The position numbers and the translations under genes are program-made. Shown in pieces: positions 1 to 64,000 of a stretch of DNA of 64,000 nt. Location of the stretch: NCBI GenBank assembly GCA_963803805.1, contig CAWDOD010000008.1:64001-128000 (forward strand), given 5' to 3'. This DNA comes from an uncultured cyanobacterium. Lineage in GTDB: Bacteria > Cyanobacteriota > Cyanobacteriia > Cyanobacteriales > CAWCAG01. The notes below the pieces were generated by a model. The model saw only the letters and a program-made list of their open reading frames with translations, did no database searches and was not told the origin of the DNA. Position 1 is the stretch's first letter; the number at the start of each line of letters is the position of its first letter.

Positions 1-124
1 CTCCCACAACCAATACTTCACATTCTACGGTTTGTTCCCCAGAATTAGTTTGGGCAAGGGTAGGTTGGCTAGTTAGGGCGATTAAACCTAAGCACAAAGA
101 TAATTTAGTTAGCGATCGCTTCAT
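1..124 (-). CDS. FAD-dependent oxidoreductase, N-terminal part (runs off window)
   Basis: Manual translation MKRSLTKLSLCLGLIALTSQPTLAQTNSGEQTVECEVLVVG: signal peptide followed by the start of a Rossmann motif. Confidence 0.6.
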   Translation of the reverse strand, partial: MKRSLTKLSLCLGLIALTSQPTLAQTNSGEQTVECEVLVVG

Positions 125-147
125 AATATTGATAGATTTTCTTGTTG

Positions 148-459
148 TTAATTATTTGTTGTCCGCAGTTGTTGAAACAAAATCTGGAACATTAGGGCGA
201 TTAGCCCCACAGACACTAAAGTAAAAATTCCAGTTCCCAAAGCTGACATACCCACAACTAAGGTACGGACAGCCACAGCAATATTCATAGCGGTAGCATT
301 GCCGCTAGGCAGAGGTTTGTGGGCAAAGGTTTCGGCAATCGAAGAAGTTAGGGCATAAAGGGCAACAGCAAATCCTCCCGAAATTATTGCACCAACTAAA
401 CAACGCCAGGGACTAACGGTTTTTTGTTCTTTTGGAGATTGAGAGTTACTCATAAACAC
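148..459 (-). CDS. DUF3082-like small membrane protein
   Basis: 103 aa, two hydrophobic helices, NIAVAVRTLVVG motif. Confidence 0.7.
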   Translation of the reverse strand: MFMSNSQSPKEQKTVSPWRCLVGAIISGGFAVALYALTSSIAETFAHKPLPSGNATAMNIAVAVRTLVVGMSALGTGIFTLVSVGLIALMFQILFQQLRTTNN

Positions 460-536
460 TTGGATGGGTAATTTATAAACAAAGGTGTTGTTAACAATAT
501 CTCTAATAATTCTGCAATCTTTTCAGCCAATAACCA

Positions 537-1370
537 ATGCAAATAGAATGGCAAGTTGCCAAAACCTACGAAGATATCCTTTATCACAAACAAGACGGCA
601 TTGCTAAAATTACCATCAATCGTCCCCAGAAACGAAATGCCTTTCGCCCCCAAACGGTTTTTGAAATGTATGAAGCTTTCTGTGATGCCCGTGAAGATCC
701 TAGTATCGGGGTGATTCTTTTAACCGGGGCAGGGCCCCATACCGATGGTAAGTATGCTTTTTGTTCTGGAGGTGATCAAAGTGTACGGGGAAAAGCTGGT
801 TATGTGGGAGATGATGGTGTACCTCGGTTAAACGTTTTAGATTTACAGCGTTTAATTCGTTCTTTACCTAAAGTGGTAATCGCCCTCGTTGCTGGCTACG
901 CCATTGGTGGAGGTCATGTTTTACATCTCATTTGCGACTTAACCATTGCTGCTGATAACGCCATTTTTGGTCAAACTGGCCCCAAAGTAGGTAGCTTTGA
1001 TGGTGGGTTTGGGGCTAGTTATCTTGCCCGTATCGTTGGGCAAAAGAAAGCCAGAGAAATTTGGTTTCTCTGTCGCCAATATAATGCGGCACAAGCTTTG
1101 GAAATGGGCTTAGTTAACACTGTAGTCTCAGTAGATCAATTAGAAGCTGAAGGTGTCCAATGGGGTCAAGAAATTTTAGAAAAAAGTCCCACCGCCATTC
1201 GTTGTTTAAAATCTGCTTTTAATGCCGATTGTGATGGCCAAGCTGGCTTACAAGAATTAGCCGGCAATGCCACCTTACTCTATTACATGACTGAGGAAGG
1301 TGCTGAGGGCAAACAAGCATTTTTAGAAAAACGCAAACCTGATTTTCGTAACTATCCTTGGCTACCCTGA
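537..1370 (+). CDS. menB: 1,4-dihydroxy-2-naphthoyl-CoA synthase
   Basis: Crotonase-fold motifs [28 protein letters not shown]. Confidence 0.97.
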
Positions 1371-1422
1371 ATTTAATATTTTTTAATTAAAGTCAGTTAC
1401 TAATTGCTGAATTGAACCTAAC

Positions 1423-1475
1423 AAAATTCAAGTAGGACGAAGCCATAAAACTTGCTTTCATCCTACTTGAATTTT
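1423..1475. terminator. Inverted repeat, likely bidirectional terminator
   Basis: AAAATTCAAGTAGGA (1423-1437) pairs with TCCTACTTGAATTTT (1461-1475), between convergent genes. Confidence 0.65.
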
Positions 1476-1530
1476 ATCTTTCAAAAAAGGTATTTATTTT
1501 TACTTTTGTTGGGGTCGCAAATAAGCTAAT

Positions 1531-1812
1531 TTATGGGGTCAATACTTTCTTGGAAGTTGCTACTTCCAAAGGCTGTTCTACAGATGAATAGTCGAGAACA
1601 AGGGAATTCTCCAAAGAAGCAATATCTTCTTCTAAATGTTCCCAAACATCCGTTTCAAATGGTGGAGCGGCCAAAGGACAAGCTTTCCAATTCCCCTGTA
1701 CTGGGACGCAAAGTTGTTCACACATACCGCCTCTTCTTCCCTCAGTTTTATAGTGACGGCAGCACCGGCAGGCAGATGTTAAAAAAAGTTGTGTTTTCAT
1801 TTGTTTTTTCAA
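1531..1812 (-). CDS. Small Cys-rich cyanobacterial hypothetical protein
   Basis: CRCCRHY..EGRRGGMC..L..PVQGNWKAC pattern, possibly metal-binding. Confidence 0.65.
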   Translation of the reverse strand: MKKQMKTQLFLTSACRCCRHYKTEGRRGGMCEQLCVPVQGNWKACPLAAPPFETDVWEHLEEDIASLENSLVLDYSSVEQPLEVATSKKVLTP

Positions 1813-2462
1813 AAAGGATTGTCTTTCTTGAAGCTCCAGTTTTAATTTATTCTTTTCTGAAAAGCTTCTTTTTCTTAGTCAAACGATGATTATATAAGGC
1901 TTATCTTTGTCTTTGATAATAGCCTGGTTTTAATGTTTTCTTTATAATTACGTCATAAATAGATACATAATCCTTGGAATTTGATTTTGAGCTATGAAGT
2001 AATTTAAAGAACTAATATAGATTTTAACCAAAAACAAATAGGGATCAAGGTAAAAAAAGGTAAAATCTTGATTAGGGAGTAGATAGCTAGGAATTTATTA
2101 CTACTTAAGTAGGAGAAAAGAAACTGCTTTAATCTAAGTTTGAAAAAACAAATGTACGGGGATCACAAATTAAGGGCTACTATGATCACACTTTAACAAT
2201 GACAGTATTGATACTTAAATAAAAAGATTTCTTTATTGGTAAACTTTAAAAGTTTCGATGCTAATACCAAAACTATTCTCAAAAAAAGAGCATTTTGAGA
2301 AATTGCAAGCTGTTATAATCTGTCAGGCATTTAAACGACTTGTTGTGAAATTAATAAAATTTGCGAGATCCTTCCTTTTTTCAGTGTCAAAAGGTGCGAA
2401 GGTTTGGGTATACTTTTGGCAAGGTATAAATATGATCGAAGTTTAGGGAAAATCTTTAATTT

Positions 2463-3653
2463 ATGAGTACACCCACCTCAAAACCCGTATTAAATCCCTT
2501 ATTACAAGCAGCCCTAAGCAGCTTAGACATAAGCTTAGAAGAAGAATTAATCCGGTATAGACGTTTAAGCAAAGGAAGCAAACCTAACTTCCCCCAAGGA
2601 AATACCTTAATTCAGCCTCCTCCTACTGCTGAAACTCTCGACCTTAGCCAATCGGCCGAAGCAAGCCCCGAAATAGATTCTGTTTCTACCACTACAGAAA
2701 TCAACTCCACCACCCAGTTACAACCCAACTCCCCCCAAGAAAATGCCGCTTCAAATTTGGTACATCAACCGACGGAATCTGAAGAGAAGCAAAATCTAGC
2801 TGAACCAAATAACAACCAGCAACCTCCCGAAGATTATTTAGAATCTTCTGAACAACTGCTGCGTTCTTTAGAGGAAAATAAATCAGAACCTCAAAAACCT
2901 GAACCTCAAAAAACCCCTGCCTGGAAACAAGTTCTTTTCTCTCCTTTAGGAATTGGTTCTGTAGCTGTTTTTGTTGTCGCTAGTACTCTTTTTGGAGCAA
3001 CTTTATTAGACTCCCAAACAGCTAACAAGTTAGGCTTAGGATTCCTATTCGCTTCTGAAGATAGCGATGTAGAAGTAGAGCCAGTAGATCAAGCAGCTAT
3101 TGAAGGTGAAGTAAAAGCTAGTCCTAGCGGGCCAAATCTTGCTAATAATCAGGAGTTCACTAAGGAATTAGATTTAGATACCTTAAGTACAGTGGAGTCT
3201 GGAGCAACCCCTGATGTCACGGCTACCAGTGAAACTCCTGCTGTCGCCCCATCTCCTATTCCTGCTCCTAACCCAGCCCCTCAAGGAGGTTCTTCGGATT
3301 CTACAGAAGCTTTAATTCCCCGTAGTATCGGTTCCCCAACTGATCCAAATGCCCCAACCGCAGTTCCTAACAACATAGCAGCCCAACCAGCCCCAACTAA
3401 TTCAGTATCGCAAGTTCCAGAAGCAGTACCTGCACCGGGTACAAATGAGCCTTACCACTTCGTTATTGTTGATTACACAGGGGCTGATTCTTTAACTCAA
3501 GCGAGAACAATTGTCAAAGATGCCTACCTACGAGAATTTGGCCAAAGTGTCAAAATACAAATGAGTGCTTCTAATAGCGAAGCTGAGGCGCAAAGATTGG
3601 TTGATGAATTAAAGCAGAGAGGCATTTCTGCTTCGATTTTTGCAAATCAGTAA
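2463..3653 (+). CDS. Membrane-anchored hypothetical protein with possible C-terminal SPOR-like domain
   Basis: LDISLEEELIRYRR N-terminus, one TM helix, Pro-rich linker, C-terminal AQRLVDELKQRGI. Confidence 0.6.
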   Translation: MSTPTSKPVLNPLLQAALSSLDISLEEELIRYRRLSKGSKPNFPQGNTLIQPPPTAETLDLSQSAEASPEIDSVSTTTEINSTTQLQPNSPQENAASNLVHQPTESEEKQNLAEPNNNQQPPEDYLESSEQLLRSLEENKSEPQKPEPQKTPAWKQVLFSPLGIGSVAVFVVASTLFGATLLDSQTANKLGLGFLFASEDSDVEVEPVDQAAIEGEVKASPSGPNLANNQEFTKELDLDTLSTVESGATPDVTATSETPAVAPSPIPAPNPAPQGGSSDSTEALIPRSIGSPTDPNAPTAVPNNIAAQPAPTNSVSQVPEAVPAPGTNEPYHFVIVDYTGADSLTQARTIVKDAYLREFGQSVKIQMSASNSEAEAQRLVDELKQRGISASIFANQ

Positions 3654-3691
3654 TTATTGGCTCACCCATCTTAGCAATTAGCAACTAGCCA

Positions 3692-4504
3692 ATGGCAATT
3701 CCCCTTTACTTAATCATCTTCGCCTTGGGTGCGGCCATTGGTAGCTTCATTAACGTAGTGGTTTATCGCTTACCCGCAGGACTATCTATTCTTTGGCCTC
3801 CTTCTCGTTGTCCCCATTGTTTAAATAGATTGGGCAAAAAAGAGAATATCCCTGTCTTCGGGTGGTTGTGGCTTAAGGGCAAGTGTAAACACTGCCACAG
3901 TAAGATTTCTCCCCGCTATCCTATCGTCGAAGCATTTACAGGCATAATTTTCCTTTTAGTATTTAGCTTATTTGGTCTAAGCCTGGAAACATTAGGTTAT
4001 TGGTTTTTGGTTAGCTGGTTACTAACTTTATCCTTAATAGATTTAGACACCATGACCTTACCTAATTCCCTTACCCAATCGGGGTTAGTTTTAGGTTTGA
4101 TTTTCCAAGCATTATTAGGCTGGCAAACTACCTCTGAATTATCAGGAGTTGCCAATCAATTAATGGTAGGAATTGGTGGTGCAGTTTTGGGTATATGGTT
4201 ATTTGAAGCGATCGCCTGGATTGGCACAATCATTTTTGGTCAAACTGCCATGGGTGGAGGAGATGCTAAACTCAGCGCCACCATTGGGGCTTGGTTAGGT
4301 TGGAAATATCTTTTACTATCTAGTTTCATCGCCTGCGGCTTAGGAGCATTTGTGGGAGGAGGTGCAATCACCCTTGGTATTTTGAGTAGAAAGCAACCTA
4401 TGCCTTTTGGCCCTTTTCTCGCTTTAGGTGGAATTTTAGCTTGTTTCTGGGGCGAAACAATACTTTCTGTTTATGTGCAAATTTTCTTTCCCTCTTTCAA
4501 CTAA
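3692..4504 (+). CDS. pilD: Prepilin peptidase/N-methyltransferase
   Basis: GSFINVVVYRLP, two CxxC pairs, MGGGDAKL, PFGPFL. Confidence 0.95.
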   Translation: MAIPLYLIIFALGAAIGSFINVVVYRLPAGLSILWPPSRCPHCLNRLGKKENIPVFGWLWLKGKCKHCHSKISPRYPIVEAFTGIIFLLVFSLFGLSLETLGYWFLVSWLLTLSLIDLDTMTLPNSLTQSGLVLGLIFQALLGWQTTSELSGVANQLMVGIGGAVLGIWLFEAIAWIGTIIFGQTAMGGGDAKLSATIGAWLGWKYLLLSSFIACGLGAFVGGGAITLGILSRKQPMPFGPFLALGGILACFWGETILSVYVQIFFPSFN

Positions 4505-4592
4505 TACCAAAGAAGTAGGATTTGGTATCATGAAAATTCTTCACCCTAATAATTTTCCTAGTATAATCGGAGCGATCATTTCCTGGAAACTT

Positions 4593-6062
4593 CTAATCTA
4601 AAAAATATTGAGAAGCCCAATTACCATGCAAACCATAAGGAATATGATGCTTAAGATTGAGTTTTGCGAGGAGATTAAGATTGCTAGGGTCGAGGATAAC
4701 TAACTCAGAACGATGGCGATCGCCGTTATAAACTAGAGTAAGAAGCCAACCCTCATCTTCCTGGGAACTTTGAGGATGAGGTACAAAAACAGGTTCGCTA
4801 ACAAAGCCGTTAGGGGCTGCACTCCAACTCTTCTGTGTTCCTGTGGTTAAATCTAGTTTGAGGATACCTTGCAAAGGTGCATTCCCCTCTTTTTCTTCAG
4901 CAACACCCATAAATAAATAATGGTAGGAACGTCCCACATAATCAGGATGAACTTCAGGAAATTCACAACAACGACTCAACAATAACTGACTGTCTGTAGT
5001 TCTCTGCTCTAAATCTAATGTAAAACGCCATAGTTGTCCTGGTGCTAAGGTTGCAAAATCCACATCGCGATAATCGGCATCTTTTTGTACTTGGGGAATA
5101 GAATCATAGCAAATGGAGTCGAGGTAAATTTTGCCATTTTCCTCAAAAGCATTAGCATGATGAAAAACAAATCCGGCTTGAGTTTCCAAGATTTTCACCT
5201 TTTCATCTGCTTTGGTATTCCGGGGAATAACGATGATGCGGGTAGGGCTTTTGGCTTGAAAGTTAACGCATTCTCCGGCCCCTTTAAAGCCTAATAAAAA
5301 AGGTAGGGGGTTAAAAGTAACAGGATTTTGGAAGAAGAGACAATAATTTGGGGTAATAGCAAAGTCGTGAATGAAAGCAAATCCTGGGACGCTATGGTCG
5401 TGGCGACGTAGCAATTTTCCCCCAGCATCTAATTCATAAACAGTAATAGTTGTAGAAAGTCCAGGTTTAATGGAAAAATTAACTAAACAAGGCTCTCCTC
5501 CATTAAACTTACAACTAGGATCAATCCAAGGATGGGCTGCAAAGGCATCTCCTGGTTGTAAAATCCCATCTAGGTCATCTAACCCCAAAGTCTCTAAATT
5601 ACTTGGCTCTAAGCGATAGGGTTGTGCCGCTTCCCACAGGGCAAGAAGTTTCCCACCCCAGTAAATGACGTTGGTGTTGGCAATATTCTTGAGGCGAAAA
5701 TCAAAAGCATTATGCCACCAGCCACCAGGCTTTTGAGTACCAAAAACCCCACGATAAAGGATTTTACCCGCTTGTTGTTCTTCGACAAAAGCTTGAGTGC
5801 GAACAAAGCGGTTGCGGAAATGTGCGCGTCCTTCTTTAAAAGAAACAGCACAAACCATACCATCGCCGTCAAAGGGATGATGTATAGCAGTGCCGTTAAT
5901 ATCTAATAATCCTGGACCATTACGAAATAAAGTACCTTCAAGTTCAGTAGGAATTTCTCCTTCAACATCATCAACCCAATAGTCAGATTCTTGGAGTTGA
6001 GATTGATAACCTTGTTTCCATTGTTCAAGGTTATAGGATTTGGTGTTTGTAGTTAGTTTCAT
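4593..6062 (-). CDS. Carotenoid/apocarotenoid cleavage oxygenase (RPE65 family)
   Basis: RNGPG, HPFDGDG, FAAHP, FIHDF, FVFHHANAFE, PYGLHG (four His ligands). Confidence 0.93.
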   Translation of the reverse strand: MKLTTNTKSYNLEQWKQGYQSQLQESDYWVDDVEGEIPTELEGTLFRNGPGLLDINGTAIHHPFDGDGMVCAVSFKEGRAHFRNRFVRTQAFVEEQQAGKILYRGVFGTQKPGGWWHNAFDFRLKNIANTNVIYWGGKLLALWEAAQPYRLEPSNLETLGLDDLDGILQPGDAFAAHPWIDPSCKFNGGEPCLVNFSIKPGLSTTITVYELDAGGKLLRRHDHSVPGFAFIHDFAITPNYCLFFQNPVTFNPLPFLLGFKGAGECVNFQAKSPTRIIVIPRNTKADEKVKILETQAGFVFHHANAFEENGKIYLDSICYDSIPQVQKDADYRDVDFATLAPGQLWRFTLDLEQRTTDSQLLLSRCCEFPEVHPDYVGRSYHYLFMGVAEEKEGNAPLQGILKLDLTTGTQKSWSAAPNGFVSEPVFVPHPQSSQEDEGWLLTLVYNGDRHRSELVILDPSNLNLLAKLNLKHHIPYGLHGNWASQYFLD

Positions 6063-6103
6063 TAGTTATCAATAGTTTTTAAAAAGTGGTAGTAAGTTTT
6101 AAA

Positions 6104-7501
6104 TTAAACTGTTGGCACTAAAGGCTTTTCTATATCCCCTTTCATCTCATGTTCCCCTAACCCTTGCCTAATCAGATTTTCTTTCTCTTCCTCAGCTTGA
6201 GGATCACCTGATGGCAACCAGCCTAAAAAAGGTAGAGGTAATAAGCTAGATAGGTTAACGATGACAACTAATAGCCAAAGATTACTAAAATTAGTTTCCG
6301 TCACTCCCAAAAGTTTGGTTAACAAAGCCCCCAATTCATGGGAAAGCAGCCCTGCTAAGTTAAAAACGGACATGAGGAGGGCAAACAAGGTAGCTTCCAC
6401 TCCCGCAGGGCAAAGACGGGCAGAAAGAACCAATACTGGCATAAAAGCTATTTGTCCCATGACGGTGAGAATGAGACTATCTCCTAAACTAAACCAATGG
6501 TCGTCTATACCCAAGCTACGATTAGCATGGGTGACTAGGAGTAAAGTTGTCATGCCTAAAACTGCTGAGATAACGGTACTCCAACCAAAGATGACTCGGA
6601 AGGATACGCTTTTGAGGAAGCGTTGATATAACCAAATACCTAATAAAGAAGCAATACTAGTTACTAAGCGCACTCTACCTAAAAATTCTGGTTCAAACCC
6701 TAATTCGTTGGTGACGAAGAAAAATATCGCCGATTCTCCTCCAGGAGTTGCCTGCCAAATAAAGATAAATAGGGTGGGAAGCCAAATATACTTTTGAGTT
6801 ATAGCTGCCCAGAGTTGCTTAACTTGGTGCTTTGCCCCAGCAACATTAACCTTGTTGCTAGTTTTTTCTTCGGCAATTAACCAAGCAATACCCGAAACTA
6901 TGAGGGGGAAAGTGGCGGTGATAGAAAAAACTGTTTGGTTGCTGAAATGCTGTAAGAGCAAACCACTTAAATAAGCTGTGGTTAAGCCCCCCAAAGCCGT
7001 ACAACTCCAACTTAAAGATTGCAAGGAACCAGACTTCTCCAAAGATTCTTCCCTAGCTCTCTCTACTACCAAAGAGTCTACAATTACATCACTAATGGCC
7101 ATGGAAAGAGATGTAAATAAAATTGCTGTGGTAGCAGCCCAAGCCGTGTTAACTACTGTCCCCAAAGCTAACCAAGAAGCTGCCCCCAAAATACCGGAGA
7201 TGATTAAGTAAGGGCGGCGGCGATAGCCAAATAAGGGTAAGCCATCAGAAATAAAACCAAATAAGGGTTTTGTTACCCAAGGCAAAGATGCAATACCCAT
7301 CAAGGCTGCAACTTGGGCAGGGCTGAGGGCGAGGTCATCTTTAAGGAAAAAGCTAACAGCTAAACGGGCTAAACCGAGTATGCCTTGAACGAAATAAACC
7401 GTCATGATGGCTAATAACTCAGGATTCGGCTCGTTGCCGAACAAAATCTTTTCTTTGATTAACTCTTGGAACTGACTTAGCCTGGGAGAAGAAGCTGTCA
7501 T
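6104..7501 (-). CDS. Folate/biopterin MFS transporter (BT1 family)
   Basis: About 12 TM helices, LPWVTKPLFGFISD, GYRRRPY, LCPAGVEATLFALLMS. Confidence 0.9.
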   Translation of the reverse strand: MTASSPRLSQFQELIKEKILFGNEPNPELLAIMTVYFVQGILGLARLAVSFFLKDDLALSPAQVAALMGIASLPWVTKPLFGFISDGLPLFGYRRRPYLIISGILGAASWLALGTVVNTAWAATTAILFTSLSMAISDVIVDSLVVERAREESLEKSGSLQSLSWSCTALGGLTTAYLSGLLLQHFSNQTVFSITATFPLIVSGIAWLIAEEKTSNKVNVAGAKHQVKQLWAAITQKYIWLPTLFIFIWQATPGGESAIFFFVTNELGFEPEFLGRVRLVTSIASLLGIWLYQRFLKSVSFRVIFGWSTVISAVLGMTTLLLVTHANRSLGIDDHWFSLGDSLILTVMGQIAFMPVLVLSARLCPAGVEATLFALLMSVFNLAGLLSHELGALLTKLLGVTETNFSNLWLLVVIVNLSSLLPLPFLGWLPSGDPQAEEEKENLIRQGLGEHEMKGDIEKPLVPTV

Positions 7502-7828
7502 GAATATTTTTTAAGTTTTATATCATTTTATATCTTATACAGCTAACAGAGATTTCGGTGTAGCTAGAAAATCAGAAATATAACTGTTGAGAAAGAGCTT
7601 GGTCGGAAAATCTCTACCTACAGGATGAGAGTCTTGGTTTTCTTAGGGAAACTTCTATGTCATTAGGGAAGAAAGATACAACAAGCAGATAATCAATCTT
7701 GGGGTGAGGCTAAGATGGGGTATGACCAGGCATACTGAAAGTGTTGTGTAATATAGACTGCAATTCAATCAAGCCTAATCAAATTTAATTCTTTCTCAAA
7801 ATTTATTACTTTTTATCCTCGTGCTATT

Positions 7829-9802
7829 GTGGTCAGTTTTTTCAACTCGAAGAACTCTTTATCTACTTGGCTAACTGATAAAGTTAAAAATTCTTGGGGC
7901 AATTTAGCCGAGCTTAAAGTAGTTACCCTTGGTATATTATTGATATCGGGTTCATTGTTAGGTTTGCGCTATCTTGGCTACTCTCAAGCCCTTGAACTCC
8001 TGGCTTTTGACCAGCTAGTCCGTTGGCAAAAAGATTTGCCCCCTGACCCACGTATTTTATTAGTAACCATTGCTGAAGAAGATTTACGGCAGCAAAAAGA
8101 CTGGCCCATTAGTGATTTAAACTATGCTAAGGTTTTGCAGAATTTACAATCTTGGGACGCTAAGGTAATTGGTTTAGATATTTATCGTGATTTACCTGTT
8201 AAAAATGGTCGCCAAGAACTTATTGAGCAACTTAGAGAACCTAATGTTTTTGCTATTCGCAGTATTGACATTTTAAAAGGAACCCCCGCCCCTCCAGAAT
8301 TATCCCCAGAAAAAGTTGGTTTTAATGATATTCCTATAGATCCTGATGGAGTGATACGACGCAACATCATTTTTGCGATTCCTGAAGGAGAAGAATTTTT
8401 AACTTCTTTTGCTCTGTTGCTAGCCTCAGACTATTTGGAAGCTCAAGGTATCAAACAACAAGAAAGTCAAGAGAATCCTGAATATCTTCAATTAGGCAAA
8501 GCAACCTTCGTTCCCCTTAGCCATAATTCCGGTGGTTATCAAAAAGTTGATGCCGGAGGCTATCAAGTTTTGTTTGATTATCGTAGTCGCTATAAAGCTG
8601 CTACAGAAGTCTCTTTTAGTGATGTTTTGTCGGGAGAGATTAACCCAAACTTAGTTAAAGGCAAAATCGTTATTATTGGTAGCACCGCCCCTAGCCTCAA
8701 AGATGCGATGCTTACCCCTTACAGTAGAGGTTTGTTTGCTAATGCCCAAATGCCTGGGGTGACAATTCATGCTCAAGCTGTCAGCCAAATTCTCGATGCA
8801 GCCACAGGAATTCGCCCTTTACGCTGGTTTTGGTCAGAATGGTTAGAAGGACTATGGATTGTTGGTTGGGTGACTTTAGGAGGTGTTGTCGGTTGGCTAC
8901 TACGTCATCCTCTGTCCTTAACTATTAGTGCTGGAGTTGGCTTAGGCATTCTACTATCTACAGCCACTATTATTTTTTTTTATTCTGGCTGGATACCTTT
9001 AGCTTCTCCAGCTATAGGCTTTTTCTTAACTATAGGAGTGGCTGTTACTTACCAATCCTATCAAGATCATCAACAACAGCAGATGGTTATGAAACTTTTG
9101 GGACAAAATACTTCTCCAGAAATTGCCAATGCTTTATGGCAAGGTAGAGATTATCTTTTGAAATCTGGCAAACTACCAGGGAAAAAGCTAACAGCAACAA
9201 TGATGTTCGTTGATATTAAAGGCTTTAGTACTATTTCCGAGAAGATGCCCCCGGAGCATTTATTAAACTGGCTTAATGAAGTGCTTGATGCTATGACCCA
9301 TGAAGTTATCAAACGCCAAGGGGCCATTAATAAGTTTACCGGAGATGGGCTGATGGCAGTTTTTGGTGTCCCTTTGTCTCACTTCCACACTGAAGAAATC
9401 CAAACAGATGCCCAACGCTGTGTGAATTGTGCTTTGGCTATTAGCGATCGCCTAGAAGAAATGAATGCTAATTGGCTAAGGCGAGGTTTGCCAGTCATTC
9501 AAATTCGCATTGGTATTTTTACTGGCCCTGTGGTTGTGGGTAGTTTGGGAGGGAAAGACCGTTTAGAATACGGTGTCATTGGTGATAGTGTTAATATTGC
9601 TGCCCGTTTGGAAGCTTGTGAAAAAGACCGTCAGCCAAGTAATTGTCGTATCTTAATAGCTAAGGAAACTTTAGTTCACCTTCAAGATAAGGTGGAAGTG
9701 GAAGCCTGGGGACTTATAGCTTTGCAGGGTAAAGAACAAATGGTTGATGTTTATCGAGTTACAGATCGTCTTTTACCGAAGAGTAGAAAGTTAAACCTAT
9801 AG
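7829..9802 (+). CDS. CHASE2-domain adenylate/guanylate cyclase (start uncertain)
   Basis: CHASE2 motifs GLDIYRD and PGVTIHA, three TMs, class III cyclase motifs FVDIKGFS, KFTGDG, GDSVNIAARLE. Confidence 0.9.
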   Translation: MVSFFNSKNSLSTWLTDKVKNSWGNLAELKVVTLGILLISGSLLGLRYLGYSQALELLAFDQLVRWQKDLPPDPRILLVTIAEEDLRQQKDWPISDLNYAKVLQNLQSWDAKVIGLDIYRDLPVKNGRQELIEQLREPNVFAIRSIDILKGTPAPPELSPEKVGFNDIPIDPDGVIRRNIIFAIPEGEEFLTSFALLLASDYLEAQGIKQQESQENPEYLQLGKATFVPLSHNSGGYQKVDAGGYQVLFDYRSRYKAATEVSFSDVLSGEINPNLVKGKIVIIGSTAPSLKDAMLTPYSRGLFANAQMPGVTIHAQAVSQILDAATGIRPLRWFWSEWLEGLWIVGWVTLGGVVGWLLRHPLSLTISAGVGLGILLSTATIIFFYSGWIPLASPAIGFFLTIGVAVTYQSYQDHQQQQMVMKLLGQNTSPEIANALWQGRDYLLKSGKLPGKKLTATMMFVDIKGFSTISEKMPPEHLLNWLNEVLDAMTHEVIKRQGAINKFTGDGLMAVFGVPLSHFHTEEIQTDAQRCVNCALAISDRLEEMNANWLRRGLPVIQIRIGIFTGPVVVGSLGGKDRLEYGVIGDSVNIAARLEACEKDRQPSNCRILIAKETLVHLQDKVEVEAWGLIALQGKEQMVDVYRVTDRLLPKSRKLNL

Positions 9803-9809
9803 CCCCCTT

Positions 9810-10072
9810 AACCTTGTCCCGACAAATGTATTCACTGACAGCTAAACTTTGAAAGAGTTCTCCATATAAAGTAGCCAAACTATAAGCGATAGTGACCAAT
9901 AAAACAGTAGCCAAGAAACGTCGCTCATTAACACGAGTCTTTTCAAGGTTATAGCCACCAGTTTTACAATCTTTGAACATAGTTTCTATCACCCAACGAG
10001 ATTTGTAGAATGACAGTGCTAATCGAGGATTATCTAAACTAGTCAAAATATACCAGGGGTTTTTGGGTCCTT
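9810..10072 (-). pseudogene. IS4-family (DDE) transposase fragment
   Basis: PWYILTSL...YKSRWVIETMFKDCKTGGYNLE signature; both ends missing. Confidence 0.8.
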
Positions 10073-10242
10073 ACCATCTTGAAGTTGATTAAAAGGAGAG
10101 GCTATGGATTCAGGAACTTTGACAACTTTTCTCTGAGGAGCATTTTGGCTTGGCATTTCAACTGCTAATATTGATAAGCTCACATCTCGATTTCTTTCTC
10201 TATCTACTTTTCATACCCCTGGTCACCCCTTGAGCATTTGCA

Positions 10243-10280
10243 CAAAGGGTTGGCAGTTCAACTAGACTGCTAACCCTTTG
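10243..10280 (-). terminator. Hairpin downstream of the PEP-CTERM gene
   Basis: CAAAGGGTTGGCAGT pairs with ACTGCTAACCCTTTG. Confidence 0.6.
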
Positions 10281-10301
10281 AGATAAAGAAGAATATAGGA
10301 C

Positions 10302-11591
10302 TTAGTGAGCTTTACGACGGCGAGAAGCGAAGAAGCCGCCCATAGCTAAGAAAAGACCAGCGAGGGTGCTGGGTTCAGGAATTTCAGTACTTTCAGCAGT
10401 AGTGATATCAGTAGGACCTTCAGCAGTAGTTGGCTCAGTAGGACCTTCAGCAGTAGTTGGCTCAGTAGGACCTTCAGCAGTAGTTGGCTCAGTAGGACCT
10501 TCAGCAGTAGTTGGCTCAGTAGGTCCTTCAGCAGTAGTTGGCTCAGTAGGACCTTCAGCAGTAGTTGGCTCAGTAGGGCCTTCAGCAGTAGTTGGCTCAG
10601 TAGGACCTTCAGCAGTAGTTGGCTCAGTAGGACCTTCAGCAGTAGTTGGCTCAGTAGGGCCTTCAGCAGTAGTTGGCTCAGTAGGGCCTTCAGCAGTAGT
10701 TGGCTCAGTAGCAGTCTCGCTAGCAGGCAGACTACCAGTAAACACAGGTAAGTGTACTTCACCACGTTGGTCAAAAGACTTAACCACCACACTACCTTCT
10801 AACTCAGTCTGATTTGTCAAATGAGCCAAAGGTGCTAATAGAGAACCATGTAAAGCATTGTTGAAAGTCAATGTTTCCGCTTCATAGAAGTTCCACAACA
10901 CCTTTTGCTGAATGGAGTCTCCGGTTAACCCCCCCACAATGTTACCTTGAGTCCAGTTCGCAAAAGTACCGCTAACGTTAATAATTGCTGTTCCTGAACC
11001 ATTCAGGTTTAGTTCAATTTGTTGGGTCTTATCACTGAACAGTTGGGAAGCATCTATATTAAATATAGCAATGTCATCTCCAGAACCATTAAATTTAACA
11101 GCACCAGGTTGAGTCCCAGGAACAATCACACTACTATTGCTCGCTAAACCAGAAAGTTGGGTAGAAGTGCCTGTAAGGAAATTTTTCAGTTGGCTAAACT
11201 CACTAGCCAGGTCACTATTTTGAGTTTTGCTACCACCGCCATTCATGTTGACAGTAGAGTTGAGAAGACCACCGTACTCTAAATCAGTACCATTATTAAT
11301 CTGCTTGGGGTTGCCTTCTATGTTACCGACAACCTTTAAACCAACGCCATCAGAAGGCTCGAAGCTACCACCGGCAGAGCAGTGAATACAGTAATTAGAA
11401 GAGCTTCCCAACAGGTTGCCACCGATAAAAGCATTACCTTCGACTTCGGAGTTACTAATTAAATCCTCAAATACCACTAAGTTGTAATCACCGAGAGTAA
11501 AAGCTGAAGCAATGGTGGGGAAAGCGACTGTCCAAGATGTAGCTATAGCAGAAAGAGCGATTGTAGCGACTGGCTTAAAAATTAAGTTCAT
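10302..11591 (-). CDS. Choice-of-anchor A domain PEP-CTERM surface protein with Thr/Pro/Glu stalk
   Basis: Signal peptide; YNLVVFEDL..SEVEG, VLWNFYEA, GSLLAP, GEVH; C-terminal IPEPSTL-TM-RRRK. Confidence 0.85.
   Translation of the reverse strand: MNLIFKPVATIALSAIATSWTVAFPTIASAFTLGDYNLVVFEDLISNSEVEGNAFIGGNLLGSSSNYCIHCSAGGSFEPSDGVGLKVVGNIEGNPKQINNGTDLEYGGLLNSTVNMNGGGSKTQNSDLASEFSQLKNFLTGTSTQLSGLASNSSVIVPGTQPGAVKFNGSGDDIAIFNIDASQLFSDKTQQIELNLNGSGTAIINVSGTFANWTQGNIVGGLTGDSIQQKVLWNFYEAETLTFNNALHGSLLAPLAHLTNQTELEGSVVVKSFDQRGEVHLPVFTGSLPASETATEPTTAEGPTEPTTAEGPTEPTTAEGPTEPTTAEGPTEPTTAEGPTEPTTAEGPTEPTTAEGPTEPTTAEGPTEPTTAEGPTEPTTAEGPTEPTTAEGPTDITTAESTEIPEPSTLAGLFLAMGGFFASRRRKAH
10411..10710 (-). repeat. 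27-bp coding tandem repeat, about 11 copies (TEPTTAEGP)
   Basis: Unit GTAGGACCTTCAGCAGTAGTTGGCTCA, head-to-tail, no spacers. Confidence 0.95.
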
Positions 11592-11753
11592 AGTAGATTA
11601 CCGGAGAATTTGTTTGTCTGATTACTTATCAGTATCAGAGGCTCCTGTCTGACTTTGGGTATATGCACTGTATTAGTTGGTGTATGAATTGTAAAGTTAG
11701 TAATAAGAGTCTTACAAGTTATGATGAATCTAACTAAAATTCTCTTTCTTTAA

Positions 11754-13049
11754 GAGAAGACAACAAAAAAGATGATCCAATAATCAAGTAGGTTTACCGA
11801 TGATATCGACAAACCACTTGGGCAAAAGGGAAAATCTCTGAACTTGTTTCTCTAACTTGGCCATAGCCCTCTGAGTTAATTTAACTCCAGTGTGATAAAC
11901 TTTCTCCACGAGCCGAACGACAGGTTGCTGACCTCGAAAAGTCAAGTTTTCAGCAAAGCGTAGCACCGTTTCAACACTGTCAAGTAAGCTACCATTCCAA
12001 TGTTGTTCTAACCAGCCAAAGGTACGCTCGACGGGATTATATTTGCTGTGATAGGGAGGATAGTAAGCCAAGCTAATGTGGAGTTGAGAGTGACAAGCAA
12101 ACCCCACAATTCGATGGAGAAACTGAGTACGACGGGAATGATTTTCTGGGCCATTGTCCTGGTTTAGTACCAATTTATCGATATCTCGAAAGCGGTCTTT
12201 AACCGTTGACCACCACAACTCCAGCAAATCCACAATACAATCTGCCGTCAGTTTGGAGCTGACAAAGAACAAGTACAACTCCTGGTATTGAGGCAGAAAA
12301 ATACCGTAGGGAGTTATGGTTGTAGTGGGAGTAAAGTCATGGTCTAGAGCTATTGTCCCAACTCTGGTTTTACCTCCGCGATCAAATTCCCCAATCTTGA
12401 TTACTGCTTTGGCATCCATAGAAATGCGTAGGGTCTTAGGGTCTGCATCTGCTTGTTGATTGACTTGGTTGAGATGCTTAAAAATCTCTTCGGTTTCTGG
12501 TATCCGCTTTTTGGGTTTTGCTTTCTGTACTCGTTTTAAGCTATACCCCATTTCGTTTAAGCGACGGCGTATCGTCTCCACACTCGGTAATTCTTCTTCG
12601 GTATAGCCTTTGTGTTTGATTAACTGACGACGTACCTGTGCTGCACTCATCCTAGTGTATAAGCGAGTACTCTGGAAACTTGGGTCTGTTTGTGTTTGTG
12701 AGTCTACCAAGCCTCGTATATCTTCTCCCAATTGCGGCAGTTTCTTTTCTACTCGCTTACGTCCACTACGTTCATAACCATCCTTGATTTCTTCCCCACT
12801 AGTTAATTCCTTTATTCCTTTACGGATTGTTCGTCGATTCCACTTCAATTCTCTTTCTGCTAAACTTTGTCCCCCTACACCTAATTCTTTCACTACTGCT
12901 GCCATAAACTGCCGTCTGGCACTACCTTTGAGTTGTTTGGCTGTTTTTATATAAAGAACTTTTATACTTTCGCTTAGTTTCTTCATCCACTTTTTTTACT
13001 CTCACAATTCTCCTAATTTAAACTGGATCATTCTTTTTGTGGCTCTCTC
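11754..13049 (-). mobile_element. ISAzo13-family insertion sequence, apparently intact
   Basis: Imperfect 26-bp terminal IRs starting GAGA and ending ATGATCCA; TAA duplication at 11751-11753 and 13050-13052. Confidence 0.9.
11784..12986 (-). CDS. ISAzo13-family transposase
   Basis: QTDPSFQSTRLYTR, ISMDAK, DNGPENHS, YPPYHSKYNPVER. Confidence 0.93.
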   Translation of the reverse strand: MKKLSESIKVLYIKTAKQLKGSARRQFMAAVVKELGVGGQSLAERELKWNRRTIRKGIKELTSGEEIKDGYERSGRKRVEKKLPQLGEDIRGLVDSQTQTDPSFQSTRLYTRMSAAQVRRQLIKHKGYTEEELPSVETIRRRLNEMGYSLKRVQKAKPKKRIPETEEIFKHLNQVNQQADADPKTLRISMDAKAVIKIGEFDRGGKTRVGTIALDHDFTPTTTITPYGIFLPQYQELYLFFVSSKLTADCIVDLLELWWSTVKDRFRDIDKLVLNQDNGPENHSRRTQFLHRIVGFACHSQLHISLAYYPPYHSKYNPVERTFGWLEQHWNGSLLDSVETVLRFAENLTFRGQQPVVRLVEKVYHTGVKLTQRAMAKLEKQVQRFSLLPKWFVDIIGKPT

Positions 13050-13185
13050 TAAGGTGAGTAGGGCTAAGGTTCGAGAGTAAGTTAAAAGTATCTATTTTGC
13101 CCCTTTTCCCTTTACCTCTTTCTTATTCCCTATTACTCATAATTAGACTAGGATCAAAAATAGAGTTATTAAAAAGAGGTGAACT

Positions 13186-13425
13186 ATGGCCACAATGGCG
13201 CTTACTACAGATAACGTAGAACAAGTACTTGATGAAATGCGACCCTATTTAATGGCAGATGGCGGTAACGTGGACTTGGTAGAAATAGACGGTCCCGTCG
13301 TTAAATTAAAATTACAAGGGGCTTGTGGTTCTTGCCCTAGTTCCGCTATGACCTTAAGAATGGGTATTGAACGTCGTCTTCGTGAATATATCCCTGAAAT
13401 TGCTGAAGTTGAACAGGTTCTTTAG
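13186..13425 (+). CDS. NifU/NfuA-family Fe-S scaffold protein
   Basis: [26 protein letters not shown] upstream. Confidence 0.93.
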
Positions 13426-13447
13426 TTACTTCTCCTACCTTTGTCTA

Positions 13448-13519
13448 ACCCTCTCCTGGCAGGAGAGGGAACAATTCTCCCCTGCTTCTCCCTTGACAGG
13501 GGAGATTTAAGAGGGGTCT
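13448..13519. repeat. Palindromic intergenic element (two hairpins)
   Basis: CCCTCTCCTG-GCAGGAGAGGG and TCTCCCTTGACAGGGGAGA. Confidence 0.55.
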
Positions 13520-13665
13520 GGAGATGGGAAAGTTTTGTCTTAGTTCAGAACTTGCAAAAACCCTATTTCCCTTTTCTTATTAGAAAGCTCTGCAAAATCC
13601 TAATTTTTAATTTACTATACGCGAGAAGGCTTACGCCAATAATTTTTAATTTTTAATTCCCAACC

Positions 13666-15912
13666 ATGTCCCACCCTCTCCATGTTGCTTTTATCTGGCA
13701 TCAACACCAACCTTTGTACAAATCTCGCAACGCCACCAACGATAACTTAGGGGCCTATCGCTTACCTTGGGTTCGTCTCCATGGGACAAAGGATTATTTA
13801 GATTTAGTCCTGATTTTGGAACGCTATCCTCAACTACACCAAACGGTTAACTTGGTTCCTTCTTTGATCTTGCAGCTAGAAGACTATATTTCTAACCAAG
13901 CCATGGACCCTTACTTAGCCTTAGCTTTAACCCAAGAAGAGAAATTAGACCAAAATCAGCGCCAATTTATTATCCAACACTTCTTTGATGCCAACCATCA
14001 TACCCTCATTGATCCCCATCCCCGCTACGCCGAATTGTATTATCAACGTCAGGACAATGGTTATGATTGGTGTTTGCAAAATTGGACAGCTAAAGAATAT
14101 GGCGACTTACTCGCTTGGCATAACTTAGCTTGGATTGACCCCATCTTTTGGGATGATCCCGAAATTGCCACCTGGTTGGAACAGGGCAAAGATTTTAGTT
14201 TAAGCGATCGCCAACGCATCTATACCAAGCAAAAGCAGATCCTCAGTCGCATCATTCCGCAACATAAAAAGATGCAAGAAACAGGGCAATTAGAAGTTAC
14301 TACAACTCCCTATACCCATCCCATTTTACCCCTGTTAGCCGACACCGACTCCGGGCGAGTCGCAGTCCCTAACATGGCCTTGCCCCAAAAGAGATTTCAG
14401 TGGCAAGAAGATATTCCCCGACACCTACAAAAAGCTTGGGATCTTTATAAAGATAGATTTGGTAGGGAACCCAGAGGATTATGGCCTTCGGAACAATCCG
14501 TTAGCCCCGCTACCTTACCCTACATTGCCCAACAAGGTTTCAAATGGATTTGTTCTGATGAAGCAGTCTTGGGTTGGAGCATCAAGCACTTTTTCCACCG
14601 GGATGAAGTAGGCAACGTTTGGGAACCAGAATTATTATATCGCCCCTATCGCCTAGAAACACCCCAAGGTGAGTTGGCCATTGTCTTCCGAGATCACCGC
14701 CTTTCTGATTTAATTGGCTTCACCTACGGCTCAATGGAACCCAACCATGCAGCAGCAGATTTAGTTGGACATTTAGAAGCGATCGCCCGTACCCTCAAAC
14801 AACACCAAAATGACCAGAATAATGGCTTAGAAAAGCCTTGGTTAGTTACCATCGCTTTAGATGGGGAAAATTGTTGGGAATATTATCAAAAAGACGGCTT
14901 ACTCTTCCTCGAAGCCCTCTATAAAAAACTCAGCCAAGAAACAGATATTAAACTAGTAACAGTAGGAGAGTTTATTGATCAATTTCCTCCCACAGAAACC
15001 ATCCCCGCAGCACAACTTCACAGTGGTTCTTGGGTAGATGGTAGCTTCACAACCTGGATTGGTGATCCTGCCAAAAACCGGGCTTGGGACTTACTAACAG
15101 AAGCAAGGCAAATGTTAGCTAATCATCCTGAAGCAACGGAAGAAAACAACCCTGAAGCCTGGGAAGCCTTATATGCTGCCGAAGGATCTGATTGGTTTTG
15201 GTGGTTTGGCGAAGGACATTCTTCCAACCAAGATGCTATGTTTGACCAACTATTTCGGGAACACTTAGCAGGTATTTACCAAGCCTTAAATGAACCCATA
15301 CCTCCCCATGTCTACCATCAAGTAGAATCTCATCAAGTGAAAGAAAATCAATTACCAAGAAGTTTCATCAGCCCTACCATAGATGGCTTAGGGGACGAAC
15401 AAGATTGGGACAGTGCTGGACGGATTGAAGTTGGGGGTGCAAGGGGAACCATGCACCGTAGCAGTACTGTACAGCGTCTTTTTTATGGGTTAGATCACAT
15501 CAACTTTTACCTGCGTTTGGATTTCCAAGCCGGAGTTCAACCCGGTCAAGATATTCCCCCAGAAGTACATCTGTTATGGTTCTATGCTGGAAAAACCATG
15601 TTCAATTCCCCTGCACCCATTATAAACTTGCCGGATGTAGCCCCTCTAAATTACCTCTTCCATCACCACTTAGGCATCAACCTCATCACCCAATCAAATT
15701 GGTTTGAAGAAGCAAACGAACAGTATCAGTGGCAAACTAGATCTGGCCGCGCTTCTGTTGCTTTTAATAAATGCTTAGAATTAGCAGTACCCTGGGCTGA
15801 TCTCCACATTCAACCAGACTATCCTGTAAGATTAATGGTGATTTTAGCTGATCACAGCAAGTTTAAAAGCCACGTACCAGAAGGGGATTTAATTGCTTTA
15901 ACTTGCCCCTGA
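13666..15912 (+). CDS. Glycoside hydrolase family 57
   Basis: WHQHQP, HPILPL, GLWPSEQ, ALDGENCW, AEGSDWFWW. Confidence 0.92.
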   Translation: MSHPLHVAFIWHQHQPLYKSRNATNDNLGAYRLPWVRLHGTKDYLDLVLILERYPQLHQTVNLVPSLILQLEDYISNQAMDPYLALALTQEEKLDQNQRQFIIQHFFDANHHTLIDPHPRYAELYYQRQDNGYDWCLQNWTAKEYGDLLAWHNLAWIDPIFWDDPEIATWLEQGKDFSLSDRQRIYTKQKQILSRIIPQHKKMQETGQLEVTTTPYTHPILPLLADTDSGRVAVPNMALPQKRFQWQEDIPRHLQKAWDLYKDRFGREPRGLWPSEQSVSPATLPYIAQQGFKWICSDEAVLGWSIKHFFHRDEVGNVWEPELLYRPYRLETPQGELAIVFRDHRLSDLIGFTYGSMEPNHAAADLVGHLEAIARTLKQHQNDQNNGLEKPWLVTIALDGENCWEYYQKDGLLFLEALYKKLSQETDIKLVTVGEFIDQFPPTETIPAAQLHSGSWVDGSFTTWIGDPAKNRAWDLLTEARQMLANHPEATEENNPEAWEALYAAEGSDWFWWFGEGHSSNQDAMFDQLFREHLAGIYQALNEPIPPHVYHQVESHQVKENQLPRSFISPTIDGLGDEQDWDSAGRIEVGGARGTMHRSSTVQRLFYGLDHINFYLRLDFQAGVQPGQDIPPEVHLLWFYAGKTMFNSPAPIINLPDVAPLNYLFHHHLGINLITQSNWFEEANEQYQWQTRSGRASVAFNKCLELAVPWADLHIQPDYPVRLMVILADHSKFKSHVPEGDLIALTCP

Positions 15913-16267
15913 TTCAATGGTCAATGAGCAATGATGCCTAATGGCAACAGCAAGCCGAACAGTTATCAAGTTATCGGGGCGACCTGTTTTCCCAGTATGA
16001 TTAATAAACTAGGGTTTAAATTGAGGGTCGCCCATCAATCCGTAAACCAGAACAACTTTTTCCTGAAGATAGTCATCAGGGGCTGGGTATAAAAAGAAAA
16101 TAGTCGTTTTCAGCGTCGGGATGTAAGTAAAGTTTTCCAACTTATACAAGCCCATTCATCAGGTTTTTTTCTTCAATTGAGCTAAATTATAACTCTGGGG
16201 AGAACAACTTCTACTCAAAAAGAGCGAACAATAATTATAATATATTCTCCTAGAATAAAAGTAGCTA

Positions 16268-16978
16268 ATGACAAGGTCTAACTGGCTTAGCCAAAGTAAT
16301 AATAATCGAGCTAAACAGTCTCTTTATTATACAAATAAAGCTCCCTCAATCCAGAGAAAAAACAAGGCCCATGGTGGAAGCAAGCTAATCTTTTTAACCT
16401 TCTTTGGGTTACTCATTCTTTTATTTCATGTTGCTAGTCATAAAAAAGCTTTTTTATTAAAACAAGCTGGTTATATTCCACCTTTAGCTATGACAGGAGG
16501 AAACCCTTATATCCGCGCTTTAATGCGGACAATTTCTGTTAGTGAAGCGAAAGATTTTAGCCCCTACACTCTTCTATATGGCGGTGAGCATATCACAGAT
16601 TTAAGCCGCCATCCTAACCAATGTATTACTATTGTCAATGGTCCTAATGAAGGTAACTGTAGTACAGCCGCAGGAAGATACCAGATTTTAACCACAACTT
16701 GGCAAGAAAAAGTGAATAAATATAGCGGAGGAGATACGCAAATTTATAGTTTTCAACCATCATCTCAAGACCAAGTAGTTTATGCTTGGTTAAATGACAA
16801 ACAAGCTTGGGGAGAGGATATTTCTACCTTGCTTCAAGAAGGAAAAGTTGAGGAGGTTTTAAGACTTCTTTCTGGAACTTGGACAAGTTTAGGCTATGGC
16901 ATAGAAACCAACCAACTCACCCCTTTATTACCAGAAGTATATGAAGAGGTTTTAGCAGAAGAGTTGGGAAGAAAGTAA
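16268..16978 (+). CDS. Membrane-anchored lambda-lysozyme-like muramidase
   Basis: RALMRTISVSE, STAAGRYQIL, WTSL motifs; N-terminal TM. Confidence 0.8.
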   Translation: MTRSNWLSQSNNNRAKQSLYYTNKAPSIQRKNKAHGGSKLIFLTFFGLLILLFHVASHKKAFLLKQAGYIPPLAMTGGNPYIRALMRTISVSEAKDFSPYTLLYGGEHITDLSRHPNQCITIVNGPNEGNCSTAAGRYQILTTTWQEKVNKYSGGDTQIYSFQPSSQDQVVYAWLNDKQAWGEDISTLLQEGKVEEVLRLLSGTWTSLGYGIETNQLTPLLPEVYEEVLAEELGRK

Positions 16979-17156
16979 TAGGTAATGGGTAACAGAACTC
17001 ATTTCTTTTGGTGTCATACTTGATTGGATTTTCTATTATCTACTTGCTGTTAAAAGCAATTATTTATTATTAAATAAGTCGTTGAGCCAGTCTATAAAAA
17101 TACTTGCGATCGCATCCCTTTCTACTGTGAATCCCTTAATGATAAATTATTGGCTC

Positions 17157-17365
17157 GTAGGGTGTGTTAGGCGGTCATCATTACCTGGGAACCAAAAAGT
17201 TTTTATCCGCCGTAACGCACCAGTTATTTTCTGAATAAATACAAGTTAATTAACCAGATTTTTCTATTATAAACTCACTTCTTTAGTTCATTTGTGGTGC
17301 GTTACGTGCTGAAGTAAATTTGACTCATTTATCAACAATCGTACCGCAGCACTAACACACCCTAC
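17157..17365. repeat. GTAG-type REP doublet / MITE-like element
   Basis: Outer IR GTAGGGTGTGTTAG / CTAACACACCCTAC; inner IR CGTAACGCACCA / TGGTGCGTTACG. Confidence 0.8.
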
Positions 17366-17459
17366 CATCTGTTTGAAAAATAGCGAATCGCACTATCATG
17401 GCAAGGGACAAAAAGGCAAGGCTTTAGATCATTTATTTCTAGCAATTAGCTATTAGCAA

Positions 17460-19376
17460 CTAAAAAGAATTCAACTCAACAATATCCAACATTGTAAACT
17501 GCCTTTCTTGCTCTAATTTCCTAATTTTTTGTTCTGCTAAGCGAAACTCTTGAAAATAATATTGAGAAGTTTTTGGAGAAGTGGCAATATTTTTTTGCCA
17601 CTGTTCTAAACTATAACGTTTATGTTTTTCGTAAGTTACTTGTTCTAGGGAAGTAATCGCCACTTTAATCAGCAAAGGAGCGCGACTAATATCTTTACTT
17701 TGAGTTTCACTTAGGTTGAATAAATGGCTAACTTGAGCTATTTGTTCAGAGTACTCAACTGCCAAATCTCGCAACTGAGAAATCAACTGCTCTTGGTTAT
17801 ATATTTCGATAATTTTTTGCCACAAAAAACGGTGGTGAGAAAAACCAAATAATAGTTCTTTTTCCTCCATCATTAGCCTTATTTCATGACGATATTCAGG
17901 GACATGGAGATAAAGGCGTAATAAAAGAGATTCAGCTTGTTTTAGCAGTTCTGATTCAGGATTCTCTGGCAAATAAACAGGAATAACTGTTTCAGTTTGA
18001 ATTGCTGCTGAGGATTTCCGAGGTTTCTTTAACTTATTAAGAAAGTTTTTGGTATAAAAAGAACTTTGTTGAGAGTCTCCAGGAGCGAGAATTTGCCCAC
18101 ATTTAATAACATAATGAGTCTGTTTATTAGCATCTTCAATGCGACCTAATAATTTGAGCATTTCTTGGGCAACTTGCTCAAATTGATTTGCTTGCTTGAG
18201 GTCTTTTCCTACTACAATTTGCTCAAGCTGCCAATCAATCCATAAAGGTGCGTTAACCAAAGCATCTTGATAAATTTGAGTGGCTTGGGGGCTAGATTTA
18301 AGAAACTCATCGGCATCTTTCCCATCAGGAAGATTAAGTACTTTTAATTGTACTTGCCCCGAATAAATTAAAGGTTCAATCTCTTTAATCGCCCGTTGTG
18401 TTGCCGTATTCCCTGCTTCATCAGCATCAAAATTAAAAATAACCTGCTTCGATTCTGTATAACGTAAAAGACTCTTAATTTGCTCTGGGCTTAAAGCCGT
18501 ACCCATAGAAGCAACAGCATTATTTATACCAACAGCGTGGAGAGCGATCGCATCAAAATACCCCTCTACCACGATAGCTTTGTCTTCTTTGGCAATAGCT
18601 TGCCGCGCCTTATCCAGAGCAAAAAGAGTCTTACCTTTATCAAAAAGTGGTGTTTCTGGGGAATTAAGATACTTCGGTTGTTCATCGGTTAAGGTTCTAC
18701 TACCAAAACCAATAATTCTACCTTGGGTATCATTAATGGGAATTATCAAGCGATCCCGAAAACGATCATAATAACCACTCCCCTTTTGACGCTGCTGAAT
18801 TAAGCCTGCTTGCTGCAACAACTCCACAGAATAGCGTTTCACCTCCACCAAATAACGGTAAAGGGTTTCCCAGCCCGGTGGGGCATAACCAAGCTGAAAC
18901 TGTTGAATCGTCTCTTCATCTAACTGACGTTCAGATTTGAGATAATTAAGAGCTACTTCTCCTTGAGATTGCCGTAAAGCGTGTTGATAAAAATTTGCTG
19001 CTAAAGCCAAAATCTCATAAAGTTGTTCCCGTAAAGAAAGTTGGCGTTGTAACTCCTGCCTTTGTTCTGGTTCGAGGGTTTTTACCGGAACTTGATAGCG
19101 CCGTGCCAAATTTAGCACAACCTCAGAAAAAGACTGCTGACCAATTTCCATTAAGAAATTAACTGCATTTCCCCCTTTACCACAACCGAAGCAATAATAT
19201 AGCTGCTTACCGGGGCTAACACTAAAACTAGGGCTTTTCTCCTCATGAAAAGGGCAAAGTCCTTGAAAATCTTTACCTCGTTTCCGCAGAACAACGTGTT
19301 CTGAAACAACCTCAACGAGATCAGATCTTTGCTTAACTTCCTCAACAGTATCTGGATGGAGGCGAGGAACTTCCAT
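17460..19376 (-). CDS. dnaG: DNA primase
   Basis: CHC2 zinc finger (CPFH...CFGC), PKYLNSPET, VEGYFD, FDADEAG Toprim. Confidence 0.97.
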   Translation of the reverse strand: MEVPRLHPDTVEEVKQRSDLVEVVSEHVVLRKRGKDFQGLCPFHEEKSPSFSVSPGKQLYYCFGCGKGGNAVNFLMEIGQQSFSEVVLNLARRYQVPVKTLEPEQRQELQRQLSLREQLYEILALAANFYQHALRQSQGEVALNYLKSERQLDEETIQQFQLGYAPPGWETLYRYLVEVKRYSVELLQQAGLIQQRQKGSGYYDRFRDRLIIPINDTQGRIIGFGSRTLTDEQPKYLNSPETPLFDKGKTLFALDKARQAIAKEDKAIVVEGYFDAIALHAVGINNAVASMGTALSPEQIKSLLRYTESKQVIFNFDADEAGNTATQRAIKEIEPLIYSGQVQLKVLNLPDGKDADEFLKSSPQATQIYQDALVNAPLWIDWQLEQIVVGKDLKQANQFEQVAQEMLKLLGRIEDANKQTHYVIKCGQILAPGDSQQSSFYTKNFLNKLKKPRKSSAAIQTETVIPVYLPENPESELLKQAESLLLRLYLHVPEYRHEIRLMMEEKELLFGFSHHRFLWQKIIEIYNQEQLISQLRDLAVEYSEQIAQVSHLFNLSETQSKDISRAPLLIKVAITSLEQVTYEKHKRYSLEQWQKNIATSPKTSQYYFQEFRLAEQKIRKLEQERQFTMLDIVELNSF

Positions 19377-19480
19377 AACGAAAATATACCAACCAATAAC
19401 TTAACTATGTATTATGGCATTGTTGAGCTTAGTCCTCTATTTGATAATTTTCGTGAATTGACATTGGATATTTAAAGCAT

Positions 19481-20824
19481 ATGGGTAGAATTTTCATCTC
19501 TGCTGGTCATGGTGGACAAGAAGGGGGAGTACTAGATCCAGGTTCTATTGCTGGAGGAACAACAGAAGCACAACAGATGATTTTGTTGCGAGATCAGGTG
19601 GTTAGGGAACTGCGATCGCGGGGTTTAGAAGTACTATCTGTTCCTGATGATCTTAGCTTCCAAGGGACAATTCAATGGATTAATGCTCGCGCTCGACTAG
19701 GAGATGTAGCCCTAGAAATTCATGCCGATGCCTATGAAAATCCTAATGTACGAGGAGCGATCGTTTTTTATATTGCCAATAATACCGAACGAAAACAAAA
19801 CGCTGAGTTGATTCTCCTTTCCTTCCTCCGGCGTATTCCCCAAATGCCCAGTCAAGGGGCTAAACCGGATACAGCTACCGGAGTAGGTAAACTAGCTTTT
19901 TGTCGGCAAATAATTGTTCCTTCTCTATTAATGGAAGTTGGTTTTATCACCAACCCAGACGATCGGGCTTTAATCATCAACCGTCGTCAGGAAATGGCTT
20001 TAGGTTTGGCAGATGGTCTAGAAGCCTGGAGTGGTGGTTTGACTACTCCAGTTAATGAACCAACTTATCCGATTATTAACATCAAAATCAACGATAGAAA
20101 CTACGAAGAAGAAGGCATTCTAGTTAATAACAACTCCTACATACCCGTTGATTTAGCTGATCGTTTAGGAGTAGACCTTACCGAAGATCCGGCTATTCGC
20201 CTCATTCAATATCGGGGGGTTGTCTACGTTAAAGCCATTGAACTACGGGATTACAATATTTCTGTGGGTTGGGAAAACTCTACCCGCACAGTTGTTTTAC
20301 GTTCTATTCTCAAGATTTGCCCTGGAGATTTTGAGCGGATCATGAGCCATGGCAACACCTCAGAGGTGCAACTCATTATGTTCCTCAAAGCTAATAATGA
20401 AGGGGCATTGAGCCAATTCCCTGAGTTACCAAAACTTTACCGGGAAGAAGCAGCTATTGAAGGGGTAAACTACGACATCGCTTTTTGCCAAATGTGTTTA
20501 GCCACTAACTTCCTTCGTTTTGGTGGTGAAATCAAGCCTAGTCAGAATAACTTCGCTGACTTAGGTTCTGTTAGTGGTGGACCCCAAGGAGCAACCTTCC
20601 CCAGTGCTAAAATTGGAGTTAGGGCCCAGGTTCAGCATCTCAAAGCCTATGCTAGTACAGAGCCTTTAGTACAAGAAGTTGTTGATCCCCGTTTTCGCTT
20701 TGTCAAGCGAGGTATTGCTCCTTTAGTACAGCAACTAGGAGGGCGTTGGACAGCAGATTTAGATTACGGTGAGAAAGTTTTAGCTATTGTTAGGCGCTTG
20801 TACGAGTCAGCAGGGTTGTTTTGA
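19481..20824 (+). CDS. N-acetylmuramoyl-L-alanine amidase plus glucosaminidase-like domain (TftA-like)
   Basis: Amidase_3 motifs ISAGHG, LEIHAD, MEVGFITN; C-terminal AQVQHLKAYA. Confidence 0.85.
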   Translation: MGRIFISAGHGGQEGGVLDPGSIAGGTTEAQQMILLRDQVVRELRSRGLEVLSVPDDLSFQGTIQWINARARLGDVALEIHADAYENPNVRGAIVFYIANNTERKQNAELILLSFLRRIPQMPSQGAKPDTATGVGKLAFCRQIIVPSLLMEVGFITNPDDRALIINRRQEMALGLADGLEAWSGGLTTPVNEPTYPIINIKINDRNYEEEGILVNNNSYIPVDLADRLGVDLTEDPAIRLIQYRGVVYVKAIELRDYNISVGWENSTRTVVLRSILKICPGDFERIMSHGNTSEVQLIMFLKANNEGALSQFPELPKLYREEAAIEGVNYDIAFCQMCLATNFLRFGGEIKPSQNNFADLGSVSGGPQGATFPSAKIGVRAQVQHLKAYASTEPLVQEVVDPRFRFVKRGIAPLVQQLGGRWTADLDYGEKVLAIVRRLYESAGLF

Positions 20825-21086
20825 GTAAGAATATAAGGGTGTAAGGGATGAGGAGAAAATTCTTCACTTTACTTGTTAAGAAACACAAGCTGAAACCCTG
20901 CTATTAATGATGTAATCAGTTTCTTGATGACTTGCTAAAACTTGCTGTCGTAAGAACCGAACTAAATTAGTTAAATACCTTTGCTAACTTAGAAACAGAA
21001 GGCTCTAGGCCCTCAACTTCTTAACCAAAGATCCTCATCTAAAAAACTGATCAATTGATAACTGATAACTGAATTAGGAGACTTCT

Positions 21087-22100
21087 GTGGCGGCAACGGA
21101 TTTTAAAGATTACTATAGCATTCTCGGAGTAAGCAAAACTGCTAGTCCTGAAGAGATTAAAAAAACTTTTCGCAAACTAGCTGTTAAATACCATCCTGAT
21201 CGTAATCCTGATAATAAAGAAGCAGAAGAACGCTTCAAAGAAATTAGTGAAGCTTACGAAGTTTTATCCGACACAGAAAAGCGTCAAAAGTACGATCAGT
21301 TTGGTCAATATTGGAAGCAAGCTTCTCAACCTAGTGGTTCTCCTTTTGGTGGAGGGGCTAGCGCTGCTGATTATAGTAATTTCGATTTTGGTCAGTATGG
21401 CAGCTTTGAAGAATTTATTAATGAATTATTAGGTCGCTTCTCCACTGGGGCGACAGGTAGTCCGGGAGGCTATAACTATACAACCTCTACGGGTAGGCCT
21501 GGTGGCTACAACACTACTGTTAATGACTTTGGGCAAGGGTTTGCTGGTCAGCAAGCACCCACTCCCCAAGAATCTGTTGCTACCCTCCGCCTGACCTTTT
21601 CCGAAGCCTTTCGTGGGGTACAGAAGCGCCTTCAAATTGGTAGTGAAATCGTCAATGTTCGCATTCCCCCCGGTGCTAAACCTGATATGCGTATTCGTTT
21701 GCGGGGTAAAGGCAGGGTAGATCCTTATAGTAAAATTCGAGGGGACTTATTCTTGAACGTAGAACTAGAACCCCATACTTTCTTTCAATTTAAAGATGAT
21801 AAATTGCTTTGTGAAGTGCCTGTTGCCCCTGATGAAGCTGTGTTAGGGGCCTCCATTGAAGTACCAACCCCTGATGGCTCTGTCACCATGAAAATTCCTG
21901 CGGGTATCCGCCCTGGGCAATCCCTACGTTTGCGGGGTAAAGGTTGGCCTAATCCCAAAGGAGTTCGGGGAGATCAACTAGTAAAGATTAAAATTGCTAT
22001 TCCCAAAAAAATTAGCACCACTGAACAAGAATATTACGAAAAAATTCGTGCTAGCCGTAGCTATGATCCCCGTAGCAAACTGAAAAATATCAGTCTTTAA
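21087..22100 (+). CDS. DnaJ-class (CbpA-like) co-chaperone
   Basis: J domain with HPD, G/F-rich linker, no zinc finger. Confidence 0.92.
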
Positions 22101-22160
22101 TAATCAAAGCAAAACCCTAGACTCAACCATAAACCAAGGCAAACTGATAAGATAATTTCT

Positions 22161-22370
22161 GTGTCTTGGATTACTATCAGAACAACTAACACCCGCTGGG
22201 AAGCTGAGTTAATGCAACAATTACTCGCAGCTTATGATATCCCCAGTCGGGTTCTTGATATTGGTGTCGGCTCCTATTTTGGCCAAGGAAGTCCGGCGGT
22301 TTTGCAAGTACGTTCTCATGATCAATGGACAGCTTTGCTGTTGTTGAGTCCTGTCGAAGAAGAAGAGTAA
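22161..22370 (+). CDS. DUF2007-like small protein
   Basis: EAELMQQLLAAYDIP pattern; lies between dnaJ and accD. Confidence 0.65.
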   Translation: MSWITIRTTNTRWEAELMQQLLAAYDIPSRVLDIGVGSYFGQGSPAVLQVRSHDQWTALLLLSPVEEEE

Positions 22371-22411
22371 TCCTTTTATTTAATAATCTTTTTTAGGAAT
22401 TAACTTTACTT

Positions 22412-23359
22412 ATGTCTCTATTTGACTGGTTTGCTAACCGCAGAAAATCAGAACCCCATACTCAAACAAGACAAGAACGAGAAATAGCTGACGGGCTGTG
22501 GACAAAATGCCCTGCTTGCGGAGTCTTAGCTTATACTAAAGACTTGCGAGGCAATCAAATGGTTTGCTCAGAATGTGAACATCATTTGAGCGTTAACAGT
22601 GACGAACGCATAGCTCAGTTAATTGATGCTGATACTTGGCAACCTTTAGGGGAAGGACTTAGACCAACAGATCCTCTTAAATTCCGCGATCGCAAGGCAT
22701 ATCAAGATCGTTTGCGGGATTATCAAGAAAAAACAGGTTTGTCTGATGCGGTACAAACAGGAATTGGCGAGATTGATGGTTTGCCTTTGGCCCTAGGAGT
22801 GATGGATTTCACCTTTATGGGGGGTAGCATGGGTTCTGTAGTGGGGGAAAAACTCTGTCGCCTCATTGAACGTGCTACCAAAGAAAGGATACCCGTTATT
22901 ATTCTTTGTGCTTCTGGGGGTGCAAGGATGCAAGAAGGGGTATTAAGTTTGATGCAAATGGCGAAGATTTCCGGCGCTTTACAACACCACCGCGAAGCTA
23001 AATTACTCTATATACCAGTTCTTACCCATCCTACCACCGGAGGCGTGACAGCTAGTTTTGCCATGCTTGGGGATTTGATTTTGGCTGAACCAAAAGCAAC
23101 TATTGGATTTGCAGGCAGGCGGGTAATTGAACAAACTCTCAGGGAAAAGTTACCTGACGATTTCCAAACTTCAGAATATCTTTTACAACATGGTTTTGTT
23201 GATGCGATAGTTTCTCGCACTCAATTAAAGAAAACTTTGGCTAAGTTAATTTGCCTTCACCAACCTATAACTACCATCCCAGAAGTCAACAATTCCCATC
23301 ACGTTTTGAATAACCATAGTAACAATAAGGAACTAGGTTCATCAGAAGTGATATTTTAA
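22412..23359 (+). CDS. accD: Acetyl-CoA carboxylase carboxyltransferase beta subunit
   Basis: WTKC zinc ribbon, [31 protein letters not shown]. Confidence 0.97.
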
Positions 23360-23396
23360 CTATTAGCCATTAGCCATAATTCTAATCATCAAAACC

Positions 23397-23957
23397 ATGT
23401 CTAAATCTTTAAAATCCTTATTAGCCATAATTCTAATTATCTTAAGCCTAAGTTTATCTAGTTGTAACAGCGCTGTTAGCGGTTTAAAAAGCTATGTAGA
23501 TGCTACCCAAGGATATGAGTTTCTATATCCCAATGGTTGGATTTATGTTGATATTGGAGGGGTAAGAAAGGGCGTTAAAGTTGTCTTTCAAGACTTGATT
23601 GAAAAGACAGAAAATTTAAGTGTGGTAGCAAGTGAAGTTTCCCAAGATAAAACCCTTAAGGATTTGGGTACGCCCACAGAAGTTGGTTATAGTTTGCTTA
23701 AAAGTGCGATCGCTCCTGATGGTTCAAAACGTCAGGCAGATTTGGTAGGTGCGGAGATTAAAGATGCTCCAACCCAAACCTATTACACCTTAGAATATGA
23801 GGTTAAGTTGCCTGATGGTAGAGAAAGACATAATCTTGCTAGCGTGGCTATTAGTCGTGGTCAATTATTTACTTTTAATGTTTCTGTTCCCGAAACACAT
23901 TGGGGCAAGTTAGAAAAACGATTAGAAGCAGTGGTTGATTCTTTTACAGTTTATTAA
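23397..23957 (+). CDS. psbP: Photosystem II extrinsic lipoprotein CyanoP
   Basis: Lipobox LSSC, YEFLYPNGW, TENLSVV, LGTPTEVG. Confidence 0.9.
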   Translation: MSKSLKSLLAIILIILSLSLSSCNSAVSGLKSYVDATQGYEFLYPNGWIYVDIGGVRKGVKVVFQDLIEKTENLSVVASEVSQDKTLKDLGTPTEVGYSLLKSAIAPDGSKRQADLVGAEIKDAPTQTYYTLEYEVKLPDGRERHNLASVAISRGQLFTFNVSVPETHWGKLEKRLEAVVDSFTVY

Positions 23958-23977
23958 GGCATTAAAATAGGCATTAT

Positions 23978-24820
23978 TCAAAGTAATCCTAAATCTTGTA
24001 AACACAGTCTGGTAACTTTCAATCTTACTGCGGGATCTGTTTGGGAATCTATATCTAGATTAGTAGCAAAAAAATAAACATTATCGTTTTGTTCTAAGTA
24101 ACCTACATACCAACCTATTCTTTGGGTTAATCCCGTTTTGCCCCGAAGTAGGTAATCAGGTGTTTGTTCAGCGATCGCAATTTCTTTAACTAGATCAATG
24201 GTTCGTTGGCTAAAAGGTAAATCATTTTGGTATAAGCGGCGAAGGAAGTCAATTTGTTGGTGAGGGGTAATTCTTAATTGCCCTGAAAGCCAAAACTTAT
24301 CTATATCTTCTGGGCTACCGATATTTTGATTGCCATATTGAATTTGCTTAACAAAATCCTGCATTTTTTCGTAACCAATTCTACGAGCCAATACTTGATA
24401 AAACCAAACGGCGGAATACTTGAAAGCTAGACGAATGTTTAAATCTTGGTTCCATTGCTTAATAGGAGAATCTGCGAAACCTCTTTCAATGCCATCCCAA
24501 GTAAGAACCTCAACATCGTTTTTGATTACGCCAGTTTCTAAGGCAATTAATGAGTTAGGAATTTTATAGGTAGATGCGGGGAGGAAGGCGGTATTATTGC
24601 GAGGGGGATTATGTTGATAAAAGCTATCTCCCTTCAGGTCGTAAATGATAATAGAGCCATTAATGCCTAAAGTATCAAAATGCTGTTTGAAACTAACTGT
24701 TTGCTCTATTTTTAGTGGAGTTTGTGAATAAACTTTATGTTCTAGAAGAAACCAATTACCAATTATACCCAAAAGCAACAATAATAAAAGACTGAGCCGT
24801 TTTTTCATGAATTGTTTCAC
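23978..24820 (-). CDS. Class D (OXA-like) beta-lactamase / penicillin-binding protein
   Basis: PASTYK, SAV, YGN and KTG motifs; signal peptide. Confidence 0.88.
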   Translation of the reverse strand: MKQFMKKRLSLLLLLLLGIIGNWFLLEHKVYSQTPLKIEQTVSFKQHFDTLGINGSIIIYDLKGDSFYQHNPPRNNTAFLPASTYKIPNSLIALETGVIKNDVEVLTWDGIERGFADSPIKQWNQDLNIRLAFKYSAVWFYQVLARRIGYEKMQDFVKQIQYGNQNIGSPEDIDKFWLSGQLRITPHQQIDFLRRLYQNDLPFSQRTIDLVKEIAIAEQTPDYLLRGKTGLTQRIGWYVGYLEQNDNVYFFATNLDIDSQTDPAVRLKVTRLCLQDLGLL

Positions 24821-24894
24821 TTGTTCAAAGTGATTAAGGTTGATTGATAGAATTATTGTTTAAGTTAACTAATTAACTTAAACAATAATATAAA

Positions 24895-25893
24895 TTATTT
24901 ATCTGTTGAGGGAACAGATTTAGCGGGTGGTGATTTTTCTGCTAACTTGTCTACTAAATTGGGAATTCCTATTCCTGCTAAAAGTGTACCAATTGCTCCT
25001 ACTGCTGCCCACAAAAGCGCCCAATTAATATTAAGTTTAGGCTTGCTAATTTTGATTAAATGAGTTTTTTCTTCTGGCATAATTGCTTTCAAACTCAATT
25101 CAGCTAACCATTCTGCTACGGATTGGGGACGATCTGAAGAGTCAACTTTTAAGGCTTTAAGGATAGCTTTGTTAAGGCGATCGCTAATTTGAGAGTTAAT
25201 TTCTTTCGGTGCAACCAACTTATCTAAGGCACAAGCCCTCTTGAAAGCATCAGCAGGAGTTTCTTTTGTAAGCAAGACATAAAGAGTTGCCCCTAAAGCA
25301 TAGATATCAGTATAAGGACCTCGTTGGGCAGTTTCTGAATATAATTCTGGGGCAGCGAAACCGGAGACAATTTCTTCTGTACGTTTTTTAGTTAATTCGC
25401 GGTCAAAATCCAAAGCTAAACCAAAATCAATCAATACAGCTTCTTCAGTGTTGCGTCTAATTAAAATATTACCCGGTCTAACATCGCGATGTAGCAAGCC
25501 ATTGTCATGAACTTCAATTAACGCGCTACCAATTTGTTGAATGTATTGTAAAGCCTCTGCTTCCGGTAGAATTTGTGGCGATCGCTTTGCTAAATCCTCC
25601 CCTTCAATATATTCTGTCACCATGCACCACAAACCCTGATCCTTAAATAATTCCCGCGCTTCGACAATATGGGGATGTTGGCATTTTGCTAACTTGAAGG
25701 CTTCTTGAATAAATACTTGTTGCAAGCGTTCAAATTCATTTCCTTGTAAGGCTTGATCGTTGAGGGTTTTAATAACGAAAGGCTTATCTTTTTTATCCCT
25801 GACTAAATAAGTAATACCAAAACGCCCTTGCCCTATTTCTCTTTGGATTGTATACCTACCATTGTGAAGTTTCGTTCCTGGTTGCCAAGCCAT
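24895..25893 (-). CDS. Ser/Thr protein kinase with C-terminal TM
   Basis: GQGRFG, VIK, HRDVRPGN, DFG, APE. Confidence 0.92.
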   Translation of the reverse strand: MAWQPGTKLHNGRYTIQREIGQGRFGITYLVRDKKDKPFVIKTLNDQALQGNEFERLQQVFIQEAFKLAKCQHPHIVEARELFKDQGLWCMVTEYIEGEDLAKRSPQILPEAEALQYIQQIGSALIEVHDNGLLHRDVRPGNILIRRNTEEAVLIDFGLALDFDRELTKKRTEEIVSGFAAPELYSETAQRGPYTDIYALGATLYVLLTKETPADAFKRACALDKLVAPKEINSQISDRLNKAILKALKVDSSDRPQSVAEWLAELSLKAIMPEEKTHLIKISKPKLNINWALLWAAVGAIGTLLAGIGIPNLVDKLAEKSPPAKSVPSTDK

Positions 25894-25924
25894 ATCTTTT
25901 TGAATAGTTGCATAGCTAATCCCT

Positions 25925-25975
25925 TTAATAGTATACGACCCAGAGAAACAGGAGATTGCCCAATGGATAAATTGA
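25925..25975 (+). pseudogene. C-terminal remnant of xisH
   Basis: LIVYDPEKQEIAQWIN-stop overlapping the xisI start, resembling XisH C-termini. Confidence 0.65.
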
Positions 25976-26301
25976 GTTTATATCGCCAATTAATTCAAGA
26001 GTCCCTAAAACAAAGGGCAGATTTGCGATCACCAGATGATCCAGTCAGGAGTCAAACCATTTTTGATCGTGAAGATGACCACTACCAACTTATACATTTA
26101 GGTTGGAAAGATAGTAATACTCGCATCTATGGTTGTATCATACACGTTGATATTATTGATGAGAAAATTTGGATTCAACATGACGGTACTGAATATGGAA
26201 TCGCAGATCAGTTAGTAGAAAAAGGTGTACCGAAGCAAGATATTGTTTTGGCTTATCGTCCAGCTTATATAAGGCAGTATACAGATTTTGCGGTGGGATA
26301 A
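25963..26301 (+). CDS. xisI: XisI family protein
   Basis: MDKL...DHYQL..GW..RIYGCIIHVDI..KIWIQHDGTE..GVPKQDIVL; GGAG RBS. Confidence 0.9.
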   Translation: MDKLSLYRQLIQESLKQRADLRSPDDPVRSQTIFDREDDHYQLIHLGWKDSNTRIYGCIIHVDIIDEKIWIQHDGTEYGIADQLVEKGVPKQDIVLAYRPAYIRQYTDFAVG

Positions 26302-26376
26302 GAGAATTTTTATCGCCTTTATTTCAGACAATTTATAATCTATTGCAGAGTAGTAAATAGGGAATGAAGGAACGCA

Positions 26377-26685
26377 ATGAAATACAGAAAGTTGAAAAGA
26401 TTACGGGAAAGAAAGCTTTGCTCGTTTATATCTCCGGAAGAAATTGCTAAGCGCAAGGAAAAAGCTGAAGCTATGGCTAAACTTGGGCGAGAGATTTTTT
26501 GGCGAGTTTATCCGGATTTGGTGAATAAATATCCTGGTTGGGCAATTTTGATTGAACCAGAAAGTGGTGATTATTTCCTCGATCCTGATCCAGAAGTAGC
26601 TTTCCGAAAAGCACGTAAAAATTATCCTTATGCTGATATTTTGGAGAAATGTCCTAACAAAACAGGTTGTGCTGGCAGGATATGA
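26377..26685 (+). CDS. Hypothetical protein
   Basis: 102 aa, RBS AAGGA, IEPESGDYFLD motif. Confidence 0.7.
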   Translation: MKYRKLKRLRERKLCSFISPEEIAKRKEKAEAMAKLGREIFWRVYPDLVNKYPGWAILIEPESGDYFLDPDPEVAFRKARKNYPYADILEKCPNKTGCAGRI

Positions 26686-26711
26686 TTCAGGGCTATTTTA
26701 CAAGTTTTATA

Positions 26712-26970
26712 TCCCATACCGCTATGGATTAAAATCCACAGCTAACAGCTAAAGTCATCTCAAAGATGACTCAGAGTTTTTTAGTTTCTAGTAAGAGAGT
26801 GCTTTGAGATTTCAAGATTATGGCTCAACAAAAATGAGAGGAAATTTACGGCTATAAAGCTAAAAGTCTCTCTAACTCCCTACATAACTTAAACAAAAAT
26901 GAAACAATTCCCAGTCATCTTAAGATGACTTCTGCTATTAGCCCGGAATTTATTCCTGGGCGAGATGGGA
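26712..26970. repeat. MITE/REP-like element with about 60-bp imperfect terminal inverted repeats
   Basis: Left TCCCAT...GCTAACAGCTAAAGTCATCTCAAAGATGACT; right AGTCATCTTAAGATGACTTCTGCTATTAGC...ATGGGA. Confidence 0.7.
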
Positions 26971-27087
26971 GGAATAATTTTTCTAGTTTTAATTTGTAAG
27001 GAAGAATGTAGGGTAAAGGTTGTTGACTAATGGTTAAGAACAAACAGCTTAATTTCATCGATTTGTAGCATATTCTTTTTATTCCAT

Positions 27088-27900
27088 CTAACTATTAAAA
27101 ATTGCTTTGTAAGCAAATCCCAACAGTCCTCCTAAGCCTAATCCTAGTAAAGAGGTGCTTGCTAAGATTAGGAAAGTATGAAATCTGCTGAAATATTGAA
27201 TTAATTCTTCACTAGCCAGAGTCTCAGCACCAGCAGCCATAGCCACAGTCATAGCCATAACCATAGCAGCCACAGTCTCATCCTCAGCCACAATCAAAAC
27301 CATAGTCATAGCCACACTCACAGCAGCCACACTCACAGCAGCCACAGTCATAGCAGCCACAGCCACAGCCACAGCCATAACCACAGCTAACATCCATACT
27401 ACATATGAAACAGAAGATAACGAGAAGATAATCCCTGCAAAAACATAAACAGCCAATAAGAATTTTAACCCAACCAAAAGAATAACTTTCTTATTCCTTG
27501 GCTTTTGTACTTCTAACAAATTTAACCACTTCTCAACAAATTGAGGACGATTTTCTGCCTCTAATTCCATCCCCTTAAAAATTGCCTTATTCAAATCTCT
27601 ACTAACTTCTAAAACCAACTTTCTCGGCGCAATTAAATTAGCATTATCTATCTTGCGGGCAAAAGAACTAGTAGGACGTTGACCCGTTACCAAAAAATAA
27701 AGAGTTGCAGCCAAACAATAAACATCGGCATTCTTTTCCCTACTACCCTTCATCATTTGTTCATTCGGAGTTTTCAACGCCACTAATTCCTGGTGGAAAG
27801 TATCCAAAGCCTTATAAGTAATACCGAAACCACCTTGCCCTAAAACTTCCTGGATTACATACCGACCCTTCTTTACTTTGTATCCTTCTGCCCAAACCAT
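27088..27900 (-). pseudogene. Ser/Thr kinase with in-frame internal deletion and low-complexity TM tail
   Basis: GQGGFG and VALK jump directly to ADVYCLAATLY; HRD, DFG and APE absent. Confidence 0.8.
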
Positions 27901-28031
27901 AGATCAGTTTTTTCTAAAACCCCTAACATTTTTCTAAAACCATCAACAAGTCTATGTTATTCGCTCTTAAAATTTGGCATCGTGGTACTTACAATATTAA
28001 AGGACTGTTTTATTCTTCCTATTCTGAATTA

Positions 28032-28628
28032 GTGAAAGTTCCTACCTTCGTCTTAGCCTCTGCCTCCCCTGCCCGACGCAAAATACTTGCAGATGCAGGT
28101 ATTAAAATTATTGTTCGTAAAAGCGACTTTGATGAATCCCAAGTTAATCTTAAAGATCCTCGCCCTTTAGTAGAAACTTTAGCTGTACGCAAAGCCGAAA
28201 CTGTTGCCCGTCAGTTTGAGGATGCCTTAGTTTTAGGTTGTGATTCTGTACTAGCTTTAGATGGGGAAATTTATGGTAAACCGGAATCTCCTCAAATTGC
28301 GATCGCCCGATGGCAAAAGATGCGCGGCAATAGCGGTTTGCTTTATACTGGCCATGCTCTTATCGACCAAAATAAACACCAAAAAGTAGTCCGGTGTGGT
28401 GTAACTAAAGTCTATTTCGCCAATATTAGCGATCGCCTCATTGAAGCTTATATTGCCACAGGGGAACCTTTAAATTGTGCAGGTTGTTTTGCTATTGATG
28501 GCAAGGGAGGATTGTTAGTAGAAAAGCTAGAAGGCTGTCACAACAATGTTATTGGTTTGAGTCTCCCTTTGTTACGGGAAATGTTAGAAAAACTGGGCTA
28601 TAAAATAGAAGATTTTTGGTTAAATTAA
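28032..28628 (+). CDS. maf: Maf-family nucleoside triphosphate pyrophosphatase (GTG start chosen)
   Basis: [26 protein letters not shown]. Confidence 0.92.
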
Positions 28629-28638
28629 GGGCGAATTG

Positions 28639-28827
28639 TTAACATCCTAATTCTTCAAAATCAGGAGGAAGTACAAAGTTAGCTTGTTTATTTTCCGTTA
28701 AGGTTGGCTCATTTTCAGCCGTCTCTTCTAACTTAGCTAGTAAACTCTCCGCTTCAAGATCACCTTTTTCTGCTTGAAGTTGAAGATAATATCGCAATTC
28801 ATTAGTTAAAGTGTCAGGAATTTCCAT
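28639..28827 (-). CDS. Small hypothetical protein
   Basis: 62-aa ORF directly downstream of and co-oriented with Uma2. Confidence 0.55.
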   Translation of the reverse strand: MEIPDTLTNELRYYLQLQAEKGDLEAESLLAKLEETAENEPTLTENKQANFVLPPDFEELGC

Positions 28828-28841
28828 AATGTTTAATGTTA

Positions 28842-29642
28842 TTAATTGCCGAGCTTTATGACTTGAGATTCAGACAAATCTGTTAAACTAGCTACCTGTT
28901 CCACAGTCATACCTTGTTCCAACAATTTCCTTGCCACCTGGTGTAACTGAGACTCTGCTTCATCTGCCCTTTGTTGTTCCTGATTAGCCCTTCTTTGTTC
29001 TTCCTCAGCCATTTCTTGAGGAGTAGGCAGCAATTCCCCATGCAAATTTGCCCAGCGTAACCAAGTTGCTTTAATACCTTTATAACTGCCTTGCCAACGC
29101 ACTAAACTTAAACCTAATCTTTGAGATACTAACTGATTTTGCTCATTAACTACTATGGGTTGATAGACACCATTTTGTAAACGAAATCCTGCCCAATCAT
29201 CTGGCTTAAAAGGGTCAAACCAGAAATATTCTGGTACACGCATTTGATTTTGATAAATCTGCTTTTTCTCTTTTTTGTCATACTTAGCAGTGGTTGCTGA
29301 CAAAAGTTCAATAACTACATCGGGGGCTTTTCCTTCTTCCCAAATTACCCAACTTCGACGCTCACCTTTAGGTACATCTAATGCTACAAAAACATCTGGC
29401 CCTTTATAATCTTTATTTTTAATTTGAGCCAAGCTGTAGTAAACAAACATATTACCACCCACATAGCCATTATCCCGATTATCTAACCAAGATGAGAGGC
29501 TATAAATGAGCAGATCCATTTGTGCCTTATGCCTTTCGCTTTCCATTGGTATACCATCATCATAGGGAAGATCAGCCTGAGTAGGGGGGGCCGTCACGGG
29601 CATTGATACTGTGGTTTCAGTGAGTATAAGCTGCTCTGACAT
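28842..29642 (-). CDS. Uma2-family endonuclease-like protein
   Basis: LPYDDGIPMES, GPDVFV, PDVVIELLS, VPEYFWFDP. Confidence 0.92.
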   Translation of the reverse strand: MSEQLILTETTVSMPVTAPPTQADLPYDDGIPMESERHKAQMDLLIYSLSSWLDNRDNGYVGGNMFVYYSLAQIKNKDYKGPDVFVALDVPKGERRSWVIWEEGKAPDVVIELLSATTAKYDKKEKKQIYQNQMRVPEYFWFDPFKPDDWAGFRLQNGVYQPIVVNEQNQLVSQRLGLSLVRWQGSYKGIKATWLRWANLHGELLPTPQEMAEEEQRRANQEQQRADEAESQLHQVARKLLEQGMTVEQVASLTDLSESQVIKLGN

Positions 29643-29732
29643 GACTTTCCAAAAATGTTAGTTTACCAGATGTGTACTACTTCTATGTTAACGGATACTG
29701 GTTTGAAGCAAATATCATTTTGTCTGAGATTA

Positions 29733-31118
29733 CTAACTTTTCTCTAGTAAAAATTTCAAGAATTTTAACTTCCCTTCATAAGGTGGATATTTTAATTTAA
29801 TATCTAACCAAAAAGGCTTTTTCAAAATACTTTTTTGATGAGAAAAAGCATCAAATCCGGCTTTACCATGATAACTTCCCATACCACTTGCCCCCACACC
29901 ACCAAAGGGTAATTCACAGGAGGCAACTTGGGAGATAGTGTCGTTAATACAAACTCCCCCAGAGGAAGTTTGTTCTAATACTTGTTTTTGTACTTGCTTA
30001 TCTTCAGAAAAAATGTACAAAGCTAAAGGTTTAGGTCGAGAATTAATCGCTGTGATGGCCTCTGTTAAATTCTCATATTCTATAATGGGTAAGATCGGAC
30101 CAAATATCTCTTCAGCCATAACTTCATCGTCCCAGTTTATCTGATCAATAATAGTAGGAGCAATATAGCGTTCTGCTGAATTAGTTTCTCCTCCCACTAC
30201 TATTTTTCCTTCTTTTAATAAGGCAGATAAGCGTTGAAAATGCCTGTCGCTAATGATACGACTATAATCTGGGCTAGTAGCTGGATTTTGCCCATAAAAT
30301 TCTTCCAGACATTTTTTTAGCGCAGTTAAGAATTGGCTTTTAATACTGCTATGAACTAAAAGATAATCTGGGGCAATACAAGTTTGTCCGGCGTTGATAA
30401 ATTTCCCCCAAGCGATTCTTTTAGCACTTATTTCTACATCTGTATTACTATCAACAATACAAGGACTTTTTCCTCCTAATTCTAAGGTTACAGGAGTTAA
30501 GTATTTAGCCGCAGCCTCCATAACAATTTTGCCTATGGCTGTACTACCTGTAAAAAAGATGTGATCAAACTTTTGTTTAAGTAATTCAGTAGAAACTTTC
30601 TTGTCTCCTTCAACTACGGTAATATATTCAGGAGGGAAGACTTTCTCTATTAGTTGGGCAATTATTTGGGAAGTATGACTAGCAATTTCCGAAGGTTTAA
30701 TAATGACACAATTCCCCGCAGCGATCGCACTAACTAAAGGTGCTATAGCTAATTGAAAAGGATAGTTCCAAGGACTAATAATTAAAACCACTCCTAAAGG
30801 TTCAGGAATTATGTGAGAAGAACCAGGTAAAAGAGCTAGAGGAGTGGCAACTTTTTGGGGCTTTGTCCAAGTTTTAAGATGCTTAAGGGCATGACTAATC
30901 TCCTTAATACATAAGCTTACTTCTGCGGCTAAAGATTCTAACTTTGGTCTTTTGAGGTCATTATACAAAGCTTGAGCTATTTCTTCTTCTTGGCTTTTAA
31001 TAGCTTGTTGAAGAGCTTTTAGCTGTTCAATCCTAAAAGTAAGGGAGCGAGTTTTTCCTGTCGCGAAAAAGCTCCTCTGCTGAGTGATAATTTCACTAGT
31101 AGCAACTTGAGTAATCAT
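29733..31118 (-). CDS. Aldehyde dehydrogenase (ALDH3-like)
   Basis: [31 protein letters not shown]. Confidence 0.95.
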
Positions 31119-31220
31119 CTTATATAAAAACCCTTTGCTGAAACTTTATTTAAACTTTCTCTATTAGTTACTGTCTATTGCCTCAAGTCAACCTGACAAA
31201 TTTTTATGGCTTAATTCATT

Positions 31221-32336
31221 CTAACAAATGCTAGGTAAGCGAACAATAAACTCACTCCCTTTCCCTAACTCTGATTCTACTTCAATAGTTCCTTTGTGGG
31301 TTTCAAGAATACGACGAGAAAGATGTAATCCTAAACCACTACCAGAAAGATTATGATTGCCTTGACGGAATCTCTGAAAAAGATTTTTCTGCTCTTCTAG
31401 GGAAATACCAGGTCCAGTATCTTGAACTTTCACAACTACCCAGTTAGTGCCATCCTCTGGCTCAGTTTGTGTTAGTAATTCAATTTTTACAGAACCGCTA
31501 TCAGTAAACTTAATGCTATTACCAATTAAGTTAGTAAATACCCGACGTAACTCCAGATGATCTCCTTCTACAGGATTGTATTGTTGGTAAATTTTATAGT
31601 CAAGTTCTAAACCTTTTTCTTCAGCTAAGGGGGCAAGTTCCGGAACAATCTCGGCAATCAACTTATCTAAATTAATAACAGAAAAATGCAATTGCTTGCG
31701 CCCAGCTTCATAGCGATAAACCTCAAGCATTGTATTCACCATTTCTAGCAAATTACGGTTACTGCGGGCCATTACTGTAATCGCTTCTACCATATTAGGG
31801 GGTAAATCCCCTAAAGCACCCTGTTGAAACAAAGACAGCATTCGATCTGCTGCAACCAAAGGAGTACGCATATCGTGGGTAAGACGAGACACAAAATCTT
31901 CTCGCTGACGAGCAATCTGATCTCTTTCATCTACACTATGTTTAAGTCTCAGTAGCGATCGCACCCTAGCCAGTAATTCATCAACTTCTACTGGTTTACG
32001 GATAAAATCATCCGCGCCACTATCTAACCCTTTAACAGCACTAGGTTCATCATGGGCAGTAATCAGCAAAATGGGGATAAAGGGCAAGTTACGATTTTCA
32101 CGAATGCGCTTAGTAACCTCCAACCCATCCATTTCCGGCATCATCACATCTAGTAATACCAAATCTGGTGGGGATTGTTCCACTCGCACTAAACAATCTG
32201 CCCCATTAGTAGCCAAAGTTATGTCATATCCTTCTTCTTCTAAGATGCTTTGTACTAAAAACAAGTTATCGGCAGAATCATCAACAACTAGAATACGGTA
32301 GGTTTTAGTAGACTGCTGAAAAAGAGAAGATTCCAT
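31221..32336 (-). CDS. Hybrid response regulator / histidine kinase
   Basis: Receiver (VVDD, LLDVMMP), H box THDMRTP, N and G boxes. Confidence 0.93.
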   Translation of the reverse strand: MESSLFQQSTKTYRILVVDDSADNLFLVQSILEEEGYDITLATNGADCLVRVEQSPPDLVLLDVMMPEMDGLEVTKRIRENRNLPFIPILLITAHDEPSAVKGLDSGADDFIRKPVEVDELLARVRSLLRLKHSVDERDQIARQREDFVSRLTHDMRTPLVAADRMLSLFQQGALGDLPPNMVEAITVMARSNRNLLEMVNTMLEVYRYEAGRKQLHFSVINLDKLIAEIVPELAPLAEEKGLELDYKIYQQYNPVEGDHLELRRVFTNLIGNSIKFTDSGSVKIELLTQTEPEDGTNWVVVKVQDTGPGISLEEQKNLFQRFRQGNHNLSGSGLGLHLSRRILETHKGTIEVESELGKGSEFIVRLPSIC

Positions 32337-32346
32337 AGGAAGATAA

Positions 32347-32370
32347 AGTAATAAGTAATAAGTAATAAGT
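32347..32370. repeat. Heptamer tandem repeat (AAGTAAT)
   Basis: Three to four copies, STRR-like. Confidence 0.6.
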
Positions 32371-32490
32371 TAAGTCCTATAATTGCCTATTCCCTATCAC
32401 CATTAGCCATTAGCAACTATCAAACAACAACTATAAACTTCTTTTCATCTACCTCAATTGTGAGATAGTGTTTTTTGTGCAGGAAAATTT

Positions 32491-34239
32491 CTACTGCAAC
32501 ACTTCTTCCAATTGATGCTGCTGCCACAGAGAACGATATAAACCAGGAAGATTAAGAAGTTCTTCGTGGCTACCAGTTTGAACAATTTCTCCTGCGTCCA
32601 TAACTAAAATACGATTAGCGATCGCTGCTGCCGAAAGTTGATGGGAAATGAAGATAACTGTTTTGTTTTCTACTCCTCCTGAAAGGTTTTGTAGAATCTG
32701 GGTAGCAGTTTGATTATCAACGCTAGAAAGAGCATCATCAAGAATCAAAACTGGTGCATCCACCAATAATGCCCTCGCCAAAGAAGTTCTTTGTCTTTGC
32801 CCCCCTGAAAGAGTAATTCCCCTTTCTCCTACCAAAGTTTCGTACTGCTTGGGAAAACTGAGGATTTCTGGGTGAATTTGAGCTTGCTTAGCAGCGTATT
32901 CTACTTCTAACAACTCTTGGGCTGGATCACCGTAACGAATATTATTTTTAATTTTAGTACTGAATAAAAAGCTTTCTTGGGGAACATAGGCGATCGCCGC
33001 CCGTAAGTCTGCTAATTGCAGATTGGCTATATCGTAACCATCAAGGAAAAGCTGTTCGCTATCAATATCCAATAAGCGAGGTAGGGCATTAGCTAAAGTT
33101 GATTTTCCTGAACCAATAGGACCAACAATTGCCACCGTTTCCCCTGGTTGGATCACAAAACTAACCTCCTTGAGAGCCGGTTCATTGGCTCCTGGATAGG
33201 TGTAACTAAGCTTATCCGCCTTAATTTGACCTTTGACATCTTTTAGAGGCAAATAAAGCGAACCCAGAGCATCTTTTACCTGGGGTTGTACTCGCAAAAT
33301 TTCTTCTACCCGCTCAATACTAACTTCCCCCCTTTGGTAAGCCGTAATCGTAAAACCAAGCAAAGCTGTAGGAAAAGCAAGCCTTTCTACATAAATCAGT
33401 AAAGCAATAAAATCTCCCACTGTAATATCACCCCTAGCAATCGCCCCTGAACCTAACCAAAGAATGATTAAAAGACTAAACAATGCCAGCCCTTCTACCA
33501 CAGGAAATAATAAATTTCTTGTCCTTGCCAACCTCAAATTCGCTGCCAATAAACGCTGATTTTTTTCGTGGAAAGCAGAGCGTTCATTCTTTTCTTGAGC
33601 ATAAATCTTAATTAAAGAAATACCGCTCATATCTTCTTGAATCAATTCGCTCAAATCAGAAAGTCTTTCTTGCACCTTTTTTTGCTGCTTCCCTAAAGTT
33701 TTACTAAATATTTGTACAATAGTTAGCATCAAAGGATAAATAGCCACAGCCATAAGAGTTAACCTCACATGGATAGACAACATCACCGGCAAGGTTAGAG
33801 TATAGGCAAAAAAAGTATTTGCCAAACTTAAAATAGCAAAACCCAATAACCGGCGAACATTATCCACATCACTAGTTGCCCGGTTAATCAAATCTCCAGA
33901 AGTATTGGTAGCAAAATAAGCTGGTTCAAGTTGTAAAAGATGCTGAAAAATCTTCTGTTTAAGGTCAAATTCCACCTGTCGCCCAATACCAAATAAAGTC
34001 ATGCGAGAAAACATACGCATAACTAACATAATTGAGGCTAACAAAAGGATAAGTAGAGAATAGCGCCAAAGCTGCTCCATACCAAAATCAGTTTGGAGTT
34101 GGTCAATACTATCCTTAATTAACAGAGGAATGTAGATTCCTATACCATTAACAACTAAAAGAGCGACGATACCTAAAAAAACCTGTCGCCAATAGGGGCG
34201 CAGATAATTACCTAATTTCTGTAGCTGTGAGTTACCCAT
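32491..34239 (-). CDS. ABC transporter, fused permease/ATPase (MdlA-like)
   Basis: TM domain, GPIGSGKS, LSGGQ, LILDD. Confidence 0.93.
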   Translation of the reverse strand: MGNSQLQKLGNYLRPYWRQVFLGIVALLVVNGIGIYIPLLIKDSIDQLQTDFGMEQLWRYSLLILLLASIMLVMRMFSRMTLFGIGRQVEFDLKQKIFQHLLQLEPAYFATNTSGDLINRATSDVDNVRRLLGFAILSLANTFFAYTLTLPVMLSIHVRLTLMAVAIYPLMLTIVQIFSKTLGKQQKKVQERLSDLSELIQEDMSGISLIKIYAQEKNERSAFHEKNQRLLAANLRLARTRNLLFPVVEGLALFSLLIILWLGSGAIARGDITVGDFIALLIYVERLAFPTALLGFTITAYQRGEVSIERVEEILRVQPQVKDALGSLYLPLKDVKGQIKADKLSYTYPGANEPALKEVSFVIQPGETVAIVGPIGSGKSTLANALPRLLDIDSEQLFLDGYDIANLQLADLRAAIAYVPQESFLFSTKIKNNIRYGDPAQELLEVEYAAKQAQIHPEILSFPKQYETLVGERGITLSGGQRQRTSLARALLVDAPVLILDDALSSVDNQTATQILQNLSGGVENKTVIFISHQLSAAAIANRILVMDAGEIVQTGSHEELLNLPGLYRSLWQQHQLEEVLQ

Positions 34240-34456
34240 GCTACAAATTTAACAAGTTTTATATTATTCGTGGGGAAAAGATGGCTTGAGCTTATCTACG
34301 CAGCAAAAAAAAAACTTTGTCAATATGTCTTAAGTATTCTATTTCTTCCAACAACCTCTTACTTATGTAAGACAATTATTACGAATTAAGAAATTAATTG
34401 AAAATGGCTTAAAATCTCTGTATCGTCTAAAAAATAACGTACAGAGGTAATTATCT

Positions 34457-34615
34457 ATGTCTCTTTATACTATCTTGATAATAGCTTTAATTGTATTCTT
34501 AATTGCATCTTTACCTGTATATCCTTATAGCCGGAGATGGGGATACTATCCAACAGGTGGATTAGGAGCAGTGGTACTTATCTTGCTCATTTTAGTGCTT
34601 TTGGGTGTTATTTAA
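34457..34615 (+). CDS. DUF3309-family small membrane protein (52 aa, absent from ORF track)
   Basis: MSLYTILIIALIVFLIASLPVYPYSRRWGYYPTGGLGAVVLILLILVLLGVI; GAGG RBS. Confidence 0.85.
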   Translation: MSLYTILIIALIVFLIASLPVYPYSRRWGYYPTGGLGAVVLILLILVLLGVI

Positions 34616-34774
34616 TAACTACTAAGCTAAAACGCATTTAAACTAGCATTTAAGGCGTTGGTAATTTTGAGTATGATTGTTATTTGCTGGCGATCACCAA
34701 ACCGTTGAAGTGCAAATACTTCAGATTATTAAGTTTTTGTTTTCATACCTTTATTGACCAACGCCGACTTTTTT

Positions 34775-35082
34775 ATTGGCTAAAATCACAGATTATTATT
34801 TCTTTGCCCACCTTTTTCATATACTTCTTGTTTACTCACAATAAACAATCCGCTCATTGCTTTCTCTGCAATCCAAGGGCTAGATTGATCTTGAAGATTA
34901 TTTATTGAGTTTCTCTAAATAGAATCGGAATAAGTAATCAAATGCAGTACCAACTAAGCCGTGGTTTTCGTATGTGGCTCAACCAGCAAAGTCTTATTTT
35001 TATCTAACTTAGGGACTGCAAAAGTAGACTGGATTTCGTTTTTGAGTTCTTTGTCTGTTTTGATAAGTGAGGTAAGGCTCAT
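34775..35082 (-). pseudogene. Frameshifted remnant of an unidentified protein
   Basis: Successive frames give MSLTSLIKTDKELK / HGLVGTAFDYLFRFYLEKLN / SPWIAEKA. Confidence 0.5.
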
Positions 35083-35280
35083 GTTTTTTATTTATCTTGC
35101 GATCGCGTTCTAGGATTTTAGCTTCAAACTTATGGCGAACCTGAGATTCATAGATTTTCTGATTCAAAAAAATCTCTAGTCTTAATTAGGGCAATACATC
35201 TTCACTTAACAATCTCTTCGTCTTGCTCAGACAAAATTAGTTAATCTTAGAGTATAAATAAAAAAATATCTCCAAAATTA

Positions 35281-35496
35281 ATGGATAGTAAGCAAATAGC
35301 TGATTACATTGAAGCCACAGACGGTATTTCTAAACCTTGGTTATTAGTACAACTACGTCTTAAGAAACTTCAAGAAAGGCGAGGAGAAATTTCTCAACAA
35401 GAGTATTTGCAGCAGCTAGAAGATATTCATCAAGATTTAATAAAGCTAGGAAAATGGTGGAAAGGCAGAGAGGGAGAAGTTTTCGGGAATGTGTGA
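35281..35496 (+). CDS. Small cyanobacterial hypothetical protein
   Basis: YIEATDGISKPWLLVQLRL...LGKWWKGRE, upstream of ppk1. Confidence 0.75.
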   Translation: MDSKQIADYIEATDGISKPWLLVQLRLKKLQERRGEISQQEYLQQLEDIHQDLIKLGKWWKGREGEVFGNV

Positions 35497-35553
35497 GGGA
35501 GAGGAAGCTCATAACTGAATCATTGATAACTGATAACTGATAACTGAAACATC

Positions 35554-37722
35554 ATGGGGCAATCTAAACCTAAAACTCCTAAAAAAGAACTTGATCTTGG
35601 GGATAGTAAATATTACTTCAATCGGGAACTAAGTTGGTTAGAGTTTAATCGGCGAGTTTTACATGAAGCCATCGATTCTCGTACCCCTTTATTAGAACGA
35701 CTTAAGTTCATGGCTATTTTCAGTTCTAATTTAGACGAATTTTTCATGGTGCGGGTAGCTGGTTTAAAACAGCAAGAAAAAGTTGGAGTTAGCAAAATTA
35801 CTGCTGATGGCCGCACTCCCACAGAACAATTGCGAGATATTAGTAAAAAATTAGCACCCCTAGTAGAACAACAAGATCAGTATTTTGAGTCAGAATTGCG
35901 GCCCTTATTAGCGACAGAGGGGATTAATTTATTTAACTATACAGACCTTAACCAAAAACAAAGAGCTTATATACAAAGTTACTTTGAAGAACATATCTTC
36001 CCTGTTGTTACTCCCTTAGCTGTTGATCCTAGCCATCCTTTCCCTTACATTTCTAACCTCAGCTTAAACTTAGCGGTGGTAGTTAAAAATCCGGAAACTG
36101 AAGAAGAATTATTCGCCCGTATCAAAGTTCCCAAGGTTTTACCACGCTTTGTCACTTTGCCAGAAGATTTACGCCAACGTCATAAGGAGAATAAAAAGGC
36201 AATTTGGGCGGGGATTCCTTTGGAACAAGTAATTTCCCATAACTTAGAATCACTGTTTCCTGGCATGAATATCCAAGAATGCCATCCTTTTCGGGTTACT
36301 CGTAATGCAGATATAGCCGTTGAAGAAGATGAAGCTGATGATTTATTGCTAGCTATTGAAGAAGAATTGCAAAAAAGGCGCTTTGGTGGTTCAGCCGTTC
36401 GCCTAGAATTAACCGGTTCAACCCCAGATAGTTTACGGGAAATGCTGGCAGAAGAACTCTTTTTAAAAGAGGAAGATGTTTATCTGTGTTCTAGCTTTTT
36501 GGGTATGTCCGACTTGATGAACCTCATGGAAATACCCCGCCCTGATCTTAAGCACCCGATTTGGCATCGTGCTATCCCTCCTCGCTTACAAAGAGTTGCT
36601 GAGAGTCATGAAGGCAATGACGGGGAAGAAGAAAATAGTTTCTTTGATGTTATTTCCCAAGGCGATTTGCTGGTTCACCACCCCTATCATTCTTTTAGGG
36701 CGACTGTCCAAAGCTTCATTACCCAAGCGGCACATGACCCTCAAGTGCTAGCAATTAAAATGACTCTCTACCGTACTTCAGGGGATTCTCCTATTGTCCA
36801 AGCCCTTATTTCAGCGGCCAGAAATGGTAAGCAAGTAGTAGCCTTGGTGGAACTAAAAGCCCGCTTTGATGAACAAAATAACATCCTTTGGGCTAGAAAG
36901 TTAGAACAGGCTGGAGTTCATGTGGTTTATGGGTTAGTGGGGTTAAAAACCCATACAAAAATCACCTTAGTAGTACGTCAAGAAAAGAATAAAATTCGCC
37001 GCTACTTCCATGTGGGAACAGGAAACTATAATCCTAAAACGGCTAAATTATATACAGATTTAGGACTATTAAGTTGTCGAGAAGAGTTGGGTGCAGACTT
37101 AACAGATTTATTCAACTACCTCACAGGTTACTCTCGGCAAAAATCTTACCGCAAACTATTAGTAGCCCCGGTGAATTTGCGCGATCGCATGACAGCTTTG
37201 ATTAAACGAGAAACCGAACAAGCTAGCCAGGGAATTGAGAGCCGTATTATTGCCAAAATGAATTCTTTGGTAGACCCCCAGATTATCACTGCCCTCTACG
37301 AAGCTTCCCAAGCAGGGGTTAAAATCGACTTAATCGTTAGGGGAATCTGTTGCTTGCGCCCTGGAGTCAAAGGAGTGAGTGAAAATATCCGCGTTATTAG
37401 CATAATTAGTCGTCTGCTGGAACATTCTCGCATCTTTTATTTTCATAATGGAGGAGAAGATGAAATGTATATCGGTAGTGCCGACTGGATGCGTCGTAAC
37501 TTAGACAGGCGAGTAGAAGCGGTAACGCCAGTTGAAGATTCAGAAATTTTCCAAGACCTACAAGGAATCTTAGAAATTATGCTAGGGGATCATCGCCATG
37601 GTTGGGAATTGCAAACCGACGGTAACTACAAACAAAGAAAACCAGAAAACGAAGCTAATAGCTTAGGTTCCCAAGAAACTTTGATGAATATGGCCTGGGA
37701 GGCTGTCCATGTTAATTATTGA
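35554..37722 (+). CDS. ppk1: Polyphosphate kinase 1
   Basis: NRELSWLEFN, NLDEFFMVRVA, ELKARFDE, LKTHTK, LEHSRI. Confidence 0.97.
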   Translation: MGQSKPKTPKKELDLGDSKYYFNRELSWLEFNRRVLHEAIDSRTPLLERLKFMAIFSSNLDEFFMVRVAGLKQQEKVGVSKITADGRTPTEQLRDISKKLAPLVEQQDQYFESELRPLLATEGINLFNYTDLNQKQRAYIQSYFEEHIFPVVTPLAVDPSHPFPYISNLSLNLAVVVKNPETEEELFARIKVPKVLPRFVTLPEDLRQRHKENKKAIWAGIPLEQVISHNLESLFPGMNIQECHPFRVTRNADIAVEEDEADDLLLAIEEELQKRRFGGSAVRLELTGSTPDSLREMLAEELFLKEEDVYLCSSFLGMSDLMNLMEIPRPDLKHPIWHRAIPPRLQRVAESHEGNDGEEENSFFDVISQGDLLVHHPYHSFRATVQSFITQAAHDPQVLAIKMTLYRTSGDSPIVQALISAARNGKQVVALVELKARFDEQNNILWARKLEQAGVHVVYGLVGLKTHTKITLVVRQEKNKIRRYFHVGTGNYNPKTAKLYTDLGLLSCREELGADLTDLFNYLTGYSRQKSYRKLLVAPVNLRDRMTALIKRETEQASQGIESRIIAKMNSLVDPQIITALYEASQAGVKIDLIVRGICCLRPGVKGVSENIRVISIISRLLEHSRIFYFHNGGEDEMYIGSADWMRRNLDRRVEAVTPVEDSEIFQDLQGILEIMLGDHRHGWELQTDGNYKQRKPENEANSLGSQETLMNMAWEAVHVNY

Positions 37723-37912
37723 GGTGAAATCAGGAAAGATAATGGGTAATGGCTAGTTGCTAGTTGCTAATGGCTAATGGTTATTGCTCCTAGCTCCCTA
37801 GTAGTATGTCAGCCTATGATTTTGGGGTTACAAGGATTACTGACCTCTGGCCTCTAGACCCTTTCCCCGTTAATTGAAAATTGACACACTGCTACCTCCA
37901 CACTCCAAACCA

Positions 37913-39754
37913 ATGACGAAACTGATCGGTGGTAATTATCAATTTATTAAAGTGCTTGGTATGGCTGAATTAGTCCACACCTACTTAGTGGCTGATCTGC
38001 ATATACCAGGACATCCTCAGTGCGTCATTAAGCGCTTGCGGCTTCCTGGCAAGTATCCGAAAACCCTAGAGTTAATCTTCAACCTATTAGAAAAAAAAGC
38101 TGCCCTTCTAGAAAAAGTTGGTTGCCATGATTGTATACCAGCAACTATCGCTTTTTTTGCGGAAAATCAGGAATTTTATTTAGTACGAGAATATATTTCC
38201 GGTCGTTCTTTGGCTACAGAAATTGTTCCGGGTAATCCCCTCTCAGAACAAGAAGTTATTTACATTCTCGAAGAAATCTTAGAAATTTTAATTTTTGCTC
38301 GTCAAAATAGGGTTATACACTACTCAATTAAACCTACTAATATTATTCGTCACCATCCGGATGGGAAATTAGTCTTAACAGACTTTGGTACTATTGAGGA
38401 CACTATTGAGCAACTTATGCACTCCCAAGGAGAGAATGTTCAACTCACCAAGGAAGAGAGTTTGTATACCCCACCGCCAGAAATCAGGGGAAAAGTTGCC
38501 GACAACAGCGATATTTATGCTTTGGGTATAACGGCAATACAAGCCTTAGTTGGGCTATCAACCGAAGAATTAAAAGAGTTAAAAAATATTTCTTGGCGCG
38601 ATCGCATCGAAGTAAGAGATGAGTTAGCAGCGATTTTAAATAAAGCCATTCACCCCCAAAGGAAAGAAAGTTACCAAACCCCCCAGGAGATGCTAGAGGC
38701 TCTCCAAGACTTACCTAATTCAGACTCTGCTTTAGCTTTAGAAACCCAAGTCCCTACTGCAAAAAAAAACTCTCGCCAAAACTCTTTACAATTACCAACT
38801 TCTCTTCTAATCGGCGTAATAGCTATTATTGCTATTTTTGGTACAGCTTATAGTAGCGGGCTGCCCCAGAAATTACTTGCTCGTTACTATTTCAACCAAG
38901 GTATTAAATCCGAAAAAGAAAATCAGGAATTACAAGCCCTGAAAAACTATAATACTGCTATTGCAATGCAACCTAACTACTCTAGAGCTTTTTATAAAAG
39001 AGGTTTAATTCGTAGTAGTCAAGGTGAGTTGCAAGCCGCTTTAGCGAATTTAACCCAAGCCATTGAAATTAACCCAGAAGATGCAGAAATATATTATCAA
39101 CGGGGTAATTTGCGCTTCCAACTCGGAGATGTTCAAGGAGCAGAAGTTGATTATAGCGAGGCGATTAAACTGAACCCCCAATTAGTAGAAGCCTATGTCA
39201 ACCGAGGTAGTGTTTACGCAGAGATGGGAAAGGAAGAAAAAGCTGTTGAAGATTATAGTCAAGGGATTAAGATTGACCCCCAATTAGCTGAACCTTACCT
39301 CAATCGTTGCTTTTCTCGTTCTAACCTGGGGGATCAAAAAGGAGCAATCACCGATTGTACCGAAGCCATTAGCCTCAGCCCTGATGATGTTTTAGCCTAT
39401 CAAAATCGTGGCTTAGCACATCGCCGTCTAGGGGATATCCAAAGTGCGATCGCCGATTATAATATCGCTATTCAGCTTGATGATAGCGATGCAGATCCCT
39501 ACTACAACAGGGGTTTAGCCCGCTCTGACTTAAAAGATTTTCAAGGTGCGATCGCCGATTATACAGAAGCAATCAAGCGCAACGAAGATCATGCCTTAGC
39601 TTATTATGAAAGAGGCTTAGCTTATCAAACCTTGGGAAATATTGAAGGGGCGAAAGAAGATTTTCAAACCACTTCTCAAAAATGCTTAGATTTAAGTCAA
39701 TTAGGTTGTTATAAAGATGCCCAGTATCAACTAGAATCTTTGGCAGGAAATTAA
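37913..39754 (+). CDS. Degenerate Ser/Thr kinase - TM - TPR protein
   Basis: Kinase fold with HYSIKPTN and DFG, TM helix, multiple TPR repeats. Confidence 0.85.
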   Translation: MTKLIGGNYQFIKVLGMAELVHTYLVADLHIPGHPQCVIKRLRLPGKYPKTLELIFNLLEKKAALLEKVGCHDCIPATIAFFAENQEFYLVREYISGRSLATEIVPGNPLSEQEVIYILEEILEILIFARQNRVIHYSIKPTNIIRHHPDGKLVLTDFGTIEDTIEQLMHSQGENVQLTKEESLYTPPPEIRGKVADNSDIYALGITAIQALVGLSTEELKELKNISWRDRIEVRDELAAILNKAIHPQRKESYQTPQEMLEALQDLPNSDSALALETQVPTAKKNSRQNSLQLPTSLLIGVIAIIAIFGTAYSSGLPQKLLARYYFNQGIKSEKENQELQALKNYNTAIAMQPNYSRAFYKRGLIRSSQGELQAALANLTQAIEINPEDAEIYYQRGNLRFQLGDVQGAEVDYSEAIKLNPQLVEAYVNRGSVYAEMGKEEKAVEDYSQGIKIDPQLAEPYLNRCFSRSNLGDQKGAITDCTEAISLSPDDVLAYQNRGLAHRRLGDIQSAIADYNIAIQLDDSDADPYYNRGLARSDLKDFQGAIADYTEAIKRNEDHALAYYERGLAYQTLGNIEGAKEDFQTTSQKCLDLSQLGCYKDAQYQLESLAGN

Positions 39755-39851
39755 GTTTTTAGTTTCTAAAAATAATCTTTAAAGTTTTGTTTAAGACTAT
39801 CCTCTTCGTACTAGACAATGCTATTGATAATCCTGCGTTAGAATCTAACCT

Positions 39852-39897
39852 AATGCTATATCCCAATTAAATTAAATGCTATATCCCAATTAAATTA
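39852..39897 (+). repeat. Perfect 23-bp tandem duplication
   Basis: AATGCTATATCCCAATTAAATTA twice. Confidence 0.9.
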
Positions 39898-40001
39898 GGG
39901 GATAATTTTTATAGCAAAAATTACCTTTTACCCTTTACCCCTAAATAAAAAATTGACGGGTAAAAGGGTACTACTTCTTTGAATAGGGACTATTAAAAAT
40001 A

Positions 40002-43000
40002 ATGATCCGCAAGAATACCACTACCTCTTCAGGCGAAAATAACTTTTTCATAGTCAGTATCGGCGCTTCCGCTGGTGGTGTCCAAGCCTTAGAGTCATTT
40101 TTTGGTAACGTCCCAGATCACCCCAATGCTGCTTTTGTCGTCGTACAGCATCTTTCTCCCAATCACAAAAGCATGATGAGCGAGATTCTTCAACGGCAGA
40201 CAGCAATGCCTGTACAGGAAGTAGAAGATCAAATGCCCTTGGAGCCAAGTAAAGTTTATGTTTTGCCTCCTGGGAAAAGTTTAGTCTTAGAAAATTGCTC
40301 CTTACGCCTCCAAAAAAAATCAGAAGCACGCAACTATCCTATTAATCAATTTTTCCAATCTTTAGTCGAAGAATGGGGAGAGCGAACCATCGCTATTCTT
40401 CTTTCAGGTACTGGTAACGATGGAACAGAAGGATTACAAGCGGTTAGCAGAGCCGGAGGAATTGCTTTAGTGCAATCTTCAGAAACGGCCCAATTTACTA
40501 GTATGCCTAGTAGCGCTATTCCCTCTGGTTTAGTCGATGAAGTCCTTTCCCCCCAAGATTTAGCCCAAACCGTTTTTGAGTTAATTCGCTTTTCAGAAAA
40601 CTTTCCTAACTCCACAGCAGAAGAGGCTAGTTTAATTGATCCTGATCTGTTGCAAAGAATTCTTGATGTGCTTGCTGAGCGGGAAGAAATTGACTTCTCC
40701 CATTACAAAGTTAGCACCCTAAGCCGCCGCATTCACCATCGCTGCGCCTTAACCAGGAAAAGTAGCTTAGAAGATTATATTGGTTTCCTAGAAGATTCTG
40801 AAGAAGAGCAGAAATTGTTGCGTCAAGATTTACTTATTGGGGCAACCTGCTTCTTTCGCGATCGCAGCGCTTGGGAATTTCTTGAAACTAAAGTATTACC
40901 AAAAATAATTGCTGAACTACAACCCCAACAACAACTAAGGGTTTGGGTTTCAGCCTGTGCCACAGGGGAAGAAGCTTACTCAATGGCGATTTTGGTAGAT
41001 GAAGCCATTCGCAGAGCAGGAAAATCAGTACAAGTGAAAATTTTTGCTACTGATCTAGATACCAATGCCCTAGAGGTAGCTGCTCAAGGTATTTACCCCG
41101 AAAGCATTGCCAGTGATATTTCTCCAGAGCGTTTAGAATACTACTTTACCTCTGACAGCAACAACTTTAGGGTTAAGCGATCTCTAAGGGAAATGCTGAT
41201 TGTTGCCCCTCACGATCTGACTAAAAATGCAGGCTTCTCCAAAATGAACTTGGTAAGCTGTCGCAATGTTTTAATTTATATGCAACCGCAACTACAACAA
41301 CAGGTTCTGCGTTTACTGCATTTTGCTTTAGGTTCCCATGGAGTTCTATTTTTGGGCAGTTCCGAAACCCTAGGGGGTTTAGAAGAGGAATTTACCCCCC
41401 TAAATAACAAGTGTAAAATTTTTCGCAAACGGCGGGATAATCAACTATCCTTAATGCCCATTACTAGGCAAACTATCGTTACCCCCATCCACCAAGCATC
41501 TAGCCGTTCAAAAAGTAGGCAACAGCAACTAGACAGGCTTTTAGGAGAAGTATTTAAGTATTGTTTATCAGAGCGGCAAATTACCTGCTTATTAGTTAAT
41601 CAAAATAATCAACTGCTGCGGGTTTTTTACAATGCTGCTCGTTTATTAGAATTTCCCGTTGGGCAGCCAGTTTTAGATGTTACTGAAATCGTTCATCCTA
41701 GTTTAAAGCTTCCTCTTAGTACCGCCTTACATCGCACTAAGCGAGACAAAACCCCAGTCCTCTATACAGGAGTTAAACTAGAAAGAGATGGTGAACAACG
41801 AAATATTAGCCTGCGGGTAGGCATAGATGAAAGTAGTCGCCACAGCGAAAACCATCGCATTGTGGTTTTAGAAATAGAAGAACAACCAACCCCAGTTTCC
41901 ACTGTGGCCCTCGCTTTTGACCTAGATACAGAAGCGACTCAGCGTATCACCGAGTTAGAATACGAACTGCAACAGACTCGTGAGAATTTGCAAGTTACCA
42001 TTGAAGAATTAGAAACTACCAACGAAGAACAGCAAGCAACCAACGAAGAATTACTAGCTTCTAATGAAGAGTTGCAAAGTACTAACGAAGAACTCCAGTC
42101 AGTTAACGAAGAGCTTTATACAGTTAATGCAGAGTATCAGTCTAAAATTCAGGAACTGACACAGCTTAACAATGATATTAATAACTTACTCCGTAGCACT
42201 AATATTGGTGTTGTCTTTCTGGATCGGGATTTGAATATTCGTAAATTTACCCCTGCAGCAACCCGTGCCATTAATATTAAATCAACAGATATCGGCCGCC
42301 CCTTAGCAGATATTACCCATAACCTAAGCTGTTCTGACTTACTCGAAATTCTCCAGCAAGTGGCAGATACAGAAGAACCAGTAGAGCAAGAAGTCTGTTT
42401 TGCTGATTCCGATGAATGTTCCTTAATGCGGGTAAATCCCTATTTTCAAGACAATGCTGGTAGCAATGGTGTGGTAGTTACTTTTGTTGATATTGATGAG
42501 TTAAAGCGAGTACAAGATGAACTTTATCAAGCTAATGAAATTTTAGAAAATCTCTATGCTACTAGTCCTGTCGGTTTATCTTTGCACGATAAAGATTTAA
42601 AGTTTTTGCGTATCAATGAAGCTCTTGCTGGCATTAATGGTTATTCTATCGAAGAGCATTTAGGTAAAACTTTACAAGAGCTTATTCCTGAGTTAGCACA
42701 GCAGGTTGAACCCTTACTGCGTCAAGTAATAGAGACTGGTGAAGCGATTTATGGCATAGAAATTTGTGGTAACACAGCAAGAGATTCCAGTCAAGAGCGC
42801 CATTGGATAGGTAGCTACTATCCTGTTGATTTTCTGCGGGATGGGTTGGGAGTTGGTGCTGTAGTTGTGGAAATAACTGAGCGAATTCGCTCTGAAGAAG
42901 CCCTAAAACGCAGCAAAGCAAAGCTTTTACAAGCACAGCGCTTAGCTCAAGTGGGCAACTGGGAATGGGTAATAGAGGAAGGAAAAGAACTAAATGAGGC

Positions 43001-44507
43001 CCAAATAAATTGCTCAGAAGAATTGGTTGGTATTTATGGATTTACTCCTGACCAAGAATTGCCAACCTTTGCCGAACTACTCCAACACCATAATCCTAAA
43101 GACAGGGAAATACTGCAACAAGCCATAAAACAGCTACTTGCAGAGGGTAGTCCTTACAACTTAGATTTACAATACAATCGCCCAGATGGAGAAAGGCGTT
43201 ACTTAAATATGATTGGTAGAGCAGTTATTGATCAGGAAGGGAAAGTAACCAAACTCTACGGTGCAGTAATAGATATTACTGAGCGCAAGAAAATTGAAGG
43301 AAAATTAGTAGAGCAAAATCAAGCTTTGGAAGAAGCGATCGCAGTTGCCCAAGCAGCAGATTCTGCCAATCAAGCTAAAAGCGAATTTTTGGCGAATATG
43401 AGTCACGAAATCCGCACCCCCATGAATTCTGTGTTGGGGGTTAGTCAACTTTTATCACAAACAGATTTGAATCTTGAACAACAGAGACTGCTGGAAACCT
43501 TGAGAAGCAATGGAGAAAAGTTACTGGCACTTATTGATGATATCCTCGATTTGTCTAAACTGGAAGCCAAAAAACTGCAACTAGAATCAAGGGAATTTAA
43601 TCTTGATGCTTTAGGCAATAATCTCAGGAATTTGTATGATGCTCAAGTGAAGAAAAAACAACTGGAATTTGCCATTGAGATTGCTGCCGATGTACCTCGC
43701 AACTTAATTGGTGATGAATTTCGCCTCCAGCAAGTGCTAAGTAACTTACTCAGCAACGCTATGAAGTTTACAGAGTCTGGACAGATTACTGTAGCTATTG
43801 CTCAGCAATCGGAACAAGAAGATGATAATTCTTTGGCTATCCTCCGGTTTGAAGTGCAAGATACAGGCATTGGTATTCCTGTTCAAGCCCAAGAAGAATT
43901 ATTTCAGCCCTTTATTCAAGTTGATGCCTCCACAACCCGCCAGTATGGAGGAACCGGGTTAGGATTAACTATTAGCCGCCGTATCATACAATTAATGGGA
44001 GGAGAAATTGGTGTTACGAGTACTTCGGGTGAAGGTTCCAACTTTTGGTTTACAGTTCCTTTAGAAGTGGTTGCAACTCCTACTTCCTCCCCTACATCAC
44101 AAAAACCTGATGCAGCCAAATCTGCGGTTGTATCCCTAGCCAATCTCAAAGTGCTAATTGTCGAAGATCGAGAAGACAACCGTTACATACTCCAACTAAT
44201 GGTACAAAGATTAGGCTGTCAAAGCGATTGGGTTGACAATGGACAAAAAGCTGTAGAACACTTGCTAGAAAACGATTACAACATCATCCTTATGGATTGT
44301 CAAATGCCAGTCATGGATGGCTACGAAGCGACGCAAATCATACGACAAAGAGAAGAAGAAGCGCAACGTAAGGTGATTATTGGCCTTACTGCTAATGCCA
44401 TGGAAGGCGATCGCGACAAGTGTTTAGCTGCTGGTATGGATGATTATCTTAGCAAACCCATTATGTATGATGCTTTGGCAAAGGTGTTGAGTTATTGGGC
44501 TAATTAG
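40002..44507 (+). CDS. CheB/CheR fusion with PAS domains, histidine kinase and receiver
   Basis: [14 protein letters not shown] (CheB); [10 protein letters not shown] (CheR); coiled coil; [18 protein letters not shown]. Confidence 0.93.
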
Positions 44508-44532
44508 GTAATGGGTATTGAAGATAGTAATT

Positions 44533-46792
44533 ATGATTAAAAAGCCAAAATTAAAAAGTAGCTTCCGTTGGGAAAAAGTCGATTCACAAGGGAGCTTTTT
44601 ATTGTCTGAGAAAGAGACAGTATTTCTCAGGGAGCCTTTGTACCAAAAGTTAATACCCTTGCTTGATGGCAAGCGGACCCAGGAAGAGATTGTTACTCAA
44701 CTTAGCAACGAATTACCAGAGGCTTATATCTTTTATGGGCTTATGGAGTTGGAGCAGAAGGGTTTGATTATTGAAAATGCACCAATCTTAGAGCCGAATT
44801 TTACTTTATTGTGTGAGTCTTTGCTTGTTGATACTCAACAAGGAAAGCAGCAATCGCAATCAACTCAAGTTACCCTCAAAACATTGGGTTCTTTGTCTGG
44901 GAAAGATTTAAAGCAAAGCTTAGAGCAATCGTCAGATTCAAATTGCTGATGATGGAGATATTGAAGTTGTTCTAACCGACGACTATTTACGAGAAGAATT
45001 AGAGGCAATTAATCGAGTTAATCTTGCTAAATCTCGTCCTTGGATGTTGGTTAAACCTGTCGGCACTCTTCTTTGGCTTGGTCCAATCTTCCAACCGGGA
45101 AAAACTGGATGTTGGCAATGTTTAGCACAACGATTGCGAAATAATCGACCCTCAGAAGGATTTATCCAGCGACGCAGAGATAGTCTTTCTCCTTTAACAC
45201 CTCCCCTAGTTGGGTTGCCCACAACTCAACAGACCGCTACAGCCATGGCAGCCCAGGAAATTCTTAAATGGATTCTCCAAGGCAAAAATCAACGTTTAGA
45301 AGGGGTGATGGTAACTTACGACACCCTCTCCCTAACTTTGCAAAACCACATTCTTGTCAAACGCCCCCAATGTCCAGAGTGTGGCTACATCAAACCCCAA
45401 AACAACCGACCTTTACCCATTATTCTTGGTAGTCGCAAAAAAAGATTCACCAAAGATGGTGGACATCGTAGCCTCACCCCGGAGGAAACCTTAGCCCGCT
45501 ATCAACACCACGTTAGTCCTTTTTTAGGAGTAATACGTTCTATAGAAAAGCTACCCTACGATTGCAACGGCTTAGCTCATATCTACAGAGTCAAGCATCA
45601 TTGGGCTTCTGTCTTTGATGATTGCGAGAACTTGCAAAAAAATCTGGGAGGACGCAGTGCAGGTAAAGGTAGAACAGCAGCCCAAGGTAAAGCTAGTGGT
45701 TTAGGGGAAGCTATAGAACGCTATTGCGGCGTATTTCAGGGAGATGAAGTCACTATTAAGAGCAGCTACAAAAAGCTAGGCAATGACGCTATTCATCCAT
45801 ACAGTTGTCTTAATTTTAGTCAGACTCAATATGACAATCGTAAATCCTGGAATGCACAACGTACCACCCAGTTTCAAAGAGTACCCGAACCTTTTGATGA
45901 AACTAGAGAAATTGCCTGGACTCCGGTTTGGTCTTTGACTCAGCAAGACTTTAAATATTTACCCACAGCCTATTGTTATTTCGGCTATCCCCAATCGCTT
46001 CCTAGGGACTGTTGGGCTAACACCAATGGTTGCGCTGCGGGCAATACCCTAGAAGAAGCAATTTTACAGGGATTTTTAGAATTAGTAGAGCGGGACAGTG
46101 CAGCCTTGTGGTGGTACAACCGTTTACCCAAGCCGAAAGTTGCTTTAGAGACTTTCGACGAGCCTTATTTTCAAGCTATAACTGCTCATTACGACTCCCT
46201 AGGGCGGGAATTTTGGGTTCTTGATTTAACAAGCGACTTGAATATTCCCACCTTTGTAGCTATTTCACGGCGCTTTAACCATCCTGTAGAAGATTTAATT
46301 TTCGGGTTTGGTACACATTTTGACCCCAAACTAGCTATCCAAAGAGCGCTAACAGAAGTTTGTCAAGTACTCCCGGCAGTTTTGAACGCCAATCCTGATG
46401 GTACAACCCGCTATGCAAGTTCGGCTGAGTCTCAGATTCTCCACTGGTGGCAAACAGCAACCTTAGATAACCAGCCTTATTTAGCCCCCTACAATGACAT
46501 TGCCCCAAAATGTAGTGGTGACTATGAATATGAAGTTGTCTGGCATGAAGATTTCTTAGAAGACATCAAATACTGTCAACATCTTGTGGAAGAAAGAGGT
46601 ATGGAAATGCTCGTCCTCAATCAAACCCGCCCTGATATCGGTTTAAAAGTAGTCAAGGTCATTGTTCCCGGTTTACGACACTTCTGGAAGCGGTTAGCCC
46701 CAGGAAGATTATATAATGTCCCTGTCGAGATGGGCTGGCTTCAACAGCCATTGCAGGAGGAAGAATTGAATCCCATTCCTTTGTGGATGTAA
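44533..46792 (+). pseudogene. TOMM cyclodehydratase (leader-binding, E1-like, YcaO fusion), frameshifted near 44930
   Basis: Second frame is open upstream of 45044 (QIQIADDGDIEVVLTDDYL); CWQC, CPEC, DGGHR, GEAIERY, NGCAAG, ELVERD, C-terminal NPIPLWM. Confidence 0.88.
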
Positions 46793-46821
46793 ACAGTTAC
46801 CAGTGATCTTTTGTTTCTCTT

Positions 46822-47904
46822 ATGCTAAACGGTTATCGCATTATTGACGCAGACTCCCATGTTTTTGAGCCTCATTCTTTGTGGCAAACCTATCTTGAAC
46901 CTGCCTTTCGTGACTTTGCTCCTACACCAGACTTGCAGATTCAAGGGGTTTCGGTAATGACTAAATTTTCTAACACTCTGACTGATAAGGGGGCTGAAGA
47001 GGTGGCGCGATCGCATCCCCTCTCTTTTGCTCAAGAATTTAATCCAGAATCCCAAGTACAAGCGATGTACCAAATGGGAGTTGATGTTGCTTTTGTTTAC
47101 CCCACCTACCTAGCTTGGATTAGCGGTGTAGATACCATGGCTCCCCAACAAGTAGGGGCTTATGTCCGTGCCTACAATAGCTGGCTACGAGACTTTTGTA
47201 GTTATAACCCAGATATTTTAAAAGGAATCGGCGTTATTAATCTCCATGCCCCGGAGGAGATGGTTCCTGAACTGCAACGGATTGCTGATTTTGGTTGGAA
47301 AGCTGTTTACTTACGCCCTAATCCCGTTAAGGGAAGATTACTTAGTGACCCTGCTTATGAGCCGTTTTGGGCTGAATGCGAAAAACTCGACATTGCCGTC
47401 AGTCTCCACGAAACCACCCATAGTCGCGTCCCTAGTGCTGGTGCAGACCGCTTTCACAGCCGCTTTGCCCTACACGCCTGCTCTCACCCCATGGAACAGA
47501 TGATGGCTTTGTTAGCGCTGATTGAGGGGGGAGTTTTAGAAAACCATCCCCAGCTTAGGGTAGGATTTCTTGAATCCGGTTGCGGTTGGCTGCCCTACTG
47601 GTTGTGGCGACTTGACCGTGAGTACGAAGATTTGCGCTGGGAAGTGGGGGATAAGGTGAAGATGAAGCCCTCAGAGTATTTTCGCCGTCAGTGTTTTATT
47701 GCAGTGGAACCTTCAGAAACCTATATTCCTAAGCTGTTAGAGGAACTGGGAGTAGATAATCTCATTTTCGGTTCCGACTATCCCCATATCGACCACAACC
47801 CTGATGTGGTTGCTGATATGGTGGCTCTTGAAGGATGCTTAGGCAAGGAAGTTTTGCAAAAGATTCTTTGGGATAATCCCCGTCGGTTTTACGGTTTGGG
47901 CTAA
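46822..47904 (+). CDS. Amidohydrolase family protein (amidohydro_2-like)
   Basis: IIDADSH, SLHE, FLESG, FGSDYPH, NPRRFY. Confidence 0.9.
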   Translation: MLNGYRIIDADSHVFEPHSLWQTYLEPAFRDFAPTPDLQIQGVSVMTKFSNTLTDKGAEEVARSHPLSFAQEFNPESQVQAMYQMGVDVAFVYPTYLAWISGVDTMAPQQVGAYVRAYNSWLRDFCSYNPDILKGIGVINLHAPEEMVPELQRIADFGWKAVYLRPNPVKGRLLSDPAYEPFWAECEKLDIAVSLHETTHSRVPSAGADRFHSRFALHACSHPMEQMMALLALIEGGVLENHPQLRVGFLESGCGWLPYWLWRLDREYEDLRWEVGDKVKMKPSEYFRRQCFIAVEPSETYIPKLLEELGVDNLIFGSDYPHIDHNPDVVADMVALEGCLGKEVLQKILWDNPRRFYGLG

Positions 47905-47930
47905 ATAGTAAACAGATAAAAGATCATCAT

Positions 47931-47964
47931 GTAGGTTGGGTTTCGTCGCCTCAACCCAACTATC
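47931..47964. repeat. GTAG-type REP palindrome
   Basis: GTAGGTTGGGTT...AACCCAAC. Confidence 0.6.
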
Positions 47965-48017
47965 CTGTAGGTATCTATTTTGCTAGGATAAAGTTTTGAA
48001 TCTTAGGATCTTGAATC

Positions 48018-48668
48018 GTGCTAAGTGCAGATGCGTTGAGCTTTCAGGAATTTATGAACCGCGAATCTTTGTCAATCGCCACTTTACATGGTGCAGTTTT
48101 TGAGTTTTTGCGAAACCGCCAAGATGTGGTTGTATTTGGGGCGCAAGCGGTAAATGCCTATACTGGAGAGCCGCGTATGACTCAGGATATTGATGTTATG
48201 GCTCTACGAGGAGCAGATTTAGCCGAAGAGTTACGCCTTTATTTAAGCGTAGGCAAAGCCCGCCGCAGGCATCGCTTTTACATTGCTATGAGAGTGAGAG
48301 TAATTAAAGGGGGGTTAGGTTATCGGCTCTACCAAGTGCAAAAAACAGGTGATCGACATCTGGTTGATATTCGCCAAGTAGAGACTTTGCCAGAAAATCG
48401 TCCCTTTGAAGGGGTATTAGTGATGGCTCCGGAGTCGTTGGTGGTGAGCAAGGTAATTGCCTATTACCAACGACAAGGTAAGCCCAAGGCAGGAACAGAT
48501 TGGCGTGATTTGGCTCTGTTGTTGTTGGCTTTTCCAGAGTTGAAAGTAGAGTCTGGTGTTGTTTTAGCAGGTTTGAGGGCAGCAAGGGTAGAAGAAGCTG
48601 TCATCTCTTTATGGCGAAAGATTGTGGCAACGCCAATTGAGACTGATGATGAAGATGAGGATTTTTAG
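48018..48668 (+). CDS. Nucleotidyltransferase, AbiEii/AbiGii-like
   Basis: FGAQAVNAY...RMTQDID, K...DWRD. Confidence 0.75.
   Translation: MLSADALSFQEFMNRESLSIATLHGAVFEFLRNRQDVVVFGAQAVNAYTGEPRMTQDIDVMALRGADLAEELRLYLSVGKARRRHRFYIAMRVRVIKGGLGYRLYQVQKTGDRHLVDIRQVETLPENRPFEGVLVMAPESLVVSKVIAYYQRQGKPKAGTDWRDLALLLLAFPELKVESGVVLAGLRAARVEEAVISLWRKIVATPIETDDEDEDF
48250..48270 (+). mobile_element. 21-nt small dispersed repeat (SDR5-type) inserted in a HIP1 site
   Basis: GCG + TAGGCAAAGCCCGCCGCAGGC + ATCGC. Confidence 0.8.
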
Positions 48669-48760
48669 AAACTACTCCAAAGCAAAACTGACCAATACCT
48701 AGACACAGAAGCAATGTTATCCTAAAATCAACAGCCATTGAGTAAGAGGTCTACCAAACC

Positions 48761-48859
48761 ATGACTCTTTCATCACAACAACTCATCGAAACAGAAGAGG
48801 ACTTCTATCCCTATAGTGACGGCGAACCAATGGCAGAAAGCGATCCTAATTTTAGTTGA
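48761..48859 (+). pseudogene. N-terminal fragment of a Uma2-family gene
   Basis: MTLSSQQLIETEEDFYPYSDGEPMAESDPNFS-stop; GAGG RBS. Confidence 0.75.
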
Positions 48860-49254
48860 GGTTATTGTTGTGGATGCGATCGCACCACAATTTGCTTCTG
48901 CTCATAGATATGTTTTAAAGCGGGTAAGCAATGCTCACTGTAGGTATTGCTGGTTTACAATTAAGGCTTTTTCTCTGTCTGCCAGAAAACACTATTATGA
49001 TAACGCTTTAATTTAAATCGCTTCAGTATTAATCATTACCGCAAAGGAGGTAATTCCTCGGTTTTTACATATCTTTAAAAAGCCTTGACAAAAGAATATG
49101 TATCCGGTGAAACTGACCTTGTATCTAGCTATGAGAGGCTCTCAGACAGAAGAGCGCTAATAGTAAGCTAGCGGTTTTTCTCAGTACTTAATAGTTTTCA
49201 GAAATTACCGTATTTACCAGGAAATGTTGTCATGTCTACCTCTGAAAAACAAAG

Positions 49255-50658
49255 ATGAGACTTTCTAAACGCCTTATTGGTATTTTTTATGCAATCCTGG
49301 CTTGTGTTGTATGTGTTGTTTTGGTAGTGCTGAGTGGTCAGAATGCTTGGACTCAGACTAAGGGTATACCTATACCTGAGTTGAAGTCTGAGATTCCTCA
49401 CAATCCCCCTCCTCTTACCAAAAAAGAGGAAGCTTTCGGAGCTTTTGCCTGGCAGACATTTGTTGCTCTAAACTGGCCTGCCGATTGCAAAACGGGTTCT
49501 TCAAAGGACATAAAAATTGGTCAAGCTCATGAGGAGCCTAGAGTTTGGGAATTTTACAACTTTCCTGAGAGTGTATTTCATTCCAACTTGGAAAAATCTG
49601 TTCCCTTAGAGAATCCGTCTCAGTGTCATCCTAACCAATCGATTGCAGTACCAGTGCGATATACTGAACCGGCAGATGACCCCGATTTTCAATTCCGGCG
49701 ACTCGCATTAATTGATCAGTCTGGAAATTACATTCTCAACGAGATTCACCTCAATCCGACAGAAGTCAACCAAATCGTTGCTCAAGGATGGAATTCTCCT
49801 AATAACCTTGTAAATTTCAATGATCAAGATAATAAGTTTGCTTTAGTTTGTAGTGATAACAACGAAGGCAAGGAAGGGTTTCCTTGTGAGACAAAGGATG
49901 ATGTCGGTGCGATTGAAATTAAGGCAGCTTGGAGAGTTTTACCAGATTTAAAAGAACAGGAGGTAAAAGACGATCAATATTACTCCCTCTGCGGATCATC
50001 TAAGGTTGCTAATGAATATAAAGACAAATATTACATTACTTGCCGAACTTTTGAAGTTGAAGACCTTCAAAAGCAAAAAAAAGAGCTAACAGTCCCTGTA
50101 GGTTTGGTTGGTTTCCATATCATGCAAAAAACTAGTGATCAAGGTTGGATTTTTTCAACCTTTGAACATATAGATAATGTTCGCGATGAGTCTAACCAAA
50201 ATTCCACTAAGTACACTCTCTTTGACCCAAATTGCCAAGGAGATTACTGTAAGCCAAACTACCCTTTTGCTAAGAAACCTTATTTGTGGAGTGATCAATC
50301 TCCCTATGGTTTTACTGAAGGTGAAAAAGCTCAAATTCACTCTCAAATTATCCGAGAGGTTCCCATTACTAAAGTAGCTAAAGAATTGAATGAAAAATGG
50401 AAACAAGAGCTAAAAGGTTCTATATGGCAATATTATCAATTGATTGGCACACAATGGTTAGAGGAATTTGATGTTCCAAACACTCATAATATTGAACCGA
50501 CTACAGGTACTGACTTCTCAAAGTTAGCTAATGTAACTCTCGAACCTTATATTCAGAAGACAAAATTGGGAATGTCTTGTATGAAGTGTCATATTAACGC
50601 ACAACTTCCTAACAACGCTTCTGCTGATTTTAGCTTCTTGTTGAATGAGCATGACTAA
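49255..50658 (+). CDS. Exported protein with C-terminal CxxCH (putative cytochrome c)
   Basis: N-terminal signal/TM; AWQTFVALNWP, IEIKAAW, LVGFHI, STFEH, YQLIGTQW; SCMKCH. Confidence 0.75.
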   Translation: MRLSKRLIGIFYAILACVVCVVLVVLSGQNAWTQTKGIPIPELKSEIPHNPPPLTKKEEAFGAFAWQTFVALNWPADCKTGSSKDIKIGQAHEEPRVWEFYNFPESVFHSNLEKSVPLENPSQCHPNQSIAVPVRYTEPADDPDFQFRRLALIDQSGNYILNEIHLNPTEVNQIVAQGWNSPNNLVNFNDQDNKFALVCSDNNEGKEGFPCETKDDVGAIEIKAAWRVLPDLKEQEVKDDQYYSLCGSSKVANEYKDKYYITCRTFEVEDLQKQKKELTVPVGLVGFHIMQKTSDQGWIFSTFEHIDNVRDESNQNSTKYTLFDPNCQGDYCKPNYPFAKKPYLWSDQSPYGFTEGEKAQIHSQIIREVPITKVAKELNEKWKQELKGSIWQYYQLIGTQWLEEFDVPNTHNIEPTTGTDFSKLANVTLEPYIQKTKLGMSCMKCHINAQLPNNASADFSFLLNEHD

Positions 50659-50772
50659 AGTTTTTCTGATGGAAAAGTTAAGAGTAAATCCACTGTTTCT
50701 CTAGACTAATTTTACTCTTCTGAATTTAATTTTCACTCAATCTATTAACCTTAACTTAAGGAGAATTTCACA

Positions 50773-51420
50773 ATGACAGACTATTCTTGGGAAACCTCAT
50801 TACCCTCTTATTTGAAAGAAAATTACTCAAATGAGATCAAAGAGGCTGTAACACAATGGTCTCGGATTGTTGCTTGGTCATGGACTCCAATCCTCGCCGC
50901 CGTAAAAGAGGATGACAACAGCAAGGTATCGCCAGAGAAAGAGCAAAAACTCAAGCAAGTATTTCTCGAAATTGTACAACGGCAAGGTCAGCTTTCAAAC
51001 GCATACGAATCTTACGGTAATTTTAGGGGTAACAATAACAAAACCCAGGCTGAAAGTTTAGCTTCTGACTTCAAGAATCTTCTGTTAGGGAAAAATAACG
51101 AGGTAGAGTTTGAAGATCTTAGAGAGGTCGATGTTACTTTGTCCGATGTTTTATACGGGCTTTATGGCAAGCCTTATGTTTTTACCAAAAACGAAACATT
51201 TACTAATATGTTTGAATTTCGGGTTATAACTGATTACACAGGAAAAATCATAGAAGTAGAAGAAGGAAAAGAATATATTTCTCTGATGGCCTATCCTCCT
51301 CGCCCCGCTTTGAGTGAAGTAACAGTTACAGAGCAACAATTAGAAGATTGGGCCAAGAATATCAATACCGGAGGTAGCTACCTTCCTCCTTCTCTGTATA
51401 TTCCCATTGCTGCTTGCTAA
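50773..51420 (+). CDS. Hypothetical protein, NHLP/TOMM-precursor-like
   Basis: AAGGAG RBS; WSRIVAWSW, YPPRP, TEQQLEDW, GG, C-terminal YIPIAAC. Confidence 0.6.
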   Translation: MTDYSWETSLPSYLKENYSNEIKEAVTQWSRIVAWSWTPILAAVKEDDNSKVSPEKEQKLKQVFLEIVQRQGQLSNAYESYGNFRGNNNKTQAESLASDFKNLLLGKNNEVEFEDLREVDVTLSDVLYGLYGKPYVFTKNETFTNMFEFRVITDYTGKIIEVEEGKEYISLMAYPPRPALSEVTVTEQQLEDWAKNINTGGSYLPPSLYIPIAAC

Positions 51421-51461
51421 ATTTAGGAAAAGTTTTTACTGCTTTTTGAATTAGATACTTG

Positions 51462-51495
51462 GTCTCCTAAATTTTTCGATTTTAGGAGACTTTTT
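51462..51495 (+). terminator. Rho-independent terminator
   Basis: GTCTCCTAAA / TTTAGGAGAC stem followed by TTTTT. Confidence 0.75.
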
Positions 51496-51550
51496 CAATC
51501 AGTACTTTTCCTAATGACGAATACTTGTTTTTAACAGATTTTGTTAATGG

Positions 51551-51632
51551 TTTTACCAGGTTTCACCAATTTTCTTGCGTATAATGGACTATAACTTAAC
51601 ACAGATAGTAGAGCGATCGCAGGTTTTGCAGA
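51551..51632 (+). promoter_or_regulatory. Putative promoter/leader, duplicated at 57257-57338
   Basis: TATAAT at 51580 and 57286; near-identical upstream sequences including a HIP1 site. Confidence 0.55.
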
Positions 51633-54600
51633 ATGAGTACAATCACGGCTTATGAAATTATTGCCAAAATTTACGACAGTGCCAACTCTGTTGTTTATCG
51701 CGCCAAGCACAAAACCGGTGACCATAAGGTCATCCTCAAAGTTCTTAAGCAAGACTATCCTACCCCCTCAGAACTAACCCGATACAAACAAGAATACGAA
51801 ATCACTCGCTCTCTCAAAATTGCCGGGGTCGTCACCGCCTATGAGTTATTCCCCTACGAAAATACCCTTGCGATCGCATTAGAAGATTTCGGTGGTCAAT
51901 CCCTAAGTTTATTATTACAATCTCAAAGTTTTACCCTCTTAGAATTCCTACAAATTGCTATTCAAACTGCTCAAATTCTCGAAGAAATTCATAGCGCCAA
52001 TATTATTCACAAAGATATTAATCCTTCTAACATTCTTCTCAATCCTGAAACTGGACAAGTAAAAATTATTGACTTTGGTCTTTCCACTGTCTTTGCAAAA
52101 GAAAAGCCCCTCATCAAAAACCCTGATGTATTAGAAGGGACTTTGGCTTATATGTCCCCAGAGCAAACAGGAAGAATGAATCGCTCCCTCGACTACAGGA
52201 CAGACTTATATTCTCTGGGGGCAACCTTCTACACTCTCCTCACCAAACGCCTAGTCTTTGAAACCCAAGATGCCCTAGAATTGGTTCATTGCCATCTCGC
52301 CCAAGCCCCCACTCCTCCTCAGCAAATCGACCCAGCAATCCCCCCGATTTTGTCCCAAATCATCCTCAAGCTGCTGGCCAAAACAGCAGAGGAACGCTAT
52401 CAAAGTGCATTGGGGCTAAAAGCCGACTTAGAAGAATGTCGTCTCCAGTTAACACAAACTGGCAAAATAGAAGAATTTCCTCTAGCTCGTCACGATGTCG
52501 TAGAGCAACTGCAAATCCCCCAAAAACTCTACGGTAGAGCCTCCGAAATAGAACAGTTACTCTCAGCATTCAACCGAGTTAGCCAAACTGAAGAAACTAC
52601 AACAGCAAATCATCTAGAAATGATGTTAGTAGGGGGATATTCTGGCATTGGTAAAACTGCCCTAATTCAAGAACTTTACAAACCCCTCTCCCAAAAGCAC
52701 GGCTATTTCATTGCAGGTAAATTCGACCAATTTCAACGTAATATTCCCTATTCTGCACCCATTTCCGCTTTTAAATCCCTCGTGCGCCAGCTACTCACAG
52801 AAAGCGAAGAGCAATTGCAACAATGGCGAGAAAAGCTACAAACCGCCTTGGGTATTAACGGACAAGTCATTGTAGATGGAGTCCCCGAAATAGAAGAAAT
52901 CATCGGCCCTCAACCTCCGCTTCAACCCCTAGAACCTGCCCAAGCAAAAAATCGCTTTCATCAAGTTTTTCGAGATTTCATGAGGGTATTTTGTAAGCGT
53001 TCACATCCTTTAGTAATCTTTTTAGATGACTTGCAATGGGCTGATTTTGGTACGCTTGAACTTTTAGAGTTAATGATGAGCGACCAACAACTTGAATCTT
53101 TGCTTTTACTGGGTGCTTATCGAGACAACGAAGTTGATAACAATCACCCTACAATCGTCACCATTGAAAGATTAAAAGAACAAGGTGCAGTTGTAAATCA
53201 GATTATTCTCAAGCCCCTCAACTCAGATCATATTACTCAACTGCTCAGAGAAACCCTGCATCGTGATGCAGAAAGTGTTACCTCTCTAACGGAATTAATC
53301 TTACAAAAAACATCGGGCAATCCTTTTTTCATCAACGAATTTCTCACCAACCTCTACCAAGAAAATCTCCTAACCTTCAACCGCAACAGTCAATCTTGGC
53401 AATGGGAAGAATCGCAAATTCAAGCCTTGGGCATCACCGACAATGTTGTCGATTTAATGGTGGGCAAATTGAGAAAATTGCCAGAAGCAACCCAGAAAGC
53501 TTTACGTTTGGGAGCTTGCATTGGTAATCGTTTTGAGCTTAGTATTCTGGCGATAATTTACGAGCAATCCTCCGCAGAAACCTTTGACGCTCTTTTACCA
53601 GCCATACAACAAAGTTTAATTGAACCCACTTCAGAGCTAGAAACTACCTCAAAAACTGCCGTTGAATCTACTTTAGTAATTACAAATTATAAGTTTCGCC
53701 ATGATCGTATTCAACAGGCTGCTTATAATCTCATTGAGCAAAACCATAGCAAAACAGTTCATCTGCAAATAGGCAAGTTGTTACTAGCTAATTTACAACC
53801 AGAAGAACAACAGGAAAAAATATTCACCTTAGTCGATCATCTCAACAAAGGGCTTGAGTTGCTCGAAAGTAAGGAAGATAAAATCAAGGTTTTAGAACTC
53901 AATTTAGATGCAGGTAAAAAAGCGAAAGATGCCATTGCTTACCCCGCAGCACAAGACTATTTGCGGACAGTTGAAAAAGACTTTCCTGGAGATATTTGGC
54001 AAGAAAGCTACGCAATGGCTCTCGATCTTTACAAAGAACTTGCCGAAATTGAATACCTCAATGGCAATCTTCAAGAATCTCAAGAATTACTTCGACTAGC
54101 TATTGAGCGAGTAAAATCTCCCCTTGATGGTGCAGAATTTTACTACCTCCAAATTGTACAGTTAGGTTTACAAGGAAAACTTGAACAAGCTATAGAAGTG
54201 GGAAGAGTAGCCCTACAAACTCTCGGAGAAAATTTGCCTGAAGATAATTTTCAAGCAGCATTTGAGCAAGAATTGAGAGAATATCATCAAAACTTAGGTG
54301 AGCGTTCCATCGAAGAATTGTACGATAGTCCTGAAATGAATTTTTTGGATAAGCAAGCTATTTTTAAAATACTATCTCGCATTTTCCCTCCTGCTTTGAT
54401 ATTGGGTGCAGGATTAGCTAATCTTATTTGCACTAAGATGGTAAATCTTAATATCAAATATGGACATACACCAATATCTCCCATAGCTTACAGTTTCTTT
54501 AGTAGTATTAACTCTTCTGCTCTCAAAGAATATCGTACAGGCTATGAATTGACCTCTCTTAGTATAAAACTATCAAATAAGTATGAGAATTTGCTTTCTA

Positions 54601-57194
54601 AAGGAATAGCTTGTCAGTTTCATGGAAATATAACTGCACCTTGGCTAGTTCATGTTAAATATTCTGAAAAGATCAACGATGAGGGAATTAATTGCAGTTT
54701 ACAAGTTGGAGATTTGCAAGTTGCTGGCTACACACAGGGCCATGCTTTTTATACTTCAATATATCAAGGCAAAAATTTAGAAATATTGCTTAAAGAACTT
54801 GAAAGAAGACTTTCTTTTGGTAAAGAAACTCAAAACTATTGGTCAGTGGGCTGTCTTCTCGCTGCTAAAATAATCCTGATTAACTTAGTAGGTAAAAGTC
54901 GAGACAGATTATGTTTTGAATTAAAGGAAACATCTGAATCTGATTTTTTAAATGATTGTCAACAAAATCAAGCGTTATCTGCACTTTGTCTTTATCAAAT
55001 ATTAAAAGCACAAGTACTTTATTTGTATGAGGAACCTGCTCCTTTAAGCTTACTAGAACAATCAGCTAACCTATTAGGTTTTATATTTGGCACAATATCA
55101 ATAGCCAAACATAACTTTTACTACTCCCTCACCCTCCTCGCCCATTATCCCAACGCCTCACCCCAACAACAACAGGAATACTGGCAGCAAGTCGAAACCA
55201 ATCAAAAACAGATGCAAGCATGGGCTGATAACTGCGAAGCTAACTTCCTCCATAAATACCTCCTCGTTGCCGCAGAAATGGCTCGTATCTCCGATAACTG
55301 GCAAGAGGCAATGGAACTTTATGACCGTGCGATCGCATCTGCCAAAAAACATGAATTTGTCCAAAACGAAGCCTTAAGCAACGAACTAGCGGCTAAATTC
55401 TGGTTAGGACGAGACAAAAAAGACTTTGCTAAACTCTACATGAAAAAAGCCCACCAAGGCTACCAAATCTGGGGGGCAAAACGCAAAGTTGAAGACCTCG
55501 AACAAAAGTATCCCCAGTGGTTTACCTCCTCCTCCTCTAAATCCAACAGCATCACCACCACCCCAACCATAACAACCTCCGGACGCTCTAGTAAATACCT
55601 TGATATCGACACAGTTATCAAAGCCTCAGAAGCCCTATCAAAAGAAATTGTCCTCCAAGACTTACTGGCAAAATTAATGAAAGTCGCTATCGCTAACGCT
55701 GGGGCGCAAAAGGGTTTCTTAATCTTAGAAAAAGAGGGCAATTGGTTCATCGAAGCAGAGGGAAACATCAACGACAGTGAAGCAAAACTATTAGAATCGA
55801 TTCCCATCCAAGCCCAAGAACACCCAGAAAACGCCTTACTTTCTTGCGCGATCGCTAACTACGTAATTCGTCTCAAAGAAAACGTCATCCTCGACGATGC
55901 CACCAGTGCCGGAAACTTCACCAAAGACCCCTACATCCTCACCAACCGCCCCAAATCCATCCTCTGTACCCCCCTAATCAACCAAGGGAAACTAAGCGGC
56001 ATCCTCTACCTAGAAAACAACCTCACCACTAACGCCTTTACCCGCGATCGCGTAGAAATCCTACGCACCCTCTCTGCCCAAGCCGCCATCTCCATCGAAA
56101 ACGCCCAACTTTACCAACGTCTCGAAGACTACAACCGCACCCTAGAACAACAAGTAGCTGAACGTACCGAACAGTTACAGCAAAATAACCAAGAATTAAG
56201 CCAAACCTTACAAGAACTCAAAACCACCCAAAACGAACTAATCCAATCAGAAAAAATGGCTGCCCTCGGTCAACTAGTTGCTGGTGTGGCTCACGAGATC
56301 AATACCCCCCTGGGAGCTATCCGCGCTGCCATCGGCAATACAGATAAAGCTCTGCAAGATTCCCTATCCCAACTACCTCACCTCCTCCCCCAACTCAACC
56401 CACAACAGCAAACTGACTTTTTCAACCTCATTGACCAAGCCCTCATCCCCCACGAAAGCCTGAGTACTCGCGAAAAACGCAAAATCAAGCGCAGCCTTAC
56501 CGCAAAACTTAACTCATCTGAAGTTGCCGAAGCTAAACAAGTTGCCCATCTCCTTACCGAAGGGGGATTGCATAATGAGATTACTGAAACTCAACTTGCT
56601 CTGTTGCAAACCCCACAAGCTAAACAGATTGTGCAAATTGCTTACAACATTGCCCGCCTTAATGCTAGCAGTCAGAATATTAATAATGCCGTAGAAAGAG
56701 CTTCAAAGATTGTCTTTGCTCTCAAAAGCTACGCCCGTTACGATTATAGCGGAGAAAAGCAAGTAGCTAAAATGACTGATGGTTTAGAAACTGTCTTGGA
56801 ACTTTACCGCAACTATCTTAAAAAAGGTGTTACAGTCACTCGCAATTATCAAAGCGTACCAGCAATTCCCTGCTATAGTGATGAACTAGTACAGGTCTGG
56901 ACAAACTTAATCCATAATGCTATACAAGCTATGGATGGTCAGGGTAAATTGGAAATTGGGGTAGCTCAGCAACAAGAAAATATCCTTGTGGAAATTACAG
57001 ATTCAGGGGCAGGTATTCCCCCAGAAGTTGCTGAAAAAATCTTCGACCCCTTCTTCACCACCAAACCTGCTGGGGAAGGTAGCGGCTTGGGGTTAGATAT
57101 TGTTCGCAAAATAATTACCAAACACCAGGGAAATATTACTTTTGAATCCATTCCCGGTAAAACCACTTTTAAAGTTACTTTACCCATTAGTTAG
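51633..57194 (+). CDS. Ser/Thr kinase - AAA ATPase - GAF - histidine kinase
   Basis: HKDINPSN, DFG, GYSGIGKT, LDDLQWAD, YLENN, VAHEINTP, G boxes. Confidence 0.93.
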   Translation: MSTITAYEIIAKIYDSANSVVYRAKHKTGDHKVILKVLKQDYPTPSELTRYKQEYEITRSLKIAGVVTAYELFPYENTLAIALEDFGGQSLSLLLQSQSFTLLEFLQIAIQTAQILEEIHSANIIHKDINPSNILLNPETGQVKIIDFGLSTVFAKEKPLIKNPDVLEGTLAYMSPEQTGRMNRSLDYRTDLYSLGATFYTLLTKRLVFETQDALELVHCHLAQAPTPPQQIDPAIPPILSQIILKLLAKTAEERYQSALGLKADLEECRLQLTQTGKIEEFPLARHDVVEQLQIPQKLYGRASEIEQLLSAFNRVSQTEETTTANHLEMMLVGGYSGIGKTALIQELYKPLSQKHGYFIAGKFDQFQRNIPYSAPISAFKSLVRQLLTESEEQLQQWREKLQTALGINGQVIVDGVPEIEEIIGPQPPLQPLEPAQAKNRFHQVFRDFMRVFCKRSHPLVIFLDDLQWADFGTLELLELMMSDQQLESLLLLGAYRDNEVDNNHPTIVTIERLKEQGAVVNQIILKPLNSDHITQLLRETLHRDAESVTSLTELILQKTSGNPFFINEFLTNLYQENLLTFNRNSQSWQWEESQIQALGITDNVVDLMVGKLRKLPEATQKALRLGACIGNRFELSILAIIYEQSSAETFDALLPAIQQSLIEPTSELETTSKTAVESTLVITNYKFRHDRIQQAAYNLIEQNHSKTVHLQIGKLLLANLQPEEQQEKIFTLVDHLNKGLELLESKEDKIKVLELNLDAGKKAKDAIAYPAAQDYLRTVEKDFPGDIWQESYAMALDLYKELAEIEYLNGNLQESQELLRLAIERVKSPLDGAEFYYLQIVQLGLQGKLEQAIEVGRVALQTLGENLPEDNFQAAFEQELREYHQNLGERSIEELYDSPEMNFLDKQAIFKILSRIFPPALILGAGLANLICTKMVNLNIKYGHTPISPIAYSFFSSINSSALKEYRTGYELTSLSIKLSNKYENLLSKGIACQFHGNITAPWLVHVKYSEKINDEGINCSLQVGDLQVAGYTQGHAFYTSIYQGKNLEILLKELERRLSFGKETQNYWSVGCLLAAKIILINLVGKSRDRLCFELKETSESDFLNDCQQNQALSALCLYQILKAQVLYLYEEPAPLSLLEQSANLLGFIFGTISIAKHNFYYSLTLLAHYPNASPQQQQEYWQQVETNQKQMQAWADNCEANFLHKYLLVAAEMARISDNWQEAMELYDRAIASAKKHEFVQNEALSNELAAKFWLGRDKKDFAKLYMKKAHQGYQIWGAKRKVEDLEQKYPQWFTSSSSKSNSITTTPTITTSGRSSKYLDIDTVIKASEALSKEIVLQDLLAKLMKVAIANAGAQKGFLILEKEGNWFIEAEGNINDSEAKLLESIPIQAQEHPENALLSCAIANYVIRLKENVILDDATSAGNFTKDPYILTNRPKSILCTPLINQGKLSGILYLENNLTTNAFTRDRVEILRTLSAQAAISIENAQLYQRLEDYNRTLEQQVAERTEQLQQNNQELSQTLQELKTTQNELIQSEKMAALGQLVAGVAHEINTPLGAIRAAIGNTDKALQDSLSQLPHLLPQLNPQQQTDFFNLIDQALIPHESLSTREKRKIKRSLTAKLNSSEVAEAKQVAHLLTEGGLHNEITETQLALLQTPQAKQIVQIAYNIARLNASSQNINNAVERASKIVFALKSYARYDYSGEKQVAKMTDGLETVLELYRNYLKKGVTVTRNYQSVPAIPCYSDELVQVWTNLIHNAIQAMDGQGKLEIGVAQQQENILVEITDSGAGIPPEVAEKIFDPFFTTKPAGEGSGLGLDIVRKIITKHQGNITFESIPGKTTFKVTLPIS

Positions 57195-57338
57195 AGGACT
57201 TAGATAAGTAGTTTTTCTATTAGTCAGTAATTGTTTTTAACTACTTTTCTTGGCATTTTTACCAGGTTTTACAAATTATCTTGCGTATAATGAACTATGA
57301 CTTAATACTGACAGTAGAGCGATCGCAGGTCTTGCACA

Positions 57339-60300
57339 ATGGGTACAATCACGGCTTACAAAATTATTGCCAAAATCTATGACAGCGCCAACTCTATCGT
57401 TTACCGCGCTAAACATAAAACTGACAACCAAAATGTCATCCTCAAAGTACTTAAACAAGACTATCCCCCACCGCGACGCATCACTGAATTTCAGAGGGAA
57501 TATGAAATTACTAACTCACTAAATTTAACTGGTGTAGTTAAGGTTTACGACATCATAGAAACTGGTGATCATCGCTGGCTAATCGTAGTAGAAGATTTTG
57601 AAGCTCAATCCCTAAAACAAATCATCCAAAACCAGCAATTAACTCTAGATGAATTTTTGTTTGTAGCGATTAAAGTTAGCCAAATTTTGGGTGAAGTGCA
57701 TCAGAGACACATTATCCACAAAGATATCAATCCTTCTAACATAGTTTGGAATCGGCAAACCAACATAATTAAAATCATCGACTTCGGAATTTCTACTAAA
57801 CTCTCACGAGAAACTACAACTTTCCGTAACCCAAATCAGTTGGAAGGTACTTTAGCTTACATATCCCCAGAGCAAACCGGCAGGATGAATAGGGAGATAG
57901 ATTACCGGAGCGACTTTTATTCCCTCGGTGTCACTTTCTACGAATTGCTAGTAGGGCAACTACCTTTTGAAACAACAGAGCCGATGGAGTTGGTACACTC
58001 CCACATTGCTAAACAACCAATATCACCTCACCAGAAAAAACAAGACATTCCCTTAGTTATTTCCCAGATTGTGATGAAGTTGATGGCTAAAACGGCCGAA
58101 GAAAGATATCAAAGCGCTTGGGGATTAAAAGCCGATTTAGAAACTTGCTTCCAGGAGTTGCAAAACCGTGAGCAGATTTCTGCATTTGCTCTGGGGAGTC
58201 GGGATGTTTGTGAGCAATTCCAAATTCCCCAAAAACTTTATGGGCGACAAGAGCAGGTAGAGCAACTCTTAGCAAGCTTTGAACGAGCTAGCGCAGGTGC
58301 AATAGAAATGTTACTAGTAGCGGGTTATTCCGGCATTGGTAAGTCAGCTTTAGTTAACGAAATTTACAAGCCAATTACCAGGCAAAAAGGATATTTTGTT
58401 TCCGGTAAATTTGATCAATTTAGGCGAGATATTCCTTATGATGCCCTGATTCAAGCTTTACAAGAGTTAGTAAGGCAGTTGCTAACAGAAACTGAAGTGC
58501 AATTGCAACTATGGCAGCAAAAGTTATTAGAAGCTTTGGGTCGTAATGGTCAGGTAATTATAGATGTCATTCCTGAAGTAGAGCTAATTATCGGTAAACA
58601 GCCAAGAGTCCCCCAGCTAGGGCCTACTGAGTCTGAAAATCGCTTTAACTTAGTTTTTCAAAACTTTATGGGGGCATTTGCTCAGAAAGAACATCCCTTA
58701 GTGATTTTTATTGATGATCTGCAATGGGCCGATTTAGCATCTTTGAAGTTGCTGGAGTTGTTGATGACTCAAAGCGATCGCCAGTATCTTTCTTTAATCG
58801 GTGCTTATCGAGATAATGAGGTTAGTGCTGTTCATCCTTTAATCCAAACCCTAGAACGAATTAAAGAGCAAGATGCTAAGGTAAATGTGATTACCCTAGA
58901 GCCATTGAAGATCAATTGGGTTAACCAGTTAATTGCTGATGCTCTGAAATGCTCTACAGATAGATCACAACCCCTAGCAAAGCTAGTATTCAAGAAAACT
59001 AACGGCAATCCCTTCTTCTTAACCCAGTTACTCCAATCTTTATATACAGAAAACTTGTTATCTTTTGCTCCTCATAGCGGTCTTTGGGAGTGGGATATTG
59101 ACCAAATTCAAGCTGTAGGAATCACTGATAACGTTGTTGAGTTGATGGTCGGCAAAATTGAAAAGTTAGAAGACCGAACTCAGAAACTATTAAAATTAGC
59201 TGCCTGTATTGGTAACAAATTTGACTTAGCAATTCTTTCAGTAATTAGCGGCAAATCCATAGCAGATACTGGAGTCGATTTATGGCCTGCTTTGAAACAA
59301 GGTTTGATTAGTCCTTTAAGCGATGCCTACAAACTGCTCATACTGCAACGTGAAAATATCAGCCTTCAACCCTCAGCAATCTCTTCTGTTGCTATCCCTT
59401 ACAAGTTTCTGCATGACAGAGTGCAGCAAGCGGCCTATGCTCTGATTCCTGAAGCACAAAAACAACAAGTTCACTTACAAATTGGTAAGCTGCTGTTGCA
59501 GAATACTGATTCAGAGAAACTAGAAGAAAACATCTTCGATTTAGTTAACCAGCTTAATATTGGGGCAGATTTAATTAGTGATGTTTCCGAAAGAAACGAA
59601 CTAGCTCGATTAAATCTCATTGCTGGCAAAAAAGCAAAAGCATCCGCAGCCTATCAAGCAGCAGTCAAATACTTAAGGGTAGGTTTGGGATTGCTGGCAT
59701 CGGATAGTTGGGAAAAAGAATACAACCTGACTCTTGCTTTATATGTAGAAACTGTTAGTGCAGAATATCTTAACACCGAATTTGCATCAGCAGAAAAGTT
59801 AGCTGCCACAGTTTTGGAACAAGTTCAAAGCACAATAGATAAAGTCGAAGTCTATGAGATTAAAATCCAGTCCTATAGATCTCAATCTCAATTTCAAAAA
59901 GCTATAGATACTGCCCTAGAAATTTCAGCACAACTAGGAGTAGTTTTGCCATCACAGCCAAGCCAAGAGGATATTTATGCAGAAAAACAAGCTATAGAAG
60001 CTTTTTTAGAAGACAAACAAATTGAAGATTTAACTCAGTTACCAGAAATGGCCAATCCTTATAAAATAGCAACCTTAAGGATTTTAGTTAGTATCTTGAG
60101 TTCGGCATTCGCTAGCAATCAACCCTTGTTTGCGTTACTAACATTGAATATTGTCCATACATCTATCAAATATGGCAATTCCCCTATGGCTGTTGGTGGC
60201 TACAGTTGTTACAGTTCTTTATTAGCAACTACTCAAAGTCTTGATGATGCTTATAAATTTGGTCAACTATCTTTTAATTTGTTAGAAAAATATAATCTAC

Positions 60301-62882
60301 AACAACTCAAACCCATGTTGTTGAATAACTTTCATAATTTCGTGACGCATTGGAAATACCCTATACGAGACACTTTCTCCGTTGTTGAAGGAGTTAATTT
60401 GGGGATTGAAAACGGAGATTTTGAATATGGAGGTTATTGTTGTTCTACTTATATAAATCACCAATTTTGTGCAGGGGAAAGCTTGCCAAACATGGAGCAA
60501 ATTTGTGCTAAATACCTTAAATTAATGCACAAATATAAGCAAAATCTTACAGTTAATAACTTAAGCTTAGTAAGGCAACTGACGTTGAACTTACGAGGCA
60601 AAGCTAATCAAAAAGAAGAAATTCAAGGAGAAGCTTTTGACGAGCAAACTATTGTTCCTATTTATGTGGAGATTAAAAACTATACTGGACTTAGTTTTTT
60701 TTATCTCTATAAATCTATACTCTCCTATATCTTTAAAAATTTTGCCAGAGCATTAAATAACGCTCAATTATACAGCGAATATGGAAACTGGGCTGCGGGA
60801 ATGCTGTGTACAGCAATGGGCAATTTTTACGATTCTCTCGCTCACTTAGCCCTCTATTCTCAAGTTGATACTGACAAGCAAAAACAATACCTCAAGCAAG
60901 TAGCAGCTAATCAAAAACAGATGAAGTTCTGGGCAGAAAATGCCCCAGCCAACTATCAACATAAATATGATTTAGTTATGGCAGAAACAGCCAGAGTTAC
61001 AGGTAAAAATGCTAAGGCAAGGGAATATTATGACCGTGCCATAGAAGGTTCTCAAAAACACAATTTCCTCCATGAAGAAGCCATAGCCTATGAACGAGGA
61101 GCCGAATTTTATTTCGCTATTGGTAGAGAAGAAATAGGTCGGCTCTACATGAAGAATGCTCATTATGCTTACCAGCGCTGGGGTGCAGTCGCTAAAACAG
61201 AAGATATAGAAGCGGAATATCCCGAACTTTTTCGTGCTGCCCCATCCTCTCAAGAAAACATCTCCACTACTTATACTAACAGCACTGCTAGCACAGAAGT
61301 ATTAGACTTAGCCACAGTAATCAAGTCTAACAATGCTCTTTCTAGCGAAATCGTCTTAGAAAAATTGCTAGCCAACTTGATGAATATTCTCATCGAAAAC
61401 GCTGGGGCTGAGCGAGGAATTTTGATCTTACCCCGTGGTGAGAAACTGTTAGTTGAAGCAGCCAAAGAAACCAACTCAGAAAACGTTTCTATATTGCGAT
61501 CGCTCCCTATTGAAGAGTTTGCTAAACTTTCTTGTAAAATCGTCAATTATGTCGCCCGCACTCGCGAAGCCGTAATTTTGAACGATGCTTCCGAAGCAAG
61601 CAATTTTAATGATGATGCTTACCTGCAAGAGTATGATTGTAAATCAATTGCTTGCACTCCTTTAATTAATAGAGGTCAACTCCAAGGTATTATTTACCTG
61701 GAAAACAACCTCACCACAGGGGCTTTCACCAAAGAGCGTATGGCTTTGTTAAAAACCCTTTCCACCCAAGCTGCCATCTCCATTGAAAACGCCCAACTTT
61801 ACCAACGACTAGAAGACTACAACCGTACCCTAGAACAACAAGTAGCCGAACGTACCGAACAGTTGCAGCAAAACAACCAAGAACTTAGTCAAACTTTACA
61901 AGAGCTTAAAACCACCCAAAACGAACTGATTCAATCAGAAAAAATGGCTGCCCTCGGTCAACTAGTTGCTGGTGTAGCCCACGAAATTAATACGCCCCTA
62001 GGAGCCATCCGCGCCGCCATCGGTAACACAGATAAAGCCTTGCAAGCTTCATTATCCCAACTACCACAACTCCTACCTCTACTTACCCCCCAACAACAAA
62101 CTGACTTCTTTAATTTCCTCGAAGTAGCCCTCACCCCCCACGAAAGCCTCAGCACCCGTGAAAAACGTAAAATCAAACGCACTCTCACCGCAGAACTAAA
62201 ATTATCTGAAATTGCCGAAGCTAAACAATTGGCCCATCTCCTCACCGAAGGGGGATTGCATAATGAGATTAGCGAAACTAACCTGGCTCTATTGCAAACT
62301 CCCCAAGCTAAACAAATTGTCCAAATCGCTTACAACATTGCCCGTCTCAACGCTAGCAGCCAGAATATCAACAACGCCGTAGAACGAGCTTCAAAAATCG
62401 TCTTTGCCCTCAAAAGCTACGCCCGTTACGATTCTAGTGGGGAAAAGCAAGTTTCTGACATTACTGACGGCTTAGAAACCGTCTTGGAACTGTACCGTAA
62501 CTATTTTAAAAAAGGTATCAAAGTCACTCGCAACTATCAAAGCGTACCACCAATTCCCTGCTATGGTGATGAATTGGTACAGGTATGGACAAACTTAATC
62601 CATAATGCTATACAAGCTATGGATGGTCAGGGTAAATTAGAAATTGCTGTAGCTCAGCAACAGGAAAGTATAGTTGTCGAAATCACAGACTCAGGTGCAG
62701 GTATTCCCCCGGAAGTTGCTCCCAAAATCTTCGACCCCTTCTTCACCACCAAACCTGCTGGGGAAGGTAGCGGCTTAGGCTTAGATATCGTCCGTAAAAT
62801 AATTACTAAACACCAGGGAACAATAACCTTTGAATCTATCTCCGGCAAAACCACTTTCCTGGTTACTCTACCCATTAGTTAA
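57339..62882 (+). CDS. Ser/Thr kinase - AAA ATPase - GAF - histidine kinase (paralogue)
   Basis: HKDINPSN, GYSGIGKS, IDDLQWAD, YLENN, VAHEINTP. Confidence 0.93.
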   Translation: MGTITAYKIIAKIYDSANSIVYRAKHKTDNQNVILKVLKQDYPPPRRITEFQREYEITNSLNLTGVVKVYDIIETGDHRWLIVVEDFEAQSLKQIIQNQQLTLDEFLFVAIKVSQILGEVHQRHIIHKDINPSNIVWNRQTNIIKIIDFGISTKLSRETTTFRNPNQLEGTLAYISPEQTGRMNREIDYRSDFYSLGVTFYELLVGQLPFETTEPMELVHSHIAKQPISPHQKKQDIPLVISQIVMKLMAKTAEERYQSAWGLKADLETCFQELQNREQISAFALGSRDVCEQFQIPQKLYGRQEQVEQLLASFERASAGAIEMLLVAGYSGIGKSALVNEIYKPITRQKGYFVSGKFDQFRRDIPYDALIQALQELVRQLLTETEVQLQLWQQKLLEALGRNGQVIIDVIPEVELIIGKQPRVPQLGPTESENRFNLVFQNFMGAFAQKEHPLVIFIDDLQWADLASLKLLELLMTQSDRQYLSLIGAYRDNEVSAVHPLIQTLERIKEQDAKVNVITLEPLKINWVNQLIADALKCSTDRSQPLAKLVFKKTNGNPFFLTQLLQSLYTENLLSFAPHSGLWEWDIDQIQAVGITDNVVELMVGKIEKLEDRTQKLLKLAACIGNKFDLAILSVISGKSIADTGVDLWPALKQGLISPLSDAYKLLILQRENISLQPSAISSVAIPYKFLHDRVQQAAYALIPEAQKQQVHLQIGKLLLQNTDSEKLEENIFDLVNQLNIGADLISDVSERNELARLNLIAGKKAKASAAYQAAVKYLRVGLGLLASDSWEKEYNLTLALYVETVSAEYLNTEFASAEKLAATVLEQVQSTIDKVEVYEIKIQSYRSQSQFQKAIDTALEISAQLGVVLPSQPSQEDIYAEKQAIEAFLEDKQIEDLTQLPEMANPYKIATLRILVSILSSAFASNQPLFALLTLNIVHTSIKYGNSPMAVGGYSCYSSLLATTQSLDDAYKFGQLSFNLLEKYNLQQLKPMLLNNFHNFVTHWKYPIRDTFSVVEGVNLGIENGDFEYGGYCCSTYINHQFCAGESLPNMEQICAKYLKLMHKYKQNLTVNNLSLVRQLTLNLRGKANQKEEIQGEAFDEQTIVPIYVEIKNYTGLSFFYLYKSILSYIFKNFARALNNAQLYSEYGNWAAGMLCTAMGNFYDSLAHLALYSQVDTDKQKQYLKQVAANQKQMKFWAENAPANYQHKYDLVMAETARVTGKNAKAREYYDRAIEGSQKHNFLHEEAIAYERGAEFYFAIGREEIGRLYMKNAHYAYQRWGAVAKTEDIEAEYPELFRAAPSSQENISTTYTNSTASTEVLDLATVIKSNNALSSEIVLEKLLANLMNILIENAGAERGILILPRGEKLLVEAAKETNSENVSILRSLPIEEFAKLSCKIVNYVARTREAVILNDASEASNFNDDAYLQEYDCKSIACTPLINRGQLQGIIYLENNLTTGAFTKERMALLKTLSTQAAISIENAQLYQRLEDYNRTLEQQVAERTEQLQQNNQELSQTLQELKTTQNELIQSEKMAALGQLVAGVAHEINTPLGAIRAAIGNTDKALQASLSQLPQLLPLLTPQQQTDFFNFLEVALTPHESLSTREKRKIKRTLTAELKLSEIAEAKQLAHLLTEGGLHNEISETNLALLQTPQAKQIVQIAYNIARLNASSQNINNAVERASKIVFALKSYARYDSSGEKQVSDITDGLETVLELYRNYFKKGIKVTRNYQSVPPIPCYGDELVQVWTNLIHNAIQAMDGQGKLEIAVAQQQESIVVEITDSGAGIPPEVAPKIFDPFFTTKPAGEGSGLGLDIVRKIITKHQGTITFESISGKTTFLVTLPIS

Positions 62883-62964
62883 GTATAAAAAGTAAACAAA
62901 TTCCCCTACTACTAGATTCAGGGTTTATCTTGAGAGATAATACTTCTGCTTGAAAAAAACCCTA

Positions 62965-63003
62965 ACTTATTACTTACTACTTACTACTTATTACTTATTA
63001 CTT
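62965..63003. repeat. Heptamer tandem repeat (ACTTAYT)
   Basis: About five and a half copies; source of the spurious TYYLLL extension in the ORF track. Confidence 0.75.
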
Positions 63004-63009
63004 AAAAAA

Positions 63010-63408
63010 ATGAATGAAGCAGCAATTCTCTGTGTTGATGATGAAAGCGTTATCCTCGAAAGTCTCCAAGAACAAATTGGTCGCCACTTTGGGGATAAAT
63101 TTGTCTATGAAGCAGCCGAAAGTGGTGAAGAAGCCTTAGAAATTGTTGAAGAACTTCGTGAAGAAGGAGTCAAAATAGTTTTAATTGTCTCTGATTGGCT
63201 GATGCCGGAGATGCGAGGGGATGAACTTTTAGTTCGTATTCATGAGCAGTTTGGTAATGAGATTAAAACTATCATGTTAAGCGGACAAGCCGACGAGTCA
63301 GCCGTAGATCGAGCTAAAGAGGAAGCTAATTTGTATCGTTTCCTGGCTAAACCTTGGCGAGAAGAAGATTTAATCCAAGTCCTCTCAACAGCCTTGAACT
63401 CGATATGA
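63010..63408 (+). CDS. Single-domain response regulator
   Basis: CVDDE, VSDWLMP, MLSG, KPW. Confidence 0.92.
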   Translation: MNEAAILCVDDESVILESLQEQIGRHFGDKFVYEAAESGEEALEIVEELREEGVKIVLIVSDWLMPEMRGDELLVRIHEQFGNEIKTIMLSGQADESAVDRAKEEANLYRFLAKPWREEDLIQVLSTALNSI

Positions 63409-64000
63409 ACCGATTAGTAATTCTTGCAGTCGATGACGAACCGATGGTGCTAGAAAGCCTTACTGAGGAGTTAGAACGCACTTTTGGTCAAGATTACGAC
63501 ATCGAAGCGGCTGAAAGTGCTGAAGAAGCTCTCGAAATTATCGATGAACTAACCCAAGAAGGAAGCGAAGTAGCTATCATCGTTTCAGACCATTTGATGC
63601 CGGGGATGAAAGGGGATGAACTCCTGATTAAAATTCATCACCAATACCCCAGTTCCTTAAAGATTATGCTCACTGGACAAGCTGATGTCAACGAGGTGGG
63701 CAACGCTGTCAACTCTGCTAACTTGTACCGCTATATTGCTAAACCCTGGGATGCTAATGACCTCAACCTAACGGTTAAAGAAGCTCTCACCAAGTATGTA
63801 CAGAGAAAACAAATTGAACAACAGAATCTACAAATACAGGAAAAAGAGCGTCGCCTGACTCAGTTTTTAGAAGCAATGCCCATTGGTGTGGCGGTTCACA
63901 ATGCGGTCGGACAAATAACCTATGCTAATCACAAGGCCAAAGAGTTACTGAAGCTAGATGTTTTACCCGATACTAAAAGCGAGCAACTTTCGGAAGCTTT
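63405..64000 (+). CDS. Receiver plus PAS protein, partial (runs off window)
   Basis: ATGA overlap; MNRLVILAVDDE...VSDHLMP...KPW...EAMPIGVAVH. Confidence 0.88.
   Translation, partial: MNRLVILAVDDEPMVLESLTEELERTFGQDYDIEAAESAEEALEIIDELTQEGSEVAIIVSDHLMPGMKGDELLIKIHHQYPSSLKIMLTGQADVNEVGNAVNSANLYRYIAKPWDANDLNLTVKEALTKYVQRKQIEQQNLQIQEKERRLTQFLEAMPIGVAVHNAVGQITYANHKAKELLKLDVLPDTKSEQLSEA

Follow-up and report, generated by a model that had tools for sequence, protein, structure and literature searches.

A cyanobacterial cassette of E1-YcaO heterocyclase, ARO-type oxygenase and giant kinases predicted to modify the C-terminus of an NHLP-related protein

What does a locus make when genes for a YcaO-type heterocyclase, a precursor-like protein and two giant kinases lie together in one run? 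This question is raised by a 64,000-nucleotide stretch of DNA from an uncultured cyanobacterium (GCA_963803805.1 CAWDOD010000008.1:64001-128000; hereafter the window), which the initial annotation had read as a candidate undescribed YcaO RiPP/signal-transduction locus whose modified peptide or protein would be sensed by the kinases rather than exported as a toxin. On balance we favour the reading that the cassette carries out a post-translational change at the C-terminus of its own NHLP-fold protein, and that giant multi-domain kinases are genetically coupled to it. Most likely, the last residue of this small nitrile-hydratase-like protein is converted into a thiazole or oxazole ring.

Gene order and conservation of the cassette

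All of the genes listed in the initial annotation lie, as described, in one orientation on the plus strand. A CheB-CheR-PAS-HisKA-HATPase-REC kinase, recognised by its domain matches (40002-44507, +), ends 25 nt before the ATG of the E1-YcaO heterocyclase gene at 44533; the latter ends at 46792 and is followed, after 29 nt, by the gene for an oxygenase of the ARO type (46822..47904, +, 360 aa), both gaps being those originally reported. Downstream are the genes for a CxxCH protein of 467 aa, p467 (49255..50658, +), the 215-aa precursor-like protein, p215 (50773..51420, +), giant kinases 1 and 2 (51633..57194 and 57339..62882, both +), a stand-alone receiver protein (62950..63408, +; PF00072, 5e-18) and a receiver-PAS protein truncated by the window end (63354..64000, +; PF00072, 3e-17, and PAS_8), and domain matches bore out the description of both kinases and both receivers. 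The reported absence of a SagB-type dehydrogenase, C39 transporter or protease also stands: SagB/nitroreductase, C39 peptidase, ABC transporter and subtilase matches were found in none of the 13 main ORFs between 35.5 and 64 kb, and Peptidase_S8 and PatG domains were absent from all 13.

Co-occurrence of the genes across genomes had been proposed as the check on this locus, and a failure to co-occur as its refutation. Such a refutation fails, since the same set of genes is met in many other genomes: in a sample of 201 genomes of the host's order, an E1-YcaO gene lay within 10 kb of a full-length ARO gene for 47 of 52 ARO matches. In a first locus set, every one of the 20 loci holding a full ARO also had the giant kinase, as did 15 of 20 loci chosen on ARO alone; the remaining five had no kinase in the stretch fetched, one being cut by a contig end, so that the enzymology does not depend on the kinase. 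Co-occurrence was strong among 45 fully flanked loci, drawn from one-genome-per-species contigs and chosen on ARO alone, where 43 held the YcaO gene, 43 the giant kinase, 42 both and 35 a match to the precursor family. A plasmid from Gloeothece citriformis PCC 7424 and locus L050 show the gene order of the window with an intact YcaO. The cassette is widespread in cyanobacteria but uncharacterised, and, in line with its description as undescribed, a literature search found no paper describing the product of the pathway.

The CheB/CheR kinase, which had been counted as a member of the cluster, lies outside this conserved gene set: at related loci elsewhere only generic HK-domain matches were found, and synteny with a relative of about 91% identity breaks at 44504/44533. 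An insertion overlooked in the initial annotation separates the ARO and p467 genes and contains an AbiEii-like nucleotidyltransferase ORF (48018..48668, +; partial PF08843 match, 5e-8) together with a short piece resembling the N-terminus of Uma2 (48761-48859). The AbiEii-like ORF has no homologue in related loci and falls outside the conserved cassette; in L050 and L182, which share the gene order, the ARO-to-p467 spacing is about 310 bp and 18 bp, respectively.

The CxxCH protein, listed as exported in the initial annotation, is exported or membrane-anchored, with a hydrophobic N-terminal anchor and a C-terminal CMKCH, but it is an accessory gene limited to one cassette subtype, subtype A. 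Its predicted export counts against the favoured reading, the enzymes of the cassette being cytoplasmic. Residues C442, C445 and H446 are invariant across 64 homologues, and the gene lies immediately upstream of the precursor gene in eight loci. For p467 no sequence-level match was found, and Foldseek with an AF2 model (pLDDT 86.3) returned nothing at E <= 1e-3 (E >= 0.11). The top five VIA-align matches of the model were all cytochrome c'-beta/P460 proteins (Z 5.0-5.7; next match Z 3.1), and p467 may on this basis be a P460/c'-beta-like cytochrome c. The model shows a mainly beta fold with the CxxCH near the C-terminus, which may correspond to that of these proteins, but p467 is about three times longer.

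An interrupted heterocyclase and a BarH-like oxygenase

The E1-YcaO assignment holds for the domains, but the gene is not one open frame, being split near 44933. Its first part (44533..44949, +, frame 1) encodes the N-terminal winged-helix (RRE-like) region (PF21084, E 1.5e-10) and the start of the E1-like region, with 63-66% identity to the intact orthologues of L002 and L013 and 67% to that of PCC 7424, and runs into a stop at 44949 produced by the frameshift. Frame 2 is open from about 44922, with its first ATG at 45044, and encodes the C-terminal part of the E1-like region and the YcaO domain in a 582-aa ORF (45044..46792, +; PF02624). The open frame amounts to 622 aa, against 743-791 aa for the other full-length matches in one listing and 743-827 aa for orthologues in the two listings combined, and RRE, E1-like and YcaO regions do not lie on a single polypeptide in the window, owing to the shift at about 44933. 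The gene is uninterrupted in more than 100 orthologues. In a MAFFT alignment of the DNA with the two closest orthologues, the window is longer by one base at about 44933-44936 (frameshift site 44924..44936, +), and in the contigs of the ~91% identical relative a -2 at 44924 and a +1 at 44932, net -1, restore the frame.

PF02624 covers the YcaO domain completely (1-325/325, E 1.3e-103). This complete domain and a TIGR03604 score of 270.8 bits (cut-off 219.25) place the protein in the SagD family of YcaO enzymes, and it also exceeds the cut-off of TIGR03882 (173.1 bits against 36.9). Matches in the PDB were MusD (2e-179), LynD (3e-170) and TruD (6e-167), the nearest solved structures being azoline-forming heterocyclases.

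The one-base shift is either a genuine mutation or an assembly error and, barring the latter, the window copy of the cassette may be inactive. That the cassette is decaying in its host, with a real frameshift, the sole E1-YcaO of the genome dead and the other genes relics or re-used, is a serious possibility to which we give slightly less than an even chance. Besides the insertion relative to orthologues, at a site where the ~91% identical relative keeps the reading frame, the host genome has just one E1-YcaO match and one precursor match (some related loci carry two to four precursors), and the AbiEii-like ORF and Uma2 fragment are insertion debris within the cassette. Set against this, the lesion is a single one that could stem from assembly, and ARO, p467, p215 and both kinases are full-length and conserved.

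The protein encoded next to the heterocyclase had been called an amidohydrolase. It does match PF04909 (E 5e-32), but its identity is that of a BarH-like, ARO-type oxygenase, with the diiron monooxygenase PtmU3 as best PDB match (2e-37). By their published definition, AROs combine the PF04909 fold with an N-terminal D-x-H and a C-terminal D-x-P-H-x-D/E (PMC13154177); the window protein has D11-S-H13 and D319-Y-P-H-I-D324 and falls within this superfamily, and both motifs are present in all 42 sequences compared (the window protein and 41 homologues). It is 71% identical to UniRef100_B1WQZ4, a diiron ARO studied in 2026 (PMC13154177). Homologues of 71-72% identity carry the source name 'BarH protein', and a PCC 7822 plasmid encodes just one match, with which the identity is 63.6%. 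E0U9F9 probably stems from PCC 7822.

With Fe and O2, LynB7 and E0U9F9 convert 2-substituted thiazoline-4-carboxylic acids to thiazoles in vitro, and a thiazoline synthase neighbours genes of the E0U9F9 clade in about 69% of cases (PMC10127204, PMC13154177). Within the clade, these two proteins are the only ones for which azoline-4-carboxylate decarboxylation was seen in vitro, and LynB7 did not accept a carboxamide analogue (PMC10127204, PMC13154177), which makes ARO action on internal azolines doubtful. From its sequence, the window ARO is predicted to be a BarH-like azoline-4-carboxylate oxidative decarboxylase. The oxidation step regarded earlier as missing is probably its task; thiazole formation from thiazoline-4-carboxylates by relatives in the clade could account for the absent SagB dehydrogenase. 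The PCC 7822 cluster additionally encodes a SagB-family dehydrogenase, so ARO is not the sole oxidant everywhere.

The precursor and its predicted modification

The precursor-like character of p215, which ends in ...PPSLYIPIAAC, was upheld: hhalign of the long p215 family against short NHLP precursors gave a probability of 96.1% (E 3.5e-9). By sequence, p215 belongs to an NHLP-related family with the tail YIPx[ST]x[CST], present in 20 of the 201 genomes. It has no NCBIfam match at E <= 0.01, and none of 14 family members scanned matched TIGR03795 at E <= 10; this model was matched only by the classic NHLP of L020 (6.7e-7).

Among 98 distinct precursor tails, positions -7 to -5 read [YFW][ILVM]P in 92, all have C, S or T within the last four residues and 85 end in one of these (27 in Cys). 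Against the predicted terminal ring stand the 13 tails whose final residue is F, L, V, W, M or R. They include that of L085, whose membership is doubtful as it has no YIP tail; in the other 12, F, L, V, W or M follows C, S or T, and a terminal azoline-carboxylate is impossible without trimming. The terminal Cys of p215 is the only cyclisable residue among the last six (IAAC), and a single cyclisable terminal residue is also found in L102 (FGAS) and the PCC 7424 orthologue (C-terminal YIPIAGT). We predict the terminal Cys to be the modification site of p215.

In the mechanism that we propose, the RRE/E1-like domain of the heterocyclase would bind p215 via its long NHLP-like body, as suggested by homology to LynD, TruD and MusD. 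By ATP-dependent cyclodehydration, the YcaO domain would close the final residue, which is Cys215 in the window and often Ser or Thr in relatives, onto the carbonyl before it, giving a C-terminal azoline-4-carboxylate. The diiron, O2-dependent ARO would then oxidatively decarboxylate the ring to a terminal thiazole or oxazole, removing the C-terminal carboxylate; its motifs, its identity to a studied ARO and the published activity of its clade on small-molecule surrogates point to this step. The expected mass change is -18 Da, followed by a further -46 Da.

An ordinary RiPP cluster, in which a protease encoded outside the locus removes the NHLP-like leader, a short azole-containing peptide leaves the cell to act as toxin, metallophore or pheromone and the kinases are just cluster-situated regulators or immunity-related sensors, seems to us an unlikely description. 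An NHLP-type leader and an E1-YcaO heterocyclase do typify exported RiPPs, and the nearest solved enzymes to that of the window are cyanobactin/muscoride heterocyclases, but no protease, C39 or ABC exporter was found among 40 recurrent neighbour ORFs of related loci, the precursors have no Gly-Gly cleavage motif and the putative core would comprise only about four residues after an invariant YIP. Some cassette variants do carry tailoring genes (radical SAM/SPASM, O-methyltransferase, SagB), and short CC-ending NHLP-like precursors accompany YcaO and ARO, with no kinase, in L098, L100, L087, L093, L172 and L174; the retention of the kinase in 43 of the 45 fully flanked loci is nonetheless unusually tight for a regulator. 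As the cassette has no conserved protease or exporter, its product probably stays intracellular.

The modified protein would most likely be a ligand or regulator of the STK-STAND-GAF-HK kinase, whose output would pass by Ser/Thr and His phosphorylation to receiver proteins; we infer this signalling role from gene linkage alone. A point against it is that the kinase could merely regulate expression.

Giant kinases and relation to known systems

Both giant kinases have the same architecture, in the order Ser/Thr kinase, AAA_16 STAND NTPase, helical/TPR region, GAF and histidine kinase (Pfam: Pkinase, AAA_16, GAF, HATPase). Kinase 1 is of the type found with p467-holding cassettes, and its homologues, 54-65% identical, adjoin YcaO and ARO genes; kinase 2 scores higher against the kinases of p467-less loci and represents the kind seen in other genomes beside cassettes that lack p467. 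Only L094 has a similar receiver pair after the kinase, the remaining loci giving weak or no matches.

It is very improbable that the giant kinase is itself biosynthetic, its Ser/Thr kinase domain phosphorylating the conserved Ser/Thr at -3 or -2 of the tail during tail maturation, in the manner of class III/IV lanthipeptide synthetases. The catalytic HKD..N and DFG motifs are kept in the Ser/Thr kinase domains, as translations and invariant columns show, and precursor tails often have Ser or Thr at -3 and -2, yet the IAAC of the window has neither, the tails of L102 and PCC 7424 (IAGT) have none besides the terminal residue, neither a lyase nor a cyclase domain turned up and the GAF, HK and REC parts suggest signalling.

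The fused RRE-E1-YcaO architecture is shared with LynD, TruD, PatD and MusD. The window differs from cyanobactin and muscoride systems in having no PatA/PatG proteases, no precursor with recognition sequences and other neighbour genes; a genome of the same genus (G001) holds a true cyanobactin-like locus, L017, with a PatG-type protease and without a giant kinase. The ARO shares with BarH, LynB7, DolJ and E0U9F9 the PF04909 fold, the D-x-H and D-x-P-H-x-D motifs and a thiazoline-forming neighbour enzyme (PMC10127204, PMC13154177). The substrates of BarH, LynB7 and DolJ are released NRPS/PKS products (PMC10127204, PMC13154177), whereas the presumed substrate here is the C-terminus of a ribosomal protein of ~200 aa, made by YcaO. 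Precursor proteins and kinases are not mentioned in the available part of the 2026 ARO paper (PMC13154177).

The closest known system to the cassette is the NHLP-Burk TOMM/kinase system of Burkholderia, Delftia, Acidovorax and Sorangium (Haft, Basu and Mitchell 2010, PMC2887384), which was defined bioinformatically and, in the available part of that paper, without an assigned product. It combines TIGR03795 precursors, a TIGR03882-type fused cyclodehydratase and a TIGR03903 kinase/cyclase; its NHLP-related precursors end in Cys or Cys-Cys, its Ser/Thr kinase is large and it has no transporter (PMC2887384). The earlier comparison with proteobacterial TOMM clusters was apt and holds for TIGR03882, but not for membership of TIGR03795 or TIGR03903: the window precursor has no TIGR03795 match, and the giant kinases score 140 and 152.4 bits against TIGR03903 (cut-off 705.75), over the AAA_16 region only (profile positions 482-926), with GAF and histidine kinase instead of a cyclase domain, which was not found with Pfam. 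The host phylum also differs, the window precursor is single where those of NHLP-Burk come in tandem pairs, and the cassette counts an ARO oxygenase among its core members, ARO having been looked for on the cassette side only. Shared by both, as far as the available part of PMC2887384 describes the older system, are an NHLP-related precursor whose long body resembles a leader, which has no Gly-Gly site and closes in a very short tail with Cys or Cys-Cys at its end, a fused E1-YcaO protein recognised by TIGR03882, a Ser/Thr-kinase protein of very large size that includes an AAA_16-type region, and the absence of a linked transporter.

Gene layout and the frameshift in the heterocyclase gene

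The run of co-oriented plus-strand genes described in the initial annotation was confirmed by the ORF listing and Pfam/NCBIfam scans. It comprises a CheB-CheR-PAS-HK-REC hybrid (40002-44507), the E1-YcaO heterocyclase (YcaO; 44533-46792), a PF04909 protein (ARO; 46822-47904), a 467-aa protein with an N-terminal hydrophobic anchor and a C-terminal CMKCH (p467; 49255-50658), a 215-aa NHLP-related precursor (p215; 50773-51420) and, from the Pfam/NCBIfam scans, two Pkinase-AAA_16-GAF-HATPase proteins of ~1,850 aa (kinase 1, 51633-57194; kinase 2, 57339-62882) and two receiver proteins (62950-63408, and 63354 to the window end). The gaps of 25 nt before and 29 nt after YcaO were likewise right, and SagB, C39, ABC and subtilase families had no matches among the scanned window ORFs, in line with what had been stated. 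Overlooked were an AbiEii-like nucleotidyltransferase ORF (48018-48668; partial PF08843 match) and a Uma2-like N-terminal fragment of ~32 aa (48761-48859), which lie inside the cassette (YcaO, ARO, precursor and giant kinase) and widen the gap between ARO and p467 to 1.35 kb, compared with ~0.3 kb in the related locus L050 and 18 bp in Gloeothece citriformis PCC 7424. The pair looks like insertion debris. The upstream neighbours at 35554-39754, a TPR-repeat Ser/Thr kinase (37874-39754) preceded by polyphosphate kinase 1 (35554-37722), showed no linkage to the cassette in other genomes. No Rfam families were detected over 39000-64000, and promoter and terminator scanning gave sites no commoner than in shuffled sequences.

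YcaO scores over the cut-offs for TIGR03882 and TIGR03604, and its nearest solved structures are MusD, LynD and TruD. The initial annotation lists it as one gene, but the window copy is split between two reading frames, one holding the N-terminal winged-helix part (to 44949) and the other the rest of the protein, open from about 44922 with an ATG at 45044. Alignment with the two closest orthologues places an extra single base at about 44933-44936, and the open frame spans 622 aa, against 743-791 aa in the other full-length matches listed. A relative of ~91% identity, represented by metagenome contigs, has a net -1 at 44924-44932, which puts YcaO in frame there; these contigs part from the window sequence upstream of 44533. 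Either the shift is a genuine mutation of the gene or it arose during assembly. The window's own genome holds one E1-YcaO match and one precursor match, and its cassette copy may be broken. In the orthologues L002/L013, the frameshift site (window 44930) coincides with GCGATCGC, which corresponds to HIP1, a palindrome frequent in cyanobacteria; the window's version of it is degenerate and carries the extra base.

Recurrence of the cassette in other genomes

The proposal of a YcaO RiPP and signal-transduction locus was to fall if its genes failed to co-occur elsewhere. They do co-occur, and the refutation fails. When the window proteins were searched by tblastn against loci fetched around YcaO or precursor matches, YcaO, PF04909 and a giant kinase recurred together, and in this first set each of the 20 loci whose PF04909 gene was full had a kinase homologue. 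Across a sample of 201 genomes of the order, E1-YcaO was found in 69 and a close PF04909 homologue in 49; 47/52 full-length PF04909 matches lay ≤10 kb from an E1-YcaO match, and 50/103 E1-YcaO loci had a PF04909 gene. When 20 further loci were picked on PF04909 alone, a kinase was present in 15 and absent from four, and the last locus was truncated by the end of its contig. Scanning a single genome for each species gave at least 568 ARO relatives. The best 80 of these loci were almost all cyanobacterial and contained YcaO in 67, a kinase in 70 and both in 62, and within the 45 that had full 10-kb flanks the figures were 43, 43 and 42, with a precursor-family match in 35 and p467 in five. Chance juxtaposition is ruled out by these counts. 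The cassette is a genuine and conserved system, as yet uncharacterised. The CheB/CheR kinase, which had been included as a member, lacks conservation alongside the cassette and is supported neither by related loci nor by the ~91% identical relative.

The order YcaO, PF04909, p467, p215, kinase is also found in L050 and on plasmid pP742401 of PCC 7424, where the heterocyclase is intact (750 aa); identities between the window and this plasmid are 75% for YcaO, 86% for PF04909, 39% for p467, 50% for p215 and 65% for the kinase. The E1-YcaO locus of G001, a genome of the window's genus, is a different, cyanobactin-like one (L017), with a PatG-type protease and no more of ARO than a truncated fragment, so the distribution of the kinase-linked cassette is patchy even inside one genus. 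Three of the best 80 ARO loci (L171, L173, L175) come from large sulfur bacteria of the Gammaproteobacteria (Ca. Parabeggiatoa, Thioploca) and combine an ARO of 61-65% identity with E1-YcaO and a giant kinase; these copies suggest that the cassette moved between phyla.

Several variants were observed. A plasmid of Gloeothece verrucosa PCC 7822 (L183, 8134-25080) has a larger cluster with two E1-YcaO genes, ARO, a p467-like protein, a precursor ending PISAST, a giant kinase and a SagB-family dehydrogenase, making it a related cluster that has SagB as well as ARO. In one group of variants (L049, L053, L056) a radical SAM/SPASM enzyme lies between precursor and kinase, and in others (L057, L058) an O-methyltransferase follows ARO. 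At 5600-6600 of L013 (G012:C367), fragments of ARO and YcaO genes lie between two E1-YcaO genes, an arrangement that is evidence of cassette duplication and decay in another genome.

The ARO and the precursor tail

The nearest solved relative of the PF04909 protein, which had been called an amidohydrolase, is the diiron monooxygenase PtmU3 (E 2e-37). In the available portion of PMC13154177, AROs are defined by an N-terminal D-x-H and a C-terminal D-x-P-H-x-D/E motif, and these are described as missing from characterised PF04909 hydrolases and decarboxylases. The window protein carries both (D11-S-H13 and D319-Y-P-H-I-D324), as do all 41 homologues compared with it (42/42 in total); on account of these ARO-specific motifs, a hydrolase role, whether as leader peptidase or BotAH-like enzyme, was dropped. 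The window protein shares 71% identity with UniRef100_B1WQZ4, a diiron ARO examined in that paper (PMC13154177), and homologues at 71-72% identity are named "BarH protein" in their sources. The labels "amidohydrolase family protein" and "AAA family ATPase" at these loci are misleading. According to the text available of two papers, LynB7, given Fe2+ and O2, forms the corresponding thiazoles from (4R)-2-methyl- and 2-phenyl-thiazoline-4-carboxylic acid (PMC10127204), and E0U9F9 performs the same conversion of the 2-phenyl compound; in the clade of E0U9F9, about 69% of members neighbour a thiazoline synthase, and that account knows of no product (PMC13154177). By analogy, the ARO offers a possible replacement for the missing SagB step. 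An ARO match on a Burkholderia plasmid (36.6% identity) was discarded, lying in a ferredoxin/dioxygenase context with no NHLP-Burk cluster.

The p215 family was seen in 20 of the 201 genomes using a four-sequence profile, with further members within the fetched loci. Its conserved part is C-terminal (...[IV]PYPPRPAL..TVT..QLE.W...PP.PYIP, then four residues), and it is in this region that profile-profile comparison matched the short NHLP precursors of the same genomes (probability 96.1%, E 3.5e-9). One short family member gave sub-cut-off matches to TIGR03793 and TIGR04351, and TIGR03795 had none among the members scanned. TIGR04351 was rejected as the family identity, having only this one match below cut-off, none over cut-off in the 201 genomes and no mention in any paper found in the literature search. 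An Atlas look-up of p215 returned no usable match.

All 98 distinct precursor tails have C, S or T within the last four residues, 85 end in one of these, and 92 have [YFW][ILVM]P at -7 to -5. In the window (YIPIAAC), L102 (YIPFGAS) and PCC 7424 (YIPIAGT), the terminal Cys, Ser or Thr is the sole cyclisable residue among the last six. Of the 13 proteins with another last residue, L085 has no YIP tail and is perhaps not a family member; in the remaining 12, a C, S or T is immediately followed by a final F, V, L, W or M (e.g., ACTF, LSCL, PVTF). These 12 do not fit a purely terminal azoline-carboxylate reaction. Such hydrophobic endings were seen in L161, L179, L176, L061, L178, L177, L124 and L099; L161 and L179 have tandem arrays of two to four of these precursor genes.

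p467, the giant kinases and the proposed mechanism

A search with p467 returned 899 homologues (E ≤ 1e-5). Of the 120 that were listed, all those with a named source are cyanobacterial and none has a Pfam family; the CxxCH is invariant among the homologues examined. An AF2 model built from 64 sequences reached pLDDT 86.3 and replaced an earlier one from 8 sequences (pLDDT 40.6), which was discarded. Foldseek of the model against the PDB found nothing at E ≤ 1e-3, and the best profile match among PDB sequences had E 1.6. The top five VIA-align matches were all cytochrome c'-beta or P460 (Z 5.0-5.7; next match Z 3.1), which is suggestive but not conclusive of a relationship to these proteins. 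The p467 gene lies directly upstream of the precursor in eight loci of the first set and occurs in seven of the best 80 ARO loci. Cassettes with p467 (subtype A) are often accompanied by AAA_35 genes, which are absent from the window and present on other contigs of its genome. Kinases of p467-holding loci are nearer kinase 1 than kinase 2; kinase 2 is closer to those of p467-less cassettes than to kinase 1, and its genome has no second YcaO, ARO or precursor to go with it. Kinase 2 may have been recruited as a paralogue, or may be what is left of a second cassette. Receiver genes downstream of the kinase were clear only in L094. An uncontrolled complex prediction for kinase 1 residues 550-1330 with p215 scored 0.00 with no verdict and speaks neither for nor against an interaction.

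The best-supported reading of the cassette has three steps. YcaO would cyclodehydrate the terminal residue of an NHLP-fold protein, and ARO would then carry out oxidative decarboxylation to a terminal azole, both steps resting on homology and published surrogate chemistry; coupling to the giant kinase is proposed from gene linkage alone. BarH-like oxygenase enzymology (2023-2026), together with the conserved precursor tail, yields a concrete mass-spectrometric prediction, namely a protein whose C-terminus is a decarboxylated thiazole or oxazole. It is conceivable, though in our view unlikely, that the cassette is a signalling device, in which the C-terminal carboxylate of the NHLP-fold protein gives way to a thiazole or oxazole through an ATP-requiring step and a step that needs Fe(II) and O2, and the kinase reads the modified tail with its STAND/TPR/GAF module, so that the state of the C-terminus reports oxygen, iron or redox status. 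Output would be Ser/Thr and His phosphorylation cascades, and subtype A would have a second input through an exported P460-like haem protein. Such a device would be a bacterial analogue, in logic and not in ancestry, of hydroxylation-based oxygen sensing. If the kinase reads the mark, this would be a new coupling of RiPP-type modification to signal transduction and the first function for a class of ~1,800-aa cyanobacterial kinases.

A literature search for the cassette components together found no characterisation, and none later than 2010 for the proteobacterial counterpart. The text available of PMC12455567 treats NHLP recognition by YcaO in general, and that of the 2010 account of the counterpart gives no product or role (PMC2887384). 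The closest described system in the portions available is NHLP-Burk (PMC2887384; PMC4603692), and the cassette is a cyanobacterial variant of this kind of system, which dates from a 2010 description and to which a concrete chemical prediction can now be attached.

Follow-up and report, generated by a model that had tools for sequence, protein, structure and literature searches.

Heterocyclisation of the last core residue is common in the cyanobactins. The NHLP or proteusin-type leaders have a protein-like fold, whose topology is given in passages of PMC12537861 as a three-helix bundle, a two-strand sheet and then the tail; NHLP cores are described as hypervariable in a part of PMC4603692, and azoline-forming YcaOs are known to act on NHLPs according to a section of PMC12455567. 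The NHLP-Burk system of the Burkholderiales (TIGR03795; BMA_0021-BMA_0022), as laid out in passages of PMC2887384, resembles the locus reported here in having a conserved Cys-ending precursor, a fused cyclodehydratase and a giant Ser/Thr-kinase/AAA protein.

Terminal thiazoles are also found on small molecules, such as barbamide, lyngbyapeptin and dolastatin 10, for which BarH, LynB7 and DolJ are the respective enzymes; their chemistry and that of the bottromycin P450, namely the conversion of a C-terminal thiazoline-4-carboxylate to a thiazole, is the one proposed below for the window. LynB7, a cyanobacterial PtmU3 relative with 77% identity to BarH, uses Fe2+ and O2 to turn 2-substituted thiazoline-4-carboxylic acids into thiazoles and rejects the carboxamide, and its ligands are D11, H13, H197, E252, D320 and H323 together with the family-specific D325 (passages of PMC10127204). 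The dominant BarH-like clade has no known product according to the part of PMC13154177 that deals with it, where a 'thiazoline synthase' is reported as a neighbour in ~69% of cases and the clade member E0U9F9 is reported to use a diiron cofactor in decarboxylating a model thiazoline acid. In a literature search, with subscription papers and supplements outside its scope, no description was found of the precursor family reported here or of a ribosomal pathway of a YcaO and a BarH-like enzyme, except for the neighbourhood remark in a passage of PMC13154177.

Here we report on a 64,000-nt stretch of DNA from an uncultured cyanobacterium (contig CAWDOD010000008.1, positions 64,001 to 128,000; hereafter the window), in which an ORF for a 215-aa protein accompanies a cyclodehydratase, an enzyme annotated as amidohydrolase and two giant kinases. 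On balance, we favour the reading that the product of this ORF is a folded substrate of protein size, derived from NHLP-type leaders, in a two-enzyme C-terminal azole pathway.

A 215-aa protein with a conserved tail and a reactive last residue

The putative substrate ORF (50773..51420, + strand, stop included) was read directly from the window and encodes a 215-aa protein of an unnamed family. A Shine-Dalgarno sequence AAGGAG (50758..50763, +) was likewise read directly, 9 nt 5′ of the ATG. Downstream, a terminator-like hairpin with U5 (51461..51496, +) begins 40 nt past the stop codon; its arms (51461-51471 and 51481-51491) form an 11-bp stem around a 9-nt loop and are followed by UUUUU, and a folding computation on the 90-nt stretch with the hairpin yielded -21.6 kcal/mol (z = -3.5). 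This hairpin was missing from the consensus terminator scan because the loop limit of the scan is 8 nt. Three segments of the protein stand out, i.e. WSRIVAWSW (residues 29-37; 50857..50883, +), an NHLP 'motif 1'-like helix within model helix 19-37; YPPRP (residues 174-178; 51292..51306, +), a PxxP motif after the β-sheet with a mean top-residue frequency of 0.88; and the C-terminal tail SYLPPSLYIPIAAC (residues 202-215; 51376..51417, +), which contains YLPPSLYIP and ends in Cys, followed by TAA. Between YPPRP and the tail comes TVTEQQLEDWAKNINTGG. A sequence-only reading of this DNA had named the three segments, including the 14-residue Cys-ending tail, as well as a ribosome-binding site and a terminator of the gene's own, and all of these were found, the segments at the positions it gave. 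The window sequence over 49174-51600 recurs identically in one 3169-nt metagenome contig, and a second strain variant in metagenome data encodes a protein 98% identical to the 215-aa protein.

No Pfam or NCBIfam match was obtained for the 215-aa protein, and its 63 relatives yielded no Pfam match at E ≤ 0.01 and no NHLP-type NCBIfam match at E ≤ 0.1. A word-indexed search detected 24 homologues and an exhaustive search 65 cluster representatives, and nearly all family members are ~200-270 aa long. The homologues with an organism name are all cyanobacterial, as are the 23 loci fetched around family relatives except for one labelled 'uncultured bacterium'. Among 401 sampled cyanobacterial genomes, the family profile matched 14, every one in the window's order, and searches of the window's own genome found exactly one family member and one YcaO.

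Conservation across 63 homologues placed YLPPSLYIP (residues 203-211), WSRIVAWSW (29-37) and AYPPRPALS (173-181), in this order, as the top 9-mers, so the motifs exceed chance. The C-terminal tail is the best-conserved segment of the family, and the last residue is Cys, Ser or Thr in 61 of the 63 members (T 22, C 21, S 18), while the two others end in ..CGL and ..GSF. The substrate homologue of Gloeothece citriformis PCC 7424, B7KLY3, is 50% identical to the window protein and ends in ..YLPPSIYIPIAGT. Ser207 was also considered as the modified residue and was ruled out, the relatives having N, A, L or P there. A Gly-Gly precedes the tail in the window's copy and is not conserved, segment 196-202 having a mean top-residue frequency of 0.36. 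The earlier proposal of a ~200-aa leader with a GG end did not hold in this respect, the supposed 'core' being the conserved and not the variable part.

The tail extends beyond the family proper. Near the diiron enzyme described below, 18 wider relatives of 104-397 aa match the family HMM and all end in ..P(Y/F)(I/L)P(L/T/V/P/F)(S/T)(C/S/T)..; their last residue is C/S/T in 15, and the other three end in ..SCL. A substrate of an azoline-forming YcaO (TOMM) is expected beside a cyclodehydratase with a leader-binding domain and with C/S/T at the modified site, and both features were found here.

Two candidate modifying enzymes encoded upstream

The fused cyclodehydratase is encoded in two pieces. 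An N-terminal fragment (44518..44949, +) carries the winged-helix leader-binding (RRE) domain (PF21084, E 1.5e-10) and is cut by a frameshift; an open frame of 622 aa (44924..46792, +) carries the E1-like domain (TIGR03882) and the YcaO domain (PF02624, E 1e-103; TIGR03604), its first start codon (ATG) lying at 45044 and preceded by ~40 residues of the second reading frame. The enzyme is of the same type as the cyanobactin cyclodehydratases LynD, TruD, PatD and MusD, and matches the azoline-forming MusD, LynD and TruD with E-values of 1e-167 to 1e-179. The frameshift, near 44921-44932, parts the RRE from the E1-like/YcaO portion in the sole YcaO of this genome, whereas the gene is uninterrupted in 14 of 14 relatives. 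In the same metagenomes, a ~91%-identical strain carries a -2 indel at 44924 and a +1 indel at 44932, a net one base that would presumably restore the cyclodehydratase frame; this strain's contig was found at the frameshift site in two of four runs of one study, with zero depth in the other two. No contig of the exact strain over the site was seen in the metagenome runs, so an assembly error is possible, and so is a pseudogene.

The next gene (46822..47904, +), annotated as amidohydrolase, encodes a BarH/LynB7-like dinuclear (diiron) oxygenase, a putative azoline-4-carboxylate oxidative decarboxylase. Its best solved relative in the PDB is PtmU3 (E 2e-37), a non-haem diiron monooxygenase with an amidohydrolase fold. 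Ligands D11, H13, H196, E251, D319 and H322 are the same in all 19 cluster-linked copies, while the position of D324 is D in 14 and E in 5 of them. The window enzyme has the D-x-H ... H ... E ... D-x-x-H-x-D ligand set of the BarH/LynB7 type, at positions that match those given for LynB7 in the passages of PMC10127204. Enzymes of the BarH/LynB7 type are expected to need the ring residue as the last one of their substrate, the free acid being required according to PMC10127204, and a residue able to form such a ring is last in 61/63 family members and 15/18 wider relatives. With this ligand set in the neighbouring enzyme, a thiazoline formed at the C-terminus would probably proceed to a decarboxylated thiazole.

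Conservation of the gene neighbourhood

Two sets of loci were compared. The first comprised 23 loci fetched around family relatives and searched with the window's proteins; the second comprised 20 loci (≤20 kb each) around further 'amidohydrolase' copies, the diiron enzyme being present at ≥62% identity in 24 of 401 sampled genomes and the surroundings of 20 copies being fetched. Counts for the fused cyclodehydratase (YcaO) were 16 of 23 in the first set and 17 of 20 in the second, and those for the 'amidohydrolase' 17/23 and 20/20, the latter loci having been chosen around this enzyme. A protein matching the family HMM was present in 23/23 first-set loci, which were chosen by that match, and in 15/20 second-set loci. 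The giant Ser/Thr kinase was found in 16/23 and 19/20, being near the cluster in 35 of the 43 loci overall, and ORF clustering likewise returned its gene as a further constant neighbour. A 467-aa CxxCH protein was present in 16/23 and 0/20 loci; given this absence from the second set, it belongs with the window's subfamily only. The YcaO in 16/23 loci lends comparative support to the initial proposal that the 215-aa protein is the YcaO substrate.

Of the seven first-set loci with no YcaO, five are at the start of a contig or on one of <5 kb, and two (L008 and L015) had room for the gene. The match is at most about 640 nt from the contig start in L004, L007, L008 and L010, and L021 and L022 are contigs of <5 kb. 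L008 offers 6.8 kb of DNA on the downstream side only, where the cluster genes are absent. The flanks of L015 are complete, at 10 kb on each side; the CxxCH gene, the substrate gene and the kinase are present there, the YcaO and the diiron enzyme are absent within that distance, and two YcaO genes are located elsewhere in that genome. Genes directly adjoin one another in compact clusters such as L013, so there is no space for a further precursor. No C39 peptidase, other protease or ABC transporter was found among the conserved gene groups of 24 loci or among the scanned cluster proteins. L001 carries three substrate-like copies together with two full CxxCH copies and a partial third. A named organism with an intact cluster is Gloeothece citriformis PCC 7424, which carries it on plasmid pP742401 as PCC7424_RS26890 (YcaO), RS26895 (diiron enzyme) and RS26905 (substrate); the last of these and the homologue of the 467-aa protein are labelled 'hypothetical' there. 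E0U9F9, the biochemically characterised clade member, was considered as the enzyme of the PCC 7822 plasmid cluster and was ruled out, that enzyme being E0ULZ8.

The CxxCH gene lies directly upstream of the substrate gene (49255..50658, +) and encodes an exported 467-aa protein with an invariant SCxxCH, for which searches of Pfam, NCBIfam and PDB sequences gave no match, Foldseek returned nothing and the structure model reached a pLDDT of 59. Downstream of the substrate gene, the conserved cluster neighbour is a 1853-aa protein of Ser/Thr kinase, AAA_16, TPR, GAF and His kinase domains (51633..57194, +), followed in tandem by a second giant kinase copy of 1847 aa (57339..62882, +). Both match the TOMM kinase/cyclase model TIGR03903 over positions 482-926 (the AAA region) with E-values of 1e-41 and 1e-45, below the cut-off.

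Predicted structure and relationship to NHLP leaders

The AF2 model built from the family alignment is a single domain with a mean pLDDT of 93, in which helices are followed by a three-strand sheet that ends at YPPRP, by a short helix spanning TEQQLEDW and finally by the tail, whose blocks have pLDDTs of 95 and 86. With this model, Foldseek gave 0 matches at E ≤ 0.001 and a wide VIA-align search 0 of 48161 chains at Z ≥ 5 (best Z 4.3), and thus neither a nitrile hydratase fold nor any other fold was found by the two methods. The family profile hit only a chance-level retroviral match among PDB sequences, and the ESM Atlas returned no usable match for the protein. When the RRE fragment was modelled in a complex with the E1-YcaO part and the 215-aa protein, the prediction scored 0.00, which weighs neither way on binding.

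Direct comparisons with the NHLP models were negative as well. TIGR03793 (cut-off 50.9 bits) matched neither the window protein nor any of the 63 members at E ≤ 0.1, and nothing in the window's own genome at E ≤ 1; TIGR03795 (cut-off 41 bits) did not match the window protein, its true members scoring 151-153 bits. The comparison with nitrile hydratase alpha, TIGR03793 and TIGR03795 that had been suggested as a check therefore returned no fold match and no HMM match. Direct profile-profile comparison yielded 3.7% to NHLP and 1.2% to NHLP-Burk, neither significant, versus 97.7% for the control of NHLP-Burk against NHLP. A widened C-terminal profile reached 12.7% to NHLP, also not significant, with YPPRP..TVTEQQL aligned to PxxP..ELSDEEL.

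A link was provided by a short relative, L108:7887-8237, of 116 aa, which adjoins the diiron enzyme and ends in ..YPAAYIPLSCC. In profile comparison it matched NHLP at 97.8% (residues 7-105) and the 215-aa family at 98.0% (residues 60-116), the two overlapping over residues 60-105, and by HMM it matched TIGR04351 (E 8e-9), TIGR03793 (E 2.8e-6) and, weakly, nitrile hydratase alpha. Through this protein, YPPRP aligns to the NHLP PxxP. Because of this bridge, the 215-aa family is read as a putative expanded descendant of NHLP leaders with the C-terminal module as the common part, which is transitive evidence and not membership. The order of elements is consistent with this, in that the 215-aa protein, as modelled, would have helices, a small β-sheet, PxxP and an acidic helix in sequence, as in the protein-like NHLP and proteusin-type leaders, an order in keeping with the NHLP topology published in the passages of PMC12537861. 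In contrast, motif 1 and PxxP are ~140 residues apart in the 215-aa family versus roughly 50 in the NHLPs compared, and the double-glycine end and hypervariable Cys/Ser/Thr-rich core that define NHLPs were not found in the family, which differs by its unconserved GG, its conserved tail and a cluster with no transporter or peptidase. The description 'NHLP-like', as it was put at the outset, thus failed by HMM, direct profile and fold search and held only via the L108:7887-8237 intermediate.

Proposed pathway and alternative readings

In the pathway that we favour, the fused RRE-E1-YcaO enzyme would cyclise Cys215 (codon 51415..51417, +) onto the carbonyl of Ala214, giving a thiazoline-4-carboxylate (-18 Da), as gene context and homology suggest. 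The BarH/LynB7-like diiron oxygenase would then decarboxylate the thiazoline oxidatively (an additional -46 Da), so that the chain would end in a thiazole; for relatives that end in Ser or Thr, oxazoles would be expected. Such a pathway would explain why a reactive residue stands at the extreme C-terminus and why Cys, Ser and Thr are interchangeable there. The original suggestion of a C-terminal thiazoline is thus backed by context as to modification of the last residue, and is carried one step further by the adjacent diiron enzyme. Speculatively, the product would stay a modified protein or conserved tail and act with the giant kinase and the exported CxxCH protein; with no protease or transporter, no conserved cleavage site, a conserved tail and a confident model of it, the product may remain a protein and not become a variable exported antibiotic. 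Several points stand against the azole pathway, i.e. the full-flank locus L015 with neither YcaO nor diiron enzyme; the 2/63 and 3/18 ends other than C/S/T; the cyclodehydratase split in this very genome, where the system may be dead; the restriction of known LynB7-type activity to small-molecule thiazolines, as opposed to oxazolines or proteins; the tail, which in the model is packed on the fold and would need to be accessible to two enzymes; and the export of the partner CxxCH protein, yet no signal peptide on the 215-aa protein.

A classical NHLP-type RiPP would use the same enzymes differently: residues 1-201 would be a leader cut after Gly-Gly, and the 14-residue core, once heterocyclised, would be released and leave the cell as a bioactive peptide. 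The NHLP-like order of the IVAWSW helix, β-strands, PxxP and acidic TxxQLxxW helix agrees with it, as do the GG in the window's copy, the profile comparison that makes the 116-aa relative a real NHLP (97.8%) and the azoline-forming YcaOs reported to act on NHLPs in the section of PMC12455567. We nevertheless regard it as rather improbable, since the GG is not conserved, a protease or ABC transporter was not found among the conserved gene groups of 24 loci or the scanned cluster proteins, the tail is modelled confidently and not as disordered, and the 'core' is the most conserved part of the protein, as opposed to the hypervariable NHLP cores described in the part of PMC4603692. Quite improbable, too, is that the 215-aa protein is no substrate at all and instead an accessory, scaffold or regulatory partner, e.g. 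of the CxxCH protein or the giant kinase, with the tail as a binding motif and the YcaO acting elsewhere. It is true that the CxxCH gene and the 215-aa gene travel and duplicate as a pair (L001), that L015 has this pair with no YcaO nearby and that the protein is well folded in the model. But free exchange among C, S and T at the last position is what cyclodehydration needs and not what a binding motif needs, the wider relatives with no CxxCH gene keep the YcaO, the diiron enzyme and the tail, and the compact clusters hold no other candidate ORF.

Whichever of these readings applies to the family, the copy in this strain could be a relic, i.e. a protein still encoded and no longer modified, the cyclodehydratase being a pseudogene. 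The frameshift that separates the RRE from the E1-like/YcaO portion of the genome's sole YcaO points that way; the related strain's -2/+1 indels at the site, net one base, the possibility of an assembly error, given that no exact-strain contig was seen over the site, and the intact state of all remaining cluster genes argue against it, and we consider a relic possible if doubtful. For the family, the two-enzyme azole pathway remains our preferred reading.

Comparison with related systems

The window cluster has the C-terminal Cys, fused cyclodehydratase and large Ser/Thr kinase by which NHLP-Burk is characterised. On the Burkholderia plasmid, the layout is an FHA protein, the TOMM kinase/cyclase, two BMA_0021/22 genes and a YcaO. 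The second chain there ends in ..AAYNDAGPxYLFTCC, nearly invariant in 24/24, and a fused Variovorax form ends in ..YNNTGSAYPFTC (..NNTGSAYPFTC), with which the ..NINTGGSYLPPS..C end of the window protein may be compared. The window has a single substrate gene in place of the NHLP-Burk tandem pair or fusion; the idea that the two halves of NHLP-Burk are fused in the window protein was ruled out, its N-half and C-half comparing at 0.3% and no internal duplication being found. The Burkholderia loci, unlike the window, are without the diiron enzyme and the CxxCH protein, and the window kinase ends in GAF and His-kinase domains, whereas the Burkholderiales TIGR03903 protein ends in a cyclase.

With respect to BarH, LynB7 and DolJ, the difference lies in the substrate: in their pathways an NRPS Cy domain forms the thiazoline on a small molecule, whereas in the window the ring would be formed by a YcaO on a 215-aa protein of ribosomal origin. 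Unlike those of the cyanobactins, the cluster is without PatA/PatG proteases, and its precursor is a folded protein carrying a single conserved tail, in contrast to the PatE type, which has cassettes between recognition sequences.

Implications

As a wider and still rather doubtful idea, the gene set could be a conserved signalling or cofactor module and not an antibiotic pathway. In it, a C-terminal decarboxylated azole on a folded protein would be read by, or control, the giant Ser/Thr-kinase/STAND/GAF/His-kinase, with the exported putative c-type haem protein also taking part; the two-chain TOMM/kinase-cyclase system of the Burkholderiales would be a sister to it, and the module would also hold the native substrate for the dominant orphan BarH-like clade. 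The intact copy on pP742401 makes the proposal directly testable, Gloeothece citriformis PCC 7424 being available from a culture collection. If the two-enzyme pathway is true, a natural substrate would be named for a recently characterised orphan clade of diiron oxidative decarboxylases, and this would be the first ribosomal pathway, as far as our searches show, to pair a YcaO with such an enzyme for a C-terminal azole. It would also widen the notion of 'protein-like leaders' to include an example in which the product may be the entire protein. The kinase linkage, here and in Burkholderia NHLP-Burk, suggests a regulatory role for backbone heterocycles, a question that dates from 2010.

Pairing of the proposed substrate gene with a CxxCH gene

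The gene directly upstream of the proposed YcaO substrate gene (window 50773–51420, forward strand, 215 aa) encodes a 467-aa protein (window 49255–50658, forward strand). The alignment of its family displayed a signal-like N-terminal segment with an AxA site, a DFSFLL motif and, close to the C-terminus, an SCxxCH that is invariant. The protein matched neither a known family nor a known fold. This CxxCH family was found only in the subfamily with ~215-aa substrates. Within 10.6 kb of a Spirulina sp. contig (L001, 1–10671), three copies of the substrate gene were found along with two full copies and a partial third of the CxxCH gene. The two genes duplicate as a pair.

Frameshift, AbiEii-like ORF and neighbouring genes in the window

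A frameshift at window 44900–45050 separates the RRE domain of the fused cyclodehydratase from its E1-like domain, and the gene is free of it in all 14 relatives (14/14). Metagenome contigs of a ~91%-identical strain carry indels of −2 at 44924 and +1 at 44932, a net difference of one base. Between the diiron enzyme gene (window 46822–47904, forward strand) and the CxxCH gene lies an ORF for a 216-aa AbiEii-like nucleotidyltransferase (window 48018–48668); in compact relatives the spacer at this place is nearly absent. A deletion of 21 nt at 48250 is present in one contig. In a contig of a related strain, 48541 is followed by 193 unrelated letters and then by 44533, an arrangement that indicates another order of genes.

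The cluster is located in a dense signalling neighbourhood, with a Ser/Thr-kinase/TPR protein and a 1501-aa CheB-CheR-PAS-His-kinase-receiver hybrid encoded upstream (window 38036–44507), and two tandem giant Ser/Thr-kinase/AAA_16/TPR/GAF/His-kinase genes downstream (window 51633–57194 and 57339–62882). As judged by eye, the C-terminal ~500 residues of the two giant kinases look nearly identical, suggesting a recent duplication or gene conversion.

Variant clusters and further precursor-like proteins

In the Microcoleus/Argonema-type loci (L016–L020 and L023), the genes are ordered as CxxCH gene, substrate, YcaO and diiron enzyme, with an additional O-methyltransferase (PF00891); unlike in L016–L020, the CxxCH gene was not found in L023. 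Ligand position 324 of the diiron enzyme is E, not D, in L016, L017, L019, L020 and L023, and L009, L013 and L020 have a gene for an AAA_35 protein ahead of the cluster. The cluster on plasmid Cy782201 of Gloeothece verrucosa PCC 7822 (L059) is a variant: around a 233-aa substrate-family member ending in PYIPISAST it has a SagB-type dehydrogenase gene and two genes for fused YcaO enzymes, which suggests further internal azoles.

By an exhaustive family search, three proteins of 408–446 aa (P0031, P0043 and P0063) were found to match the substrate family in 2–4 stretches, and may be tandem fusions of two members. Just upstream of the YcaO gene in L102, a protein of 109 aa ending in GILRVC is encoded (5706–6035), with kin in L098–L100; these loci belong to a subfamily whose YcaO is ~50% identical. 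The L102 protein was NHLP-like in a profile comparison (94.8%), and would represent another type of precursor, the second, served by the same two enzymes, YcaO and diiron enzyme.
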